From: an uncultured Pseudomonadota bacterium
Lineage (GTDB): Bacteria > Pseudomonadota > Alphaproteobacteria > Rs-D84
Assembly: GCA_902788485.1 (NCBI GenBank)
Contig: CADAKI010000001.1
Location: forward strand, 183,007-247,006
Reading direction: 5' to 3'
Length of the DNA stretch: 64,000 bases
Positions 1 through 64,000 of the stretch are shown here, in pieces. The translations under genes were made by a program, and so were the position numbers. The first letter of the stretch is position 1, and each line of letters opens with the position of its first letter. Below the pieces are notes generated by a model. It saw nothing but the letters and a program-made list of their open reading frames with translations. It was not told the DNA's origin and did no database searches.

Positions 1-764
1 TTTAATTGTTGTTCGGCCATAAACATTGCCTGTTTATATTCCGCGTTTTGTTTAATTATTTTATCCAATTTTCCGTATTCTGGGGTCTTTTTTGTGTCGC
101 AAACCAAAAATACAGAATTATTCACCGGCCGTGACCATGTCAGTTTCGGCAAATCTGCGATTGCATCACGAATATCATCCGCCAATTCATATTGACGCGC
201 AGTAAACTTTTGCGGCGCACCACCAAAGTTTTCCGCCATGCGTATTGCATCGTCACAACTGGCGGGGGGTGTCAATTTTGTGCGTATATCATCCGGCACA
301 TCAACCAATCGTACGATTGTCATATCAATCGGCAACCCGCGCGTGCGCACCAAATCTGCGCGTTCGGCATTTATATCGGCATCGGTTATATCAACCATTG
401 GCAACACCGTCCGCCCAACAATAATTTGCCACGCAATATTTGCGCGCACCGCATCACGCGCCATTTGTTTTTCATTTTGTGTCAGTTCCGGCAATCCCAT
501 ATGCTTTAATTCATTTTCGATATCTGCGTCACTGGGTTTAATACCAAAATTTGCCGCATAGTTCAATTTCACCGTATCATCAATTATGTTTTGTAATGCA
601 ACGCGCCGATTGTCGGTTGAAACATGACCTTGGTACGACATCAGTTTTGTTCGTGCGGTAATATCGGCATCGGTCACCGGTTTTCCATTGACCGTTGCGA
701 CGACCGTTGTAGCATACGCCGGCAACACCAATAAACACAAAATCGCAATAAAATATTTTTTCAT
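1..764 (-). CDS. surA: SurA-like periplasmic chaperone (C-terminus runs off the window)
   Basis: Read manually from the ATG at 764: MKKYFIAILCLLVLPAYA signal peptide, then VVATVNGKPVTDADI (SurA N-terminal motif). It lies directly downstream of lptD, as in alphaproteobacteria. Confidence 0.8.
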   Translation of the reverse strand, partial: MKKYFIAILCLLVLPAYATTVVATVNGKPVTDADITARTKLMSYQGHVSTDNRRVALQNIIDDTVKLNYAANFGIKPSDADIENELKHMGLPELTQNEKQMARDAVRANIAWQIIVGRTVLPMVDITDADINAERADLVRTRGLPIDMTIVRLVDVPDDIRTKLTPPASCDDAIRMAENFGGAPQKFTARQYELADDIRDAIADLPKLTWSRPVNNSVFLVCDTKKTPEYGKLDKIIKQNAEYKQAMFMAEQQL

Positions 765-781
765 ATCTTTTTCTTCCTTTC

Positions 782-2788
782 TTAGTAATTCAAACCAAAT
801 CTAAATTGGAAAGTTGTATTTCCCGCATATTCTTGTCGAATTGCGTTATCGGTTCGATATCCCAATGACAAGAAATAACACGGATGTTGATAAAACAACA
901 ATCCTGAATGATTTTGGAATTGATGATATGTGTTGTTATAAACTGCATTAAAGTTCACCGACAACCGTTCTGTCAATTGGATTCTGACCCCGGTTGTGGT
1001 TTCGTTTATATCTTGACCCAAAAATGCCTCGTCTAATTGTTCAGACCAAATATGCCCAACCGACACATAATTGCGCGATGTTCCCAAATTTACATCTGTT
1101 TCAATATGACGTAATGCAAATGTATCGCGGTCAAAACGGAATCGGGAATTTAATCCCAACCACGACCCATTGTTTAACCCAACACGTCCAACCCAATCCG
1201 ATGCACCTTTGTGAAATCCACTGTTGGCGTCGGTGTCCGAACGACCCGATAAATCATAACTTTGCCCGAAAAATATTTCCGCCGATTCCGCGTTCGCACC
1301 ATATGTTGCCCAACGCAATCCGTAATCTGCAAATGTGCCATTTTCCCACAAATCATATCCCGCAAATCGGTTGTTTGAAAACAATGTCATGTCCGACAAT
1401 AATGCACCCGCAGAATCATTTGTTGGCGAAAAAACTTCGTCTGATTTTGTGTGCCGCATCAATGTCAATCGTGCGCGCGGTTCCAACACATGCGTCCATT
1501 TTTCGCCAGGTTTGAATAACGGCAACCCCCATTCGACATAACCACTGGGTAAAAATCTGTTTTTAACACCGGTAAAGTCAGGATTTTGGATTAAATCATA
1601 ATTTTGAAAATTATAAACATCATAACGGGTGTCCATTGATAATGTTATGCGATTTCCGCCCCATATTGTCCAAGGTGACACAATTCGTGCATCCCCAATC
1701 ACGCGCTGCATACCGGTATTATTATGCCTATCAACACCCAAAATATCACTGTTTAATAAAATATATGTTTCGCGATAAATTGGTGCGGTTTGATAAACGC
1801 CACGCACATTTGGCAAAATGTTCCCATCCATCGATGATTCTGTACGGCCGGCGGTGCGTAATTCTTGGAAAAAATGAGTGTCCGCCACAACATAGCCCGA
1901 TTGTCCGAACAACTCTAATTGTGCGCCAGAATCCAAATAAGGTTGATAATTATAAAATCCATATTTTTGTAGATATGTTTTATCAGACACGCGTTCCAAC
2001 GCAAATTCTGCGCGTGCATATTCACCCAATTCAACCACATCATTGTTAAAAATACTCCAACGGTCTTTGCCGGCCTTGTTATGTGTATATGAACCGTTTG
2101 TTCTGAATTTAGAATGTGCCGCGTTTAATCGGTGTTCGATTTGCACCAATGGGTTTTCTTCGGTCAAATAAGACATTGTGACCGTTGCGTCATGATATTC
2201 GGAAAAAGAAATATAAATCGGTAAATTTATTTGTGTCCCCATATTATTGGTGGAATTAAAATCCGGCATCAATAAACCACTGCGATATTTAACACCGGGA
2301 TCCGGCATGTAATAATATGGAAACCAAAACACCGGCAAATCATACATCCATAATACCGGATTATGAAAATATAAATTGCGTTCTTGTTTATCATGTTTAA
2401 TTGTGGTTGCGAAAATTTCCCATGCGTTGCCGTATGAATCGCAACCCTCGCATGCGGTGAACATTGCGTCATCTGCAACCGTTATATCGCCATCGCGTGA
2501 TAATGTTTCCGCCGTGATATATACATGGTCGCCCAACCACAGTTCTATGTCCGAACCGGCAATTTTTTCACCGCGTTCTGAAAAATCAGAATTATTTAAT
2601 TTTAATGTTTGCCCCGATTGATTTGTAATTGTTGTTTTTCCAACGGTTTTAATCTGGGCATTTTTGACATCATATTCAATTTTATCGGCGGTAATATTTT
2701 TTGGACCATTAACATCAACCGCACTGGGCAAAGCCAACGCGTTTGCACAATATAAAACAGAAAAAATTACCCAATTTAATTTCTTCAT
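782..2788 (-). CDS. lptD: LPS assembly outer-membrane protein LptD
   Basis: Signal peptide, FTAC..C motif, PVFWFPYY..PDP..RSGLL.P motif and a beta-barrel-type C-terminus (FQFRFGLNY). Confidence 0.92.
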   Translation of the reverse strand: MKKLNWVIFSVLYCANALALPSAVDVNGPKNITADKIEYDVKNAQIKTVGKTTITNQSGQTLKLNNSDFSERGEKIAGSDIELWLGDHVYITAETLSRDGDITVADDAMFTACEGCDSYGNAWEIFATTIKHDKQERNLYFHNPVLWMYDLPVFWFPYYYMPDPGVKYRSGLLMPDFNSTNNMGTQINLPIYISFSEYHDATVTMSYLTEENPLVQIEHRLNAAHSKFRTNGSYTHNKAGKDRWSIFNNDVVELGEYARAEFALERVSDKTYLQKYGFYNYQPYLDSGAQLELFGQSGYVVADTHFFQELRTAGRTESSMDGNILPNVRGVYQTAPIYRETYILLNSDILGVDRHNNTGMQRVIGDARIVSPWTIWGGNRITLSMDTRYDVYNFQNYDLIQNPDFTGVKNRFLPSGYVEWGLPLFKPGEKWTHVLEPRARLTLMRHTKSDEVFSPTNDSAGALLSDMTLFSNNRFAGYDLWENGTFADYGLRWATYGANAESAEIFFGQSYDLSGRSDTDANSGFHKGASDWVGRVGLNNGSWLGLNSRFRFDRDTFALRHIETDVNLGTSRNYVSVGHIWSEQLDEAFLGQDINETTTGVRIQLTERLSVNFNAVYNNTYHQFQNHSGLLFYQHPCYFLSLGYRTDNAIRQEYAGNTTFQFRFGLNY

Positions 2789-3846
2789 TTTTTAAACAAC
2801 ACAACCCCAGATATCGCCATCACGACAAAAATTCCACATGCAAATATGTAAAAATCACGCCAAGACATTAACATATTTGCCGATGTCATAAATACCGTCA
2901 TTATAACCGCCATCGCCAATACCGCCAATGCGGGTGAAAAACTGGCGCGGCGTCGCAACAACGATGTTTTTAATAAAATCGCCGTGCAAACGATTGCCAA
3001 AATTAAATTCATAAACGGCATACAAATTCGATTTGCTAATTCACTGAAAATTTGTTTTCTGTTTTTGTCAGACAAATTTTCCGTGTTTGAAAAATCTATC
3101 AATTCACGTGTTGAATGTCGCCGTACACGAAAAGACCCGGAATTTTCGCGTGTTGCAACATTTAAGTCCATATCAAATGTATCAAATGTCCCGGTTATCA
3201 TGGAATTGTTGCGTGCCTGTAAAGAACCATTTTCCATGACAATCGACAATCCCCGTGGCGTTGTCACCAATTTACCGGTTTCGGCAAAAATAACCATTTC
3301 GGTATTTTGGTTGCGTGTATCAGATAACATAACCTGGGACATATCATGACCCGAAACCTTATCTACATACACAACCAAACCATCGGTAATATTTGTAAAT
3401 GCAGATTCTTGAACCTTTAAATGTGCCAATCCATACCGCAAATTCCATTGTGTGTCATAAAAATAATTTTGGCTGATTGGGACCAACCATAAATTCAAAA
3501 CCAAATTTAACACGGTTAAAATACCCGCAAACCACAATGCCGGCCGCGCCAGTTGTGCCGGCGACAAACCCGATGCCATCATGACAGGTGCCTCGTTATC
3601 AGAAATGGTTTTGTTATACACAAATATAATTGCGATAAATGTCACGAACGGAATAATTATTGAAATAATGAACGGTATCAACAACGCGGTCAGACCGATA
3701 AAACTGGCAAAATTTACGCCGTAATTTAACAAGAACTTCATCATGGACATGATTTGCATCGTCCATGCCAATCCCGTTAAAATCAGCAACAACATCACAA
3801 ATATCGCGACCAGTTGCCGTGAAAAATACCTGTCTATAATCTTCAT
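2785..3846 (-). CDS. lptF: LPS export permease LptF/LptG family
   Basis: MKIIDRYF start, SDNE...MASGLS motif, three TM helices, a periplasmic domain and three further TM helices; upstream of lptD. Confidence 0.85.
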   Translation of the reverse strand: MKIIDRYFSRQLVAIFVMLLLILTGLAWTMQIMSMMKFLLNYGVNFASFIGLTALLIPFIISIIIPFVTFIAIIFVYNKTISDNEAPVMMASGLSPAQLARPALWFAGILTVLNLVLNLWLVPISQNYFYDTQWNLRYGLAHLKVQESAFTNITDGLVVYVDKVSGHDMSQVMLSDTRNQNTEMVIFAETGKLVTTPRGLSIVMENGSLQARNNSMITGTFDTFDMDLNVATRENSGSFRVRRHSTRELIDFSNTENLSDKNRKQIFSELANRICMPFMNLILAIVCTAILLKTSLLRRRASFSPALAVLAMAVIMTVFMTSANMLMSWRDFYIFACGIFVVMAISGVVLFKK

Positions 3847-3900
3847 AATAAATAAGTATAGAGTCCAAAAGCCCAACCGTCAAATTATTTATAATTTTTC

Positions 3901-3995
3901 TTGCAATCGTAAATTTTAATGTCATAATAGTGATGTTCTTAAAAAAAGTTTTTTTAAGGGCGGGGCTGAAAAGCCCCGCCCTTTTAGTAAAACTT
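3901..3995 (+). promoter_or_regulatory. nusA promoter and rimP-leader-like attenuator hairpin
   Basis: TTGCAA-16-CATAAT, then AAGGGCGGGGCT-GAAA-AGCCCCGCCCTT followed by a short T run (3956-3985). Confidence 0.65.
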
Positions 3996-4030
3996 ACGAT
4001 TTAACAAAACCAACCACAGGAGTATTAAAA

Positions 4031-5569
4031 ATGGCGTTTGTATCTATGCCGCGTCAGGATTTATTAGAAGGTATCAAATCTTTGGCCGAAGAAAAAAATA
4101 TTGATCAAGAAATCGTATTCGAAGCGTTAGAGGCCGCGATTGCAAAAATTGCAAAACATAAATATGGCGAAGAATTTAATATCAGCGCATCTATTGACCG
4201 TAAAAACGGCGCAATTCACACCATGCGTTTGTTTGATGTTATTGAATCCCCGGAATCTGCGGGCGAAGATTATGACCCAAACACCATGTTGACTGTTGCC
4301 CAGGCGAAAAAATACGCCGAAAACCCGGTTGTTGGTGATACGGTTGTTGATACATTGCCGGAACCTGAATTTGGACGTGTTGCGTTTCAAATGGCGCGCC
4401 AAATTATGATGGGTCGTGTTCGTGATGCCGAACGTGGTCATCAATACCAAGATTTCAAGGACGAGGTTGGCACCATTGTCAATGGTATTATCAAACGCAT
4501 TGAATTTGGCAATGTCTATGTCGATATCAATGGCAAGGCCGAAGGTTATATCAAAAGTACAGAAATGATTCCGGGCGAACGGTTGGTGGTTGGTGACCGT
4601 GTTCGTGCGTTGATTATGGATGTTGAACGGTCTAATTCCGGTCCGCAAATATTTTTAACCCGCACGCACCCAATGTTTATGGAAAAATTATTCTTCCAAG
4701 AGGTGCCCGAAATCTATGAAGGAATCATTAAAATTCGTTCTGTGTCGCGTGCACCGGGCTCTCATGCCAAGGTTGCGGTTGAAACATCTGACCCATCTAT
4801 TGATGCGGTTGGTATGACGGTTGGTATCAAGGGTACCCGTATTCAACCGGTTATCAATGAATGCCATGGTGAAAAAATCGATGTTATTTTGTATTCCGAA
4901 GACCCGGCGGTGTTTATCGTGAACGCAATGCAACCGGCCAAGGTTGCCAAAATCATTATCGACGAAGATAATCACAAGGCCGCGGTTGTCGTAAATCCGG
5001 ATCAACAATCATTGGCAATCGGTCGTCGTGGTCAAAATGTGCGATTGGCGTCTCAATTAACCGGATGGGAAATCGATGTGTTGAGCGAAGAAGAAGAACA
5101 AGAACGTCGCGCCAAAGAGGCCAAAGAAAAAACAGAATTATTCATCAATGGTTTGGATGTCGATGAAATGATTGCACAAATCTTGATAAACGAAGGTTTC
5201 CGTACAATCGAAGAAATCGCGTTTGTTGATATATCTGAATTGGAATCAATCGACAGTTTCAATCCGGAATTGGCGGCTGAATTACAAAAACGCGCAAAAG
5301 ATTATTTGGACAAACAAGAACAAAATTACATCGATTCTGGCCACGCAATGGGTATGACGGACGATTTGTTGAACTTTACATTTGTTCAACGTCCGATATT
5401 GATGAAATTGGGTGAAAATGGAATCAAAACATTATCTGATTTGGCGGATTTGGCGTCCGATGAATTGGTGGAAATTTTGGGCGAAGATACAATGTCTATG
5501 CATTTGGCGGGTCGTATAATTATGAAGGCGCGCGAATTGGTATACGGCATTGGCGAAGACCAAGAATAA
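4031..5569 (+). CDS. nusA: Transcription termination factor NusA
   Basis: S1 and KH domains, AIGRRGQNVRLASQLTGWEIDV motif and C-terminal acidic repeats. Confidence 0.98.
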   Translation: MAFVSMPRQDLLEGIKSLAEEKNIDQEIVFEALEAAIAKIAKHKYGEEFNISASIDRKNGAIHTMRLFDVIESPESAGEDYDPNTMLTVAQAKKYAENPVVGDTVVDTLPEPEFGRVAFQMARQIMMGRVRDAERGHQYQDFKDEVGTIVNGIIKRIEFGNVYVDINGKAEGYIKSTEMIPGERLVVGDRVRALIMDVERSNSGPQIFLTRTHPMFMEKLFFQEVPEIYEGIIKIRSVSRAPGSHAKVAVETSDPSIDAVGMTVGIKGTRIQPVINECHGEKIDVILYSEDPAVFIVNAMQPAKVAKIIIDEDNHKAAVVVNPDQQSLAIGRRGQNVRLASQLTGWEIDVLSEEEEQERRAKEAKEKTELFINGLDVDEMIAQILINEGFRTIEEIAFVDISELESIDSFNPELAAELQKRAKDYLDKQEQNYIDSGHAMGMTDDLLNFTFVQRPILMKLGENGIKTLSDLADLASDELVEILGEDTMSMHLAGRIIMKARELVYGIGEDQE

Positions 5570-5598
5570 ACAACAACAATAATTAAGGGACAAAATTA

Positions 5599-8013
5599 AT
5601 GGCAACATTAACACTTGGAAAATCTGTTACATTGGATGCAGTGCACAGCAAGAAAGGCGACGCGGTCTTTGTTGAACGCCGTCGTCGTATTGTCGCCCCT
5701 GGCAGTCACGAATTGCGTGACGAACCAAAAAAAACGGTGCAACCGCATAATGCGGCGGATGAAAAATTGCGCGCTGTATTAGAGGCAGCAAAGGCCCGCG
5801 AAGAAGAACAAAAACGTCGCCAGGCCGCCGAGGCCGAGGCCGCCGCCGCGCGCGAGGCCGAAATTGCGCGCGAGGCCGCCGAATACGAACAGGTTAAAAA
5901 CCAATTAAATGCACGTGGTGCCGAAAACGAGGAATCCGAACTGGATACCCCGGATATTCCGACTGCACCAATGCCGGAACGTAACAATAATGCGAAAAAA
6001 TCGCAACAATTTGCAAATCATGCAAAAACTGCGCGTGCCGGTAATGATGACGAAGATGTGTCCCGAAAATCATCAAACAAATCTTTTAAAAAAGATTTTA
6101 AAAAATCAGGAAAAATTTCTATCAACGATATTATTATCGGTGGTGGTGATGACGATGACGACGACGAAATCGAATTGCGTGGTGCAAATCGCCGTCGGTC
6201 CGAGGCATCGCTGAAACGTTTCCGTGAAAAGGCGCGCGCGGTGTTTTCTGCCCCGCAAAAGGTTGAACGGGTTGTGAATTTGGGCGAAACCATCGTTGTC
6301 AAAGATTTGGCAAACGCCATGGCGGAAAAGGTTGGTAATGTCGTCAAAAAATTGATGGAAATGGGAATGATGGTGTCAATCAATCAATCGATTGATGCAG
6401 ATACCGCGGAATTGATTGCGGGTGAATTTGGTGCAACGGTAAAACGCGTTGTTGTAAAACCTTATGCCGACCAATTAGAACGCAAACCAAATCCGGAAAA
6501 CATGACACCACGCGCACCAATCGTGACGGTTGTGGGACATGTTGACCATGGTAAAACATCATTGTTGGATGCGTTTCGTAACGCCAATGTTGTTGCCGGC
6601 GAGGCCGGTGGTATTACCCAGCATATTTCTTCGTACGAGGTTAAATCGTCATCGGGTCAAATGATTACATTTTTGGATACGCCCGGTCACGAAACATTTA
6701 CGGCCATGCGTGCGCGTGGTGCGCAAATGGCGGATATCGTTGTGTTGGTGGTTGCGGCGAATGATTCAATCATGCCCCAAACTATCGAGGCGATAAATCA
6801 CATCCGTGCGGCAAATGTTCCGTTTATTGTTGCAATCAACAAATGCGACCTGCCCGAGGCAAATCCAGAAAAAGTTAAAATCGATTTATTACAACAAGAG
6901 GTCCAGGTTGAATCCATGGGGGGCGATGTTCAATGTGTTGAAATTTCTGCCAAGAAAAAAACCAACCTTGATAAATTAGAAGAGGCCATTTTATTACAGG
7001 CCGCCATGATGGATTTGCGCGCCGACCCAACAATGCCGGCGGTCGCCAACGTGGTCGAGGCCAAACAAGAACGTGGCCTGGGCGCGGTTGCAACCATGAT
7101 TATTCGCCAGGGTACATTAAAAATCGGTGATGTGTTCGTTGTTGGTGAAACATTTGGTCGTGTTCGCGGCTTGATAAATTCATTTGGCGAACGTGTGAAA
7201 TCTGTGCATCCGGGTCAACCGGTTATGGTTTTGGGACTGGACGCGGTGCCAAACGCCGGTGATGAATTGCGTGTTATGGAAACAGAAGCCCAAACGCGCG
7301 AGGTTGCCGCGTATCGCACGCAACTGGCGCGTGACAAGGCAAACGCGGTTAAACGGTCGTCTTTGCAAGATTTGTTTGCGGCGCGCGACGAAACGAAAAA
7401 ATTGACTTTGCCGGTTATTTTGCGTGCCGATGTCCAAGGTTCTGTCGAGGCAATTACCGACATGTTGCGTGGTATCAATTCTGACAAGGCCGCCGTCGAT
7501 ATTATATCGTCCGGGGTTGGTCAAATTACCGAAGGCGACATCCGCCTGGCAACGGCATCGGGTGCGGTTATTATCGCGTTTAATGTTCGTGCCGACAGTG
7601 TTGTGCGTGATATGGCGCGCGCGGGTGGTGTTGACATCCGTTATCACAGTGTCGTTTATCGCATTACCGACGAAATCAAAGAAATTTTGTCCGGTAAATT
7701 GGCGCCGGAACATCGCGAAAACTTTATCGGATACGCCGATGTTATCGCATTGTTCACGGTTGGCAAGGGCACGCGTGTTGCCGGTTGTCGTATGACCGAG
7801 GGCACAATTAAAAAAGATGCCTTTGTGCGTTTGTTGCGCGACAATGTTGTAATTTACGATGGTAAAATCGGTGAATTGCGCCGTGAAAAGAACGAGGTCA
7901 AAGAAGTATCCGGTGGCGTCGAATTTGGTATGAGTTTTGATAAATATAACGATATCAAAGAAGGCGACCGTGTCGAATGCTATGAAGTGACCGAGGTTCG
8001 CGCAGAATTGTAA
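5599..8013 (+). CDS. infB: Translation initiation factor IF-2
   Basis: [18 protein letters not shown] and NKCD GTPase motifs; follows nusA. Confidence 0.99.
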
Positions 8014-8026
8014 AAATAAAAAATAA

Positions 8027-8053
8027 AAATTGGGGGCATTCGCCCCTTTTTTT
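8027..8053 (+). terminator. Intrinsic terminator after infB
   Basis: GGGGC-ATTC-GCCCC hairpin followed by a T tract. Confidence 0.75.
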
Positions 8054-8082
8054 ATTATGTTTTTTGTGATATAATATAAACC

Positions 8083-8577
8083 ATGAAAAATAAAATTATC
8101 GTATTTTTATTGGCGTTGGTTTGCACACCTGTAATGGCGGAATATGACGAATATGGAAACGCGGTGCCCGCGGTATTATCGGATGAAATTCCGCAATATA
8201 CCGATGATACGGGGATTGATTGGTTTCGGTTCAGTTCCGGTTATTATCAATTAGACGAAAGTGCGAAAAATCATGCAACGGGTTTGAATCCGGGTGATTG
8301 GCGTGCGTTTTATCATGACCAGACCCAGGTTCTTGGGACCAGTACATGTAATGAATATAACACCGACGGCATGTTTTTGGCGGCACAAACGCGTGGTCCG
8401 CATTGTTGGTGCAAAATAATCGCAACCACCGATGATATTCATAAAACAACGCCGACAAAATGGGTATATCGTGGCGAGTTTCGCGATACCGCCGAATGTG
8501 CAAACCTGTGCACATATCGTTGTTCATATAATTTTTTGGGTGACCCCGATTTTCGTGGCGAAATTTTCAATAAATAA
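8083..8577 (+). CDS. Exported Cys-rich hypothetical protein
   Basis: Signal peptide and a C-terminal GTSTC...GPHCWCK...WVY...CANLCTYRC pattern. Confidence 0.75.
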   Translation: MKNKIIVFLLALVCTPVMAEYDEYGNAVPAVLSDEIPQYTDDTGIDWFRFSSGYYQLDESAKNHATGLNPGDWRAFYHDQTQVLGTSTCNEYNTDGMFLAAQTRGPHCWCKIIATTDDIHKTTPTKWVYRGEFRDTAECANLCTYRCSYNFLGDPDFRGEIFNK

Positions 8578-8612
8578 CATGTTAAAATAAAAAACGTCCA
8601 TTTGGACGATTT

Positions 8613-9080
8613 TTATTGCATTTTTTTCTTTCTGAATTCATCCAATGATACAACGCGGCCGTCATCCGGCACAGAATTTTTATTTTCATCCAATGGTAAT
8701 TCCATGTCGTTATCCGCAGATTCTGGTTGTGATTTATGCTGAAATGTCAAAATAAAATCAACCGATGGGTCCTTGAATTCAACCAATGCGGAAAATGGCA
8801 CGCGAATAAAAAATGGTCGCCCATCAAATGTCAACTGAACACCAAATTCTTTGTCCGACACATGCAGGTTTGTATAAGAATACTGTAATACAATCGTCAT
8901 AATGTCGGGATACCGCATGCGTAAAAAATCAGGCAACTGGACACCCGGGTCACGGGTTTTGAATGTGATGAAAAAATGCGAGCCATCACCCAAACCGTTT
9001 ATTTGGGCATAAATCAATGCATCTTTGACCACCGATTTTAACGCCCCGTCCAGTAATAATTGATAATCAATTTTTGCCAT
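8613..9080 (-). CDS. sspB: Alphaproteobacterial SspB (ClpXP adaptor)
   Basis: HFFITFKT..PGV, YPDIMTIVLQ and the C-terminal ClpX-binding tail VVSLDEFRKK. Confidence 0.9.
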   Translation of the reverse strand: MAKIDYQLLLDGALKSVVKDALIYAQINGLGDGSHFFITFKTRDPGVQLPDFLRMRYPDIMTIVLQYSYTNLHVSDKEFGVQLTFDGRPFFIRVPFSALVEFKDPSVDFILTFQHKSQPESADNDMELPLDENKNSVPDDGRVVSLDEFRKKKMQ

Positions 9081-9081
9081 A

Positions 9082-10164
9082 TTAAATCTCCGGATGGATT
9101 ATAGAACGAATTTCGCCGTCCTTGCAAGTGACAAATACGGCACCCGGCACATCAACAAATGCGTCGGCGTCCAATCCGGTTGCCCAAACCTGGGTATGTG
9201 TATCGTTTAATTTTTTGAAAATTTTGGCGCGCATACCGGTGTCCAAATGGGCGGCGGCCTCGTCCAATAAAACGATACAGGTTTGTTTTGTTTTTGTGTG
9301 CAATAAATCCGTGTGTGCCAAAATCAAATCAAACAACGCGTTTTTCTGTTGACCGGTACTGGTAAGTTTTACCGGCAAATTTAATTCGTTGTTAAACATC
9401 CCAAAATCAGATTTATGTGGTCCGTCCAATACCATTTTATCACCAATCAATTCGCGATTTTCAGATAAATATTTTCTGTATTCGCGTTCTGCCGCCGCCG
9501 CCGGCATTCCGTCAATTATCATTTGTTCGATAATGCCGTCAACCGATACACTAAATTTTTCCAAGAAAAAATTTAATTCGCCCGCATATTGTACGCGCGC
9601 CGATGCCACCGCAACCGCCACGCCCGCCAATTGGTCGTCCAACGCGTCCAACCAATATGCGTCGGCGCCCGATTTTAATGCCCCCGCGCGTTCCGACAAC
9701 AGTTTTGAAAACCGTGCACCGCGTCCAATGTGTGATGGGTCAAAATTACTGGCCAATCGGTCAAAAAATGCGCGTCGGTCGGCGATATTATCCACAAACA
9801 AACGGTCTTCGCGTGGGGAAATCCACACGATACGTATATTTTTCCCCAGTTCATTTAATGCCGCATTTTCATCATTTATTTTTGCATGTCGATTATTGTC
9901 GCCCCGATTAAAATATACCGATATTGAATCGCCGTTTGCAATTTCGCCAAATATCGAAAATCCGCCCGTGCCACCAAATCGCGCAATGTCCGACATGTCG
10001 GCGCCGCGCATACCGCGGTCCCCAGACAACATGGAAATCGCCTCTAAAATTGCGGTTTTGCCGGCACCATTTTCGCCAATGATAACGATATTTTTTGCAC
10101 CATGCGTATTTATGCGTGATGTTTTGTGGTTTCTAAAATCTGTCAGGGTTAAACAATCAATCAT
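9082..10164 (-). CDS. recF: DNA replication/repair protein RecF
   Basis: LTDFRNH, GENGAGKT, STGQQK and LLDEAAAHLD motifs. The start is placed at 10164 because the longer ORF runs through the tRNA. Confidence 0.93.
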   Translation of the reverse strand: MIDCLTLTDFRNHKTSRINTHGAKNIVIIGENGAGKTAILEAISMLSGDRGMRGADMSDIARFGGTGGFSIFGEIANGDSISVYFNRGDNNRHAKINDENAALNELGKNIRIVWISPREDRLFVDNIADRRAFFDRLASNFDPSHIGRGARFSKLLSERAGALKSGADAYWLDALDDQLAGVAVAVASARVQYAGELNFFLEKFSVSVDGIIEQMIIDGMPAAAAEREYRKYLSENRELIGDKMVLDGPHKSDFGMFNNELNLPVKLTSTGQQKNALFDLILAHTDLLHTKTKQTCIVLLDEAAAHLDTGMRAKIFKKLNDTHTQVWATGLDADAFVDVPGAVFVTCKDGEIRSIIHPEI

Positions 10165-10176
10165 TTTGAAAAAAAT

Positions 10177-10250
10177 TGGAGGCCAGGGTCGGAATCGAAC
10201 CGGCATACAAGGATTTGCAGTCCTCTGCATAACCACTCTGCCACCTGGCC
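10177..10250 (-). tRNA. tRNA-Cys (GCA)
   Basis: GGCCAGGTGGCAGAGTGGTTATGCAGAGGACTGCAAATCCTTGTATGCCGGTTCGATTCCGACCCTGGCCTCCA folds as a cloverleaf with a GCA anticodon and encoded CCA. Confidence 0.97.
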
Positions 10251-10405
10251 TTTTAACATTTTGCGTGCTTGCATATTAAACAAAAAAAGCCGTGTTTGCA
10301 ACATAAAATTTTGTTTGAATAAATGCAGATTTTTTGGCGCCGTTTTTTATTGCGCAACACCATGATTTTTGATATATATATCATATATTGTGTGGGGGGA
10401 TTTTT

Positions 10406-11728
10406 ATGAAAAATTATTGGTTGTTATTTGCCGTTTTACCGTGGTGCGCATATGCGGCCGACGATTGTGCAAAATTGCGCACGGTCCCCAATACGGTTTT
10501 AACCCTGCAACAGGTTATAGATTTCGGTTTGTGTCGTAATCCACAAACGGCGTCTGCGTATGCGTCATATCGTTCATCGCATTTTACAAAAAATGCGGCA
10601 TATGCGAGTTATTTGCCAAAATTGGATGCGCACATGTCGGGTGGTCGTCTGCATCGTGTGCATGACGATTGGGAATACAGTGGTTCGTTATCTGCATCAT
10701 ATTTGGTTTTTGATTTTGGTAAACGGTCATCTGAATTTGCGACGGCATTGGCGACATATCGTGCGGCGGGTTTTGATTATGATGAAACAATTCAAAATTA
10801 TATTTATTCTGTGATTGGTGCGTATTACGAATTGTTAAACGCAAACGCAAATGTTGAATCTGCGAATATGGCATTGACGGTTGCGCAAACCGCCAAAGAT
10901 ACCGCCGATAAAAAATTCAAGGCCGGTGCCGTTGCCAAGGCCGATGTGTACAAGGCCGAAACAACATTGGCGTCTGCGAAATTAAAATTGGAACGCGCAA
11001 AAAACAATCGTGAAATTACCAAGGGAAATTTACTGACCAAATTATCATTTCCGGCGGATAATGAAATAATAATCGCCGATATGCCGGCATCTTTTGGCAG
11101 TGATGCCGAAAGTGAAAATATTGATAAATTGATTGAAATTGCGCGTAAAAAACGTCCGGATTTATTGCGGGCGTCTGCGAACAAAGATGCCGCGTGGCAT
11201 CGTCGCAATATTGCGTTTTTGAAAAATTTACCGTCGATTTCTGTGACGGGGTCTGTGGATATCAAATCCGATACCGTTGGCGGATTGTTTGAAGATATGT
11301 CGGGTCGTGCGGGTGGTTCGATTGGTGTGTCGGTATCCATGCCGATATTTGCCGGTTTTGCAAACATGTATAATGCGCGTGCGGCGGTTGCAAATTATGA
11401 TGCGGCATTGGATAATGAACGCGCAACATCAAATAATGCGATGATGGATGTATTTACGGCATATCAAAATTATAAAACCGCAAAGACAGTTTTGGACCAA
11501 ACGGAATCTTTGTTAAAATCTGCGACGGAATCTGAACGCGTGACATCCGGCATGTATCGTGTTGGTCGTGCCACGATGTTGGATTGGCAAACGGCGCAAT
11601 CTGAATTGGTTGATGCACGAAATCAACACAATGCGGCGAAATACGATTTGTATGTAAAACGTGCGGCGGTTGCGTTGGCGATTGGTGATATACAATCAAA
11701 ATTGGATGGGGAAGCATATGTGGAATAA
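10406..11728 (+). CDS. TolC-family outer-membrane efflux protein
   Basis: Signal peptide, two OEP repeats (YLPKL, RPDLL, SMPIFAG); first gene of an efflux operon. Confidence 0.9.
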   Translation: MKNYWLLFAVLPWCAYAADDCAKLRTVPNTVLTLQQVIDFGLCRNPQTASAYASYRSSHFTKNAAYASYLPKLDAHMSGGRLHRVHDDWEYSGSLSASYLVFDFGKRSSEFATALATYRAAGFDYDETIQNYIYSVIGAYYELLNANANVESANMALTVAQTAKDTADKKFKAGAVAKADVYKAETTLASAKLKLERAKNNREITKGNLLTKLSFPADNEIIIADMPASFGSDAESENIDKLIEIARKKRPDLLRASANKDAAWHRRNIAFLKNLPSISVTGSVDIKSDTVGGLFEDMSGRAGGSIGVSVSMPIFAGFANMYNARAAVANYDAALDNERATSNNAMMDVFTAYQNYKTAKTVLDQTESLLKSATESERVTSGMYRVGRATMLDWQTAQSELVDARNQHNAAKYDLYVKRAAVALAIGDIQSKLDGEAYVE

Positions 11729-12899
11729 AATCAAATGGATTATTTCGTGGCCACTGCGTCACAAATGGTGGTCGTTGATAATAATAACAATATTGGTGTT
11801 ATTGTTTTTAATATTTGGTGGTGCAAAAAAATCGGGTGCGAACGGTGCGTTTGTGACGGTTGATGTATCGCGTGGCGACCTGGAACAGGTTGTCAGTGCC
11901 ACCGGTGAAATCAGTCCCGTCAACACGGTCAGTGTCGGGTCCCAGGTATCCGGCACCATATCGGCAATTTATGCAGATTTTAATACGCGTGTCACCCAAG
12001 GTCAGGTTTTATTGGAAATTGAACCATCTGTATTACAATCGTCCGTGACCGAGGCCCGTGCCGCATTAGATTCTGCGAAATCACAATTAAATTTGGCGAA
12101 ATCTGATTATATTCGCAACAAATCTTTATATGCCGACGGTTTTATTGCGCGCGCAGAAATGGAACAATCGCAATCCCAATACGAACAGGCCGCGGCATCG
12201 GTCACCCGTGCACAATCCCAATATGACAAGGCCGTGACGAATTTAGGATACGCAACAATTACGTCCCCGGTTGATGGCACGGTTATATCGCGCAAGGTTG
12301 ATAAAGGTCAAACCGTTGCGGCATCTTTCCAAACACCTGATTTATTCGAAATTGCCGAAGATTTAACAAAAATGCAAATTGAAACCGCAGTCAGCGAGGC
12401 CGACATCGGCATGATTCAGCAAGGTCAAAATGTACATTTTACGGTTGATGCATATCCAGGCAATACATTTGCCGGTGTTGTTCGTCAAATTCGCCTGTCA
12501 CCAACAACCACATCTAATGTTGTGGTTTATACCGTGGTGATTGATGTTGATAATGAAAAATTATTATTGATGCCGGGCATGACCGCATTTGTGACAATCG
12601 TTGTCAATCGTGCCGAAGATGCGTGGTATGCACCGAATTCTGCATTTTTGTTAAAATCGTTTGCAAATATCGACCCGGCGGCCGCCAATGTATCGCCGGA
12701 AAATCACCTGGCGGTGTTGCGCGAAAAGAAAGTTGTGATAATCCCATTTGAAAAAGGTTTGGTGACCGCCACCGAAACCCAAATTGTGTCAGACGAAATT
12801 CAATTTGGCGATAAAATCATTGTCGGGCGTGTTGGTCAAGAATCGTCTGCTAAAAAATCAACAATGCGTGGCCGTCCAATGGGCGGTGGCCCAATGTAA
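11718..12899 (+). CDS. MacA-like membrane fusion protein
   Basis: N-terminal TM helix, VSVGSQVSGTI, ITSPVDGTVI and LMPGMTA motifs. Confidence 0.92.
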   Translation: MWNKIKWIISWPLRHKWWSLIIITILVLLFLIFGGAKKSGANGAFVTVDVSRGDLEQVVSATGEISPVNTVSVGSQVSGTISAIYADFNTRVTQGQVLLEIEPSVLQSSVTEARAALDSAKSQLNLAKSDYIRNKSLYADGFIARAEMEQSQSQYEQAAASVTRAQSQYDKAVTNLGYATITSPVDGTVISRKVDKGQTVAASFQTPDLFEIAEDLTKMQIETAVSEADIGMIQQGQNVHFTVDAYPGNTFAGVVRQIRLSPTTTSNVVVYTVVIDVDNEKLLLMPGMTAFVTIVVNRAEDAWYAPNSAFLLKSFANIDPAAANVSPENHLAVLREKKVVIIPFEKGLVTATETQIVSDEIQFGDKIIVGRVGQESSAKKSTMRGRPMGGGPM

Positions 12900-13657
12900 T
12901 GGGGAAAATAATGGCAACACAACCGGATATAATATCACTGCATAAAATCTGTAAAAGTTTCCCATTGGAAATCGGTGGTACTCAACAGGTGTTGTTTGAT
13001 ATAACTTTTAATATTAAATCTGGCGAGTTTGTATCAATCATGGGGCCGTCGGGGTCTGGGAAATCAACATGCATGAATATAATTGGTGCGCTGGATTCTG
13101 CGACATCGGGGACATACCAATTATATGGGCGTGATATATCGACCATGACGGCGGATGAATTGGCAACCGTGCGTAATGAATACATTGGATTTGTTTTTCA
13201 AAACTTTAATTTATTACCAAAAAGAAACATATTGGACAATGTAATGTTGCCATTGATGTATCGTGGATTGCCGATGTCTGAACGTATAACAAAATCGCGC
13301 GAAATGTTGAAATTGGTGGGACTGTCTGATTTTGAAACATATTTGCCGACACAATTATCGGGCGGTATGAAACAGCGTGTTGCGATTGCGCGTGCATTGG
13401 CGGGAACACCAAAGTTGATTTTGGCGGACGAACCGACGGGCGCACTGGATTCCAAAATGGGAAATGAAATTTTACAGTTTTTCAAAAAATTAAATCACGA
13501 CATGGGAATAACAATCGTAATGATTACCCATGAATTTGATATTGCAAAATATTCAAACCGCCTGATTCATATTTACGACGGGCGGGTCACATACGATGGA
13601 AAAATACCCAGTAAAGAATCTGATTTAATGCCAAAACATAAAAAGGAATCAAAATGA
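12899..13657 (+). CDS. MacB/LolD-type ABC ATPase
   Basis: GPSGSGKST, LSGGMKQRVAIARAL and ILADEPTGALD motifs. Confidence 0.95.
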   Translation: MGKIMATQPDIISLHKICKSFPLEIGGTQQVLFDITFNIKSGEFVSIMGPSGSGKSTCMNIIGALDSATSGTYQLYGRDISTMTADELATVRNEYIGFVFQNFNLLPKRNILDNVMLPLMYRGLPMSERITKSREMLKLVGLSDFETYLPTQLSGGMKQRVAIARALAGTPKLILADEPTGALDSKMGNEILQFFKKLNHDMGITIVMITHEFDIAKYSNRLIHIYDGRVTYDGKIPSKESDLMPKHKKESK

Positions 13658-14871
13658 CCTTTAACGATATTATGAAAGAATCTTGGCTGTCAATCAGTGG
13701 TAATAAATTGCGTTCTTTTTTGACCGTGTTGGGTATCATTATTGGTGTTATGGCGGTTGTTATAATGGTTGCGGTTGGTGAAACCGTGCAACAATCAATC
13801 AATGACCAATTTTCGTCACTTGGGACGAATACAATTGTTATTCGTGCCGGCGCGGCGCGTGTTGCCGGTGTGCGCATGGGGAACAAGCAAACATTAACCA
13901 CCGATGACGCAGAATTTTTGTCAAAATTGCCTGATGTTGCCGCCGTGACACCGATGCAAACATCCGGTGCCCAGGTTGTATATGGAAATAAAAATTGGTC
14001 TACATCAATGATTGGTGTGTATCCTGATTATCAAACTGTTCAAAATGTAGAGGTTGAACACGGCACATTTTTTGATATGGATGCGGTCAGAAACGCGGCA
14101 ACATACGCGGTAATTGGGCCGGAAACGGCATCTGAATTGGGCATGGGGTCAAATCCGGTTGGTGAAATAATCAGAATACAAAACACACCATTTGTTGTTG
14201 TTGGTATCACAAAGGCCAAGGGCGATTCCGTCATGGGCAGTGCCGACGATTTGGTTTTGATTCCTATTACAACATTAAAAAAGCGTCTGTCCGGCAGTCG
14301 TTTTCCCAACGCGGTTCAATCAATCGTTTTGAAATTATATCAAGACGCCGATAACAATATTGCAACCGAACAAATAACCGCCCTGCTCCGTTCGCGCCAC
14401 CGGTTAAAAGATTCCGATGAAGACGATTTTCAAATTACAGATATGAAACAGGTTATGGAAACAATGACAACAGTCACGGGTTATATCAAACTGTTGTTGG
14501 TTGCCATTGCCGCGGTATCATTGTTGGTTGGTTCAATCGGTATTATGAATATGATGTTGGTATCCGTTGCCGAAAGAACACGCGAAATCGGCGTGCGCAA
14601 GGCCATTGGTGCGCGCGAAAAAAATATCATTATTCAATTTCTGTCGGAATCTGTTTTAATTTCGTTTATTGGTTCTATGACTGGGTTGTTATTGGGTGAA
14701 TTATTGGCCCAAGGTGTCGGTCGTTTTGCATTGGGGTATAATGTTCCATTAAGTATTTGGCCGGTTGTTTTGTCGGTGACGGTTGCCGTTGTTGTTGGAT
14801 TGGCATCTGGTGTTTTCCCGGCCATCAAGGCGGCGAAATTAAATCCGATTGACAGTTTGCGTTATGAATAA
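13654..14871 (+). CDS. MacB-type ABC permease
   Basis: RSFLTVLGIIIG, GIMNMMLVSVAERTREIGVRKAIGA and PIDSLRYE motifs. Confidence 0.95.
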   Translation: MTFNDIMKESWLSISGNKLRSFLTVLGIIIGVMAVVIMVAVGETVQQSINDQFSSLGTNTIVIRAGAARVAGVRMGNKQTLTTDDAEFLSKLPDVAAVTPMQTSGAQVVYGNKNWSTSMIGVYPDYQTVQNVEVEHGTFFDMDAVRNAATYAVIGPETASELGMGSNPVGEIIRIQNTPFVVVGITKAKGDSVMGSADDLVLIPITTLKKRLSGSRFPNAVQSIVLKLYQDADNNIATEQITALLRSRHRLKDSDEDDFQITDMKQVMETMTTVTGYIKLLLVAIAAVSLLVGSIGIMNMMLVSVAERTREIGVRKAIGAREKNIIIQFLSESVLISFIGSMTGLLLGELLAQGVGRFALGYNVPLSIWPVVLSVTVAVVVGLASGVFPAIKAAKLNPIDSLRYE

Positions 14872-14921
14872 GAAAAACGCGCCACGGTGGCAAAATATTG
14901 CGAATATAATGGGTGTATAAA

Positions 14922-15839
14922 ATGACATATTTATTATTTGTTTTAGGATTAGCGTTATTGGTCGGTGGTGGCGAGGTTTTGGTCCATTCTGGCGTAAAAT
15001 TGGCAAAAAAATTGCACTTGTCACCATTGATAATCGGTATTGTTTTAATGGGGTGTGGCACATCTTTGCCAGAATTGTCTGCATCATTAACGGCATTGAC
15101 GGCGAAACCACCGGTGCCCGGCATTGCATTTGGTAACATAATTGGGTCAAACATTTCAAATATTTTATTTATATTGGGTCTATCGGCATTGTTGTCGCCT
15201 GTGCGCATTGAACGCGCTGGTTTTCGTCGTGATGGATTGTTTTTAATAATGTCCGTATTTTTATTTGGGTTGGTAATGTGGTTTGGACACCTGGATTCGA
15301 TAATTGGAATATTTTTTATTTTGTTGATACTGGGGTATTTTACGATTTGTTATGACAAAGAACCAGAACCACACGATTTACAATTATCCAGAAAAAAAGA
15401 ATTATCTGTTTTAACATGTTTTGCATTATCGATTTTTGGAATTGTCGCCATTGTATACGGTGCCGATTTATTGGTTGCGTCTGCATCTAAATTGGCGCGC
15501 ATTTGGGGGGTCCAAGAATCTGTGCTGGGGTTAACTTTGATTGCGTTTGGGACATCATTGCCTGAATTGACGGTATCAATCGTTGCGGCGATACATAAAC
15601 ACAGTGCGGTTGCATACGGTAATGTCATCGGCAGTAATATTGCGAATATATTCCTGATAATTGGTGTAATGGGGGTTGTGCACGACACAGCCATCCCACA
15701 AATATGGCAAAGTTTTTGGATTATGGCAACCACCACATTGTTATTATTACTGTGCGGAATGTGCGGAAAAATCCCACGCTGGATGGGTGTGTTATTTTTG
15801 GCAGCATACGCCACATACATATGTTTTTTGTTCAAATAA
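14922..15839 (+). CDS. Ca2+/Na+ antiporter (YrbG family)
   Basis: Duplicated GTSLPEL and GNIIGSNI motifs. Confidence 0.93.
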   Translation: MTYLLFVLGLALLVGGGEVLVHSGVKLAKKLHLSPLIIGIVLMGCGTSLPELSASLTALTAKPPVPGIAFGNIIGSNISNILFILGLSALLSPVRIERAGFRRDGLFLIMSVFLFGLVMWFGHLDSIIGIFFILLILGYFTICYDKEPEPHDLQLSRKKELSVLTCFALSIFGIVAIVYGADLLVASASKLARIWGVQESVLGLTLIAFGTSLPELTVSIVAAIHKHSAVAYGNVIGSNIANIFLIIGVMGVVHDTAIPQIWQSFWIMATTTLLLLLCGMCGKIPRWMGVLFLAAYATYICFLFK

Positions 15840-16742
15840 ATCCTGGTATTTTGGTGAATTTCTTATAATCTTGTGCATTTTTTCACGCATTTCATCCAAT
15901 ACAGGTGTATCGCAATTCATTTTGCGCGCACGCACAATAAGTGTTTCGTATGCATAAATACCTTCGATTGTTCCAACCAATTCTTCGTTGTGTGCAATCG
16001 CAACCCCGCCAGAATAATTGCGACTGGTTGGTGATGTTGCCGACAGGAATAAATCCCCTAACCCGCACAGCCCGATAAATGTTTCCAATTTTGCCCCCAT
16101 GGCAAGTCCAAGTTTGATAATTTCTTTACAACAAATTGTAAAAATCATAGCGCGTTCATTTTCGTATGGTACTGTTTCGTGTATATACCCAGAAATCAAT
16201 GCCATAACATTTTTACCAACACCAGCAATCTGGGTTCCAATAACATCATTGGTGACATCTAAATGTGCAAGATTTAATACTTGCAATCCTGCCTCCATAA
16301 TACATGGTGTTGTGCCGGCCAATGTTGAACCCGTTGGAATGCCCAATGCCACTTCGCGTGCAAATTGCGGGCCTGATAAAACACCAAAATCCGTGCAGTT
16401 TGGCAATTCGCTTTGTAAAATTTCGGTCATAAATTCATGTGTTCTGCAATCTGCGCCTTTGGTACAAATTATAACAGGTTGTTTGTTATAATATTTTGCA
16501 AATTTTTGTATTGTTTCACGAAAAAAAACTGCGGGTGTCACATTTAACCACACATCAGCATTTTTTAAATCTTCTGGATTTGTAACAGTGGTCAAATTTT
16601 TGGGTGTATCAACATCTTCAAAATGTTTATATTCGCCGTCAAACGACCATAAAATAACATTTGCCCCTCCCCGTGCGATATTTACCGCCAGTGCTGTTCC
16701 CCATGCACCTGCACCGATAATACCAACAGTTTTGTACAACAT
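15792..16742 (-). CDS. gpsA: NAD(P)H-dependent glycerol-3-phosphate dehydrogenase
   Basis: GAGAWGTALA, SGPQFAREV, GLGDL and SRNYS motifs. Confidence 0.93.
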   Translation of the reverse strand: MLYKTVGIIGAGAWGTALAVNIARGGANVILWSFDGEYKHFEDVDTPKNLTTVTNPEDLKNADVWLNVTPAVFFRETIQKFAKYYNKQPVIICTKGADCRTHEFMTEILQSELPNCTDFGVLSGPQFAREVALGIPTGSTLAGTTPCIMEAGLQVLNLAHLDVTNDVIGTQIAGVGKNVMALISGYIHETVPYENERAMIFTICCKEIIKLGLAMGAKLETFIGLCGLGDLFLSATSPTSRNYSGGVAIAHNEELVGTIEGIYAYETLIVRARKMNCDTPVLDEMREKMHKIIRNSPKYQDLFEQKTYVCGVCCQK

Positions 16743-18362
16743 TTACTTAACCTTTTTTAATTTCTTTTCCAACATTGGTTTTACAACCAATCCATCATCA
16801 GACAATTCAATCGCGCGATTATACGCATCACGGGCCAATTTATCATCGCCATTTTCGACATACATATCGCCCAAATGTTCAAATAATGCCGAACAAGAGT
16901 TAGAAATTTCACCCACGCGTTCCATTACATCCAACGCGGCGGCCAACCCTTCGCGGGCGCGAATAACATAACCCAATGTATCCCACGAACACATATCGCC
17001 GGGCGCAAATTGCACCAATGCCAAACCGTATGCGTATGCCCGGTCTAAATTATCATTTTGTGCCGCCCAAATACGCGCCTGGATACTGAAAATATCTGGG
17101 TCGGGTTTTTCCAATAATATGGTTGCAGAATCGACATCATGTTGTGATGCAGGGATGTCTTGGAATATAAAATTCACCTCGGCCCGCATTTTATACAAAT
17201 ATGCGCGCGCACCGGTTGAAATATCCGGGTTTTTCAATGTATCATCAATCGTGCGCAGTGCCGCGTTTTTGTTTCCGCGTTGTGTTTCCCACCCAACCAG
17301 TAAATTTACCGCCGGCATAAACAGTGGTTGTGCACGTATGGCGTGTCGCACATCAGATTCATTATGATTTAATTCCGCCAATCGCAATTTTACAAACGGG
17401 TAATATGGGCTGTCTTCATTGATTTCAGAAAAATATTTATCATAATTGCCCATATTTGCCATCATATACAACCCCGAATGATAATTTATTGCATCGCGTT
17501 GAATCGGGTTGTTGTCGGCGACATTTCCTGCAAATCGCAACAAAATCAGCGCCAAATCAGAATTTGCCAAAGATTGTGTGTGTGCAACCGTTTGAACCAG
17601 GTTAAATGCCAACTGGTTTTTATACCCCGAAAACACAGACCAATCGGGAATATTGTTATACCCAATCATAAACATACTGCCAGGTTTGGTTGTGAATTTT
17701 GTTCGCAACATATTGGCCTGGGCATCCATTTTGTGATGTTTATAAAAAGACATTAAATACAGATAATCGTTTATATTCAAAAATTCCGGTTTTACATCGG
17801 CAAACGCAGCGGCGGCCTTTTCTGCCCTGCCCTGTTCGGCATAAATTTGCCCACGCAGGAACGATTGCCACGATGGATTTGTTCCCAAAGAATCGATAAA
17901 TTTGAAACTTTTTGTGATGTAATTATTTGCGACCCCGCCCCAAATACGAAACGGCGCCATCAACCGCATGGTGTCATTTTTATGCCGTGCATAAACATCG
18001 GCCCATTTGCCGTTTTGCACCAAGTTTGCATCAACAATAATCCGCGACGCGATGGTTTTTTGTTTTTTTAAATCCGAAATATCGTCCGGTATTTTCCCGT
18101 TTAAAAAATCGGTTAAAACACGTATTTCTGTGACCGATTTATATTCTTGGGATGGTGAATCAATTTGGTCTAAAAATTCTTCGGCACGGTCAAAATTATT
18201 GGTGTATAACGCGTGTTGTGCCGCCAAGAAAGCACCATAATTTGTTGTTGGTATTTTTCCGACCGTTTGAACGGTATGGTTCGTTGTGCACATTAAATGA
18301 ATCGCCACCAAACCGGCGACCAATCCACCCGACACAAATAAAAATGTTTTTATTGGTTTCAT
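16743..18362 (-). CDS. Membrane-anchored TPR protein
   Basis: N-terminal TM helix and C-terminal TPRs (DTLGYV, EHLGDMY...ARDAYNRA). Confidence 0.8.
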   Translation of the reverse strand: MKPIKTFLFVSGGLVAGLVAIHLMCTTNHTVQTVGKIPTTNYGAFLAAQHALYTNNFDRAEEFLDQIDSPSQEYKSVTEIRVLTDFLNGKIPDDISDLKKQKTIASRIIVDANLVQNGKWADVYARHKNDTMRLMAPFRIWGGVANNYITKSFKFIDSLGTNPSWQSFLRGQIYAEQGRAEKAAAAFADVKPEFLNINDYLYLMSFYKHHKMDAQANMLRTKFTTKPGSMFMIGYNNIPDWSVFSGYKNQLAFNLVQTVAHTQSLANSDLALILLRFAGNVADNNPIQRDAINYHSGLYMMANMGNYDKYFSEINEDSPYYPFVKLRLAELNHNESDVRHAIRAQPLFMPAVNLLVGWETQRGNKNAALRTIDDTLKNPDISTGARAYLYKMRAEVNFIFQDIPASQHDVDSATILLEKPDPDIFSIQARIWAAQNDNLDRAYAYGLALVQFAPGDMCSWDTLGYVIRAREGLAAALDVMERVGEISNSCSALFEHLGDMYVENGDDKLARDAYNRAIELSDDGLVVKPMLEKKLKKVK

Positions 18363-18388
18363 GATTTTTATATGATAGAATAATTTTT

Positions 18389-18952
18389 ATGGAAAACAAA
18401 GATAAATTTGAAACATATAAAAATTTATTGCGCGATTGGTCAAAACGCATGAATTTGGTCGCCCCCAGTACTTTGGACGATATTGATAATCGCCATTTTG
18501 CTGATTCGGCACAGTTGGCGTCGTATTTGCCGGTTGATGCCGCGGTGGTTGATTTGGGGTCCGGGGCGGGGTTTCCGGGTGTTGTGTTGGCAATATTGGG
18601 CTGGCGTGTCACATGTATAGAATCAATTGGCAAAAAGGTGGATTTTTTGACCGCTGTCCGTGAAGAGTTGCATTTGGATAATTTAACAATATATCATGGC
18701 CGTGTGGAAAATTATATTGCATCAATGGGGCGGGGTGGCAAGATTGTTTTTACCGCGCGTGCATTTGCGCCACTGGTTCGAATTTTGGATTATATGCGTG
18801 GTAAAAAATACGAATTGTTTTTGTTAAAGGGCTCGCATATCAAGGAAGAAATAAACGCGGCTAAACGAAAATATAACTTTGATTTTAAATTATATCCATC
18901 AAAAACAGGTGATGGTTTTATAATAAATGTTAAAAATTACCGGCCAATTTGA
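18389..18952 (+). CDS. rsmG: 16S rRNA m7G527 methyltransferase
   Basis: RHFADS, DLGSGAGFPG and TARAFA motifs; upstream of parA. Confidence 0.95.
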   Translation: MENKDKFETYKNLLRDWSKRMNLVAPSTLDDIDNRHFADSAQLASYLPVDAAVVDLGSGAGFPGVVLAILGWRVTCIESIGKKVDFLTAVREELHLDNLTIYHGRVENYIASMGRGGKIVFTARAFAPLVRILDYMRGKKYELFLLKGSHIKEEINAAKRKYNFDFKLYPSKTGDGFIINVKNYRPI

Positions 18953-19026
18953 TGTTTTTTATCAAAAAAGCCGGTAATTTTTTTATAAAAACACAAAAAA
19001 TGCACTACAATCAAATTGTTGTAAAT

Positions 19027-19160
19027 AATTTCATATGAAATTCCCGGCAAAAACAATAAAAATGTTCAAAAAGACCGGCTTTGCCGGTCTTTTTGATAAA
19101 AAATAATAAAAAAGCCGGGCAGTGTGGTTTTTGTAAAATGTGGTTGTTTCATATGAAATT
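19027..19160. promoter_or_regulatory. Two parS-like 16-bp palindromes
   Basis: AATTTCATATGAAATT (19027-19042) and TGTTTCATATGAAATT (19145-19160), compared with consensus TGTTTCACGTGAAACA; both lie just upstream of parA. Confidence 0.6.
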
Positions 19161-19267
19161 AAAAATAACATATTGAAAATACGGATTGTTTGTGTTTGAT
19201 TGTTATATTGCTTGACCGAATCGGAAAAATTGCCAATCATCAAAATCGATAAAAGGAAGTGAATTTT

Positions 19268-20041
19268 ATGGCTAAAATAATCGCGTTTGCAAATCAAAAG
19301 GGTGGGGTGGGTAAAACCACAACGGCGATAAATATTGGGGCGTCTTTGGCGGCGATTAATAAAAAAGTATTACTGGTTGATTTGGATCAACAGGGTAATG
19401 CCGGGACCGGTTTGGGCTTTATTCGTGCCCAGCATCCACAAAGTGTTTATGGCGTTATTATGGGGACGGCGGGGATTGCCGATAATATTTTAACAACCGC
19501 GGTGCCAAATTTACATTTGTTGCCGTCGGGTATTGAACTTGCCGGGGCCGAGGTTGATTTATTGGATGTTGAAAATCGCGAGTATCGTTTGCGTGACGCA
19601 TTGATGCCTGTGATGGATTATTATGATTTTATTTTGTTGGATTGTCCGCCGGCATTGGGACATTTGACATTAAATGCATTAAATGCCGCCGACAGTGTTA
19701 TAATCCCGTTACAATGCGAATTTTTCGCACTGGAGGGGATTCGTCAATTGGTTAGTACTATCAATATTGTGCAACAAAAATGGAATCCAAAATTGCATAT
19801 TTTGGGCGTGTTGTTGACGATGTATGATAAACGGTATTCTATGACGCGCGATGTCGAAAACGATGTTCGTAAAACATTTGGCGATACTGTATTCAAAACG
19901 GTGATTCCGCGTAATGTTCGTGTGGCCGAGGCACCTAGTCACGGAAAACCGGCATTGTTTTACGATTTTAATTCAACGGGTGCGCAAAGTTATTTGCGTG
20001 TTGCAACCGAAATTGTTAATAAGTTAGAGCAGGGGGAATAA
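19268..20041 (+). CDS. parA: Chromosome partitioning ATPase ParA
   Basis: NQKGGVGKTTT, DCPP and IPRNVRVAEAPSHG motifs. Confidence 0.97.
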   Translation: MAKIIAFANQKGGVGKTTTAINIGASLAAINKKVLLVDLDQQGNAGTGLGFIRAQHPQSVYGVIMGTAGIADNILTTAVPNLHLLPSGIELAGAEVDLLDVENREYRLRDALMPVMDYYDFILLDCPPALGHLTLNALNAADSVIIPLQCEFFALEGIRQLVSTINIVQQKWNPKLHILGVLLTMYDKRYSMTRDVENDVRKTFGDTVFKTVIPRNVRVAEAPSHGKPALFYDFNSTGAQSYLRVATEIVNKLEQGE

Positions 20042-20045
20042 TATC

Positions 20046-20924
20046 ATGGCATCAAAATTTGGTTTGGGACGTGGTCTGGCCGATATCCAGGCGGGTATGG
20101 GCGCAATCCCGGATATATCAATATTAACTGGCGGCGAACGGGTGGTGATAAAACAAATACCACTGGCGCAAATTGGTGCCAACCCAGACCAACCGCGTAA
20201 AACCTTCAAAGACGCCGAATTGAACGATTTGGCGGCATCTATCCGTGAAAAGGGTGTTTTGCAACCAATTTTATTGCGTGCGGTAATGGGGCGGCCATAT
20301 AATTATGAAATTGTGGCGGGTGAACGTCGTTTTCGCGCATCTAAATTGGCGGGATTGACGGAAATTCCGGCGGTGGTAAAAAAACTAGATGATAATAATG
20401 CGATGGAAATCGCTTTGATTGAAAATGTGCAACGCGAAAATTTGGACCCAATAGAAGAGGCCGCCGCATACAAAAATCTGATTGATAAATGTGGATATGA
20501 TATGGCGGATGTGTCGCGTTTAATTGGTAAATCGGACAGTTATATTCGTAATGCCATGCGGTTGATTGATTTGCCGGATTCTGTGCGCAAAATGGTGTCG
20601 AACGGCGAAATATCTGCATCGCACGCACGCACAATCGCGGTTGCCGAAAATCCAGAAAAATTGGCACAAGAAATTGTCAAAAATAAAATATCGGTCGCCG
20701 ATATCGCAAAACGTGTGAAAAATGTAAAAAGGGCCGGTAAAAGCCGGGGATTTTCATCAAAAACAATCAATGCCGATACGGTAAAAAAGATTGAATCTGA
20801 TATTCAAAAGTCATTAAAAGTCCCGGCAAAATTGGTTGAACGCCGTGGCGGGGCAGGGCAAATTGTTTTGAAATTTGCAACGCGCATGGAAATGCAAGAA
20901 TTGATTGATAAATTAACCAAATAA
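20046..20924 (+). CDS. parB: Chromosome partitioning protein ParB
   Basis: GLGRGL, NPDQPRK, IVAGERRFRA and ENVQRENL motifs. Confidence 0.97.
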   Translation: MASKFGLGRGLADIQAGMGAIPDISILTGGERVVIKQIPLAQIGANPDQPRKTFKDAELNDLAASIREKGVLQPILLRAVMGRPYNYEIVAGERRFRASKLAGLTEIPAVVKKLDDNNAMEIALIENVQRENLDPIEEAAAYKNLIDKCGYDMADVSRLIGKSDSYIRNAMRLIDLPDSVRKMVSNGEISASHARTIAVAENPEKLAQEIVKNKISVADIAKRVKNVKRAGKSRGFSSKTINADTVKKIESDIQKSLKVPAKLVERRGGAGQIVLKFATRMEMQELIDKLTK

Positions 20925-20939
20925 AATTGTTGTTATTTA

Positions 20940-21078
20940 ATTTTGCCGGCCTTTGCCGGCTTTTTTTTATATTTTTTATAAAAATTACCGGCAAAAACGA
21001 AATCAAAAAAGCCGGAAAAAAATAAAATTACCGGCAAAAACATGATAAAAAACACCGGCAATCGCCGGTGTTTTTTTT
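20940..21078. repeat. A-tract/CCGG repeat cluster ending in a bidirectional terminator
   Basis: AAAATTACCGGCAAAAAC occurs twice. There are seven CCGG cores in about 125 bp, and the last pair forms AAACACCGGC-AATC-GCCGGTGTTT. Confidence 0.6.
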
Positions 21079-21094
21079 GAATTTCAACAAACCA

Positions 21095-21511
21095 TTATTT
21101 AACAGTTGTTGTTGTATTACGATTCCATTTCCATACGGATTCGCCGGTTCCTTTGACCAAAGGACGTTCTTTACCATAAGAAATTGTAGAAATACGTTTT
21201 GCATCGATACCGTCATTTACCAACACGGATTTTGCCGCGTTTGCACGACGTGCACCCAATGCCAAGTTGTATTCTGTGGAACCACGTTCGTCGCAGTTAC
21301 CCGCAATTTGGATTTTTACATCTTCGTGATTTTTCATATACAAAGATTGACCCAACAAATTATCGCGGGCTTCGTCAGAAATTTCCGAAGAATTAAATGC
21401 GAAGAACGCACGTTGATTATTCAAGTCAGCTGGTTCAACGATATCAGAAGCGCAACATGCGGCCAACATACCGGCAGCCCCCGCCAACAAAACAAAGTTT
21501 TTTACTTTCAT
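21095..21511 (-). CDS. pal: Peptidoglycan-associated lipoprotein Pal
   Basis: Lipobox LAAC, GNCDERGSTEYNLALGARRA and ISYGKERP motifs. Confidence 0.93.
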   Translation of the reverse strand: MKVKNFVLLAGAAGMLAACCASDIVEPADLNNQRAFFAFNSSEISDEARDNLLGQSLYMKNHEDVKIQIAGNCDERGSTEYNLALGARRANAAKSVLVNDGIDAKRISTISYGKERPLVKGTGESVWKWNRNTTTTVK

Positions 21512-21593
21512 GAAAATACTCCCTTGAGTTTTTGTTACTCGTGGTCTATTTTATACTAAAACAAGTCCAAAAGCAAGGGGAAACATAAAAAAA

Positions 21594-22370
21594 ATGAACG
21601 ACTATTGTGTCCAAGATTTAATTTTGGCGGGTGTTAAATGGGAAATTGCGGATGTTCCATGTGCCCTGCGTGCCAAATGGAACGCGGCATCCGCGCCAAT
21701 CGCCACGCAACCACAATCGGATACAAATTCGTCACATGCGTCCACGCGTGCGGCGGTTGTCCCGCCGATTGCGCCATCGTGCACCGTGACCCAGGATGCC
21801 GCAGATTCTATGGCGCGCCGCCCGGTGGATGTTGACGGCCTGGTGCGTATGATTGCGGAATTAAATCATCCATTACGTGCGGTGGCCACAGGGACAGTTT
21901 TCCCAAATATTGCAAAAAATCCGAACGGGTTGGTAATTGTGACCGATGTTCCGGGCGCCGAAGATGACGCGACGGGTAAAATTTTATCGGGGCCGTCTGG
22001 TGAATTAATGGATAAAATGTTGGCGGCAATCGGTATGTCGCGCGACAATGTATCGATTATTCCGATTGTGTTTTGGCGAACCCCGGGCGGTCGCACACCA
22101 ACAAACGAAGAATTGTCTTTGGCGCGTCCGTTTGTTATGCGTTTGATTGAATTTTTATCACCGCGTGCCATATTGACATTGGGTGCAACCCCGGCATCAG
22201 AAATGGCGGGTATCAAATTATCGACGGCACATGGTCGGTTATGTAATACATCGGATGGTGTTCCCGTGATGCCGATTTATCATCCAAATTACTTGCTGTT
22301 AAAACCATCGGCGAAACGCGATGTTTGGACGGCGTTGCAAGAATTGCAAAATTTGTTGAAAAACCAATAA
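21594..22370 (+). CDS. Uracil-DNA glycosylase family 4-like protein (divergent active site)
   Basis: SGELMDKMLAAIG, WRTPGGRTPT and YHPNYLL...KRDVW match the alphaproteobacterial UDG-F4 frame. Confidence 0.82.
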   Translation: MNDYCVQDLILAGVKWEIADVPCALRAKWNAASAPIATQPQSDTNSSHASTRAAVVPPIAPSCTVTQDAADSMARRPVDVDGLVRMIAELNHPLRAVATGTVFPNIAKNPNGLVIVTDVPGAEDDATGKILSGPSGELMDKMLAAIGMSRDNVSIIPIVFWRTPGGRTPTNEELSLARPFVMRLIEFLSPRAILTLGATPASEMAGIKLSTAHGRLCNTSDGVPVMPIYHPNYLLLKPSAKRDVWTALQELQNLLKNQ

Positions 22371-22425
22371 TTTTATTGAATAATTTGGCTCAGGTAATAC
22401 AAAGGAGCCCAAAATTAAACCAAAT

Positions 22426-22971
22426 ATGAATAACCGTGATACACGGCGCGATAACGGTCCGCGCATAAATAATCGTATTTTTGCAAAATCTGTCCAGGTA
22501 ATAACCGCGGATGGTCAAAACATGGGTGTTATGCCGACATCGGCTGCACTGGAATTGGCGGAAAACGCGGGATTGGACTTGGTTGAAATCAATGCCAATG
22601 CCGACACACCAATCGTAAAAATCATGGATTACGGCAAATACAAATATGAACAGAAAAAACGCGCGTCCGAGGCGAAAAAAAATCAAAAAACGATTGAAAT
22701 GCGTGATGTGTGGGTCAAACCATTTATCGAAGAAAACGATCTGCAAATCAAAATGAAAAAGGTTTTTGAATTTTTGGGTAACGGGGACAAGGTTAAAATT
22801 TCTGTCATGACCAAGGGACGCAAACGCGTCCTGGCCCAGGGTCGCGACGCGGTTCCTGAATTATTTGCACACATTTTGGAAATAATCGGCGACGCCGGCA
22901 CATTGGAATCAAAATCCAAACCGGACGAACGAACAAAATCAATCATCGTTGCACCGGTCAAATCGAAATAA
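22426..22971 (+). CDS. infC: Translation initiation factor IF-3
   Basis: RINNRI, GLDLVEI and KIMDYGKYKYE motifs. Confidence 0.96.
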   Translation: MNNRDTRRDNGPRINNRIFAKSVQVITADGQNMGVMPTSAALELAENAGLDLVEINANADTPIVKIMDYGKYKYEQKKRASEAKKNQKTIEMRDVWVKPFIEENDLQIKMKKVFEFLGNGDKVKISVMTKGRKRVLAQGRDAVPELFAHILEIIGDAGTLESKSKPDERTKSIIVAPVKSK

Positions 22972-23039
22972 AGAAAACGCCCAAACGGGCGTTTTTTTAG
23001 ACGGATAGACGAATTGATATAGATTACGGGAAATCTATA

Positions 23040-24377
23040 TCAATCAAATGGATTTTCCGCCTTTTCGTATTCAATAACAATCGGTAAGTGTTCCCAGTGT
23101 AATGCGGTCGCAATTCCGCGCCGCAAATAACGGGTATAAGATTCCGGTATATCGGATGCGCCACCGACATTTATGCGCACGCGCATCGGGTATTTACCAA
23201 CCTGGCGTGCAAATTTTATTTTCATCGCGCGTTTTAATCGCGACATTGGTGGTTGGCGTGCCTCTACCAATTTTTCAACAATCCGATTTAATAAACTGGT
23301 TGGGACCGGGGCCGCCGCAATGTCGTATTGTTCGTAAATTCGTTTGAACATGTTTTGAACACCCGTGCCGCGTTCCGCAGACATAGCCAAAATCATCGGT
23401 TTTATAATTTGATGAAAAGAATTTGAAAACTGATGTTTTAATTTCAATAATTTTTCATCCCGAATCTCTGGTTCAATCAAATCCCATTTATTCAATGCAA
23501 CACACAAAATTTTTCCCGCATCATACACGCGCGCCGCGATACCCAACGCCTGGTTTTCAATGTTTTTTGTTGCATCAACAACCAATATCACAACATCCGA
23601 TTTTTCAATCGCATCCAACGCCTTTAATGCAGACAATGTTTCAACATCATCGGTCACGCCCGCCTTGCGCCGCAAACCGGCGGTATCCATCAACACAATA
23701 TCGCGACCATAAAAATGCGTTGGTATTTTAACCGTATCGCGCGTAATGCCGGGCGCATCCATTACAATTTGCCGCCGTTCCCCCAACACGCGATTTACAA
23801 ATGTAGATTTTCCAACATTTGGTTGACCCAAAACCGCAATTTTAATGCGTGGGTCAGATTCGGTTTCATTGGGTTCGATATTGATATTTTTGTCCGCGGC
23901 AATTTTATCCAAGAATTCATAAATATCATCAATTCCGCGTTTGTGTTCTGCGGAAATCATGTGTGGCGCGCCACATCCCAATTTATAAAATTCGTTCACA
24001 TCGCCCAATCTTTTTGCAGATTCAGATTTGTTCACCAACAACAATATTGGCGATTTGGTTTTACGATGAATTAATTTTGCCCAACTAATATCCGCGGCGG
24101 TCAAACCAACGCGTCCATCAACCACGAACAAAATCGCGTCCGCCGTTGCGATTGCGTTCAACGCCATGTTTGTCGAATCCAACGCAATTCCGTTGTTTGC
24201 ATTTTCCAACCCGGCGGTATCGAATAATTCATATGGGCGGTCATAAAAACGTCCGCCAACAACATCACGCGTGACACCGGGACGGTCATGCACAATTGCA
24301 TCGCGCGACCCCGTCAGTGCGTTAAACAATGTTGATTTGCCCGTGTTTGGGCGACCTGCGATTATAACTTTCATCAT
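23040..24377 (-). CDS. der: Ribosome biogenesis GTPase Der
   Basis: Two tandem GTPase domains (GRPNTGKS and GQPNVGKS, each with DTAGL). Confidence 0.97.
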   Translation of the reverse strand: MMKVIIAGRPNTGKSTLFNALTGSRDAIVHDRPGVTRDVVGGRFYDRPYELFDTAGLENANNGIALDSTNMALNAIATADAILFVVDGRVGLTAADISWAKLIHRKTKSPILLLVNKSESAKRLGDVNEFYKLGCGAPHMISAEHKRGIDDIYEFLDKIAADKNINIEPNETESDPRIKIAVLGQPNVGKSTFVNRVLGERRQIVMDAPGITRDTVKIPTHFYGRDIVLMDTAGLRRKAGVTDDVETLSALKALDAIEKSDVVILVVDATKNIENQALGIAARVYDAGKILCVALNKWDLIEPEIRDEKLLKLKHQFSNSFHQIIKPMILAMSAERGTGVQNMFKRIYEQYDIAAAPVPTSLLNRIVEKLVEARQPPMSRLKRAMKIKFARQVGKYPMRVRINVGGASDIPESYTRYLRRGIATALHWEHLPIVIEYEKAENPFD

Positions 24378-24446
24378 TTTTTTTCCGTTGATTTTTTATA
24401 ATTATAAAGCAAAAATATAAATAAGCAAATCCCAGGGGAGGTAAAT

Positions 24447-25043
24447 ATGCATTATAAAACAAAAAAGTTTTTCACAAATATTCGTGACGCGGTATTAAAC
24501 CCCAAAAGTTTTTTCAAAAAAATCGTGGCTGATGGTGACTTGGAAGAATCCATGTTGCGTGCGTTTATTTATGGTTTGATTGGTGGTGTGTTGGTATTGG
24601 CGTTTCGTTTAATTGGCGGCGCAACAATTACCATTGGTTCTGTATTTACCGCATTGATAATTGTGCCGGTATTGGCGGTGGCGTTGCTGTTTGTGATGGG
24701 TGGATTGTTGATGTTGATATCTGAAATCACGGGCGGTGAACGCGATTGGGAAATTGCGATTAAGGGTTTGGCATCTGTATTTTTTATGTATCCGGTGATA
24801 TTATTGTTGAATTCGTGCGCGTTTAATTGTTGGTCAATGTGGGTGATTAGTATATTTGTTGATGCGTGGGTGTTGTATATGCTGTATTGCATATCGGTTT
24901 ATTGCATGCATGGAAATCGGACAAATGTTGTGATTATAATTGGAATTTTGGCGATATTTATCATGACTGTTTACATCAGTGATTATCGGTTGGGTTGGTT
25001 TATGTTGAAAAATGCCGGCGCAACACTTGCATGCTTGCTGTAA
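24447..25043 (+). CDS. YIP1-family membrane protein
   Basis: LNPKSFFKKI motif followed by about five TM helices. Confidence 0.65.
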   Translation: MHYKTKKFFTNIRDAVLNPKSFFKKIVADGDLEESMLRAFIYGLIGGVLVLAFRLIGGATITIGSVFTALIIVPVLAVALLFVMGGLLMLISEITGGERDWEIAIKGLASVFFMYPVILLLNSCAFNCWSMWVISIFVDAWVLYMLYCISVYCMHGNRTNVVIIIGILAIFIMTVYISDYRLGWFMLKNAGATLACLL

Positions 25044-25069
25044 AAAAACACCGCCCAGATGGGCGGTTT

Positions 25070-25288
25070 TTATTTATGTGTTTTGACGGCGGTCAATGCC
25101 AAACCACGATGCAGCAACGCACACAATAAATCCGGCGGAATCGGCAATCGCCCAATTTCATACAAGTACAAATCGTGCGACGATATTTTCAAAATTTCCG
25201 CCACGGTTGCTTTATTCATATGCAATGATTTGCGTGCCCGACGCAACTGTTGCCCATATGCACGCGCATCAATTAAAACAATAGACAT
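25070..25288 (-). CDS. XRE-family helix-turn-helix protein, 72 aa (copy 1, intact)
   Basis: GQQLRRARKSLHMNKATVAEILKIS...YEIGRLPIP is an HTH_XRE pattern; GGAGG Shine-Dalgarno upstream; paralog at 44933. Confidence 0.85.
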   Translation of the reverse strand: MSIVLIDARAYGQQLRRARKSLHMNKATVAEILKISSHDLYLYEIGRLPIPPDLLCALLHRGLALTAVKTHK

Positions 25289-25315
25289 ATTCTCTCCTCC
25301 ATTTTTTTTGCAACA

Positions 25316-25470
25316 AAAATACCGCGAGAAAAGCGCGGTTGGAGGCAAGAAAACTACAAAGATATAAAGTAGTGTCGCTTATTCAATATATTCGCAACCC
25401 TCCAACCACATGGTGGCGGAGTTATATCTTTAAGGGTTTTCTTGACCCACACTGGCAACACACCAATGCA
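25316..25470 (-). ncRNA. C4/CI-like antisense RNA leader (copy 1)
   Basis: Conserved with 44671-44826. Core stem GTGGTTGGAGG/CCTCCAACCGC (25409-25335) encloses two hairpins and a bulge. The loop and bulge are complementary to upstream sites. It ends in an ACCGCG/CGCGGT terminator-like hairpin. Confidence 0.7.
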
Positions 25471-25475
25471 CAGCG

Positions 25476-25504
25476 ATTTTATTAAAAAAACATCCAGAAT
25501 TCAA
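25476..25504 (-). promoter_or_regulatory. sigma70 promoter of RNA/HTH module copy 1
   Basis: TTGAAT-17-TAAAAT, 5 nt before the conserved TGCATTGG; same spacing as copy 2. Confidence 0.7.
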
Positions 25505-25511
25505 TAAAAAT

Positions 25512-25636
25512 TTGCAAATGGGGATTTTTGCATTTATAATAATCCCATCGCGGAGGGTAATTATTCATTTTTGCACTTTTTACCAATTCCACAAAAGCAT
25601 ACCGCCAGAGTGTAAAAACGAATGATTTTTCTCCGC
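25512..25636 (+). promoter_or_regulatory. pnp promoter and long 5'-UTR hairpin
   Basis: TTGCAA-17-TATAAT, then GCGGAG..ATTATTCATTTTTGCACTTT pairing with AGAGTGTAAAAACGAATGATT..CTCCGC. Confidence 0.6.
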
Positions 25637-25670
25637 AAAATCTAAAAAAAACTAAAAAATGGAGAAAAAT

Positions 25671-27866
25671 ATGTTATTTGGTTTATTTGATAAAAATGAC
25701 AAAGAAAATGTGGCGGCACATCCGTTAAATCACCCGGTGGCTGTTGAAATTAAATATGGTGATGAAACATTGCGCCTGGAAACGGGTCGTATGGCGAAAC
25801 AGGCCAACGGTGCGGTTTTGGCAACAATGGGTGGAACAATGGTTTTGGCAACTGTATGCGCGGAAAAAACCGCGGTCGAAGGCCAAGATTTCTTTCCACT
25901 GACCGTTGATTATCAAGAAAAATTCGCATCCAGTGGTCGTATCCCGGGTTCGCGTGACCGTCGCGAGGGCAAACCATCAACCGCCGAAACATTGACGGCG
26001 CGTTTGATTGACCGCCCAATTCGTCCACTGTTCCCGGATACATTTAAAAACAAGGTGCAAATTATTGCCCAGGTTTTTTCATATGACCGTAAAAACCAAC
26101 CTGATATTTTGGCGATGATTGCGTCATCTGCGGCATTGGCATTGTCGGGTGTTCCGTTTGCGGGCCCCATTGGTGCCGCGCGCGTTGGATATATCGACGG
26201 TAAATATGTTTTGAATCCATCGCGTCGTGATGTTGATATGCGTTCTGAAATGGATTTGGTTGTGGCCGCCACACATGATGGTGTGTTGATGGTTGAATCT
26301 GAAATCGGCGAATTGGACGAAGAAACAACATTGGGTGCGGTTAAATTTGGTTTTGATGCACAACAATCTGTTATTGATGCAATCAACGAATTGGCGGCCC
26401 AGGCGGGTAAAGAACGTTGGGAAACACCAACACACACCGATGAATACATCGCAATGGAAAAAGATTTCGCCAGTTTTGAAAAACAAATCAGTGACGCTTT
26501 GTTGATTAAAGAAAAACTGAAACGGTTGGAAACATTGGCGGAAATCCACAGTGCGGCGAAATCACGCATTCCGGAATTGTTCAATGACACAACAACCGCA
26601 ACATCAACATTGGAATCATGGGCGGACGAAATTATTGAATCTTTGACGGCGCGTATTATGCGTGGCAACATTTTGGCGGGCAAACCGCGTATCGATGGCC
26701 GCGACACAAAAACCGTGCGTCCGATTGAAATCGAATTGGGTGTATTGCCACGCGCACACGGGTCTGCGTTATTCACACGTGGCGAAACCCAGGCATTGGT
26801 GTCATTGACATTGGGTGGCGGCAAAGACGCATTACCGGTTGAATCGTTGGATGGTGCCGATGAACGCGATTTTATTTTGAATTATAATTTCCCGGGATAT
26901 TCCGTGGGCGAGGCCAAGGGTCTGAAATCCCCGGGTCGTCGCGAATTGGGACATGGTAATTTGGCATGGCGTGCATTGCATCCAATGATGCCATCTCGCG
27001 AAAAGTTCGATTATGTTGTGCGTGTATGTTCTGACATTTTGGAATCAAATGGTTCGTCATCTATGGCGACAACATGCGGTGCAACATTGGCAATGATGGA
27101 CGGCGGTGTGCCATTAACACGTCCGGTTGCCGGTATCGCCATGGGCTTAATCAAAGAAGGTGACGATTACGCCATTTTGACCGATATTTTGGGTGACGAA
27201 GACCACTTGGGCGATATGGATTTCAAGGTCACCGGAACCAAGGATGGTATTACCGCATTGCAAATGGATATCAAAATTACATCTATTACTTTTGATATTA
27301 TGAAACATGCATTGGCCCAGGCACGCGACGGTCGTATGCACATTTTGGGTAAAATCGAAAATGCGATTGCGGCACCGCGTGAAAAAGTGTCTGAATTCGC
27401 ACCCCAGGTTTACACAATGCAAATCAATCCTGAAAAAATCCGCGATGTTATCGGCAAAGGTGGTGTCGTTATCCAGGCATTGGTGCGTGATACAAACACA
27501 ACCATTGATTTGGACGATGATGGAACGGTCAAAATATTGGCCACAACATCCGAAGATGCCGACGCCGCAATGGCTCGCATCAAGGAAATTGTTGCCGAAC
27601 CAGAGGTTGGCAAGATTTATCGTGGTGTCGTCAGTGGTATTAAAAACTTTGGTATTTTTGTGAAATTCATGGGTAATTATGAATCCATGGTGCATATTTC
27701 CGACATTACCGGAAAACATCTGAAGAGTATCGAAGATGCCAAATTGAAAGAAGGCGATAGCGTCTGGGTCCGGTTTGATGGCGCGGACGAACGCGGCAAA
27801 ACTCACCTGAGTATGAAGGGCATTGACCAAGAAACAGGTGAAGAAATCAAAAAGCCGGCAAAATAA
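25671..27866 (+). CDS. pnp: Polyribonucleotide nucleotidyltransferase
   Basis: FFPLTVDY, RLIDRPIRPLF, ESNGSSSMA and DHLGDMDFKV motifs, plus KH and S1 domains. An alternative start is at 25659. Confidence 0.98.
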   Translation: MLFGLFDKNDKENVAAHPLNHPVAVEIKYGDETLRLETGRMAKQANGAVLATMGGTMVLATVCAEKTAVEGQDFFPLTVDYQEKFASSGRIPGSRDRREGKPSTAETLTARLIDRPIRPLFPDTFKNKVQIIAQVFSYDRKNQPDILAMIASSAALALSGVPFAGPIGAARVGYIDGKYVLNPSRRDVDMRSEMDLVVAATHDGVLMVESEIGELDEETTLGAVKFGFDAQQSVIDAINELAAQAGKERWETPTHTDEYIAMEKDFASFEKQISDALLIKEKLKRLETLAEIHSAAKSRIPELFNDTTTATSTLESWADEIIESLTARIMRGNILAGKPRIDGRDTKTVRPIEIELGVLPRAHGSALFTRGETQALVSLTLGGGKDALPVESLDGADERDFILNYNFPGYSVGEAKGLKSPGRRELGHGNLAWRALHPMMPSREKFDYVVRVCSDILESNGSSSMATTCGATLAMMDGGVPLTRPVAGIAMGLIKEGDDYAILTDILGDEDHLGDMDFKVTGTKDGITALQMDIKITSITFDIMKHALAQARDGRMHILGKIENAIAAPREKVSEFAPQVYTMQINPEKIRDVIGKGGVVIQALVRDTNTTIDLDDDGTVKILATTSEDADAAMARIKEIVAEPEVGKIYRGVVSGIKNFGIFVKFMGNYESMVHISDITGKHLKSIEDAKLKEGDSVWVRFDGADERGKTHLSMKGIDQETGEEIKKPAK

Positions 27867-27949
27867 AGAAAACCCAAGCCCACCCCGGTGGGCTTGTTTT
27901 TTGGAGTTTTATATGAAAAAACATATATAAAAAAACAAAGGACAAAATA

Positions 27950-28249
27950 ATGGATTTAGATGCAATGATGGCCCAGGCACGCGAACTGCAATCCCGCGTC
28001 GCCGCCGCCCAGGATAATTTGGGCAAAATAAATGTCAAAGGTATCGCCGGAAATGGTGCGGTTATTGTCGATATGACGGCGAAATATGATGTGGTGGATG
28101 TTATTATATCGGATGCGGCGATGAAAAATGGGGCTGAAAACCTGTCAAAAATCGTCCGTGACGCGTTTATTGATGCCAAGGCCAAGGCAGATGCCATAAT
28201 TGATAAAACGATGTCTGATGCGACAAATGGCGTCGATTTGCCGTTTTAA
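27950..28249 (+). CDS. ybaB: YbaB/EbfC nucleoid-associated protein
   Basis: MMAQARELQ, G.AGNGAV.V and DAF.DA..KA patterns. Confidence 0.85.
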   Translation: MDLDAMMAQARELQSRVAAAQDNLGKINVKGIAGNGAVIVDMTAKYDVVDVIISDAAMKNGAENLSKIVRDAFIDAKAKADAIIDKTMSDATNGVDLPF

Positions 28250-28307
28250 AAAAACACCGCCCATTTGGGCGGTTTTATAATCGCGACAAAGCGTCAGCGA
28301 AAATTTA

Positions 28308-28913
28308 TTACCATGTTGGTGCGTGTGTACCTTCTTTGACAATCGGCTGTTCGTCTTCCCATACAGATAAACCTGTTTTTAAATCGGTCAATGTCAGTTG
28401 CAGGTAATATTCTACGCGTGTATCAACCGATGAAAACCATCCGGATTCCAATTTCAAATTGCGTTGCAACATTTTTCCCGACAGCGACATGTTTGGCGCA
28501 ATCAATGTACCTTTTGATGCAAATGTTGCCGCATCGTATTCGTCGTTGCCACGCAAATTGCGCATTTTGTTTGATGTGGTGTCTTCGCCGGTAAAGTTTG
28601 TTGCAATTTGTGCACGCCCCGATTTCAAAATTGTTGTGCGGATTTTTTTGATTAAGATATCCGTGTCAAACCGTTGCATGGTGTCGTTTTTAATGTTTGC
28701 CACCGCAATCACAGGTTTTTTTACCCCGGTCAACGCATTACTTTTCAACATAGAATCGGTCATATTTGCCGCGGTTTTTTCCCAATCGCGATATTCTAAT
28801 TCCATAACATCTTGCATGGTTGCAACATCGCGGGCATCGTCCAAATCAACAACGCGTGTCCCACCGCACCCGGCCAATACCGCACACAGTGCAATCGGTA
28901 ATAATTTTTTCAT
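28308..28913 (-). CDS. LpoB/YcfM-like lipoprotein
   Basis: Lipobox LAGC; KPVIAV..IKNDT..FDT and YYLQLTLTDLKTGLSVWEDE..I.K patterns. Confidence 0.8.
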   Translation of the reverse strand: MKKLLPIALCAVLAGCGGTRVVDLDDARDVATMQDVMELEYRDWEKTAANMTDSMLKSNALTGVKKPVIAVANIKNDTMQRFDTDILIKKIRTTILKSGRAQIATNFTGEDTTSNKMRNLRGNDEYDAATFASKGTLIAPNMSLSGKMLQRNLKLESGWFSSVDTRVEYYLQLTLTDLKTGLSVWEDEQPIVKEGTHAPTW

Positions 28914-28934
28914 GTTTTCTCCTTTTTTTGTTTG

Positions 28935-30191
28935 TTAAATTTTGAATATATGTACGACCGGGTCGCCGCCAGTCAATCGCACATATATTAAATAATTCCC
29001 AGATTTCGGTAATTCTGTATTTAACATATCACCAAAACTACCGGTAATCAAGTCGCCTGTATTCATGCGTAAAACACTGATGGTTTCGGGTAATGTTGCC
29101 CATGAACGAACCTCGGCATCGGTTGTGGCGATTGAAAATATTGTTGATGTCAACCCGATTAAACCGGAATATTTGCTGTTTGAATTATACGCGGCGGCCT
29201 GGGCCACTGTGCGGGCAGACGCCGCCCCCCACGCGCGCAATGCATCATTTATATTGTATTCGTTAAATTCGGTCATAAACATTGCATTCACATCCGCCAA
29301 CGGTTTTGCACCATTGATTGAAATATTACTGCGCCCAAATTCCGGTACCGCAATCGCGATTGATGACCAAATAATCCCGCCACCCGTTATCACCGGCAAA
29401 GAAATTGTTTGTTCACGCAACCGTGGTGCAAACCCGGATTCAATAAATATCCATGTTGTGTTTTTGGGACGCGTGTTTGATTGTGCCAAATTTAAATCTG
29501 TGGCGATATATGAATTATTATTTGTCATGCCAACGGCGCGTTTCAAATAAGTTTCGGCGTCATTAAAATCACCCGCGTTCAAAAACCAAATGCCCGACAA
29601 ATACATCAACGCCGGATTCATAATATCGCTATATGCGCCCCATGTTGATTTCGCCCGGTCCAATTCAGACATCAATTCAGAATTATTTTCATCCGCACTG
29701 TGCGACGAATTCTTTTGCACTAAATCGGCATATTCGCGTGACATTTTTTGTTGCCGCGCATAAGATTGATTGATAATCACCCGCACATCATCGCGCCGGT
29801 TTTCACCGATTGCATCCCAAATTTGATAATACGACACAAACAAAGAATCCATCATATATGGCCGATATTCTGATGCCATACGACCGGCAACGATATTTGT
29901 TGCCTCACGCATAAAACTGCCTGATGTGGTGTCGATATTTCGTTTGTTAAATTCTTCAAATGTTTTATCACTGGACGCATAATTACCATCCAAAAATTGC
30001 GCATATCCTGTTATCAATAATTCCAAACTATTTTGTTCGGTGATATCATGCGACGATGAAAATTGTATTGCTGATTCTGTGAAATTATTATTTGCCACGG
30101 CCGACCGCACATTATCCAACCGTGTGGTCATAACACCCGCACATCCAGACAGCGTAAACACAAACAAAAAAACAAATGCAAATTTTTTCAT
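28935..30191 (-). CDS. COG3014-like lipoprotein
   Basis: Lipobox LSGC; YLSGI, IESGFAP and ADxRSWxTLP-like (AEVRSWATLP) motifs; this family is usually adjacent to lpoB-like genes. Confidence 0.7.
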   Translation of the reverse strand: MKKFAFVFLFVFTLSGCAGVMTTRLDNVRSAVANNNFTESAIQFSSSHDITEQNSLELLITGYAQFLDGNYASSDKTFEEFNKRNIDTTSGSFMREATNIVAGRMASEYRPYMMDSLFVSYYQIWDAIGENRRDDVRVIINQSYARQQKMSREYADLVQKNSSHSADENNSELMSELDRAKSTWGAYSDIMNPALMYLSGIWFLNAGDFNDAETYLKRAVGMTNNNSYIATDLNLAQSNTRPKNTTWIFIESGFAPRLREQTISLPVITGGGIIWSSIAIAVPEFGRSNISINGAKPLADVNAMFMTEFNEYNINDALRAWGAASARTVAQAAAYNSNSKYSGLIGLTSTIFSIATTDAEVRSWATLPETISVLRMNTGDLITGSFGDMLNTELPKSGNYLIYVRLTGGDPVVHIFKI

Positions 30192-30197
30192 TAAAAT

Positions 30198-32471
30198 TTA
30201 TTCAGATAAAACTTTGATAGTTTTGGTTGTTGGGTCCAAAAACCGAATTTGCCCGGTATATCCCATCGCACGACAATGGCTTGGGACCAAAAATTCCGGC
30301 ATCGGCGCAGATTCGCCCATTTCAACCTTGGCCAATAATTTCTTTTCAATATCAGATTTGCCTAAAAAGTATCTTTCTTGGGTTGCTTCAATAGGTCTGT
30401 GATACCAACCTTGGTATATAACGATTTGTTTGCCTTCGCCCAATGTCATAATATCCATTTCCGAATACAACGGTTTTGGTGCCTTGGTTTCTTCGGTTTC
30501 TTCGCCGGTATCTTTATTTTTCTTTTTTTCTTTTTTGATTTCATTACCAATCATTTCGGAAAAACGTTTGGCGGTTTCTGGGTCATTTTGACGCATAACA
30601 ATTTTCGCCGCCGTTGTTGAAATAATTGTGGCGGCGGCATCCGCACCGTATTTTTCCTGAATTTGGTGTAAATCTTGACCGATAATTAAATAAGAAATCT
30701 TTTGTCCGCGTCCCAAATCAGGTCCTTGGATAACGGCGTCCAATTTTTGCATTTTTGGCATTTCATCCAATACAAACAATACCGGATATGGCCCCAGTTT
30801 TTTACCATTTGATGTGATACCATCAGGGGTGTTCACCAATAAATAATTCGACATCAATTCGATAAATATTCCGGTGATTGGATTTAATGCCTGGGCATCA
30901 ACCATATTGATTGATAAATAAACCGTGACCGGTTTGATTTTTCCGTCCCTTGGATCACGCAGTCCGCGCAAATCTTCGAAATGGAAATCAGAATGTGATG
31001 TCCGGTTTCGCACCGCTGCATTACGGAAAACACCCAATCCCGCCATAATTGTGGACAATATTGACCCGCGTTCTTTGTCCGGTGTGTTTGCCAGTTGTGT
31101 TAATTCTAAAACCGCACGGTGTGAATATGCGAATTCTACGGCCTCGTTCACGGCGGCCTCTAACACATCCTTCATTGGGTCGGCCAATGCAACCATTTGG
31201 TCGCCTTGTTTGCGGCGTTCTTCCATTTCGGCGGCGTTTGCCAGTTGTGCCGCATTTAACCAATCCAAAATCATGGATAACGATGCCTCGTGCCCGACCC
31301 ATGCATCAGGAATATTTTTCCATGTTCCAACATGAACATAATTCATGGAATTTAATTCACCGCGTTGCAATAACCCCATCGCCGCATATGCGTTTGGATT
31401 ACTGGACATATTCAGGTAATATTCCAACAACACATTGGAATCTTCCTGGTTAAATTCACCCGATTGCAGACGCGAATAAAAATAATCATCGGCCTTGGCG
31501 CGTTCAACCTTGGAAATAATATATTGAATAAATCCGGACAATCCCGCGCGCCCAGAAATCGACCAATGCGGGTCCGCCGATGTGCCTGTGGCATCCGGGA
31601 CCAAAACCTTGCAAATCGTATCAACATACAAATCGCGTTGTTCGGTTTCGAACGGCACATGTTCCGGTGACAATGGGTTCCATGACGGGTAAAATATACC
31701 GCGTTCCGGGTCATCTTGACCCGCCCAATTCATAATAAACACCGGCCCAATCGTCGCACGATATGCAGATGTTTTTTGCTTTAATTCAGGTTTTGGGTCA
31801 TTGATAATCATTGAAACATTATCGCAATCAACGATTGTTGGAATAACAACGCCGGCGGTTTTACCGGCCCCCGGGGGCGCAACACACAATACAGACAATG
31901 TTTCATCCAACATCAATGGTTTTGTTTTTTTGCCATCCTTGAAATAGCCCAACACCATCATAAATCCGTTGAACAAACCATCTTTATTTTTGAAATTTTG
32001 TTTCATTTTGCGAATATCGTCGGCGTTTGCCTTGCGCGAAGATTTTGAATCATAAATATCAGACCCATACGGATTAAATTCCTTGGTCAATGTATCATCG
32101 GACACAAAATAAAATGCAATAAATGGCAACAGTGGTATAATCGCCGCAAAATCAGGTCGAATAATTGCCCGCGCAAACCAAGACGGCACGCCCGCAATAA
32201 CCGACATACCCCCGGTATGCAATGCATCACGCAAAAACAATCCCGACCAATGTGCGGTTGCCGGCGACCAACCATATCGAAACATGTGTTCCAACACAAA
32301 TGCCAACGCGAATGCTATGGCACAAATAATCCACATCGCCGCATTCCAACGGAAAATCCAAAACATTTGCGCCATCGGACCGGCTTCGTGTTCTTTATAC
32401 GCCGTCGATTTGAAAATGTTCAGTCCCTTGGACGACCCGCCCGCAGATAAAATATTGAATTTCTCAGCCAT
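30198..32471 (-). CDS. VirD4/TraG type IV secretion coupling protein
   Basis: N-terminal TMs, Walker A APPGAGKT..VVIP, NDPKPEL, WNPL, Walker B FVLDEMP, QDLHQIQEKYG and ETAKRFSEMIG. Confidence 0.9.
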   Translation of the reverse strand: MAEKFNILSAGGSSKGLNIFKSTAYKEHEAGPMAQMFWIFRWNAAMWIICAIAFALAFVLEHMFRYGWSPATAHWSGLFLRDALHTGGMSVIAGVPSWFARAIIRPDFAAIIPLLPFIAFYFVSDDTLTKEFNPYGSDIYDSKSSRKANADDIRKMKQNFKNKDGLFNGFMMVLGYFKDGKKTKPLMLDETLSVLCVAPPGAGKTAGVVIPTIVDCDNVSMIINDPKPELKQKTSAYRATIGPVFIMNWAGQDDPERGIFYPSWNPLSPEHVPFETEQRDLYVDTICKVLVPDATGTSADPHWSISGRAGLSGFIQYIISKVERAKADDYFYSRLQSGEFNQEDSNVLLEYYLNMSSNPNAYAAMGLLQRGELNSMNYVHVGTWKNIPDAWVGHEASLSMILDWLNAAQLANAAEMEERRKQGDQMVALADPMKDVLEAAVNEAVEFAYSHRAVLELTQLANTPDKERGSILSTIMAGLGVFRNAAVRNRTSHSDFHFEDLRGLRDPRDGKIKPVTVYLSINMVDAQALNPITGIFIELMSNYLLVNTPDGITSNGKKLGPYPVLFVLDEMPKMQKLDAVIQGPDLGRGQKISYLIIGQDLHQIQEKYGADAAATIISTTAAKIVMRQNDPETAKRFSEMIGNEIKKEKKKNKDTGEETEETKAPKPLYSEMDIMTLGEGKQIVIYQGWYHRPIEATQERYFLGKSDIEKKLLAKVEMGESAPMPEFLVPSHCRAMGYTGQIRFLDPTTKTIKVLSE

Positions 32472-32527
32472 GGTGTTATTATTATACCAGAAAAAACCAA
32501 CAAAATAAATCAGAAATAAAAAAATCT

Positions 32528-33184
32528 ATGAAAAACATACCGCGAATTTTTATTGGTAAAAACATTGTGTCAGGCGACAAAATTGCGATTGATAAATCTG
32601 TGTCGCATTATTTGGTACACGTTATGCGGCGCGATGATTGTTTGGTGTTTGGCGATGGGCATGAATACAAGGCAAATTTATCAAATGATGGGAATTTTTT
32701 GGTGGTTGGTAATCAAACATCACACGCCGACCCGTCAAATGATATAACATTATATTTTGCACCAATAAAAAAATTGGATGATATGTTAAACATGGCAACC
32801 CAAATGGGTGTTATGCGGTTTGTTCCGGTTATTACCGAACGCACCGTCGCGCATCACACAAATTGGGACCGTATGCAAAAAATAGTGATTGAGGCATCTG
32901 AACAATCCAATCGTAATTCTGTGCCGGAAATTGCAAAACCAATCAAATTTTCCGAATTACCATTTTCTGATTTGGTTTTTGCCGATGAACGTGCGGCGTA
33001 TGGCGCGGATTTGCCACATGATTTTATGGGGGCGAAAAATATTCTTGTTGGACCCGAGGGCGGATTTTCCGATGATGAATTTAGCATGTTGGATAAAAAT
33101 GGTGCGCACGGCATATCGTTGGGTAAAACGATTTTGCGTGCCGAATTGGCGGCGCCGGTGGCAATATCACGGGTGATAAAATGA
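32528..33184 (+). CDS. rsmE: 16S rRNA m3U1498 methyltransferase
   Basis: EASEQSNR, VGPEGGFS and SLGKTILRAE motifs. Confidence 0.93.
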   Translation: MKNIPRIFIGKNIVSGDKIAIDKSVSHYLVHVMRRDDCLVFGDGHEYKANLSNDGNFLVVGNQTSHADPSNDITLYFAPIKKLDDMLNMATQMGVMRFVPVITERTVAHHTNWDRMQKIVIEASEQSNRNSVPEIAKPIKFSELPFSDLVFADERAAYGADLPHDFMGAKNILVGPEGGFSDDEFSMLDKNGAHGISLGKTILRAELAAPVAISRVIK

Positions 33185-33879
33185 AACAACGAATCGCAAA
33201 ATTTATCGCATCATCCGGCATTGCATCCCGACGGGACGCCGAAAAAATAATCGCGTCTGGCGCGGTGTCTGTAAATGGTGTTGTTATCACAACGCCGGCA
33301 ACAATCGTCGATAATGATGTGGATACGGTAATGGTGAACGGTAAAAAAATAGAACCACAATCAAATACAGAATTATATATTTTCAACAAACCATTAAATG
33401 TTATGACGACTGCGCGTGACCCAAATGCCCGCACAACCATTTATGATATTTTACCACCTGAATACAAACATTTGCGATATGTTGGGCGATTGGATTATAA
33501 AACAACGGGATTATTGTTGCTGACCAATGATGGCGATTTGGTGCAAAAATTATCATTGCCATCAAATAAAATTCCGCGAACATATATTGCGCGTGTTGGT
33601 GGAACAAAACACCAATTTGAAATTGCGCGCCGTGGTGCGACGGTTGACGGGATAAAGTATCGTCCAATGGAAATAGATGAAATCGGAAAAAATAAATTAC
33701 GCATTACCGTGACCGAGGGTAAAAAGAATGAAATCCGTATTGTTCTGCGTGCATGTGGTGCGCCGGTTCAAAAATTGCATCGTGAATCTTTTGGAAATTT
33801 GCATATTGGAAATTTAGAATCTGGAAAAATTGAAAAAGTACATCAGAAAGATGTTGACCTGTTGTTGAAAACTCTTTAA
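33181..33879 (+). CDS. S4-domain rRNA pseudouridine synthase (RluB/RsuA family)
   Basis: SRRDAE, VGRLDYKTTGLLLLTNDG and EGKKNEIR motifs. Confidence 0.92.
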   Translation: MKQRIAKFIASSGIASRRDAEKIIASGAVSVNGVVITTPATIVDNDVDTVMVNGKKIEPQSNTELYIFNKPLNVMTTARDPNARTTIYDILPPEYKHLRYVGRLDYKTTGLLLLTNDGDLVQKLSLPSNKIPRTYIARVGGTKHQFEIARRGATVDGIKYRPMEIDEIGKNKLRITVTEGKKNEIRIVLRACGAPVQKLHRESFGNLHIGNLESGKIEKVHQKDVDLLLKTL

Positions 33880-33918
33880 CATTGCTAGTGTAAGAGAATA
33901 CAACAAGGGGGGAATCTG

Positions 33919-34923
33919 ATGCGTAAATCATCACCAAAAACAAAACCAATCACAACGAAACCGGCGGCCACCGGGTGGTCTGCGCCAATATATGTTTATT
34001 GGTTTATAATTTTATTTTTCATTGCGGCAACATTTTATATCTTGGGACGCAGTCACGGTATGATTCATAATCCGGCGACATTGAACGAAGAAATTTTGAT
34101 GCAGGCAAATGATTATTTCAATTCCGGCAAAGAAAAATTGGCATCCGGTGATATCGAGGGCGCAATCGCTGATTTAACCGCGGTTGTTGATTCCGGCGCG
34201 GTGTCAAATACGGCTTACTTGGCCCGGGGCGAGGCATATATGTTAATCGGTGATTATAAAAAGGCGATGGCTGATTTTAATTCCGCGATTGAACATGATG
34301 CGACAAATGTTTTGGCATTTTATGACAAGGCATTATTGGAAATGCGTTTGGAAGATTACGACGCGGCCATGGTTGATATCAACAATGCGCTGGTTGTGGC
34401 GGCGATGTCTGAAAATTCCCCGGTTGCATTGCGTGATTTATACGCCAAACGTGGCCAGTTGAATTTATGGTTGAAAAATTGGGATGGTGCGATTGCCGAT
34501 TATACAAATTCTTTGTCGCATCCCGATGGCACGGTATCGGCGGATGTTTATGCCGAACGCGCCGAAGCATACACCGCCCGTGGCGATTATGCCGATGCAA
34601 TTAATGATTATGCATCCGCGATGCAGGTTATCAAAGAACAATTAAACGGCGTGACCGATATGGAATTGGGCGAAAAGTTATCTCACGATGTGATGTTGTA
34701 CACGGAAAAAAGTGCGGCATTATATTTGAAATTGGATAACAAATCTGCGGCATTGACAAATTTACAGGGCGCATTGCAAATCGCAACGGCGTTAAACGAT
34801 ACGGATTCTGTGGAACATTTGGAAAAATTGGTTTCTGATTTGCAAAAATCGATTGATTCCGAACGCGGTAAAACCGTCACCATGGACCAAGTTTCCATGG
34901 CAACCCCAGATGCCGCAAATTAA
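33919..34923 (+). CDS. Membrane-anchored TPR protein
   Basis: One TM helix followed by repeated A..D...A TPR motifs. Confidence 0.82.
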   Translation: MRKSSPKTKPITTKPAATGWSAPIYVYWFIILFFIAATFYILGRSHGMIHNPATLNEEILMQANDYFNSGKEKLASGDIEGAIADLTAVVDSGAVSNTAYLARGEAYMLIGDYKKAMADFNSAIEHDATNVLAFYDKALLEMRLEDYDAAMVDINNALVVAAMSENSPVALRDLYAKRGQLNLWLKNWDGAIADYTNSLSHPDGTVSADVYAERAEAYTARGDYADAINDYASAMQVIKEQLNGVTDMELGEKLSHDVMLYTEKSAALYLKLDNKSAALTNLQGALQIATALNDTDSVEHLEKLVSDLQKSIDSERGKTVTMDQVSMATPDAAN

Positions 34924-35033
34924 AATGTGGCGCAATAAATCGCGTCCCCAACACACAATAAAAACGCACCAACAAAAGTTGGTGTGTTTTTTATGCAAAA
35001 AAACACCACCCAAAAACGGGTGGTGAAAAATTA

Positions 35034-35306
35034 TTATTTACGCAAACCTAATTTTTTAATCAGTTCTTCGTAATCTTTTTCATTGCGGCGTTTGATATAT
35101 GCCAACAATTTTTTACGACGATTAACCATCAATAACAAACCGCGTTTGCTGTGTTCGTCTTTGTGATTATTTTTCATATGTTCTGTTAAATTGCGAATAC
35201 GTTCGGTCAAAACCGCAACCTGGGATGCGGCACTGCCACCGTTATCGGCATCAGACACCTTGAACGCAGAAATTAATTCTGTTTTTTTTGCTTTTGTAAT
35301 GGACAT
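35034..35306 (-). CDS. rpsO: 30S ribosomal protein S15
   Basis: QVAVLTERI..LTEH...HKDEHSKRGLL.MV.RRKKLL.Y pattern. Confidence 0.98.
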   Translation of the reverse strand: MSITKAKKTELISAFKVSDADNGGSAASQVAVLTERIRNLTEHMKNNHKDEHSKRGLLLMVNRRKKLLAYIKRRNEKDYEELIKKLGLRK

Positions 35307-35317
35307 TACATTTTCCT

Positions 35318-36190
35318 TTATATTGTGCGTTTTGGACGCAGTTGTTTATTTTCTACAACACCGATTCCGATAAACGTGTCGTTGTTATACACGCGCACCA
35401 AACCGTTCGGTCTTGCGGTTTTGATAAATCCACCATGTTTATAAAAATCGGTGTCTTTATCACTCAGATTCAAAACCGGAATGTCCCCCAGTCCCAAATC
35501 CAACGGCATCAGAAATTTCCCGATGTCCGCCCCATTATTATACAGATTTTCCAAAAAATCAAGTGTGACGGCATTTTTTATATCAAACCCCGTTGTGTAA
35601 ACACGACGAATCATGTCCACGGACGCAATTGCATCGCATTTTTTTGCGATATCACGCGCCAAAGAACGCACATAGGTGCCACTGCTGCATCGCACCGAAA
35701 AATCCCATGATGTGCCATTAAAACCGTTGTATTGCATATTGTAAATATGCACCGGTCGTGGTGGTAATTTAATATCCGCGCCATTGCGTGCCATTTTATA
35801 TGCACGCGCACCGTCAATGTGAACCGCACTGTATTTCGGTGGTACCTGCATAATATCGCCAATCAATTCATTGACCGCCGTGCGAATTTGGTCATCCGAT
35901 GGTATAATATCGTTGCGCGAAATAATATTGCCGGTCACATCCAATGTGTCTGTATCAATTCCAAACTTTAATGAAAACAGGTATTCTTTTTCGCCGCCGT
36001 TTGCGTCTGACACAAACGGAATCATTTTTGTGGCGTTCCCCAACGCGATTGGTAAAACCCCGGTTGCCATTGGGTCCAATGTTCCAATATGTCCGAATTT
36101 TTTTGTGTTAAACAAACGCGCCACGCGTGCGCCGGCGGTTCGGCTGAATACACCCGACGATTTATCCAAAATAATCCATCCAGACGACAT
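35318..36190 (-). CDS. truB: tRNA pseudouridine(55) synthase
   Basis: GHIGTLDPMATGVLP, QVPPKYSA and CSSGTYVRSLARD motifs. Confidence 0.96.
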   Translation of the reverse strand: MSSGWIILDKSSGVFSRTAGARVARLFNTKKFGHIGTLDPMATGVLPIALGNATKMIPFVSDANGGEKEYLFSLKFGIDTDTLDVTGNIISRNDIIPSDDQIRTAVNELIGDIMQVPPKYSAVHIDGARAYKMARNGADIKLPPRPVHIYNMQYNGFNGTSWDFSVRCSSGTYVRSLARDIAKKCDAIASVDMIRRVYTTGFDIKNAVTLDFLENLYNNGADIGKFLMPLDLGLGDIPVLNLSDKDTDFYKHGGFIKTARPNGLVRVYNNDTFIGIGVVENKQLRPKRTI

Positions 36191-38724
36191 TATTTTTCAC
36201 CAAACAGCGATAATTGGGGTGGGTTATCATGTATTTGCATGTTTGTTTTACTGGTGCGTGTGGTCTTTTTTACATCAGCCGATGTCACGATTGGCGTTTT
36301 TGTCCCGTTTTCCAGTTCTGATAATACAACCTCGGCCCGCGCAACCACAGATTCCGGCATGCCCGCCATTTTTGCAACATGAATACCATATGACCGATTT
36401 GCAACACCGGGGATAATTTTATGCATAAATATAATTTCGTTATTGTATTCGCGCACATCAATGGTTAAACAAGATACATTTTGCAACGCGCCACCATTAT
36501 CGCCAGTTAACGCGGTCAATTCGTGATAATGCGTCGCAAATAAAGTCCGTGGTGCCAATTCGTTCAAATATTCTAATACAGATTGTGCAATCGCCATCCC
36601 ATCGTATGTTGCGGTGCCGCGCCCAATTTCATCAAAAATAATAAACGAACGATTTGTTGCACGACGCAAAATGTTGGCGGTCTCACTCATTTCCACCATA
36701 AATGTTGATTGTCCCGCCGCCAAGTTATCCGACGCACCAACGCGACTGAATAATTGGTCACAAATGCCAATCGTTGCACTTTCCGCCGGAACAAAAGAAC
36801 CCAAATGCGCCAACACAACAATTATTGCATTTTGGCGCAGGTATGTTGATTTACCCGCCATATTTGGCCCGGTCAATAACGCAATTTTTTTATTTGATAA
36901 ATCACAATCATTTTTAACAAAGTTATCACCCCGTAAACGTAAAACATATTCAATCACCGGATGCCGTGCGCCAACAACATTAAATTCAACGCCACACGTC
37001 AATTTTGGACACACCCAATCATATTCAACGGCAACCAATGCCAACGCCGTCCAAACATCCAAATCTGCCAACAAATCCGCGGTTGTTAATAAATCATCCG
37101 CGATTTCACGCACAGAATCGATAAAACCATTGACGATTTCTTCTTCGATTGCGTTAGATTTTTCCACCGCACTGCGAATATCATTGTCCAAATCAATCAG
37201 TTGTGCGGTTGTAAAACGCATATTCCCCGCCAATGTTTGACGATGTATAAACCCAGAATCAGGTTTCATCATATCGTCGGCGCGGGTGGATGGAACCTCG
37301 ATAAAATAACCCAAGATATTATTAAATTTGATTTTTAATGTATGAATTCCCGTCTGTTCAATATATTGTGCCTGGAGTCCCGCGATAGTATTTTTTGCGC
37401 CATGTGATAATTCACGCATGCGGTCCAATCCAACATCATACCCATCGCGAATCACATTAAAATCACGGAAAAACGTTGGTAATTCATCCGCCAATGCATT
37501 TTTTAATTTTGCACCCAACATATCGTGTGTATTAATCGCACCAATGCGTGCCGCAAAATCAGAATCAAACGCCACGGCCATTATTTTTAATCGTGGCAAA
37601 TTCAAAATAAAATCGCGTATGTGTGCCATGTCGCGCGGTGTTCCACGACCCGATATTAATCGCGCCAACGACCGTCCGGCATCCGGCATAGATGATAATT
37701 CGTGAACAACACTTAACATTGTTGCCCGATTAGATAAAAAATGTGCGATATGCGTCTGACGCAAATTTATTTCATCAATATCCCCCGACAAAGCCCGCAA
37801 ATACGCACGCAATTTTCGCGCCCCCGCCGCCGTTTTTGTTTTATCCAATACATCAATCAGGCATGCACCACCCGAATTTATTGGTGCATCAATTTCCAAA
37901 CTTTTCCATGTTGCCGAATCAATCAATAATTGCGCATCGTTTTTCAGTTGCCGCGGTGCACGAAAAGTTGTTGTTGCACCACGTCCGGTGTTAAATAAAT
38001 ACCCCGCCAACAAATATGTTGCATTATCCATGTTTTCAGATTGGACATCCGTGATTGCGCCACCAAACACGCGTGATACAATTTGCGTTATATCAGACCG
38101 AATATATAATTTTTCATATACCGGTGTTGTTTTGAAAATTGCGCGCATATGGAATATTGTGTCATTTTCTGCGGACGACGCCGGGTAAATAACCTCGGCC
38201 GGGTTTAATCGTACCAAATCATCAATTACGTCTGCGGTTTGCCCAATGAAAAATTCACCGGTTGAAATATCGCAACCTGCAACATCAAATTTATTATTTT
38301 GGGTTGGAACAACCGCCACCAAGAAATTAGAATTTTTCGGATTTAATAAATTTTCATCGGTCAATGTTCCCGGCGTCAAAACGCGCACAATTTTGCGTTC
38401 AATAAATTTATGCCCGCGTTGTTTTGCCTGGGCCGGGGTTTCCATTTGTTCAACCAATGCAACATTAAATCCCGATTTTACCAGTCGCCCAAAATAATTG
38501 TCCGCCGCATGCCACGGAATACCACACATTGGTATGTTTTCGCCATCCGCATCAGTGCCGCGTTTGGTTAAAACCAAACTCAATGCATTACTGATAGTTT
38601 TTGCATCGTCAAAAAATGCCTCGTAAAAATCGCCCAAACGAAACAACAGCAACGCGTCCGGATTTTCAGATTTCATATCCAGATATTGTTGCATTACCGG
38701 TGAAATTTTTTCTTTTGCTGCCAC
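36190..38724 (-). CDS. mutS: DNA mismatch repair protein MutS
   Basis: FRLGDFYE.F, TGPNMAGKSTYLRQ, STFMVEM and DEIGRGT motifs. Confidence 0.98.
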   Translation of the reverse strand: MAAKEKISPVMQQYLDMKSENPDALLLFRLGDFYEAFFDDAKTISNALSLVLTKRGTDADGENIPMCGIPWHAADNYFGRLVKSGFNVALVEQMETPAQAKQRGHKFIERKIVRVLTPGTLTDENLLNPKNSNFLVAVVPTQNNKFDVAGCDISTGEFFIGQTADVIDDLVRLNPAEVIYPASSAENDTIFHMRAIFKTTPVYEKLYIRSDITQIVSRVFGGAITDVQSENMDNATYLLAGYLFNTGRGATTTFRAPRQLKNDAQLLIDSATWKSLEIDAPINSGGACLIDVLDKTKTAAGARKLRAYLRALSGDIDEINLRQTHIAHFLSNRATMLSVVHELSSMPDAGRSLARLISGRGTPRDMAHIRDFILNLPRLKIMAVAFDSDFAARIGAINTHDMLGAKLKNALADELPTFFRDFNVIRDGYDVGLDRMRELSHGAKNTIAGLQAQYIEQTGIHTLKIKFNNILGYFIEVPSTRADDMMKPDSGFIHRQTLAGNMRFTTAQLIDLDNDIRSAVEKSNAIEEEIVNGFIDSVREIADDLLTTADLLADLDVWTALALVAVEYDWVCPKLTCGVEFNVVGARHPVIEYVLRLRGDNFVKNDCDLSNKKIALLTGPNMAGKSTYLRQNAIIVVLAHLGSFVPAESATIGICDQLFSRVGASDNLAAGQSTFMVEMSETANILRRATNRSFIIFDEIGRGTATYDGMAIAQSVLEYLNELAPRTLFATHYHELTALTGDNGGALQNVSCLTIDVREYNNEIIFMHKIIPGVANRSYGIHVAKMAGMPESVVARAEVVLSELENGTKTPIVTSADVKKTTRTSKTNMQIHDNPPQLSLFGEK

Positions 38725-38736
38725 GACATACCCTGT

Positions 38737-38940
38737 TTATGCAGAAACCTTTAATGTTTCGATTTTCAATTCGGCTTCTTTTAATAATTGTTCACAATAC
38801 GCCTTTAACTTAATTCCTTGTTCGTATGCGGCCACAGAATCCGCCAACGGCAATTCGCCAGATTCCATTTTTTTAACCAATTCGGTTAATTGTTTATATG
38901 CTTCTTCAAAGGTCAGTTTTTTATCGGTATTTTCTGCCAT
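38737..38940 (-). CDS. xseB: Exodeoxyribonuclease VII small subunit
   Basis: TFEEA..L..LV.KMESGEL.L.DS...YEQG..L...C...L.EAE pattern. Confidence 0.93.
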   Translation of the reverse strand: MAENTDKKLTFEEAYKQLTELVKKMESGELPLADSVAAYEQGIKLKAYCEQLLKEAELKIETLKVSA

Positions 38941-39143
38941 GTTTTTAATCCTTTTTATGTCAGATGAAAAATACACGATAAAAACCAAACTTTCAACAAA
39001 TTAAATAAAAATAATTATTCATAAACTGCACTTTGCTTGTGCCCCACGACCATATGGACGGCGGGGCAAACTTTGAACTAAAAAATCCCGCCAAAGCGGG
39101 ATTTTTATGAAAATAATCGCGGCTTTGCGCAAGCAAAGACGGA

Positions 39144-40899
<1,756 letters not shown>

Positions 40900-40970
40900 C
40901 TTTATCTGTGTTTATGATAAAATTCACCAATGAAAACACATAATTTTTAATTTTGTAAAAGGATTATAAA

Positions 40971-41414
40971 ATGTCATTTCGTGCAACCGTTGAATCTATG
41001 TCGCAAATCATGGATGAAATGGGAATAACTGAATTGGATTTGGAACGTCAATTTTTATTTGGCGTGTATCGCAAACATATTCACTTGTCCAAGGGATGTG
41101 CACCAACGGTGATGCCGTCTTTCCCGACGGATAACGGTATAAAAAATGCGACAACCGCCACCGCGGTCGCGCGTGATTATGCAAACGCATTAAAATCACC
41201 AATGGTTGGCGTGGTGTATTTGGCAACCGAACCGGGCGCAAAACCTTTTGTCAAGGTTGGTGACACCGTTCACGCCGGCGATACCGTCGCCTTGGTCGAG
41301 GCGATGAAAACATTTAACCCGATTAAGGCCACATCTGACGGCGTTGTCAAAGAAATTTTGGTGACCGATGCCCAGGCCGTAGAATTTGACCAACCATTGA
41401 TTATTATCGAGTAA
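40971..41414 (+). CDS. accB: Biotin carboxyl carrier protein
   Basis: SPMVG, EAMK biotinylation site and VEFDQPL. Confidence 0.93.
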   Translation: MSFRATVESMSQIMDEMGITELDLERQFLFGVYRKHIHLSKGCAPTVMPSFPTDNGIKNATTATAVARDYANALKSPMVGVVYLATEPGAKPFVKVGDTVHAGDTVALVEAMKTFNPIKATSDGVVKEILVTDAQAVEFDQPLIIIE

Positions 41415-41419
41415 AATAT

Positions 41420-42814
41420 ATGTCCCAAATAAAAAAAGTTTTAATTGCAAATCGTGGTGAAATCGCCCTGCGTATAATTCGTGCGTGTCGCGATATGGGT
41501 ATTCGCACGGTTGCGGTTTATTCAACCGCGGATAAAAATGCGATGCATACGCAACTGGCGGATGAATCTGTATGTATTGGACCGGCGCCGTCGCGTGATT
41601 CATACCTGAATGAATCGGCAATTTTAACGGCGGCATTATTAACGAACGCCGACGCGGTTCATCCCGGATATGGATTTTTGTCTGAAAACGCGGGTTTTGC
41701 GCGCAAGGTTGAATCACACGGTATGATTTGGATTGGACCATCCCCGGACATGATTGTTCGCATGGGGGACAAGGTTAACGCAAAAAAAACCGCAATCGCA
41801 TGTGGTTTGCCGGTTGTGCCGGGGTCGGATGGTGCGGTAAAAACATTGGATGACGCAAAGGTTTGTGCCGACAAAATCGGATACCCGGTTATGTTAAAGG
41901 CCGCATCTGGTGGCGGTGGTCGCGGTATTCGTGCGGTGATGACACCATCTGATTTGGCAGATGCATTTTCAACCACCCGGGCCGAGGCCAAGGCCAGTTT
42001 TGGTGACGACACATTGTATATGGAAAAATTATTGTTGCACCCGCGTCATATTGAATTTCAAATTTTGGGTGATAAACATGGTAATGTTGTTGTGTTGGGC
42101 GAACGCGATTGTTCACTGCAACGCAAAAACCAGAAAGTTATCGAAGAATGTCCTGCGGCGATTTTATCACAAAAACAACGCGACGATATGATTGAAATTT
42201 GTAAAACCGCCGCCAAAAAAATGGGGTATTTCAGTACCGGTACATTTGAATTTATGTATGAAGACGGCAAATTTTATTTCTTGGAAACAAATACCCGGTT
42301 GCAAGTTGAACACCCCGTGACTGAAATGGTTTATGGTATTGATTTGGTGCGCGAACAAATTCGTATCGCGGCGGGCGAACGGTTGGGCTATACCCAGGCA
42401 AATATCGTTCCGCACGGACACGCGATTGAATTTCGTATCAATGCCGAAGACCCGGATACATTTATCCCCAACCCCGGCACAATATCATTATATGCGCCGT
42501 CGGGCGGATTGGGCGTGCGTGTGGATTCGGCGGCCTATACCGGATACACAATTCCACCGACATACGATTCCATGATTGCGAAATTGATTGTGCATAACAC
42601 ATCACGTGCAACCTGCATAATGCGTGCAACGCGTGCACTGGATGAATTTGTGATAGAGGGGGTAAAAACCACAATCCCACTGCATAAAAAATTGTTAAAC
42701 AATCGTGATTTTCGCCAGTTGAATTTTGATAATCATTGGTTGGAACATTATTTGGCATCTGCCCCAAATCCGGATGATGAAATTGTCCCAGAACAAGACA
42801 AAACCGAAGAATAA
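41420..42814 (+). CDS. accC: Biotin carboxylase
   Basis: ANRGEIA, HPGYGFLSEN and NTRLQVEHPVTE motifs. Confidence 0.97.
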   Translation: MSQIKKVLIANRGEIALRIIRACRDMGIRTVAVYSTADKNAMHTQLADESVCIGPAPSRDSYLNESAILTAALLTNADAVHPGYGFLSENAGFARKVESHGMIWIGPSPDMIVRMGDKVNAKKTAIACGLPVVPGSDGAVKTLDDAKVCADKIGYPVMLKAASGGGGRGIRAVMTPSDLADAFSTTRAEAKASFGDDTLYMEKLLLHPRHIEFQILGDKHGNVVVLGERDCSLQRKNQKVIEECPAAILSQKQRDDMIEICKTAAKKMGYFSTGTFEFMYEDGKFYFLETNTRLQVEHPVTEMVYGIDLVREQIRIAAGERLGYTQANIVPHGHAIEFRINAEDPDTFIPNPGTISLYAPSGGLGVRVDSAAYTGYTIPPTYDSMIAKLIVHNTSRATCIMRATRALDEFVIEGVKTTIPLHKKLLNNRDFRQLNFDNHWLEHYLASAPNPDDEIVPEQDKTEE

Positions 42815-42920
42815 AAAAACCGCCAAATTGACGGTTTTTTTTGAGTGAATATTCTTGACATTAATAAATTTTGTGTTATATTTGCCGCTGCAAGTACATA
42901 CAAACTATAGGAGTTTTATT

Positions 42921-43433
42921 ATGCAGGGTTTTGGAATTCGCTCAACAACAAACAAAGAAGAGAAATATGTGGATGTATATGGTACTACTGAGTGTGATTT
43001 ATGTGCAAAAAAATGCTTTGATATTATAAAAGCAGGCCGAGAAAGAGACCAAATCAGAATAACAGGATTTTATAATTACCCAGACCGTGGTTACGGGGTT
43101 TTTGGCAATCGTAAAGAGTTGTCTGGTGATTATGAGGTTTATAATTGCGGAAGGTTGGTTTGTAAAGTGCGCATGACTGGTGCCACCCACCAAGGTGGTA
43201 ATTATGTAGAACGTATATGGGTTAATAAATGCGAATTTCATTTTTATGCAGAAACCAATGACAGTGCCAAATTAAAAGCAGTGCTACAAGGATATTTTAG
43301 AGAAAAAGATAGAAAAGAAACATTACGCGCTGGACAACAAGAACAAGAAATACAAAGAGCGCAAGAATCAAAACGTAATGCAGAAATTGCTTCTGCACAA
43401 AAGTTTTTAGATGAAATATATAAGGCAATGTAA
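42921..43433 (+). CDS. Hypothetical protein (AT-rich, own promoter)
   Basis: AGGAG RBS and TTGACA-17-TATATT promoter; no recognisable family. Confidence 0.7.
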   Translation: MQGFGIRSTTNKEEKYVDVYGTTECDLCAKKCFDIIKAGRERDQIRITGFYNYPDRGYGVFGNRKELSGDYEVYNCGRLVCKVRMTGATHQGGNYVERIWVNKCEFHFYAETNDSAKLKAVLQGYFREKDRKETLRAGQQEQEIQRAQESKRNAEIASAQKFLDEIYKAM

Positions 43434-43512
43434 GAAAAACCGTCAAATTGACGGTTTTTTCTTGATAAATTTAGATTGTGTGGTATAAAAATTATACATC
43501 AAGAGGTTTTTT

Positions 43513-43809
43513 ATGAATAATTCACACATTAAATGTATCATACAAAATATAAATGCAGGTGTAATGAATACTGCTTTAATGCGAGATCATAATTCATCGC
43601 CATTTCCTGCCTCGGATTTTTCAGGATTGTGTTATATCAGGGCAAAATCAAACCCGATGAAAGTTTTTTATTCTTTGAGAATAAATTATGGAAAGCCAGC
43701 AAGGCTTTTGATTCAAACTTCCAGTGTTGTGGTTGAAAGTGATAGGCAAGAGTTGAATGATTTATGGAATACTATTTCCGTAATAGAAAAAAATAAAAGA
43801 CAAAAATAA
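43513..43809 (+). CDS. Hypothetical protein (AT-rich, basic C-terminus KNKRQK)
   Basis: GAGG RBS and TTGATA-16-TATAAA promoter; flanked by terminators. Confidence 0.65.
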   Translation: MNNSHIKCIIQNINAGVMNTALMRDHNSSPFPASDFSGLCYIRAKSNPMKVFYSLRINYGKPARLLIQTSSVVVESDRQELNDLWNTISVIEKNKRQK

Positions 43810-43852
43810 AAACACCGGCATTTGCCGGTGTTTTTTATTTGTTGGTTTCTTA

Positions 43853-44512
43853 TTAAAAACCTTTTGGTGTTGACATTTTGACAGATGATACTTTTTTATT
43901 CAAAGATTTTACAACATCATCCGTAATATCCAGGTTTGCAATATTTGCACCCGTGCGGGCAAAACGACCATCAATCACCAAAGACAAATTTTTCTTGGCA
44001 ATTATACCCTCAATAATTGGGTCCAGGTGTTTATCCTGCAATTCTGCCAAAGATTTCTGATAAGATTCTTCGATGCTCTGTGCACGTTCAGACAAACTGC
44101 GTTGCAAATTCGCGACGCGTTTTTGATAATCGACAACACGACGTTGCAATGCGTCCGGTGACAAAACATCTTGGGATTTTTCAATTTCTGCTTTTTCTTT
44201 TTCCAATGCTTTTTGTTCAGATGTCAATTCATCACGTAATTTCTTTTCATAAGATTCGCGTTGGCTGCGTAAAGATTTTAATGCATCGGCATCTGTTTGC
44301 ACCGCGTCCATACGAATAACCGCGATACGCATATCGGCACCCGATGCAGCATCGGTTGAAACCTCTGCAATGGCTTTATCAACGGTTATCGGACTACGCA
44401 TGGCCGCCACCGCCCAAATACCCAACACCGCGACAACCAAAACCACGGCCGCAATAATTCCGGTTTTTTTATAGTTTTTAATTGTGATATTTTGTGTGTT
44501 TGATTTTACCAT
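43853..44512 (-). CDS. OmpH/Skp-family chaperone
   Basis: RIAVIRM, long coiled coil and the LDITDDVVKSLN C-terminus. Confidence 0.85.
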   Translation of the reverse strand: MVKSNTQNITIKNYKKTGIIAAVVLVVAVLGIWAVAAMRSPITVDKAIAEVSTDAASGADMRIAVIRMDAVQTDADALKSLRSQRESYEKKLRDELTSEQKALEKEKAEIEKSQDVLSPDALQRRVVDYQKRVANLQRSLSERAQSIEESYQKSLAELQDKHLDPIIEGIIAKKNLSLVIDGRFARTGANIANLDITDDVVKSLNKKVSSVKMSTPKGF

Positions 44513-44636
44513 TTTTTACCTTCCTTTTTTTGTTTGTTTTTTATATTCAGGTCGCACCAACTATAACAATAAAAATTCCAAAATAAAAGAGAATATTATT
44601 CATTAATTGTTTTTCCATATTCTGGAAAAAATAAAT

Positions 44637-44665
44637 TTGCAAACGCGTTCATTATCGGTTAAAAT
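44637..44665 (+). promoter_or_regulatory. sigma70 promoter of RNA/HTH module copy 2
   Basis: TTGCAA-17-TAAAAT, 5 nt before TGCATTGG. Confidence 0.7.
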
Positions 44666-44670
44666 ATGTC

Positions 44671-44826
44671 TGCATTGGTGTGTTGCCAGTGTGGGACAAG
44701 AAACCCTTATTACCAAGTTATCTCCACCACCATGTGGTTGGAGGGCTGTGAATATTTTAAATAAACAGCACTATTCTTGGTAGTAGTTTTCTTGCCTCCA
44801 ACCGCGTTTTTTTTCGCGGTATTTTT
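44671..44826 (+). ncRNA. C4/CI-like antisense RNA leader (copy 2)
   Basis: Paralog of 25316-25470 with compensatory changes; core stem 44734-44805; ACCGCG/CGCGGT terminator-like hairpin. Confidence 0.7.
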
Positions 44827-44828
44827 AT

Positions 44829-44888
44829 TCCCCTTCTTTATGAAAGAAGGGGTGGCACGAAACCGTCAGGTTGAGTGACGGGGTAGTT
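44829..44888 (+). repeat. REP-like palindromic element, family A
   Basis: TCCCCTTCTTTATGAAAGAAGGGGTGG...GACGGGGTAGTT; absent from the paralogous module. Confidence 0.8.
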
Positions 44889-44932
44889 GTGAATCCGCCA
44901 TCCTGGCGGTGATAAATAAAAATGGAGGAGAG

Positions 44933-45151
44933 ATGTCTATTGTTTTAATTGATGCGCGTGCGTATGGACAACAACTGCGCCGGGCGCGCAAATCATTACA
45001 TATGAATAAAGCAACCGTGGCAGAAATTTTGAAAATATCGTCGCACGATTTGTACTTGTATGAAATTGGGTGATTGCCGATTCCGCCGGATTTGCTGTGC
45101 GCGTTGTTGCATCGCGGGTTGGCGTTGACCGCCGTCAAAACACATAAATAA
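44933..45151 (+). pseudogene. XRE HTH copy 2 with an in-frame TGA at codon 47
   Basis: Protein is identical to 25070-25288 except for CGA to TGA at 45071-45073. Confidence 0.85.
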
Positions 45152-45210
45152 TGTTGTCGGTCTATGACCGACACAATAATTGTACTTTGAACTTTGAAAA
45201 TTGAACTTTG

Positions 45211-45882
45211 TCATCTGGCTGGGGCCAAACGGATTTCAACGCGCCGATTGGTAAGGCGTCCAATTCCGTCCTGGGCGGCGATGGGACGTGCGGCACCGCG
45301 GCCAACGATAAACATGCGTGCCGGGTTTATTTTTTGTTGGGTTAAATATACACCGACCCGTTCGGCCATATCTAACGACATGCGTTTCGCCGCGGTTGCG
45401 TCCCGCATAGAATCTGTATATCCGGCGATTTCTAAATATGTTGAATTATATTTTCGTAAAACCCGCGCGATTGTTTTCAAAATATCGGCACCATTGTCAG
45501 AAATATCGCCGTGATTTTGTGCGATAAATGCGTCGCGCACCAAAATCACAACAACATCCGACCCGGCGCGTTCAACCGATACGCCCGCCGTCCGCAAAGA
45601 ATCATATAATTCATATTCTAATTTTGCCATATATTCACGACCGGCCATATTGTCGTTTGTTGATTTATCGCCATAATCCAACACCGCCGATTTATCAATA
45701 TTTGCGTTCAACAATTTTCCACCGCGTCCCAAATACACCGGGCGTTTTGCGATTTTTGATGTTTCGGTCATGTCCATAAAACTGGCACCGTTCAGGTACG
45801 AATCCCATGTGTCGTGTGGCGGACTGGTATATTGCATACAGGCCGATAAAACAAACAATAAAAGCAATAATTTTAATTTCAT
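45211..45882 (-). CDS. OmpA-family lipoprotein (YiaD-like)
   Basis: Lipobox LSAC; IAGYTDS, GRGAARPIA and NRRVEI motifs. Confidence 0.88.
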   Translation of the reverse strand: MKLKLLLLLFVLSACMQYTSPPHDTWDSYLNGASFMDMTETSKIAKRPVYLGRGGKLLNANIDKSAVLDYGDKSTNDNMAGREYMAKLEYELYDSLRTAGVSVERAGSDVVVILVRDAFIAQNHGDISDNGADILKTIARVLRKYNSTYLEIAGYTDSMRDATAAKRMSLDMAERVGVYLTQQKINPARMFIVGRGAARPIAAQDGIGRLTNRRVEIRLAPAR

Positions 45883-45885
45883 TTT

Positions 45886-46341
45886 TTATTTTACGATGAT
45901 TGACACCATGTTGCGATTGCCCGAAATGCAACTTTCCGCACCGGCAGTTGTTATTTTATTTATCGTCACAGATTTTACCCAATCTAATTTTTTTGTTGCC
46001 AAATACGCGCAATCACTGTTGCTTATATTTACCAGGTTGATAGAAAATTCTTTACCGTCAACCGATGGTGCGATATACCAATCGGTTCCCATTGGTGTTT
46101 TTTCGTTGGTGATTGCGCCGGCCTTGATTAAATATTCCACAGATACATCGGAATAATCGCCACGCATTTCCAGTAATATTTTTGTATTGCGTGCAACCTG
46201 TTCCATTTCAGATATGGCTAAATTGCGAACCTGGCTTGCGCGCAGTGCGCCATACGTTTTGTATGCGCCAACCGTCATAACTGCGCCAATGGCCAACACG
46301 CCCAACATTTCAATTAACGAACGACCTAATTCTTGTTGCAT
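45886..46341 (-). CDS. Type IV pilin-like protein
   Basis: Class III signal G|RSLIEMLGVLAIG with E5, and a C-terminal Cys pair. Confidence 0.85.
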   Translation of the reverse strand: MQQELGRSLIEMLGVLAIGAVMTVGAYKTYGALRASQVRNLAISEMEQVARNTKILLEMRGDYSDVSVEYLIKAGAITNEKTPMGTDWYIAPSVDGKEFSINLVNISNSDCAYLATKKLDWVKSVTINKITTAGAESCISGNRNMVSIIVK

Positions 46342-46372
46342 AAAAATCCCCCCGTGTTTGTTTTTTTATTTG

Positions 46373-47908
46373 TTATTTAGAAACCTCGACAATTTCGGCA
46401 CCTTCGAATAAACCCAATGCACTGGCCATCATGGGGTCTGAAGCTAATTCTTGTTGTTGATGTTCCACCGCCGTCTGCACATGGCAAGATTCTGTCGCTT
46501 GTGCCAAAATCCACTGTTTTCCGGTGTGTTTTTCCAACCATGCCGATAATTTAATCGGGAAATCTCTGTCACCCTTGCGGTCAAAGTATTTTAATTTTCC
46601 ATCCGAAATTTCGCAAACCTCGATATTTTCAGAATAATATGTGTACAACAAAATTTCACGGTCTGCCTGCATCGCGTGCCCCAATTCGTCGGCATTTGTA
46701 ATTGTATTTTTTTGTGTTGCCGTCGGCGCCGGTTGTGCCACGGGTTGCACCACGGGTTTTGCCGTCGCATTGTTTTTCAAAATTTCCGGAACCGATGGCA
46801 TGTCGGCAATATGCATCATACGCACAATCAACATATCAAAACATTGTTTTTGGTTTCCCGACATTTGCATTTCACTGACGGCGGCAACCATAACCTGCCA
46901 TACGCGGGACAGTGTGTTCAACGATACGCGCGCATCAATTTTCCGTGTTTTTTCGCGTTGGTCGGCGGTATATGGTGATGCCGTCATGTCGCCGGCGTTT
47001 AATGCCGGATGCATGCGTGTTGCCCAATGGGTCCATTCCATCATATCAGATAACAACATAACCAAATCGGCACCATTGGTGTAAATATTATCCGCCATTT
47101 CCAATGCGCGCGCCGTGTCCCCCGACAAAATTGTATCCATAAAATCAACAACCACATTTCTATCGGCGCGTTTTAACATGTCCATGACGGCGGCCTCGTC
47201 CACATGCCCACCGGTTTGGGCGATTGCCTGGTCTAACAGTGATAAACCGTCACGCACCGAACCATCCGCCGCGCGTGCCAACAATTCATTTGCCGCATCC
47301 GACAATTCGATTTGTTCTTGTTCGGCAATCCATGCAAAATGTTTTTTTAATGTATCGATTGGGACGCGTACCAAATCAAACCGTTGGCATCGTGATAAAA
47401 TCGTAACCGGAACCTTGCGAATTTCGGTTGTTGCCAAAATGAAAATAACATGTGCCGGCGGTTCTTCTAATGTTTTCAACAGAGCATTAAACGCCGCCGT
47501 CGATAACATATGAACTTCGTCGATAATGTAAACCTTGTACCGACCGTTGGTTGGACGATATTGTGCCGCATCCAAAATATCACGGATGTTGTCAACGCCC
47601 GTATGTGATGCCGCGTCGATTTCCATAACATCAATGTGTTGTCCCGCCGCAATCGCACGACAATTTTCACACACGCCACATGGATTTGCCGTTGGTCCAT
47701 CGGTCGATAAACAATTTAATGCCTTGGCCAAAATACGCGCAGTACTGGTTTTTCCGGTGCCGCGTATGCCGGTAAAGATATACGCATGTGCAATGCGTCC
47801 GGTGTTGATTGCGGTGGTCAGTGTTTTGACCAACACATCTTGGCCAATTAAAGATTTGAAATCTTGGCTGCGATACTTGCGTGCCAATACGGTGTAATTG
47901 TTGTCCAT
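46373..47908 (-). CDS. dnaX: DNA polymerase III gamma/tau
   Basis: LARKYR, GTGKTS, IIDEVHMLS and SRCQRF motifs. Confidence 0.97.
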   Translation of the reverse strand: MDNNYTVLARKYRSQDFKSLIGQDVLVKTLTTAINTGRIAHAYIFTGIRGTGKTSTARILAKALNCLSTDGPTANPCGVCENCRAIAAGQHIDVMEIDAASHTGVDNIRDILDAAQYRPTNGRYKVYIIDEVHMLSTAAFNALLKTLEEPPAHVIFILATTEIRKVPVTILSRCQRFDLVRVPIDTLKKHFAWIAEQEQIELSDAANELLARAADGSVRDGLSLLDQAIAQTGGHVDEAAVMDMLKRADRNVVVDFMDTILSGDTARALEMADNIYTNGADLVMLLSDMMEWTHWATRMHPALNAGDMTASPYTADQREKTRKIDARVSLNTLSRVWQVMVAAVSEMQMSGNQKQCFDMLIVRMMHIADMPSVPEILKNNATAKPVVQPVAQPAPTATQKNTITNADELGHAMQADREILLYTYYSENIEVCEISDGKLKYFDRKGDRDFPIKLSAWLEKHTGKQWILAQATESCHVQTAVEHQQQELASDPMMASALGLFEGAEIVEVSK

Positions 47909-47981
47909 GATAAATACTTTCCTTGTTGGTATTCACCATACCAAAGAAAAGTAAAATTTCAACAAATAATGTAATATATTT

Positions 47982-48317
47982 TTAATTCAAATTTGTGATG
48001 AAATCAGGAAATCCCATTTCGTCTTCTTCGTCTGATTTTCCATCACCGTTTGCCGCATTTTTTTCTGCGTCACGCATTTCTGCCTCGGCAGCGGCGACGG
48101 CGGCGGCTTTTTCCTTGCTGTCACGGATAGAATCTATTTTTTCTTGTTCGGCATTTGTCATACGGACACAATGTTCTGCCGCCTGGAGCAAGCGTTCGCG
48201 TTCAATTTCATCCGATGTTATGCGTGCCTGGTCGGTTAATTGTTTGCGGCGCATACGCCATTTATGACAACGTTGAATCATCAGACCAACAGATGACTGA
48301 TTTTTTTTATTTTGCAT
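47982..48317 (-). CDS. DUF4167-like protein
   Basis: ARITSDEIERERLLQAAEHCVR resembles the ARDA..SGD.V.AE...QHAEHY.R motif; acidic tail ending FPDFIT. Confidence 0.55.
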   Translation of the reverse strand: MQNKKNQSSVGLMIQRCHKWRMRRKQLTDQARITSDEIERERLLQAAEHCVRMTNAEQEKIDSIRDSKEKAAAVAAAEAEMRDAEKNAANGDGKSDEEDEMGFPDFITNLN

Positions 48318-48462
48318 ATCGTATCTTTTATATTTTTGTTTTGGAATAATATGGTTGTGTTATTATAAATCAACCAATAACCTCAGAACTTAATATAAAA
48401 CATCTTAAAACTGATTGCAATATCTTTTTTCTGTTGCTAATCTTTACATATAAATAGAGAGG

Positions 48463-49824
48463 ATGTTTTTGTTCGCCCAACGTGGAAATTTTTTATTACA
48501 GGCATTATTGGCGATATCACTGCTGTTTGTGTTTATGCCGGTTTTGACGCGTCGTCTGATTGTGAACGATATGGACGCAAAAATGTATTCGTCGGTGCAT
48601 CAGATTGATACCGCGCAAACCGCGGCGCGCATTTTTATTCGCGAAAATGCCGATGCAATATCGTATGGAAAAACAACGATTCGCGGAAATGATTTTACCG
48701 ATATGTTGGAACCATATGGTTTGCCATTGGGTTATATTCCGCAAACTGCATTTGGCCAAGATATATATTTGGTAATTGATAAAGACGAAGCAGGGGTTGG
48801 TGGTTATTTAATGGTTGATGGCGGAAATTTAACAACCATCCAAATTGCCGAAATGGTTCGTCGAATCGGATTTTATGCCGAACGCACAACAACCGGTTTA
48901 ATGGTTGGTGTTCCACTAAATACAATGTATCAAGAAGTTGTTCGTCGCAATGAACCAGATATCACAAATTCAATGTTTTTAACAGATTTAGATATGAACA
49001 ATTTTTCTGTTGAAAATGTGAATAAAATCACGGGGCATAACATTGTGTCTGAACGCGCAACATTTGATACATTGGATATTGCCGGCAACGAAGGTGACCG
49101 TGGTTCAAAAAATAAAATAAAAACATTGACGGCGGACAAAAGTATTTTTCAATCGAAATCTGGTGGTTCGGCATTGACATTGACGCGTGGCGCGTTGCGG
49201 GCAAAAAATGTGTTCAGCAAAACAATTTCTGAATATGGCAGTACCGGTAATTTTGAATCAGATACCGCGTCATGTTATTCATTTGATATGACGGCGGGTC
49301 GCACCGGATTCACGGGACCCGCCACATGGGATGTTCGTGGTAATGTTGAAACGGAATATATTGCGTTGAATATAGACAGGTTGGAAATATCATCTTACCT
49401 AAATGTATCCAGTGGCCAAGATGCGTATATCTCTGGTGATACTATCACAACCAATGCGTCCAGTGGTATTACCGCAACAAATGTTGTTGCATCGCACATC
49501 ACATTGCGCGACCAAACGTCCAAGGCATTGGATGCCGGTGATACTGGTGCGGTCATTGTTGATATTCGCCCGGCCAGTACGACTGTTTTGCCCGATGTGC
49601 GTGTGTCGGGTGTGTCTAATGATGGATATGCAATTTTGAAATATCCTAAACGCGACAGTGATGAAACATTATCGTGTCAATCGGTAATATCAACAATGGG
49701 CGAAGTGTATAACTCTTCATCATTGGCGCAACATATGTTGTGCGAATACCTGTTTTGGTCGCGGTTGGAACAACGGATAAATGCGAAACAATGTTTAATG
49801 GCGGGCGGTAATGATTGTATATAA
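48463..49824 (+). CDS. Large pilin-like protein, PilV/Shufflon_N-like (1 of 3)
   Basis: QRG|NFLLQALL prepilin-like N-terminus; VRR...SMFLTDLDMNNFSVENV motif. Confidence 0.72.
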   Translation: MFLFAQRGNFLLQALLAISLLFVFMPVLTRRLIVNDMDAKMYSSVHQIDTAQTAARIFIRENADAISYGKTTIRGNDFTDMLEPYGLPLGYIPQTAFGQDIYLVIDKDEAGVGGYLMVDGGNLTTIQIAEMVRRIGFYAERTTTGLMVGVPLNTMYQEVVRRNEPDITNSMFLTDLDMNNFSVENVNKITGHNIVSERATFDTLDIAGNEGDRGSKNKIKTLTADKSIFQSKSGGSALTLTRGALRAKNVFSKTISEYGSTGNFESDTASCYSFDMTAGRTGFTGPATWDVRGNVETEYIALNIDRLEISSYLNVSSGQDAYISGDTITTNASSGITATNVVASHITLRDQTSKALDAGDTGAVIVDIRPASTTVLPDVRVSGVSNDGYAILKYPKRDSDETLSCQSVISTMGEVYNSSSLAQHMLCEYLFWSRLEQRINAKQCLMAGGNDCI

Positions 49825-51055
49825 AACAAATATTTTTAATAACGCGTCCCGTGGCGCATCGATAATAGAAGTAATTTTGGCGATGTCCATTATCGCCGTT
49901 GCGGCGCCGTTTATGTATAACCAAATCAAACGCACATATGGCGATATTGAAAATATATCTGTGGCACAAAAAATTGTCGATTTACAAGACAATGCATTAA
50001 ACTTTGTGCGCATGCATCAATCCCAATGGGGCGATGCAGAACAAATACAATTATCGGACACAGAATTGGCGGAAATATCATCGTTGCCGGTGGCGGCGTT
50101 TGTCGACCGGCGACAATTTCGTGGCACAACAATCACAGATGTTTATATGTTGTTTGATGTATCGTCATCGGCGGTTCGAACAAATCAAATTGCGCGCCAA
50201 ATTGGTGGTGATGCCGCGATTGTGGCGGATGATGGTGTGGCGTATGGCGCGTCATGGGCGGTGACGGGGCCGGAATTCAAACCGGGCGAATTGGTATATC
50301 GTGTGTCGCATAATTTTTCCAGTATTGACCGAAATAATTTTTTGCATCGTGGTGTATCTGGTGATGTGGAACAAAAAACAGACGATGATTCTGACAAAGA
50401 TTCTATGGAAAACAATTTAAATGCGATGTTGCGAAATTTGAATATGGGTGGCAAAGATTTATTGGATGTTGGTGCGCTGGATGCAAAAACAGTTGTTGGA
50501 AAAAATGTAAACGCAACATTTTTGGAATCAGATGACGCGGTTGTGGATTCTGTATATTTTTCATCAGGTGCAAATATCCAGGGTACAGATGCCAATATTG
50601 ATACGATTCGTGCACTTGGCGATATCAGTGGTTTTCGCACCATTACCGCAAACACATTAAACGGTTCGACTTTCAGTAATACCGGCACCGTTATCGCCGA
50701 CCGCGCAACGGTAAATCGGTCGGTCAGAATTGGAAATTTATTTAAATTAAAATCATCCGGTTCGCGCACCATCAGTGCGTTCACCGCGATATCTGCAAAT
50801 TCGGTTTATACCCCATATGTCACAACATCGGATTTGGTTTTTTATGGTGATTTTGGTTTAACTGTATCGGGTGAATTATTGTTATCGCGCACCGCACCAT
50901 TAAAGATTGGGTCTTGGACATTTCCGTCGAATCAAATGCCGTCTTTTTCAAAATTGACATTGGGGCGCACAAAAATAAACCCGGCACCAGATAAATCAGA
51001 ATTTGGTGCAATTATGTCATCTGATTGGCAAACCAAAGAAAGAATAGATAAATGA
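49811..51055 (+). CDS. Large pilin-like protein, PilV/Shufflon_N-like (2 of 3)
   Basis: SRG|ASIIEVIL; IGGDAAIV...AYGASW; FLHR...LNAMLRNLNMGGKDLLDVG. Confidence 0.78.
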   Translation: MIVYKTNIFNNASRGASIIEVILAMSIIAVAAPFMYNQIKRTYGDIENISVAQKIVDLQDNALNFVRMHQSQWGDAEQIQLSDTELAEISSLPVAAFVDRRQFRGTTITDVYMLFDVSSSAVRTNQIARQIGGDAAIVADDGVAYGASWAVTGPEFKPGELVYRVSHNFSSIDRNNFLHRGVSGDVEQKTDDDSDKDSMENNLNAMLRNLNMGGKDLLDVGALDAKTVVGKNVNATFLESDDAVVDSVYFSSGANIQGTDANIDTIRALGDISGFRTITANTLNGSTFSNTGTVIADRATVNRSVRIGNLFKLKSSGSRTISAFTAISANSVYTPYVTTSDLVFYGDFGLTVSGELLLSRTAPLKIGSWTFPSNQMPSFSKLTLGRTKINPAPDKSEFGAIMSSDWQTKERIDK

Positions 51056-52371
51056 TACGAGAAAACAAAAAATCTTTATTGACCCAACAATGTGGCAGTA
51101 TGCTGGTTGAATTGTTATTGAGTGTTGCACTGGCAATGTTGATAATTCCGTTTGTTTTTAAATATCAACGGGCTGCAATCGAACGTCGCGAAAATATTGA
51201 AATCACTCGTCAAATGACGGATATACAAAATGCGCTGGAACGATACATTATCGAAAACCGCGAAGATTTATTAAAACCATATGGTCGGCATATTGTTCGC
51301 ATTGATATTTCTGAACTAGAAAAATATGGCCTGTCCGACGGAATTATAAACAACAGTGACGCAAAATACCAATTACGCATAATTAAATCGCGCGATTTCA
51401 ATGGACAATCCACTTTGCAAGGTGTGGTTGTATATGATTCTGAAAAAATTACACCGTTTCGCACACATCAGATTTTGAATATGGCGGGTGGTAATGTTGG
51501 TTTTGTTGATGGTTTACGTGCATACGGTGCAAATGGTGCGTGGAAAACATCGGTTGCAGATTTAGGGATTCCATCAATGGATTCTGGGATTGTGGGAACA
51601 ACAACGATAAATCGCGACAATGCGTTATACCTGTGGCGGGTGCCGACCGATGACCCTGATGATGCAACAATGCGTTCATCGTTAAATTTGGGTTGGCACG
51701 ATATTATAAACATCAAAAACATAAATTTTGTGACCGGCGGATTTGATGAGTTTTTAAAACTTGGGCGTGTTGACACCCGCAACTTGATTTTTGATAATCG
51801 CACAACAATCGACGGCGTGTTTAATACCAAAAGTGCGACCGTGACCGGTTCGTTGACATCGGATTCTCGCAATATGGAAATATCGGGGCGCCTGGCATTA
51901 TCAGACACGGCGAAATTTTCATCGTTCACAACAAATGATTTATATGTGACAAATTTAACATTGCCGACATTATCGATAACAAATTCTGAAAACAAACCTG
52001 TGATTTTAACAATTAATGGTTCGGTGAATATGCGTTATGGCAGTATTCGCGCCATCCAAACAACGGTGGGATACGCGGGGTCGATTACGCCGCGGCTGAC
52101 AGTTTCGTCAAAAATTACCGACCCGGCAAATCCAAATTATTATTGGGATGCCGGTGCCGGTGTTGCAAATTTTTCTGATTTATATTTGGGGGATTTAAAT
52201 CGCATGGTTGGATATTTGGGTGAATCAGAATTTGACCAATCAACGGTTGCGGGTCGTCGTTTCAAAATTGTTGCGTCAAACCCAAATGCCACCGTCACCG
52301 ATTATGCGAACGCGTTAAACGAAATTGCGACGGCGGTTCGTGCGAAATATAGTTTGTTGAAATTGCAATAA
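51052..52371 (+). CDS. Large pilin-like protein, PilV/Shufflon_N-like (3 of 3)
   Basis: QCG|SMLVELLL; GFVDG..AYGANGAW; YLWRVP..PDDATMRSSLNLGWHDIINI. Confidence 0.8.
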   Translation: MIRENKKSLLTQQCGSMLVELLLSVALAMLIIPFVFKYQRAAIERRENIEITRQMTDIQNALERYIIENREDLLKPYGRHIVRIDISELEKYGLSDGIINNSDAKYQLRIIKSRDFNGQSTLQGVVVYDSEKITPFRTHQILNMAGGNVGFVDGLRAYGANGAWKTSVADLGIPSMDSGIVGTTTINRDNALYLWRVPTDDPDDATMRSSLNLGWHDIINIKNINFVTGGFDEFLKLGRVDTRNLIFDNRTTIDGVFNTKSATVTGSLTSDSRNMEISGRLALSDTAKFSSFTTNDLYVTNLTLPTLSITNSENKPVILTINGSVNMRYGSIRAIQTTVGYAGSITPRLTVSSKITDPANPNYYWDAGAGVANFSDLYLGDLNRMVGYLGESEFDQSTVAGRRFKIVASNPNATVTDYANALNEIATAVRAKYSLLKLQ

Positions 52372-52394
52372 TTTATGTTATAAATGGATATGCT

Positions 52395-52907
52395 ATGAAA
52401 ATAAAATGTGATTTTTGTAAAACAGAATATACAATCGCTAAAATTCCGGCAACCCCGGTTCAGTGCGCGATTTGTGGTCATACATGGATGGTTAAAACCG
52501 AAAACCGCAAGAACCAATTTTTTGTGATTTTGGCGGCATTGTGTGCATTACTGTCGGCGATAATATTTTCGATTGTTGTTGTGACGCATTATCGAAAAAA
52601 TCCGGATTCCACCTCGCCATTGGTGGCAAACATTGTCAAAACAGAATTGGCGCCCGACGGAAACGGTGTGTCACATTTCATCGTGTCTGGAATAATCGAG
52701 AATCGGTCGGATGAAATATATGGTGCGCCGAATTTGATAATTGAAACATTTGATGAAAATGGCAAACCAATAAATACGCCTGAAACATTTAATCCGCCGG
52801 TCACATTGTTGGATGCGGGTGCGCGTGCGGCATTTGTTTACACTTTGCGTGCGCCGTCGGTCGGTGTCAAAAAGATAAATGTAATCCTGGGGGAATTTGA
52901 AAAATGA
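52395..52907 (+). CDS. Zinc-ribbon/TM/DUF3426 protein (ZitP-like)
   Basis: CDFC..Y...VQCAICGHTW, then a TM helix, then VSGIIENRS....PNL....DENG. Confidence 0.78.
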   Translation: MKIKCDFCKTEYTIAKIPATPVQCAICGHTWMVKTENRKNQFFVILAALCALLSAIIFSIVVVTHYRKNPDSTSPLVANIVKTELAPDGNGVSHFIVSGIIENRSDEIYGAPNLIIETFDENGKPINTPETFNPPVTLLDAGARAAFVYTLRAPSVGVKKINVILGEFEK

Positions 52908-53377
52908 AAAAATTGATTGCGATTTTATCTGTTTTATTTTGTGGTGCGGCATTTGGCGCAGACGACACAACCCAACCATTACCCGGCCCACGGGTGAGTT
53001 TGTTTTCCACAACTGTCGATTGGGCGGGGGTGACAGGACTGTCATTATCGCAATACACCGGACATTTTTCCGGCGCCCCACGGAAATTATTAAAAAATGG
53101 ATTGATTTTGTATTACCTGGACGCGTTTCCCTGTTATGGCGAGGCGGACTCGGTTCGTGTCTGGATATCGCCCACGGGCGAAATGTCGGGACATTTGCGT
53201 TTGGTATGTATTGCGGCGCCAAAAACAATTTCGTTTGCGTATCGCAATGCGCCCGCCGATGCAATGCAAAATGAAACAACCGGTTTATTGACATGCCCGG
53301 CAACCGGCGATTATGATTTTAATATCGATTTAACAAAATGTACGGTTGGGCCCGATTGGTCAAAATATGGGAAATAA
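52904..53377 (+). CDS. Exported hypothetical protein
   Basis: Signal peptide MKKLIAILSVLFCGAAFG; 4-bp overlap with the upstream gene. Confidence 0.7.
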   Translation: MKKLIAILSVLFCGAAFGADDTTQPLPGPRVSLFSTTVDWAGVTGLSLSQYTGHFSGAPRKLLKNGLILYYLDAFPCYGEADSVRVWISPTGEMSGHLRLVCIAAPKTISFAYRNAPADAMQNETTGLLTCPATGDYDFNIDLTKCTVGPDWSKYGK

Positions 53378-53379
53378 AT

Positions 53380-54333
53380 ATGCAAATGGAATTTACGGTT
53401 TTGGACACGGATGCAGGTACCCGATTAGATAAATTTTTATGTTCAAAAATGCCTGAATTTTCACGCAGTGAAATACAACGGTTTTCCGTTTCGCGGGGTG
53501 GGGCGGCGGTCAAATTTTCGGACCGTGTTCGTGCGGGTGAAATGTATGTTGTTGTGACGCCTGACACGCCGTCGGATGCGCCCGCCATGGCGAATATATC
53601 AACCGATTTTGATTTGGATATTTTATACCAAGACGACGATATCATCGTGATAAACAAACCGCGTGGCGTGGTTATGTATCCGTCGGCGGGGAATAAAACC
53701 GGCACATTGGTTCAAAATTTATTGGCATATACAAAATTGGCGTCATTGGGTGGCGATATTCGTCCCGGCGTTGTTCATCGTTTGGACAAGGATACATCCG
53801 GGGTCATGATTTTTGCGAAATCTGATGCGGCATATCGCGAATTGGTTAAAACATTTTCTGCGCACGATTTAACCCGTAAATACGATGCGTTTGTTTGGGG
53901 TGTGCCAAATTGGACCGGTGCAACCATTACGGGCAACATCGCGCGTTCATCCCGCAACAGACAAAAAATGACAATGGTAAAAACGGGCGGCAAACCCGCC
54001 GAAACCGTTGTCGATGTGGTTGATGCATGGCCGCGTGTGGGTGTGTCGCAATTCAAATGCACATTGTTGACGGGGCGCACACATCAAATCCGTGTTCATT
54101 TATCGGCGCACGGATTCCCGGTCTTGTGTGACCCAACATACGGCCGCGGCGCCGCGCGCCTGGGATCGGTCAAGAATCACGAATTACTGGAATTTTTGAA
54201 ATCACACACCGGTCAAATGTTGCACGCGTCATATTTGTCATTAAAACATCCCATAACCGGAAAGCAGATGACTTTCAAGGCACCATTGCCCGCCGACATG
54301 ATGGAATTGCGCGACATCCTGGAAAATTCTTAA
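53380..54333 (+). CDS. rluD: 23S rRNA pseudouridine synthase RluD family
   Basis: RLDKFL, RPGVVHRLDKDTSG and TGRTHQIRVH motifs. Confidence 0.9.
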   Translation: MQMEFTVLDTDAGTRLDKFLCSKMPEFSRSEIQRFSVSRGGAAVKFSDRVRAGEMYVVVTPDTPSDAPAMANISTDFDLDILYQDDDIIVINKPRGVVMYPSAGNKTGTLVQNLLAYTKLASLGGDIRPGVVHRLDKDTSGVMIFAKSDAAYRELVKTFSAHDLTRKYDAFVWGVPNWTGATITGNIARSSRNRQKMTMVKTGGKPAETVVDVVDAWPRVGVSQFKCTLLTGRTHQIRVHLSAHGFPVLCDPTYGRGAARLGSVKNHELLEFLKSHTGQMLHASYLSLKHPITGKQMTFKAPLPADMMELRDILENS

Positions 54334-54359
54334 AACCACCAACCGCCCGTTCTCGGATG

Positions 54360-54418
54360 TCCCCTTCTTTCTCAAAGAAGGGGTGGATTGTGAGTGAAAC
54401 GAACAAGACGGGGTAATT
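54360..54418 (+). repeat. REP-like palindromic element, family A
   Basis: TCCCCTTCTTTCTCAAAGAAGGGGTGG...GACGGGGTAATT. Confidence 0.78.
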
Positions 54419-54495
54419 TGTTATTTACCCGAACTTTGCACTTTATTTTTATTCCAAAGTATGATAAAATAAATCGTAAATATAGGAGTTAGGAG

Positions 54496-57400
54496 ATGCG
54501 TTTTTTCAAAAATTCGGTCAGTTTTATCGCAATAATGTGCGTCTGTTCCGCGGCGGCCGCGGCGGTTGTCGCATCCAGCAGCAGTCGCGTCGGTGTGGTA
54601 TCTGCGGCATCGCGTCGTTTGCCATCGCTGTCTAATATTGCGAAAACATCCGGGACAACAACCACGTCGTCAACCACGACATCGTCAACGGGTACGGGAC
54701 TGATATCGGATACGGACTGTATTGATGATTATCGCGCATGTATGAAAGGCGAAAACGCGTGCGGTTCTGATTTTGAAGAATGCACAACAAATGTTTTGTT
54801 CCATGGACACATGGGCGAATGTTTTTCAACATTGTATCAATGTTCGCCGGCGGCAATAAATCGTCTGTTCGGGACCAGTAATCTGGACGCGTTGTCAAAC
54901 ATTGCAAACTATGTTGCCGACACAAATAATGCTGAGGTTGCACGCTATACATACCCAACCGACGGTTCGGTTATGGGCGTTGATATTATCGGTGCGGCAA
55001 CCCGCAACAAATTAAATACATCTGATTGCGTAAAAAAATATAAACGTTGCTTGAACAAAGATAATGTCTGTGGCGAGGATTTTGAATTATGCACATCTGA
55101 TACCGAATTCAAGAAACAGGCGGCAATGTGCGATTCAACCCTAGCGCGTTGCCAAAAGGAGGGTTTCCAACAATTATTCGGTGAAAAGGTCACAACCAAA
55201 CCGTCAAACAAACGTCTGTCAAATTACGCCGGCGGCGATATTGAACAATGGGTTGCTGATGGTGCGGCATTGGCGGCGGCAAACGCGGTCAACACATGTT
55301 ATAAAGTGGTCGATAACTGCTTTGCAAATGCATGTGCCAAAAACCCGTACAGTTGCGTCGAAGATGTTGATTGGTCTGTCGTAAATGCGGCACAATCCGT
55401 TGGTTCGGCGGATGTCAACGCGGTTGTTGGTAATTATGCGGATGCAAACGGAAATATTCAAACCGGTCGTCAAATGGCAACCGATGTCCGCAAATTCTTC
55501 CGTGCGGCATGTACCGACACAATCGGTTCAAATCAATATTGCTATATGACATTTAACGACGGCAAAAAACCAAGCAAAACCGATTTACAAGACGAAGATA
55601 TCCGCGAAGATATCTTTGGCGAGGCATACGCGTCCCGTAAAACAATCTTGACAACGAAAGTCAACGAATTGGTGAAAAATTTTGATACAACCGCGCGCAA
55701 TAAATGTATCGAAACATTTAAATCTTGTGCAAAACAATCGTGTGGCGGTGGTTCGGGTGCGGCATGTTATTCACGCGCGTTTCGTGGCACGGCCGGTCAA
55801 AATTCTATAAACAACGATGTTGTCTATTCTGATATTGAAAACGGATGTGCGGCGATTGTGAACACCGATGCAAATTGTCGTTTCATGGCGGCGATGCAGG
55901 GGGCTGACACATATTCATATCAAATGGGCGGCAATGCGGCGGGCGATATCGATACATTTGCGACATTGTTCCCGAAATACACATCTGGTAATGCGGATTC
56001 GACAATCGTTGCGGCGTTGAACGCGGATTTGTCCACGGCATATAATGATGTTGCAATTGAAAATATGAAAAAGCAATGCAGCAATGTTGTATCGAACTGT
56101 GTGAAATCTATGTGCGGCACCGATTATCAAAATTGCTATCGCAATCGTAATGATATCCGTGTTGCAACATATTCAACCGAAAGTGATTCTTTCAACCGTT
56201 CCATGAACAAGGTTGGTGGTGTTTTGGATTACACCATTGTCCAAGGTTTGTGCATGTCAACGGTTAAATCTGCGGACGCATGTGCCGAAAGTTTGGCAAT
56301 CGCAAAAGTGGGATTGACTGATGGCGCCGCCGATGTGACGGCGGGGTGGGGGTCGGATGTCACAACGGTTGGCAACGCATGGCGCAATTCTGGTCAAAAC
56401 TATGGATATGGCACAACGCACGAGGCATTGGTCCAAGAAGTTGATGCTAACGGTAAAAAAATCTGCACATGTACAAATGGTGGCAAAGATGTTTGCGGAT
56501 ACGAAGATGGTGGTAATACCGATTGTCAAACCGCATCCATGATTGAACGCGATATTCAATTATCAACCGCGGCGGCAACATCATTGTTCCAAACGGTCTT
56601 GGCCGAAATTGAATTAGAGGCCCAGGCGAAATATAACGCCAAATTGACGCACGAACAAAATGTGTGTTTGGCGCAAAATTCGGCGGCAAATCCGGATGCA
56701 TCATTTGTTTGGGCAAAATTAAAGAATAATGCAAAACGTGTTGCGTCTGATTATGCGACAAACGGTTTGGGCGATAACGGTTCGGTGCCCAGTAACGATT
56801 TGTATAATTCGTTCTGCCGTGTCAAGGTGACAATCCAATCCGAGGATAAAAATATCCAGGCGGAAATGAAAAATATTCCAAACGCATATTTTGCGGTGGG
56901 TGATCCATTCACATGCGGTGCATGGATTTCGGGCGCCAAATTGGATGAAATTTCTGAAAATGTTGCAAAGACAAAAACCGGCACAGACAAAGACGGTTCT
57001 TTGACATCGGGTCAAAAATGGGGTGCATGGGGTATAACCGCCCTGACGGCAATCGCCGGTGGTGTTGGCACAGACCTGTTGCAATCTAAAACCGGTTTGG
57101 GTGGCTTGCTGGGCACCAGCAAAGACAATGCCAAAACCAAATTGGATAAACGGATAGAACTGTGTGAAACACAAGCAAAAAACGTTCAGAATGCAACCAA
57201 GAAGTTCACGGGTGCTAATGCCACAACATGGACCACATATGACAGAAACGCCCTGAACAGTGCGATAAAATTTTTGAATGCCACTTATAAAGGTCTTGTA
57301 TCTGATTTAGACATAAATAATGGTCCAACCACAATCAGTGAAATTTCGTCCGGTGATTGGGTTGCCAAAGGTGAAAATAACCAGACAGCAAGCACAGATA

Positions 57401-57729
57401 AAAGCACTGAGGCTACCACAATCTCTACAACTGCTGGTAAAATCTCTGTGGCGTGTCAAAATATGAAAAATGAAAGCGGTTATAAAAATTATACCGAAAC
57501 AAAAAGCAATGCTGGTCGTTTAATCGCAGATGGTGTCGGTGCGGCGGTCTTGGGCACGGCGGGTGGTATCACCACGGCGCAAATTATGAAGGCCAACAAC
57601 CGTTCTGACTTCACGGCGGCACAACAAGAATGGATGGATGAAATCGGTAAAAAAATCCATTGCTATGTTGGTGGGCAATTGGTTGGTGACTTTGGCGACA
57701 TCGTCAGCGTCGACATCAGCGAAGAATAA
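54496..57729 (+). CDS. Large exported Cys-rich protein with glycine-rich hydrophobic C-terminal segments
   Basis: Signal peptide, T/S linker, about 42 Cys in repeated C-x6-C units, and two Gly/Ala-rich hydrophobic helices near the C-terminus. Confidence 0.85.
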   Translation: MRFFKNSVSFIAIMCVCSAAAAAVVASSSSRVGVVSAASRRLPSLSNIAKTSGTTTTSSTTTSSTGTGLISDTDCIDDYRACMKGENACGSDFEECTTNVLFHGHMGECFSTLYQCSPAAINRLFGTSNLDALSNIANYVADTNNAEVARYTYPTDGSVMGVDIIGAATRNKLNTSDCVKKYKRCLNKDNVCGEDFELCTSDTEFKKQAAMCDSTLARCQKEGFQQLFGEKVTTKPSNKRLSNYAGGDIEQWVADGAALAAANAVNTCYKVVDNCFANACAKNPYSCVEDVDWSVVNAAQSVGSADVNAVVGNYADANGNIQTGRQMATDVRKFFRAACTDTIGSNQYCYMTFNDGKKPSKTDLQDEDIREDIFGEAYASRKTILTTKVNELVKNFDTTARNKCIETFKSCAKQSCGGGSGAACYSRAFRGTAGQNSINNDVVYSDIENGCAAIVNTDANCRFMAAMQGADTYSYQMGGNAAGDIDTFATLFPKYTSGNADSTIVAALNADLSTAYNDVAIENMKKQCSNVVSNCVKSMCGTDYQNCYRNRNDIRVATYSTESDSFNRSMNKVGGVLDYTIVQGLCMSTVKSADACAESLAIAKVGLTDGAADVTAGWGSDVTTVGNAWRNSGQNYGYGTTHEALVQEVDANGKKICTCTNGGKDVCGYEDGGNTDCQTASMIERDIQLSTAAATSLFQTVLAEIELEAQAKYNAKLTHEQNVCLAQNSAANPDASFVWAKLKNNAKRVASDYATNGLGDNGSVPSNDLYNSFCRVKVTIQSEDKNIQAEMKNIPNAYFAVGDPFTCGAWISGAKLDEISENVAKTKTGTDKDGSLTSGQKWGAWGITALTAIAGGVGTDLLQSKTGLGGLLGTSKDNAKTKLDKRIELCETQAKNVQNATKKFTGANATTWTTYDRNALNSAIKFLNATYKGLVSDLDINNGPTTISEISSGDWVAKGENNQTASTDKSTEATTISTTAGKISVACQNMKNESGYKNYTETKSNAGRLIADGVGAAVLGTAGGITTAQIMKANNRSDFTAAQQEWMDEIGKKIHCYVGGQLVGDFGDIVSVDISEE

Positions 57730-57771
57730 AATGTCGGAAAGACATGTTTAACAAAAACCGCCAATTGGCGG

Positions 57772-57960
57772 TTTTTGTCATTGCGAGCGAGCAAGTCCAA
57801 TTTGGCGGAACGCCAAAGCCGGACGCGCGAGACGTGGCAATCCAGTTTTATTAGAGTGTCTGCCGTTGGCAGACGGCTTTTTTATTTACTGGATCCTTTC
57901 GACTGCGCAAAACTGCGAATGCGCGACATCGCAGTTTTACTCCGCTTAGGATGACAAAAA
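57772..57960. repeat. MITE/RPE-like palindromic element with terminal inverted repeats
   Basis: TTTTTGTCAT...ATGACAAAAA ends; internal GTGGCAATCCAG...CTGGAT; three nested hairpins. Confidence 0.65.
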
Positions 57961-57998
57961 CGCAGTTGCGTTTTTGTTCCCGGCGGGTTTGCCCGCCG

Positions 57999-58303
57999 TC
58001 TCCTTCTTTATGAAAGAAGGAGTACCCTGCGCCAGCAGGGGGAGGTAATTGTGATTTAAAACCTTTTTATGGCGATTTCGTTTCACTACATCGCCCGGCA
58101 CAATTACCCCGTCGCCTCCGGCGCCACCCCTTCTTTCATAAAGAAGGGGACGGTGCGCCGCACTGCACGCCGCACCGTAGCATTGTTCGTTGTTTAGAAA
58201 ACAAGCTTTAGTGTTATCGGCGAAGGCGGGCAAACCATCGCGCCAGCACAAAAAGAAGGGGTGGCACAAAACCGCAACGCGGTTGAGTGACGGGGCAGTT
58301 CAA
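57999..58303. repeat. Cluster of three family-A REP-like elements
   Basis: 57999-58050 (+) and 58102-58150 (-) form an inverted doublet; 58240-58303 (+) is a left-truncated copy. Confidence 0.78.
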
Positions 58304-58372
58304 TAATTTCTTGCAATTCGCAAAATACAATGTATAATTTTTGGGCTTATATCAAAACAAAGGGTAAAAATT

Positions 58373-58585
58373 ATGAAACAAGGAATTCATCCGGAATATC
58401 ACAAAATCAACGTCACAATGACAAATGGTCAAACCGTTGAAATGTATTCTTCTGTGAAAAAAGATTTGGTTTTATCAACCGATAATTTGAATCATCCGGC
58501 GTGGACGGGTCAACGCAATAACAACGACACCAAGGGTCAACGTGCCGCCGATTTCAAAAGCAAATTTGCTGGGTTCAAATTTTAA
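58373..58585 (+). CDS. rpmE: 50S ribosomal protein L31
   Basis: MKQGIHPEYH, HPAWTG and F..KF motifs. Confidence 0.96.
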   Translation: MKQGIHPEYHKINVTMTNGQTVEMYSSVKKDLVLSTDNLNHPAWTGQRNNNDTKGQRAADFKSKFAGFKF

Positions 58586-58611
58586 TAATATCTTTGTGAT
58601 TGGGGGGCAAA

Positions 58612-59316
58612 ATGGACTTGACTATCAAAGGTTCGACCGAATTAAATAAAATGTTTGCGGCACTGGATAAAACCGCGTCTGCCCTCCGTCACGATTTTGG
58701 CGAGGTTGAAAACCTGCAACAATCGTTGCATGGCGCGCGTGATTTTGTGGCGCGTGCGGCCGCCCGTGTCGAAGAAAGTATTTTGTCTGATTTACAGTTG
58801 GTGCGCCCAATGGCGGGTTTGTTGACGCCAAATGTGACGCATGCGGGTGATTCCCGTGACGAATTTGTTTTGGCGATGTCGGGTGCGGCAAATTTTGTTC
58901 GTGCGAACCCGAATTTCGCGATATCTTTGGCGTTGCGGTCGAACGGTGAAACAAAGATTGCGTTGGTTTATGCCCCAATGTTGGATAAATTATATTATGC
59001 TGAATCTGGTAATGGTGCATATATGTTTTCGGCATTTCATTCGGTAAAAATTCGTGTGTCACAAATTTCAGACCCCGCTGATTTGATGATTGCGTATAAT
59101 ACTGACGACAATTCGAAAAAAATTGGCGATGTGCGTGTGTCGGGTTGCCCGGCGTTGGATTTGTGCGGCGTCGCATCGGGCAAGTTAGACGCGTTTGTGT
59201 CACGCCCATTGGATTTTGCCGAAATTGCCGCCGGCGATTTAATATTGCGCGAGGCCGGGGGAAAAATCACGTCCAACGTTGAAATAATTGCCACCAATGG
59301 TCATATCGAATTATAA
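58612..59316 (+). CDS. suhB: SuhB/inositol monophosphatase-family protein with degenerate catalytic motifs
   Basis: LRHDFGEVENLQ (alphaproteobacterial SuhB N-terminus), SGCPALDLCGVASGKLDAF and IAAGDLILREAGG. Confidence 0.8.
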   Translation: MDLTIKGSTELNKMFAALDKTASALRHDFGEVENLQQSLHGARDFVARAAARVEESILSDLQLVRPMAGLLTPNVTHAGDSRDEFVLAMSGAANFVRANPNFAISLALRSNGETKIALVYAPMLDKLYYAESGNGAYMFSAFHSVKIRVSQISDPADLMIAYNTDDNSKKIGDVRVSGCPALDLCGVASGKLDAFVSRPLDFAEIAAGDLILREAGGKITSNVEIIATNGHIEL

Positions 59317-59424
59317 AAAAAACCGCCATCGGCGGTTTTTTCAGTGTTCAGAGTGCAGAGTTCATCCGTCTCTGCTGTCGCAGAGCCGCGACTGTGGTTG
59401 ATGAATAATTATTATTCTAGACAT

Positions 59425-59504
59425 TCCCCGTCTTTTCTGTGCGCCAGCACAAAAAGAAGGGGTGGCGCGAAACCGCAACGCGGTTGAGTGACGGGGCAGT
59501 TCAA
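59425..59504 (+). repeat. REP-like palindromic element, family A
   Basis: Its last 64 bp match 58240-58303 with two mismatches. Confidence 0.8.
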
Positions 59505-59619
59505 ATCATTATTCATTTATTGCACTTTGAACTCTGAACTTTGCACTTTGTAATTCCGCCCCATCCCGGGGGCGGAATTATAAATTGCAAATTGCAAAAT
59601 CATATCGTATAATATATTC

Positions 59620-61695
59620 ATGCGTTTCAAAAAAATTTTTAAGATTTTCATTAACATAGTATTTTGGTGCATAACCGCCGGAATTGCGGCATTGGCGGCA
59701 TTGATTTTCATTTATGGAAACGATTTGCCTGATTATAAAAAATTGGCGACATACGCACCGCCGGTTGCAACGCGCCTGTATGCGGCGGACGGTTCGCTGT
59801 TGATAGAATACGCCGAAGAACGCCGTGTATTTATTGATTTTGACGATATGCCGCCACAATTAGTGAACGCATTTATTGCCGCCGAAGACCAAAATTTCTG
59901 GACGCACCCCGGTATTGATGTCCAGGGTATTTTGCGTGCGGCATCAAATAACCTGATGCGGGCGATGGGGTTTGATGCTAAATTTTCTGGGGCATCAACC
60001 ATTACGCAACAGGTTGCAAAAAATTTCTTTTTGACATCGGACCGCACCATTTCACGCAAAGTCAAAGAGGCAATTTTGGCATTGCGCCTGGAACGGTCAT
60101 TTTCAAAAAAACACATTATGACATTATATTTAAATCAGATATTCCTTGGTGCGCGGGCGTATGGTGTGGGTTCGGCGTCATTGATGTATTTTAATAAACC
60201 GGTCCAAGATTTAACGCTGGCCGAATGTGCGTTTTTGGCGTCCCTGCCCAAGGCACCAAACAATCGTGATGCCGCGATTGAACGTCGCAACTATGTTTTG
60301 CGCCGTATGGTGGACGAGGGATTTATTACCCAAGACGCGGCCGATGCCGCCGCCGCCGAAGGTTTAAACATAAACAGTGGTTTTACCGCCCAAATGGAAG
60401 ATACTTTCCAATACTTTGCCGAAGAGGTTCGTCGTCAATTACTGGATGCCATCGGTCGCGAAGAATTGTATAACAACGGTCTGTACATCAAAACAACCAT
60501 TGTTCCGGAATTCCAACGCGCGGCGTCCGCTGCATTGAATAAAACATTGGATGCATACAATGCGGGTCGCGGCGGAAACGAAAAACTCCAAGGCGCCATC
60601 ATCGTTATGAATCCATATACCGGACGTGTTTTGGCGATGTCGGGTGGTCGGTCGTTCGCACAAAGTTCGTTTAACCGCGCAACCCAGGCTATGCGCCAGA
60701 TTGGCAGTACGATTAAACCGTTTGTTTACCTGGCGGCATTGGAACGCGGCATGTCACCGGAAACAATTTTACTGGATGCGCCAATCGTCGGATGGAAAGA
60801 CGCATATACTGAATGGAAACCGGAAAATAACGATAAAAAATTCTTGGGCGATGTGCCATTGCGTTTTGCGCTGGAAACATCGCGAAATGTGCCGACGGTG
60901 CGTTTGGTGGAACAAATCGGTGTGCGTGACGCGATTGATGTGGCAAAACGATTTGGGGTGTATCCTGATAATATGAACGATGTGAATTTATCTTTTGCAT
61001 TGGGGTCGGGCGAAACGACATTGCAAAACCTGGTTGCGGGTTATTCGGCATTTGTGAACGGTGGACATGTTATTCGTCCAAAATATGTCGATTATATCCA
61101 GGACCGTTATGGTCGCACAATTTACGGTGGGGACACAAAAATCGAGCAATGGCGTGACGACATGTTGCCGCCGGCGGACGATGATATGGGGGCGGCATTA
61201 TCTGACCCACAGAGTTTATATCAGTTGGTATCGATACTCCAAGGTGCGGTCGAACGCGGTACCGGACGCCAGGCGATGGTTCCCGGTCACACAATCGCGG
61301 GCAAAACCGGCACCACCAACGATGTCAAAGATGCATGGTTCATCGGTTTTTCTAAAAATTTAATTGCGGGTGTATATTTGGGATATGATACCCCGCGTCC
61401 ATTGGGCAAGGGCACCGGTTCATACACCGCCGCACGCGTTTTTTCGGATTTTATGACACCGGCACTGGCGAACCAAAAAAATCAGCCGTTTTCGGTCCCT
61501 GACGGTCTGCATTTTGTGCGTGTGAATCGCGCAACGGGTGTTGCCGCAACCCGCGACCCCAACGGCGTTATTATTACCGAGGCATTTAAACCAAACCAGG
61601 GTCCCAATGTTCCGGTCACGACCGAACCGGTGATAATTAATGCTGATGGCGCGACGGTCACCCAATCTGTGCCAACGGTTGGCGGTGTGTTTTAA
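59620..61695 (+). CDS. mrcA: Class A penicillin-binding protein 1A
   Basis: AEDQNF..H.G.D and GASTITQQVAKN glycosyltransferase motifs; STIK, SRN and KTG transpeptidase motifs. Confidence 0.93.
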   Translation: MRFKKIFKIFINIVFWCITAGIAALAALIFIYGNDLPDYKKLATYAPPVATRLYAADGSLLIEYAEERRVFIDFDDMPPQLVNAFIAAEDQNFWTHPGIDVQGILRAASNNLMRAMGFDAKFSGASTITQQVAKNFFLTSDRTISRKVKEAILALRLERSFSKKHIMTLYLNQIFLGARAYGVGSASLMYFNKPVQDLTLAECAFLASLPKAPNNRDAAIERRNYVLRRMVDEGFITQDAADAAAAEGLNINSGFTAQMEDTFQYFAEEVRRQLLDAIGREELYNNGLYIKTTIVPEFQRAASAALNKTLDAYNAGRGGNEKLQGAIIVMNPYTGRVLAMSGGRSFAQSSFNRATQAMRQIGSTIKPFVYLAALERGMSPETILLDAPIVGWKDAYTEWKPENNDKKFLGDVPLRFALETSRNVPTVRLVEQIGVRDAIDVAKRFGVYPDNMNDVNLSFALGSGETTLQNLVAGYSAFVNGGHVIRPKYVDYIQDRYGRTIYGGDTKIEQWRDDMLPPADDDMGAALSDPQSLYQLVSILQGAVERGTGRQAMVPGHTIAGKTGTTNDVKDAWFIGFSKNLIAGVYLGYDTPRPLGKGTGSYTAARVFSDFMTPALANQKNQPFSVPDGLHFVRVNRATGVAATRDPNGVIITEAFKPNQGPNVPVTTEPVIINADGATVTQSVPTVGGVF

Positions 61696-61753
61696 TTTTT
61701 GTTTGAATTCGATTTGTATTGCGGTTATTTTGTGGTAAAATGTCAGTATAACA

Positions 61754-62902
61754 ATGGAGAAAAATTTCATGCTGGCAGATTACTTTTTATCAAACGGATT
61801 TTATTCTTTTGCAAGTGGTTGGGCGCAATTTGCCGCCGCGTTTGGTTGTGCATTTTTGATAATGTTTTTATTTGGTCGTGGGTTTATTCGTGTAATGCAC
61901 GCATGGCAAAAACGTGGTCAACCAATCAGTGAAAACGTCCCTGAATCTCATCGTGCCAAGGCCGGCACCCCAACCATGGGTGGAATTTTAATTTTATTTG
62001 CGATAATTGTGTCGTCCGTATTATTTATGCCAATGGTAAATACGGCGGGTTGGATTGCGTTATTGTCATTGGTAATGTTTGGCGCATTGGGTTTTGTTGA
62101 TGATTATAAAAAAGTATCATCGCAATCGCACAAGGCCGCAAACGGTCTGTCGCCATCGTTCCGCCTGGGGGCCGAGGCCGTATTTGTTGTAATTTTAGTT
62201 TATTTAATCAATAAAACGATGCCACCGTATGTGCCGGACTTTTCGATTACGGTTGGTTCATCAATTTTGTGGCCATTAAATTCTTGGGTTTTGGGTAATG
62301 CATTTGGCATGCCGATAACATTGGGATTTTTGTATTATGTGTTTGGGTATTTTGTCATCTGTGGTTCGGCAAACGCCACCAATATCACAGACGGCCTGGA
62401 CGGCATGTTATCTAAATTATATTTGCCGGTGTTGATTGTGTTGGTTGTCGCATTATATGGCGCAACCAGAATTGGTTTCATGGACAGTGTGGTTTTCTTG
62501 CCCGATGCATCCGCCCTGTACGCACCATTGGGTGCGACCGCCGGCGCCGTATTGGGATTTTTATGGTATAACGCAAAACCTGCATCGATATTTATGGGTG
62601 ATGTTGGCTCATTGGCATTGGGTGGATTTATGGGTACGGTTGCGATGTTATTAAAATCAGAAATCATTATGGGTGTTGCCGCCGGCATGATGGTGTTGAT
62701 ATTACTGTCGTCATTTTTGCAAACAATGTGTTTCAAAATTACGCGCAAAATATCTGGGACCGGGCGCCGCATATTTTTGCGCGCGCCATTACATCATCAT
62801 TTCGAAGAATTGGGTTGGGCAGAGACAAAAATCGTGGACAGATTTTTTGTATTATCGATATTGTTTTCTGGGATTGCGCTGATACTGTTAAAATTTGCAT
62901 AA
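61754..62902 (+). CDS. mraY: Phospho-N-acetylmuramoyl-pentapeptide transferase
   Basis: KAGTPTMGG, GFVDDY, NITDGLDG, FMGDVGSL and APLHHHFE motifs. Confidence 0.97.
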   Translation: MEKNFMLADYFLSNGFYSFASGWAQFAAAFGCAFLIMFLFGRGFIRVMHAWQKRGQPISENVPESHRAKAGTPTMGGILILFAIIVSSVLFMPMVNTAGWIALLSLVMFGALGFVDDYKKVSSQSHKAANGLSPSFRLGAEAVFVVILVYLINKTMPPYVPDFSITVGSSILWPLNSWVLGNAFGMPITLGFLYYVFGYFVICGSANATNITDGLDGMLSKLYLPVLIVLVVALYGATRIGFMDSVVFLPDASALYAPLGATAGAVLGFLWYNAKPASIFMGDVGSLALGGFMGTVAMLLKSEIIMGVAAGMMVLILLSSFLQTMCFKITRKISGTGRRIFLRAPLHHHFEELGWAETKIVDRFFVLSILFSGIALILLKFA

Positions 62903-62926
62903 AAATAAAATAGGGCGGATATAAAA

Positions 62927-64000
62927 ATGGCGGTGATAAATGAAGTTGCACGCAGAACCGACGACAGTCAATTAACTGATTGGTATTTTGGCATTGACCG
63001 TTGGTTGCTGTTGTATGTTGGAATAATGATTTTTGTCGGCATGATTGCAACCATTTCCACCGGCAGTGCGAATTCCATCCGCGTTCATGGCGCATTACCA
63101 TGGTATCATTTTTTTGTAAAAATGTTTCCGTTTTATATCATTGGTTTGGGAACATTATTCGTGACCAGTATGTTTAACAAAAAATGGGTACTGAAATTGG
63201 CGTGGTTAAATGTGATTGTGTGCCTGCCATTATTGATAATGACATTTGTTCATCCGATGGTTGTAAATGGTTCGGCGCGATGGGTGGTATTGGACGGATT
63301 AAAATTAATGCCATCTGACATTATGAAGCCCGGATTTGTCGTTGTCACCGCGTGGTTTTTGGCGCGTATGAAGGAAAAATTTGGCGACAACATATTTTTG
63401 AATCGGGATGCCTGGAAATTCAGTTGGGCATCATGGTGGCCGTATATCGGTGTATTTTGCATGGTGTTGGGCATTTTATTTAAACAGCCCGACATTGGTA
63501 CATCAATGTTGTATTTCTTGGTATTGGGCATAATGCTGTATGTATCGGGCCTGCCCAAAAGGATAATGGCGATATTGGGTGCGGTTTTAATTGGCGGTGG
63601 CACGGCGGCATTTTTTCTGTGGCACCACGTGCACGAACGCATCATGGAATTTTTCGGGCCATTGGACCCATTGTCCCAGGTCGGTTTTGCCGTGAACGCA
63701 ATCCGCCAAGGCGGTCTGTTCGGCATGGGGGACGAGGCATTTGCCGCCGAAAATTTGCCAATGGCGGAAAATGATTTTGTTTTTGCGGCACTGGTCGAAG
63801 ATTTCGGTGCAATCGCCGGATGTTTGTTATTGGTGTTATTTATCATGGTGATAAAGCGTTTAATGGCGGCGGCATCATCGGCGCGTGATAAATTTGTTTT
63901 GTATGTTATAACCGGAACAACGGCGTTATTTTCGGTCCAGATTTGCCTAAACCTGGCGACGACATTGCATGTTATGCCGCCCAAGGGCATGACATTACCG
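62927..64000 (+). CDS. ftsW: SEDS-family peptidoglycan polymerase FtsW (runs off the window)
   Basis: Read manually: MAVINEVARRTDDSQLTDWYFGIDRW, VNGSARW, PSDIMKP, KQPDIG, NDFVFA and PKGMTLP. Confidence 0.9.
   Translation, partial: MAVINEVARRTDDSQLTDWYFGIDRWLLLYVGIMIFVGMIATISTGSANSIRVHGALPWYHFFVKMFPFYIIGLGTLFVTSMFNKKWVLKLAWLNVIVCLPLLIMTFVHPMVVNGSARWVVLDGLKLMPSDIMKPGFVVVTAWFLARMKEKFGDNIFLNRDAWKFSWASWWPYIGVFCMVLGILFKQPDIGTSMLYFLVLGIMLYVSGLPKRIMAILGAVLIGGGTAAFFLWHHVHERIMEFFGPLDPLSQVGFAVNAIRQGGLFGMGDEAFAAENLPMAENDFVFAALVEDFGAIAGCLLLVLFIMVIKRLMAAASSARDKFVLYVITGTTALFSVQICLNLATTLHVMPPKGMTLP

Follow-up and report, generated by a model that had tools for sequence, protein, structure and literature searches.

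A multi-copy leader RNA of c4-like build with a probable terminator/antiterminator switch in 'Candidatus Enterousia' gut Alphaproteobacteria

The c4 RNA of phages P1/P7 and the CI RNA of phage P4 are excised, stable small RNAs, and in P1 c4 and P4 CI a core of ~75-87 nt has a closing stem around two hairpins and carries segments, a' and b', complementary to two upstream sites. A second RNA of interest, sRNA-Xcc1, is reportedly a trans-acting sRNA borne on integrons, transposons or plasmids, and is reported from Xylella in multiple copies and tandem arrays. The c4 RNA of P1/P7 (RF01695), which is processed by RNase P and acts in trans, has the upstream sites a1/b1 and a second, downstream pair, a2/b2, that overlaps the RBS of the gene it regulates. 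An APSE phage paper treats c4 with reference to Citron and Schuster 1990, and Weinberg 2010 lists it in a table. In Bartonella, the highly structured, multi-copy RNAs Brt1-9 end in their own terminator directly upstream of small XRE HTH (Trp) genes (Tu et al. 2016, PMC5387305). The same account proposes a cis 'riboswitch-like' terminator role for the Brt RNAs (194-203 nt), gives the Trp proteins as 108-152 aa, one Trp gene being a pseudogene, and reports Brt RNAs as confined to Bartonella, with a copy number that varies widely between species (PMC5387305).

The stretch of DNA analysed here (64,000 nucleotides in all, hereafter the window) harbors, as the initial annotation had held, two inverted copies of an element sharing one layout, copy A at 25070-25504 on the minus strand and copy B at 44637-45151 on the plus strand (pairwise alignment). 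The parts that had been named, namely the P0 hairpin, GGG-CAAGAAA-CCC hairpin, variable site, CTCCRCCAC motif, core, TTTCTTG bulge, TGGAGG RBS and 72-codon ORF, were all located. Each copy is probably a transcription unit of its own, with a predicted sigma-70-type promoter, a leader RNA of ~150 nt, an intrinsic terminator and a gene. The features are as follows.

25476-25504, minus: copy A promoter-like site, TTGAAT-17-TAAAAT (consensus match; position relative to P0 constant in all copies read)
25449-25469, minus: copy A P0 hairpin, GCAUUGG...CCAGUGU (fold; covariation at 4/4 pairs)
25434-25448, minus: copy A b hairpin with the b site CAAGAAA in its loop (double changes at 4/4 pairs of the local stem and 6/6 b:b' pairs)
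25422-25431, minus: copy A a site, AAAGAUAUAA, able to pair with the loop of H3 (cognate versus non-cognate duplexes)
25413-25421, minus: copy A R1, CUCCGCCAC, predicted anti-antiterminator strand, partner R2 (fold; double changes at 4/6 pairs)
25399-25409, minus: copy A R2, GUGGUUGGAGG, partner R1 or R3 (covariation of both pairings)
25374-25398, minus: copy A H2 hairpin with conserved loop GAAUAUAUUGAAUAA (double changes at 5/5 pairs)
25353-25373, minus: copy A H3 hairpin, ACUAC...GUAGU, with a' as its loop (double changes at 4/4 pairs)
25346-25352, minus: copy A b', UUUCUUG (duplex test; covariation)
25335-25345, minus: copy A R3, CCUCCAACCGC, predicted antiterminator strand, overlapping the terminator 5' arm by 5 nt (covariation; part mapping)
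25315-25339, minus: copy A predicted intrinsic terminator, ACCGCG, loop, CGCGGU and U tract, hairpin at 25339-25321 (double changes at 4/6 pairs)
25070-25301, minus: copy A RBS (25294-25301) and 72-aa XRE-type HTH gene (25070-25288)
25050-25067, minus: terminator of the copy A HTH gene itself
44637-44665, plus: copy B promoter-like site, TTGCAA-17-TAAAAT (consensus match)
44672-44826, plus: copy B leader RNA (132.3 bits with the covariance model designated R1)
44672-44730, plus: copy B leader 5' part, with P0 at 44672-44692, b hairpin at 44693-44706, a at 44710-44717 and R1 at 44722-44730
44734-44805, plus: copy B core, with R2 at 44734-44744, H2 at 44745-44769, H3/a' at 44770-44787, b' at 44788-44794 and R3 at 44795-44805
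44801-44826, plus: copy B terminator-like site, hairpin at 44801-44820
44827-44919, plus: REP-like hairpin repeats inserted in copy B after the terminator and ahead of the RBS, missing from copies A and C
44923-45151, plus: copy B RBS and HTH reading frame, with TGA at 45071-45073 (codon 47; CGA in copy A)

Both cores are closed by GTGGTTGGAGG/CCTCCAACCGC, as had been read from the sequence, and amount, counted by hand, to 75 nt in copy A and 72 nt in copy B. The common layout holds in general, except for the 93 extra nt that separate terminator and RBS in copy B, and the 72-aa XRE HTH gene ascribed to each copy is found intact in copy A only, the reading frame of copy B being interrupted by the in-frame TGA. 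Besides this nonsense change, the two genes differ by 15 synonymous changes and no others. The product resembles XRE proteins in PDB, with a Pfam HTH_31 score below the cut-off.

The term "duplicated" proved correct for A and B as copies of one another and too low as a count, the genome containing four strong copies. Besides A and B, there is a third on contig C3 and, 56 kb upstream of the window, a divergent fourth that lies ahead of a different ORF. A covariance model was built and searched against this genome and its relatives, as the initial annotation had advised. Among 151 genomes belonging to the same order, 134 were matched, one 1-Mb genome 49 times; the hosts are 'Candidatus Enterousia' gut Alphaproteobacteria. 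The leader was present at 28 of the 30 HTH loci of the genus. Of the 95 copies surveyed, roughly one third precede XRE genes and most of the rest genes for secreted proteins, which lie downstream of the leader more often than XRE genes do. The RNA is a large leader family that extends well beyond a duplicated, XRE-coupled element.

No Rfam family matched the leader RNA. The C4 model (RF01695, gathering score 45 bits), against which the initial annotation had proposed to check the element, matched neither copy A nor copy B, none of 11 family members and nothing in the whole genome at E<=10, and by score the RNA is thus not Rfam C4. Membership in sRNA-Xcc1 (RF02221, gathering score 53 bits) was rejected likewise, none of the four copies being matched. 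As a resemblance, in contrast, the c4-like build was upheld: the same genome has an sRNA-Xcc1 relative (G000:C3:54521-54612) that scores 42.6 bits, below the cut-off of 53, and matches the family studied here in its upstream b hairpin, its a site and its overlap with a terminator. With sRNA-Xcc1, the family shares a nine-pair G-rich/C-rich closing stem, two hairpins, the first of which has conserved AUACAAU...GAAUAA-like letters, and a 3' joiner of 6-8 nt, whereas the first hairpin of the copies here lacks the inner stem. With c4, it shares the closing stem enclosing two hairpins, the loop and single-stranded stretch (a', b') complementary to two upstream sites of the same transcript, and codes that differ between relatives. 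Unlike c4, the leader has no a2/b2 target at the RBS, adds the R1 strand and a predicted intrinsic terminator overlapping the closing stem, and lies outside a phage immunity region. Judged by these searches and alignments, we consider it an uncatalogued structured RNA family whose architecture itself is known (c4/sRNA-Xcc1-like).

The Brt/Trp loci offer a further parallel, in that the family too consists of structured RNAs in many copies, each ending in a terminator and found directly ahead of a small XRE HTH gene, although the leader is shorter than the Brt RNAs as reported in that paper (~150 versus 194-203 nt) and the HTH protein smaller (72 versus 108-152 aa). Searching the B. grahamii plasmid pBGR3 with covariance model R1 returned nothing convincing (best score 14.4 bits, within a coding region). 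By eye and in one fold, the leader of the pBGR3 HTH gene, a candidate Brt RNA, displays a CCCGGAA/UUCCGGGAG/CUCCCGGAA three-strand motif.

The predicted leader folds were more stable than those of shuffled sequences (z of -4.5 for copy A and -5.6 for copy B), none of 200 shuffles of either copy being equally stable. Two mutually exclusive folds had been claimed, and covariation among homologs supports each. In the 114 aligned members, the extended-state pairs were paired in 96.3% of cells and 27 of 31 changed on both sides, which none of 500 shuffles reached; by helix, double changes affected 4/4 pairs of P0, 6/6 of b:b', 4/6 of R1:R2, 5/5 of H2, 4/4 of H3 and 4/6 of the terminator (114 sequences). 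For the alternative fold, the R2:R3 stem, which was not in the model behind the 114-member alignment, was 99% paired with double changes at 5/9 pairs, the local stem of the b hairpin had double changes at 4/4 pairs, and the core closing stem and its two hairpins (R2:R3, H2 and H3) covaried and were paired in 98% of cells. R1, R2 and R3 moreover change together in whole subfamilies; of the 30 G119 copies that were read, 9 have CUCCUGA/UCAGGAG/CUCCUGA, and L066 offers CCCGACC/GGUCGGG/CCCGACC. The minimum-energy fold predicted for copies A and B was the extended/terminator fold rather than the core fold; this held in 7 of 7 copies folded, where forcing R2:R3 cost 3.5-20 kcal/mol.

We propose, with a probability of about 0.6, that the RNA is a cis-acting terminator/antiterminator leader of c4-like build with two states. 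It would use three strands of near-identical sequence logic, R1 (CUCCAAC-like), R2 (GGUUGGAGG) and R3 (CCUCCAACC). In the extended state, R1:R2, a:a' and b:b' would be paired and the 3' end of R3 left free for the terminator, so that transcription would stop ahead of the gene. The core state would instead combine local folding of the b hairpin and H3 with an R2:R3 closing stem that takes 3-5 nt of the terminator 5' arm, and RNA polymerase would then continue past this point and transcribe the gene. Thermodynamically, the extended, off state would be the default and, given the large predicted energy gap in its favor, the on state would need outside input; folding kinetics, a ligand, a protein or another RNA might tip the balance. 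We infer both that termination is the regulated step and in which direction control operates. The elements of a three-strand attenuator, an intrinsic terminator, an overlapping antiterminator helix and an anti-antiterminator helix, are predicted in the leader. As in the trp, his and pyr leaders and in riboswitch expression platforms, overlapping alternative helices would decide an intrinsic terminator ahead of a gene; the leader here differs in having no recognised leader peptide, tRNA-binding, ligand or protein sensor and in adding two copy-specific long-range pairings between its 5' end and the core. Neither conservation of a leader peptide nor any known site for a ligand or protein was recognised. 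The c4/sRNA-Xcc1 class of design would thus have been re-wired to a terminator in place of a second target at the RBS.

Pairing of the core loop and bulge with two upstream sites, as initially suggested, was found to be copy-specific. Cognate a:a' duplexes had an energy of -7.05 versus -2.43 kcal/mol for non-cognate ones, and b:b' duplexes -6.83 versus -2.97 kcal/mol (0/10000 permutations); the same test on 82 other copies yielded -8.07 versus -4.61 kcal/mol for a:a' and -7.41 versus -4.08 kcal/mol for b:b' (0/5000 permutations). No second, downstream pair of targets was found, in agreement with the initial annotation: at the RBS of 76 copies, cognate a2/b2 duplexes were no better than non-cognate ones (-4.50 versus -4.61 and -3.75 versus -3.55 kcal/mol; of 2000 permutations, 1475 and 149, respectively, did at least as well). 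Specific partners of a' and b' were found solely within their own leader. Between paralogs of one genome, a/a' was hypervariable (34% identity, 227/662) compared to the remaining RNA (84%, 2152/2558), and the 19 copies parsed from G119 had 19 different a' loops. Because the genes of copies A and B differ almost exclusively at synonymous positions, a/a' appears to evolve faster than silent sites. Copies A, B and C have the same b code, so only a would distinguish them.

A purely intramolecular switch needs neither the display of b and a' in hairpin loops nor a very fast turnover of a/a', and both hint that one RNA may recognise another in trans. Cut from the terminated leader or surviving it, the ~75-nt core (R2 to R3) might act as a stable c4/CI-like small RNA that uses a' and b' to bind nascent leaders with a matching code and so controls their termination, each copy regulating itself alone. 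We regard this as possible, if rather unlikely. It draws on the c4/sRNA-Xcc1 shape of the core, on the sub-threshold sRNA-Xcc1 match in the same genome, with its a/b design and terminator overlap, and on a Bartonella plasmid leader of full c4 layout (49.5 bits for sRNA-Xcc1) that has target-site copies both upstream and across the RBS; the covarying stems that hold b and a' in loops recall natural antisense RNAs, while turnover of a/a' above silent sites and the all-different a' loops of G119 fit selection against cross-talk. Against it, the intact leader is predicted to pair a' and b' with its own a and b, the energetics favoring intramolecular pairing, the RBS has no a2/b2 target, and copies A, B and C share their b code. 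An extension of this idea that we think unlikely is that the core RNA of each copy would recognise, through a private a'/b' code, only nascent leaders of that copy, so that dozens of orthogonal switches (49 in one 1-Mb genome) would set individual surface proteins and XRE regulators, as a chromosomal, multiplied descendant of phage c4-type immunity serving surface variation or dosage control.

In the 114 copies, unpaired regions are strongly conserved while the helices vary, which could instead speak for a riboswitch-like or protein-bound leader in which one common ligand or RNA-binding protein meets a pocket or site made of the invariant parts (the R strands, ACUAY/RUAGU and the H2 loop GAAUAUAUUGAAUAA), and a:a' and b:b' are structural P1-type helices free to drift; one shared trigger would also explain the same leader on dozens of unrelated genes in one genome. 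We find this improbable: no Rfam riboswitch or leader family matched the leader RNA, and drift alone explains neither the outpacing of synonymous sites by a/a' nor the holding of the partners in covarying hairpins. A last alternative, an independent sRNA gene that acts in trans on other mRNAs, as proposed for Bartonella Brt1, and whose place before the XRE gene has no regulatory meaning, would suit the predicted promoter and terminator and the tandem arrays without intervening genes in L079 and L111, but is very improbable given the constant orientation, the ORF called within 260 nt downstream of the leader in 88 of 95 copies, the conserved terminator/antiterminator overlap and the confinement of specific a' and b' partners to the same leader.

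If the terminator/antiterminator reading is true, an RNA design of phage immunity (c4, CI) and of mobile-element sRNAs would have been taken over as a general, terminator-wired leader ahead of perhaps 5% of genes in uncultured, reduced-genome gut Alphaproteobacteria. It would join c4, sRNA-Xcc1 and possibly Bartonella Brt/Trp, so far treated separately, and would mark the surface-protein and regulator genes that these hosts choose to control. The family would also provide a natural set of near-identical switches differing only in short address helices, of use for studying the evolution of RNA-RNA specificity and as orthogonal parts.

Two HTH-linked copies, G017a and G017b, miss both the a and the b site. 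The housekeeping setting proposed for copies A and B was borne out, with pnp, der, skp, an ompA-family gene, dnaX, mutS, mreB, truB and accC as neighbours, and no phage or prophage immunity region was found among the neighbour genes examined around them. On viral contigs, three of nine pattern matches were true copies, and one adjoins P2-like tail genes.

Direct reading and alignment of copies A and B revealed an identical order of parts in the two, bearing out the shared layout described in the initial annotation. The parts, with promoters and terminators recognized by consensus match, are as follows:

25070-25504 (minus): copy A, entire element
44637-45151 (plus): copy B, entire element
25504-25476 (minus): sigma-70-like promoter of copy A, TTGAAT-17-TAAAAT
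44637-44665 (plus): sigma-70-like promoter of copy B, TTGCAA-17-TAAAAT
After the promoter, both copies: P0, first hairpin of the leader
b site: CAAGAAA in the loop of the second hairpin
a site: short and variable, between the b hairpin and R1
After the a site: R1 strand, CUCCRCCAC
After R1: R2 strand, GUGGUUGGAGG
After R2: H2 hairpin, loop GAAUAUAUUGAAUAA
After H2: H3 hairpin, ACUAY...RUAGU, the variable loop of which is a′
After H3: b′, UUUCUUG
After b′: R3 strand, CCUCCAACCGC
25339-25321 (minus): intrinsic terminator of copy A
44801-44820 (plus): intrinsic terminator of copy B
3′ of the terminator, both copies: RBS and 72-codon frame

Folding of the leaders was compared to that of shuffled sequences, yielding z values of -4.5 (A) and -5.6 (B), with 0 of 200 shuffles as stable for each copy. 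Judging from its sequence, the HTH protein probably adopts a generic XRE/Cro-like fold; its best PDB match (E 2.4e-6) is a protein named only DBP48. Two features of copy B were overlooked in the initial annotation: 93 extra nucleotides of hairpin repeats separate its terminator from its RBS, and its frame carries TGA at codon 47, where copies A and C (the latter elsewhere in the same genome) have CGA. Apart from the TGA codon, the genes of copies A and B differ by 15 synonymous changes only, and the 72-aa protein has therefore been under purifying selection. Reading TGA as a sense codon was ruled out, since translation table 11 closes long ORFs normally and the orthologous copy in the sister genome G020 is intact, with CGA at this position; the gene was either lost recently or truncated, unless the stop codon is an assembly error. 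Inspection by eye of the sequence 3′ of R2 revealed no conserved small ORF, a possible 10-codon UUG frame in copy A being absent from copy B.

The copy B insertion (44827-44919) is made up of G+C-rich, REP-like hairpins, longer versions of which occupy the same place in G020 (L010, L035). A run of ACTTTGA-like heptamer repeats (45175-45210) directly follows the copy B stop codon, and similar CAAAGTT runs flank copies in genomes G018 and G020. Back to back with the copy A promoter, 8 nt away, is a pnp promoter-like site (TTGCAA-17-TATAAT; 25511-25540, plus), the -35 region of which is part of a palindrome, ATTTGCAAAT, that recurs at the -35 of copy B and of copies C and D outside the window.

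Covariation was assessed on A3, a model alignment of 114 sequences in which the modelled nested structure comprises P0, b:b′, R1:R2, H2, H3 and the terminator. This structure was 96.3% paired, with both-side changes in 27 of 31 pairs; 0 of 500 shuffles reached the observed values, and shifting the partner by 1-3 columns lowered pairing to 37-53%. Both-side changes on A3 were distributed as follows:

P0: 4 of 4 pairs
b:b′: 6 of 6 pairs
R1:R2: 4 of 6 pairs
H2: 5 of 5 pairs
H3: 4 of 4 pairs
Terminator: 4 of 6 pairs
R2:R3 closing stem: 5 of 9 pairs, 99% paired
Local stem of the b hairpin: 4 of 4 pairs, covariation score reached by 0 of 500 shuffles

Since R2:R3 lies outside the model, the alignment does not favor its pairing. 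The 5′ arm of the b hairpin could instead pair with CCUC of R3, but this option was rejected; it was 87% paired, but 346 of 500 shuffles reached its covariation. R1, R2 and R3 change jointly in entire subfamilies, reading CUCCUGA / UCAGGAG / CUCCUGA in 9 of the 30 copies read from genome G119, CUCCUGUC / GGCAGGAGG / CCUCCUGCC in one copy and CCCGACC / GGUCGGG / CCCGACC in L066; several copies combine a G-to-U change at R2's inner end with C-to-A in R3. Because R1 and R3 compete for R2, which can pair with only one of them at a time, and a′ cannot be at once the H3 loop and fully paired with a, the leader has two exclusive states: an extended state (R1:R2, a:a′, b:b′ and terminator) and a core state (b hairpin, H3 and R2:R3 closing stem). 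Thus, the mutually exclusive folds that had been postulated are both supported by covariation. In copies A and B, R3 and the 5′ arm of the terminator have 5 nt in common, which makes R2:R3 an antiterminator and R1:R2 an anti-antiterminator. The predicted minimum-energy fold was the extended, terminator state in all seven copies folded, in which forcing R2:R3 cost 3.5 to 20 kcal/mol.

As MAFFT failed to align the variable a region, complementarity was tested directly. Across 26 distinct copies, mean duplex energies were -7.05 kcal/mol for cognate and -2.43 for non-cognate a:a′, and -6.83 and -2.97, respectively, for b:b′, with 0 of 10,000 permutations as good in either case. The cognate partner was the best of all in 18 (a) and 21 (b) of the 26 copies, the exceptions including G017a and G017b, which are without a and b sites, and G003a, in which a′ is almost gone. 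A second, independent set, 82 of the 95 copies (the other 13 failed to parse), gave -8.07 versus -4.61 for a:a′ and -7.41 versus -4.08 for b:b′ (0 of 5,000 permutations each), the cognate being best in only 23 (a) and 30 (b) of the 82 against a background raised by the use of the entire upstream region. The loop and bulge of the core thus pair with upstream sites as originally claimed, cognate duplexes being the stronger in both sets. Within G119, no two of the 19 parsed copies share an a′ loop and there are 16 distinct b′ strings among them, and 0 of 5,000 permutations matched the cognate pairing for either a:a′ or b:b′; the cognate a:a′ was best in 2 of 19, a weaker result owing to a′ boundaries mis-set by the parser in some copies.

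Identity between same-genome paralogs (22 pairs) was 34% in the a/a′ columns (227/662), 81% in b/b′ and 84% in the rest of the RNA (2152/2558), figures that are crude because the a columns are gappy. Between copies A and B, about 7% of coding positions differ, all but one silent. Given that these coding changes are nearly all silent and that a/a′ is far more diverged, the a/a′ code has probably turned over faster than silent sites, which suggests either selection for different codes or wholesale replacement. A second target (a2/b2) was sought in the 60 nt around the downstream start codon of 76 copies by comparing cognate with other-copy pairing, and none was found: the values were -4.50 (cognate) versus -4.61 (non-cognate) for a′, with 1,475 of 2,000 permutations at least as good, and -3.75 versus -3.55 for b′ (149 of 2,000). 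These values confirm the earlier statement that no target pair lies downstream.

We favor reading the leader as a cis-acting attenuator, with a probability of roughly 0.6. Its transcription signals match consensus, its two exclusive folds covary, antiterminator and terminator overlap, the address pairs are copy-specific, and a gene always follows close behind the leader. The default course of the nascent RNA would be to form R1:R2 and then the terminator, ending as a ~150-nt RNA that a:a′ and b:b′ would hold together; some input may favor the b hairpin, H3 and R2:R3, whereupon polymerase would read into the gene. The fuller model of the initial annotation, in which the core, once processed, regulates in trans those leaders that carry its own code, accords with the display of the loop and with the fast-evolving codes, but the energetics and the lack of a downstream target argue against it, making it unlikely. 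A ligand- or protein-sensing leader and a free-standing sRNA, even taken jointly, are less probable still.

Searches of the source genome (843,556 bases, 90.8% complete) with BLAST and with a covariance model that we built from 29 copies (model R1, not to be confused with the R1 strand) identified four strong copies. Copies A, B and C, the last on contig C3, scored 129.7, 132.3 and 134.5 bits. The divergent copy D (90.5 bits), located 56 kb before the window at G000:C1:126846-127011 (L004:1424-1589), differs in its a (GUCAAACGA/UCGUUUGAC) and b (AUUUACA/UGUAAA) codes and is followed by a 122-aa ORF with a weak RBS and no Pfam family. The repeat copies reported initially are thus real, but they are part of a four-copy set and of a large family rather than a mere duplication. 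The next-best match in this genome scored 20.5 bits; matches at or below this score were mostly ordinary terminators, such as that after rpsO (window 34999-35110), and only G000:C9:89-176 looks like a relative.

Of 36 other genomes of the genus, 12 had relatives of the 72-aa protein, as against none of 24 genomes from other families of the order; the leader stood 5′ of the HTH gene at 28 of the 30 HTH loci fetched. The proposed extension of the covariance-model search from this genome, with its four copies, to related MAGs yielded matches in 134 of 151 sampled genomes of the order, including 105 of 107 other same-genus genomes and 4 of the 5 other families represented; the 1.0-Mb genome G119 had 49 (E<=1e-8). 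A DNA pattern taken from the core occurred in at least 120 stretches of a species-representative genome collection, and among the pattern matches listed nearly all came from gut MAGs whose titles read Candidatus Enterousia, Alphaproteobacteria or 'Rickettsiales'. Downstream genes were surveyed for 95 strong copies, all from other genomes:

XRE-type small protein: 34 of 95 copies
Protein with a signal-peptide-like N-terminus: 42 of 95 copies
Other, e.g. ABC transporter: 12 of 95 copies
No ORF by our calling rule: 7 of 95 copies, several of them tandem RNA arrays

The coupling to an XRE gene noted at first therefore holds for the first of these groups but not for the signal-peptide-like group. 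No Pfam family was found for 7 of the 10 downstream secreted proteins scanned. Tandem arrays of four copies at L079 (48-1114) and two at L111 (2782-3095) have no gene between members, each of which has promoter-like sequence.

Copy A is bordered by pnp (divergent), an unassigned 198-aa ORF and der, and copy B by skp/ompH (divergent), an ompA-family gene, a pilin-like gene and dnaX. Between the two lie genes for an LpoB-like protein, a VirD4/TraG-type type IV secretion coupling protein (757 aa; 30198-32471, minus, amid housekeeping genes), rsmE-like and rluA-like genes, a TPR protein gene, truB, mutS, mreB and accC. None of the genes beside and between the copies is a phage gene, as had been stated. 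Searching a viral collection for the core pattern gave nine matches, three of which were true copies, two of these identical; the other six were chance matches inside unrelated coding regions. One true copy has P2-like tail genes within a few kb, yet stands 5′ of a secreted-protein gene. On IMG/VR contig L041, genes for P2-like tail sheath, tube, tape-measure and gpD proteins, a PLD nuclease and an EcoRI-like methylase (1250-8792 and 12020-12195) neighbor a true leader copy at a distance of a few kb.

With Rfam 15, only a single tRNA was detected across the entire window at gathering score, and no family matched the leader RNA of copies A, B and 11 family members at E<=10. The C4-like character first suggested does not amount to membership of C4 (RF01695), which gave no match on these sequences or across the source genome. 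Weak matches near the copies (Leu_leader, STnc370, rnk leader, RNAI and others) are noise and fall on the terminator after the HTH gene rather than on the RNA, and Hrs13 (14.8 bits) and snoR41 (16.3 bits) on the leader RNA are far under their cut-offs. By title and abstract opening, none of the Enterousia papers listed is on an RNA, and no published description of the family was found in the literature searched.

We class the leader as an RNA of the c4/sRNA-Xcc1 type that has been re-wired into a terminator switch and amplified into a general leader. sRNA-Xcc1 (RF02221) has no match on copies A-D, and scores 42.6 bits, below its cut-off of 53, at G000:C3:54521-54612 (L178:1501-1592) outside the window. 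This locus is a promoter-leader-terminator unit before a secreted-protein gene and follows the a/b-a′/b′ plan of the leader family: the loop of its b hairpin (GGACU-AUGCUA-AGUCC) complements UUAGCA after the second core hairpin, its a site GUAUCUU complements the loop AAGAUAC, and the 3′ end of its closing stem (GGCCGGGGAG/CUCCCCGACC) is the terminator 5′ arm. The sRNA-Xcc1 consensus has in common with the Enterousia core a 9-pair G-rich/C-rich closing stem, a second hairpin, a short 3′ joiner and, in the first hairpin, letters resembling AUACAAU and GAAUAA; the Enterousia family, in contrast, is without the inner stem of that hairpin, which is probably why RF02221 misses it.

The classical layout, that of c4 of P1, is a1/b1, core, a2/b2. 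The Enterousia family has kept the upstream pair and dropped the downstream one; R1 and a terminator are additions. On Bartonella grahamii plasmid pBGR3 (L181, NC_012847), an sRNA-Xcc1-like core (49.5 bits; 25880-25967, minus) lies inside a leader (region 25840-26100, minus) before a beta-solenoid protein gene. Of the four places on the 28-kb plasmid where the 7-mer CCTAAAG is found, three fall inside 205 nt: one upstream of this core, one on the RBS of the following gene and one, as the complement, in the second loop of the core. The joiner UUUUGA has UCAAAA sites as its partners in the same arrangement, and this leader shows the classical c4 layout.

At the gene level, the closest described arrangement is Bartonella Brt/Trp, in which, as reported (PMC5387305), multi-copy structured RNAs with a terminator each lie 5′ of an XRE gene, one of them a pseudogene. 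The leader of the divergent HTH regulator on pBGR3 (26440-26700, plus) was not scored by model R1, and is only a candidate plasmid Brt; by eye and in one fold it has a three-strand motif, CCCGGAA/UUCCGGGAG/CUCCCGGAA, the R3 of which can also pair with the RBS region. In the source genome, the core-like RNA at G000:C9:89-176 (L174), outside the window, precedes a lipoprotein-like gene and has a closing stem GGCGGGGUG/CACCCUGCC, two hairpins and a terminator, scoring 17.4 bits with model R1 and 21.8 bits with RF02221.

Follow-up and report, generated by a model that had tools for sequence, protein, structure and literature searches.

A family of leader RNAs that is uncatalogued, and that resembles both the Brt RNAs of Bartonella and the C4 antisense RNA of phage P1, occurs in multiple copies in the genome of an uncultured gut/rumen-type alphaproteobacterium; segments near the start of each RNA pair with segments near its end, and the sequence of these segments is different in nearly every copy. 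Two copies are present in the window (i.e. the whole 64-kb stretch of DNA that was analyzed), copy 1 on the reverse strand and copy 2 on the forward strand, and each extends for ~155 nt from a promoter to a terminator upstream of a small XRE-like HTH gene. The reading that we prefer, to which we assign a probability of roughly 45%, is that the ~155-nt leader would function as a terminator/antiterminator attenuator that is clamped by a copy-specific bipartite pairing, as modeled from its predicted folds. Searches of Rfam 15 returned no relevant family for the whole window at the gathering thresholds, nor for the regions 44550-44950 and 25250-25600 at E-values up to 10, and among openly searchable papers there is no description of this RNA outside Bartonella, nor of the covarying segments.

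Copy 2 illustrates the anatomy of the RNA. A sigma-70-like promoter site, TTGCAA-17-TAAAAT, is located at 44637-44665 on the forward strand, and the RNA spans 44672-44826 from its predicted start to the end of the U-tract (~155 nt; 165.3 bits with covariance model R1, described below). From 5' to 3', the elements are a hairpin (P1), a short G-rich hairpin with segment b1 in its loop (Pb), the single-stranded segment a1, which begins 5-7 nt after b1, an A-rich linker, strands X5 and M (which together form hairpin P3), hairpin P5, hairpin P6 with segment a' in its loop, segment b', strand X3 and the terminator; longer variants contain an additional hairpin between a1 and the A-rich linker. Specifically, in copy 2 hairpin P1 is predicted by folding at 44672-44692, Pb (GGG/CCC) occupies 44693-44706 with b1 (CAAGAAA) at 44697-44703, and a1, the copy-specific upstream partner TTACCAAG, is at 44710-44717, where it includes TACCAAG at 44711-44717. 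P3 (44722-44744) joins X5 (CTCCACCAC, 44722-44730) to the middle strand M (core GGTTGGAGG, 44736-44744), and is followed by P5 (GCTGT/ACAGC with a conserved 15-nt loop, 44745-44769) and P6 (44770-44787), in which the stem ACTAT (44770-44774)/GTAGT (44783-44787) encloses the copy-specific loop a' (TCTTGGTA, 44775-44782). Segment b' (TTTCTTG, 44788-44794), the partner of b1, leads into X3 (CCTCCAACC, 44795-44803), which can pair with M to form P4, a C4-like closing stem, and which overlaps by ACC with the intrinsic terminator (ACCGCG/CGCGGT and U-tract, 44801-44826; stem 44801-44820).

Copy 1 has the same arrangement on the reverse strand, with a sigma-70-like promoter site (TTGAAT-17-TAAAAT) at 25476-25504 and the ~155-nt RNA at 25315-25469 (158.7 bits with R1). 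Its Pb hairpin is at 25434-25448 with b1 (CAAGAAAA) at 25444-25437, a1 (AAAGATATAA) is at 25422-25431, and P6 (25353-25373) consists of the stem ACTAC (25373-25369)/GTAGT (25357-25353) and the loop a' (TTTATATCTTT, 25368-25358); b' (TTTCTTG) at 25346-25352 and X3 (CCTCCAACC) at 25337-25345 precede the intrinsic terminator and its U-tract at 25315-25339 (stem 25339-25321). The two copies align over ~155 nt with 77% column identity, and their differences cluster in loop a', its upstream partner, the P3 loop and the terminator loop. All of the sequence strings that a preliminary description of this DNA had reported for the two copies were recovered at their positions, and its observation that a second internal hairpin changes while keeping its pairing is borne out by P5, which is GTTGC/GCGAC (one G-U pair) in copy 1 and GCTGT/ACAGC in copy 2. 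Downstream of both copies a GGAGG Shine-Dalgarno (SD) sequence precedes a small ORF that starts with MSIVLIDARAYGQQLRRARKSL. The XRE-like HTH ORF after copy 1 encodes 72 residues (25070-25288, reverse strand) and scores 23.1 bits with HTH_31, below the Pfam cutoff of 27, and the one after copy 2 (44933-45073, forward strand; SD at 44924-44928) has an in-frame stop after 46 codons; the only Pfam matches of the ORFs downstream of the two copies are weak ones to HTH_31 and HTH_19, beneath the curated cutoffs. The neighboring genes are housekeeping genes (infC, der, pnp, dnaX and an OmpH-like gene), indicating that the window copies sit in the chromosome and not in a prophage.

The source genome (843,556 bases in 9 contigs, 90.8% complete) contains four copies, the two in the window, one at G000:C3:18072-18220 and a divergent one at G000:C1:126847-127011. 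The third and fourth copies also possess loops that are complementary to an upstream site (CATAGAG/CTCTATG and GTCAAACGA/TCGTTTGAC, respectively), such that the complementarity between loop and upstream site that was proposed for the window holds in all four copies of this genome. Among relatives, which are named only as uncultured metagenome-assembled genomes, 'Alphaproteobacteria bacterium UBA3635' or 'uncultured proteobacterium RUG...', plain blastn detects the family solely inside the genus (21 of 24 genomes, as compared to 0 of 16 from other families). We constructed covariance model R1 from 14 copies and a broader model, R2, from 69 sequences. R1 matches 138 of the genus's 151 sampled genomes, where it yields more than 1,270 matches even though no more than 20 were scored per genome, and 100 of 121 genomes of the order, in 13 of its 20 sampled genera; by family of the order, genomes with matches number 86/91 (f1), 11/19 (f3), 1/4 (f2), 1/2 (f5), 0/1 (f4) and 0/3 (f6). 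Two fully scored genomes, G089 (~1 Mb) and G003, yield 47 and 23 matches, respectively, some of them in tandem. A phage or plasmid origin of the RNA was considered and dropped, as blastn returned no match in phage or plasmid collections.

The proposed structure is supported by compensatory changes. In an alignment of 58 copies (57 distinct), which was fitted with the covariance model and so leans toward the model's own structure, 98.1% of the cells are paired and 22 of 40 pairs are changed on both sides; none of 500 shuffled alignments reached the observed paired share, number of both-sided changes or covariation score, and sliding the structures by 1-3 columns lowered the paired share to 36-51%. 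Both-sided changes affect 7/7 pairs of b1:b', 5/5 of P5, 6/8 of hairpin P1 and 2/5 of P6. The P6 stem varies while staying complementary, with at least seven forms, among them ACUAC/GUAGU, ACUAU/AUAGU, ACUGU/ACAGU, ACUAA/UUAGU, ACAAU/AUUGU and GUGCA/UGCAU, and the Pb stem has at least 3 bp in 96 of 97 copies. The element TTTCTTG and its CAAGAAA partner had been regarded as invariant; they are so between the two window copies, but across the relatives every one of their seven pairs shows compensatory exchange.

To gain a family-wide view of the pairing between loop a' and a1, we started from 139 covariance-model matches that were drawn from three fully sampled genomes and ~60 further loci. Parsing relied on sequence anchors that do not depend on the model alignment, and succeeded for 123 of the 139 (16 failed); of the parsed copies, 115 passed quality filters and 111 are non-identical. 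Pairing was scored as the longest helix between loop a' and the 24 nt after b1. Helices of at least 6 bp are formed by 97 of 111 cognate pairs as compared to 1905 of 12182 non-cognate pairs (15.6%), those of at least 7 bp by 71/111 (64%) versus 620/12182 (5.1%) and those of at least 8 bp by 46/111 (41%) versus 189/12182 (1.6%), although the copies are mutually related, and these counts thus overstate the number of independent events. The covariation between loop and upstream site that the preliminary description inferred from two copies is therefore real and holds throughout the family. It had also named copies that lack this complementarity as evidence against its reading: 14 copies score low, several of which trace to a misplacement of b1 by the parser, but one (L043) apparently has a true mismatch between a1 and a'. 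A further copy, L044, carries a natural deletion from P5 through the 5' arm of the terminator, and has no P5, P6 or b'. A mini copy at G003:C1:328695-328770 is a candidate 3' domain without a leader.

The divergence of the paired segments is most readily seen in a 15-copy subfamily of genome G089. Here all six a1:a' pairs are formed in 15/15 copies, and the pairwise identity is 0.52 for a1 and a', 0.69 for b1 and 0.65 for b', as compared to 0.88 for the rest of the 3' domain. Every one of the 15 copies has a distinct combination of a' and b', in keeping with the earlier suggestion that the copies carry differing specificity segments on a constant scaffold; two complementary pairs differ between paralogs while the scaffold is retained. 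The 35 G089 copies that could be parsed contain 32 different a' loops; two of these are found more than once, TCCAAAG in three copies and TCGTAAG in two, and each is accompanied by differing b' segments. Orthogonality between copies is nonetheless incomplete, as 27 of 930 non-cognate ordered pairs in G089 and 4 of 110 in G003 reach at least 6 bp for a plus at least 5 bp for b, thresholds by which the cognate copies had themselves been preselected. We dropped the idea of positive selection on the address segments: the sequence upstream of the -10 box cannot be aligned among paralogs, and with neutral flanks saturated in this manner no faster evolution of the a and b segments relative to neutral sites can be claimed. 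Drift that is constrained by pairing only would also account for how diverse these segments are. Judging from the covariation, the two copy-specific pairings a1:a' and b1:b' themselves appear to be under selection.

Whether these pairings act within one RNA or between RNAs bears on how they are to be interpreted. In RNAfold predictions for three copies (-51.7 to -53.7 kcal/mol), b1:b' and a1:a' are in every case nested in a single long-range helix that encloses P3 and P5, and RNAalifold predicts b1:b' as a closing helix with P6 retained as a hairpin. The segments that had been called 'guide' and 'target' are indeed complementary and change in a compensatory manner, but both are located in the same ~155-nt RNA, where they are predicted to fold into a nested intramolecular helix, and compensatory change by itself therefore demonstrates pairing and not specificity in trans. 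It is conceivable that the long-range helix is purely structural, with a1:a' and b1:b' as ordinary stems whose diversity arose as old paralogs drifted neutrally through compensatory changes, and has no role in specificity. The minimum-energy folds, in which one helix contains both pairs in 3/3 copies, would fit this explanation, as would the saturation of neutral flanks, against which the 52% identity of a1/a' is not faster than neutral, and the recurrence of a' loops within G089. However, a simple extended helix has no need of the display stems of P6 and Pb, which are conserved and in the case of P6 covary, and in 90 of 97 copies no more than 1 nt of the P6 loop is left out of the a1:a' helix. 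The conserved display hairpins and the nearly complete use of the loop suggest more than a plain stem, i.e. two alternative states or a kissing-type contact, and we consider the purely structural explanation unlikely.

The attenuator reading draws on a second feature, a core of three strands with alternative partners. M (GGUUGGAGG) can pair with X5 to form P3 or with X3, which repeats X5, to form P4, and the 5' arm of the terminator shares ACC or AACC with X3. The two pairings of M are mutually exclusive and one of them overlaps the predicted intrinsic terminator, which is the arrangement by which an attenuator is recognized. The X5/M/X3 trio changes jointly between subfamilies (CUCCAACC/GGUUGGAGG/CCUCCAACC, CUCCUGAC/GUCAGGAGG/CCUCCUGAC, GGCUGGAGG/CCUCCAGCC and GCGACUGGA/UCCGGUCGC), and it is only at this level that the M:X3 stem covaries; among close copies it is invariant.

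What the RNAs themselves show is that the segments pair and covary and that the strands have alternative partners; from this we infer a switch, including its direction, its input in trans and the purpose of its sequence diversity. In this proposal, the leader would attenuate transcription of the next gene, which usually encodes a small XRE-type HTH regulator. M would pair either with X5 (P3) or with X3 (P4), the latter giving a C4-like fold and taking the ACC/AACC base of the terminator, and b1:b' and a1:a' would clamp the 5' leader onto the 3' domain. When the clamp is formed, b' and the start of X3 would be held by the leader, M would be kept in P3, the terminator would form and a short RNA would be released, producing a default OFF state; when a1/b1 (or a'/b') are occupied, X3 would be free to take M and termination would be weakened. 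The occupant would most plausibly be the short RNA of the same copy, supplied in trans in the way that short IsrK acts on its read-through isoform. By this analogy trans action of the cognate short isoform is plausible, although the short RNA would be clamped too once released, and this should be an obstacle to such action. As the clamp sequence differs in nearly every paralog, both the input and any mispairing would, we propose, stay within the copy's own RNA.

Constrained folding of three close copies from the source genome was performed with an energy model that excludes folding kinetics and tertiary contacts. In RNA truncated just before the 3' arm of the terminator, the clamped fold (b1:b', a1:a' and P3) is predicted to be ~5 kcal/mol better than the M:X3 fold. 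When Pb, b1 and a1 are blocked in the truncated RNA, the minimum-energy fold changes to P4, P5 and P6 in 3/3 copies and the base of the terminator stem is lost, whereas blocking the same segments in full-length RNA leaves P3 and the terminator in place in 2/3 copies. A flip that occurs in truncated but mostly not in full-length RNA implies that the effect, if real, is co-transcriptional.

The folds and the downstream sequences also hint at an additional, translational layer that would operate by masking of the SD, a suggestion that comes from what are essentially two related classes of copies. The SD region resembles M, as it reads (A)UGGAGG in the GGUUGGAGG group and CAGGAG (UAGGAG in two) in 14 of 17 copies of the GUCAGGAGG group, as compared to 0 of 60 listed copies of the other group. 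Of 81 copies whose read-through RNA was folded, 29 are predicted to have the SD paired to X3 and 35 to have it largely free.

The genes that follow the leader are varied. An ORF of at least 40 residues starts within 170 nt downstream in 84 of 111 copies, and most of these encode XRE-like proteins of 70-90 residues; the GUCAGGAGG subfamily of G089 precedes Cys-rich proteins of 140-220 residues with signal peptides, and other copies precede OMP-like proteins or secreted proteins of ~400 residues. This variety suggests that the leader is a general-purpose module in this lineage. It would equally suit a riboswitch-like attenuator that responds to a ligand or protein, in which the invariant parts, above all the P5 loop and the junction, would serve as the binding site of a factor that decides between P3 and P4, and the variable helices would be scaffold only, since one common signal could act in front of such unrelated genes. 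The P5 loop (GAAUAUAUUGAAUAA, 15 nt) is nearly invariant on a stem in which all five pairs covary, and the accessible text of two Bartonella papers (PMC5387305, PMC8070961) suggests a riboswitch and a heme response for Brt1. However, no ligand pocket, known aptamer or Rfam riboswitch match was found in the window or in the regions of the two copies, the differences in the clamp between copies would be left unexplained, and changes in temperature and pH are without effect according to the accessible part of the Brt review (PMC8070961). We consider a ligand- or protein-responsive element to be quite improbable.

The expansion of the family, up to 47 copies per ~1-Mb genome, is unusual. In its most far-reaching form, our proposal would make the up to 47 paralogous leaders of a 1-Mb genome orthogonal switches with two-part addresses, each flipped solely by its own short isoform in trans, and the Brt/Trp pairs of Bartonella would work by the same rule; we regard this extension as improbable. 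Should orthogonal switching in trans prove true, such genomes would contain dozens of insulated feedback circuits for XRE regulators and Cys-rich secreted or surface proteins, possibly with heterogeneity that resembles phase variation. If the segments act as addresses, the family would be a ready source of riboregulator parts that share a scaffold but are insulated from one another, as well as a natural experiment on how paralogous RNA regulators avoid cross-talk. For Brt-type RNAs upstream of XRE regulators, the two covarying long-range pairings combined with a three-strand switch provide a concrete mechanism that can be tested.

The C4 antisense RNA of phages P1 and P7 was reportedly described, with its a1/b1 and a2/b2 sites, by Citron and Schuster in 1990 (as cited in PMC8201110). 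C4 acts through a downstream a2/b2 target that lies over a ribosome-binding site (RBS), its 5' end is generated by RNase P processing of a precursor, and its specificity segments differ between phages P1 and P7. In the phage P1 record the elements follow the order a1, b1, C4, a2, b2, icd. The C4 likeness that the preliminary description had drawn holds for the topology of the 3' domain and for the upstream sites: in both RNAs a closing stem surrounds two hairpins, recognition segments are located in the second loop and the 3' junction strand (in the window RNA M:X3, P5, P6 with a', and b'), and complementary a1/b1 segments are positioned upstream in the same transcript in nested order. It does not extend to the Rfam models, the a2/b2 target or the phage context. 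Unlike phage P1 C4, the window RNA is without a downstream a2/b2 over the RBS, has an intrinsic terminator directly after the closing stem and an extra strand, X5, that competes, and is chromosomal, without icd/ant-type immunity genes and with dozens of copies per genome in relatives. C4 is represented in Rfam by RF01695 (clan CL00128) and RF03163, and is covered in the accessible text of Weinberg et al. 2010 (PMC2864571). Membership in the C4 family was rejected, as RF01695 has no match in the window at its gathering score (45 bits), nor in the two regions at E-values up to 10, and the c4-a1b1 model RF03163 likewise has no match in these two regions; the phage P1 positive control scored 68.8 bits with C4, 51 bits with c4-a1b1 and 35.1 bits with isrK, the last being below its gathering score. 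As a separate observation, R2 gives a weak match of 18.4 bits to the a1b1 region of phage P1 by way of the 5' hairpin and a CAACCGC...GCGGUAUUUUU terminator, which we treat as a lead and not as evidence of homology.

This likeness raises the alternative of a C4-like antisense RNA, in which the 3' domain (M:X3, P5, P6 with loop a', and b'), possibly after processing, would bind a1/b1 of transcripts from its own locus in trans and thus provide copy-specific control like the heteroimmunity of phages P1 and P7. The shared topology, including upstream a1/b1 in the same transcript, the display of recognition segments in a hairpin loop and a junction strand, the 15/15 distinct (a', b') combinations and the differing b' beside recurring a' loops would all suit such an RNA, and in the source genome a bipartite b1-N-a1 site occurs at the four cognate loci and nowhere else. 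On the other hand, no a2-like or b2-like site is present near the RBS: within 110 nt downstream, candidate targets of a' show no enrichment in cognate pairs (mean 6.31 cognate versus 6.01 non-cognate), and those of b' around the SD, counted as Watson-Crick pairs only, do not differ either (3.17 versus 3.09). The Rfam searches and the absence of a phage immunity region also argue against it, there is no sign of processing, and the cis partner is always close by and is favored by folding. We therefore regard a C4-like antisense RNA as doubtful, and return to the clamped attenuator for the comparisons below.

The attenuator that we favor is comparable to IsrK in the way that its RNAs would be produced. 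According to the accessible text of Hershko-Shalev et al. 2016 (PMC4825925), one promoter in the Salmonella Gifsy-1 prophage yields both the short, terminated IsrK RNA and a read-through mRNA. The same text describes a trans effect of the short sense RNA on the long, read-through form from the same locus, and alternative structures that set the activity of this long form. Short and read-through forms from one promoter are predicted for the window RNA as well, for which action in trans is proposed by inference only. The two systems differ in that IsrK is a single prophage locus and the window RNA belongs to an expanded family with copy-specific addresses, and in that IsrK affects translation of an upstream ORF, whereas the predicted target of the window RNA is termination.

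The nearest published counterpart is the Brt/Trp attenuator system of Bartonella, in which Brt1 and Trp1 control the BadA adhesin. Like the Brt RNAs, the window RNA is structured and multi-copy, has a promoter of its own and a terminator-like stem at its 3' end, and lies directly before the gene of a small HTH regulator. In contrast to them, it belongs to another lineage of the Alphaproteobacteria, whose genomes are ~1 Mb, has a length of ~150 instead of 194-203 nt and stops at a canonical terminator with a U-tract; in relatives of the source genome it is also found ahead of genes that do not encode HTH regulators. The accessible text of Tu et al. 2016 (PMC5387305) describes nine Brt RNAs (Brt1-9) of 194-203 nt, each upstream of an HTH-XRE gene, defines the family by BLAST and calls it Bartonella-specific, and that of PMC8070961 reports that deletion of the brt1 3' stem-loop raises trp1 transcription, in line with the attenuator reading; figures aside, copy-specific complementary segments are not mentioned in the accessible text of either paper. 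Homology to Brt was sought by several routes and not detected. Blastn of the window RNA against plasmids returned nothing, though plasmid pBGR3 carries a Brt, R1 and R2 gave at most 14.8 bits at five Brt-bearing plasmid loci, in partial or wrong-strand matches, BLASTP of the HTH protein against the Trp protein of pBGR3 produced no alignment, and Rfam searches of four of these loci (all but the pBGR3 locus) returned no relevant family at E-values up to 0.1. As far as the plasmid-borne Brts, with which the comparison was made, allow us to judge, the likeness is thus one of architecture, with sequence homology undetected. Using the BrtR primer from the literature, of which 23 of 24 bases match by eye, we located the pBGR3 Brt at ~26480-26690 of locus L084, directly before the annotated HTH gene. 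Inspected by eye, five plasmid-borne Brts have their elements in the order seen in the window RNA, namely b1 in the Pb loop, a1, an optional hairpin, X5/M, P5, P6 with loop a', b' and X3. In these RNAs a1 and a' are complementary in 5/5 cases with four different sequences (ATTCTAG/CTAGAAT, GTTCGAG/CTCGAAC in two, ATTATAG/CTATAAT and GTTTGG/CCAAAC), b1:b' covaries, and three strands corresponding to the core are present as CCCGG/CCGGGAG/CUCCCGG.

A fourth, divergent copy of the leader RNA is present in this genome outside the window (G000:C1:126847-127011; 54.5 bits), with stems Pb (GGAG/CUCC) and P6 (GCUAU/AUAGU) and its own copy-specific a1:a' pair, GTCAAACGA/TCGTTTGAC. The downstream ORF is different and is not XRE-like. 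In relatives, too, the genes behind the leaders vary. In genome G089 (loci L085-L109), at least 15 leaders form a subfamily with GUCAGGAGG as the middle strand M (for example, L100:4081-4572 and L107:721-1206), and here the next gene mostly encodes a Cys-rich protein of 110-220 aa with a signal peptide, not an HTH protein. Every leader of this subfamily has a distinct (a', b') combination. Some copies from genomes G018 and G020 (L004, L026, L033 and L035) are followed after the terminator by a repeated CAAAGTTCA(A/G)AGTGCAAAGTTC motif and no HTH gene.

The 15-nt P5 loop GAAUAUAUUGAAUAA (window 44750-44764 in copy 2, for example) is nearly invariant family-wide, while the P5 stem that presents it covaries (5/5), and a protein or another RNA could bind there. 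The Shine-Dalgarno (SD) region resembles strand M: copies of the GGUUGGAGG group carry UGGAGG there, those of the GUCAGGAGG group CAGGAG. Because the SD region mimics M, either of the strands that pair with M, X3 or X5, could mask the SD in read-through RNA, a suggestion drawn from about two related classes.

Natural variants of the leader also occur. L044 (RUG14746) is a deletion copy that retains the promoter, b1, a1 and P3 and is missing P5, P6, b' and X3. L113:1196-1271 (G003:C1:328695-328770) is a mini copy consisting of the 3' domain only, with a promoter immediately upstream, and it adjoins two full leader copies in tandem.

The surroundings of the window copies have features of their own. 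The HTH ORF behind copy 2 (window 44933-45073) ends after 46 codons at an in-frame stop (45071-45073), beyond which the frame runs on through LPIPPDLLCALLHRGLALTAVKTHK, just as it does in the 72-aa paralogs. This ORF probably represents a nonsense pseudogene. Between the copy 2 terminator and the SD lies an insertion of ~90 nt (44829-44915) that contains a pair of GC-rich hairpins; one, CCCCTTCTTT...AAGAAGGGG, precedes TGGCAC, and the other is CCGCCATCCTGGCGG. L068 has a comparable CCCCG...CGGGGTGGCAC insertion behind its leader copy. On the plus strand at 25512-25540, a promoter-like site (TTGCAA-17-TATAAT) diverges from the promoter of copy 1, back to back with it, and points toward pnp (25659-27866).

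The broadened covariance model of the family (R2) aligns weakly, at 18.4 bits, with the a1b1/IsrK-like region of phage P1 (L126, 48230-48311). The alignment runs through the 5' hairpin and the terminator CAACCGC...GCGGUAUUUUU, and the window RNA carries an almost identical terminator.
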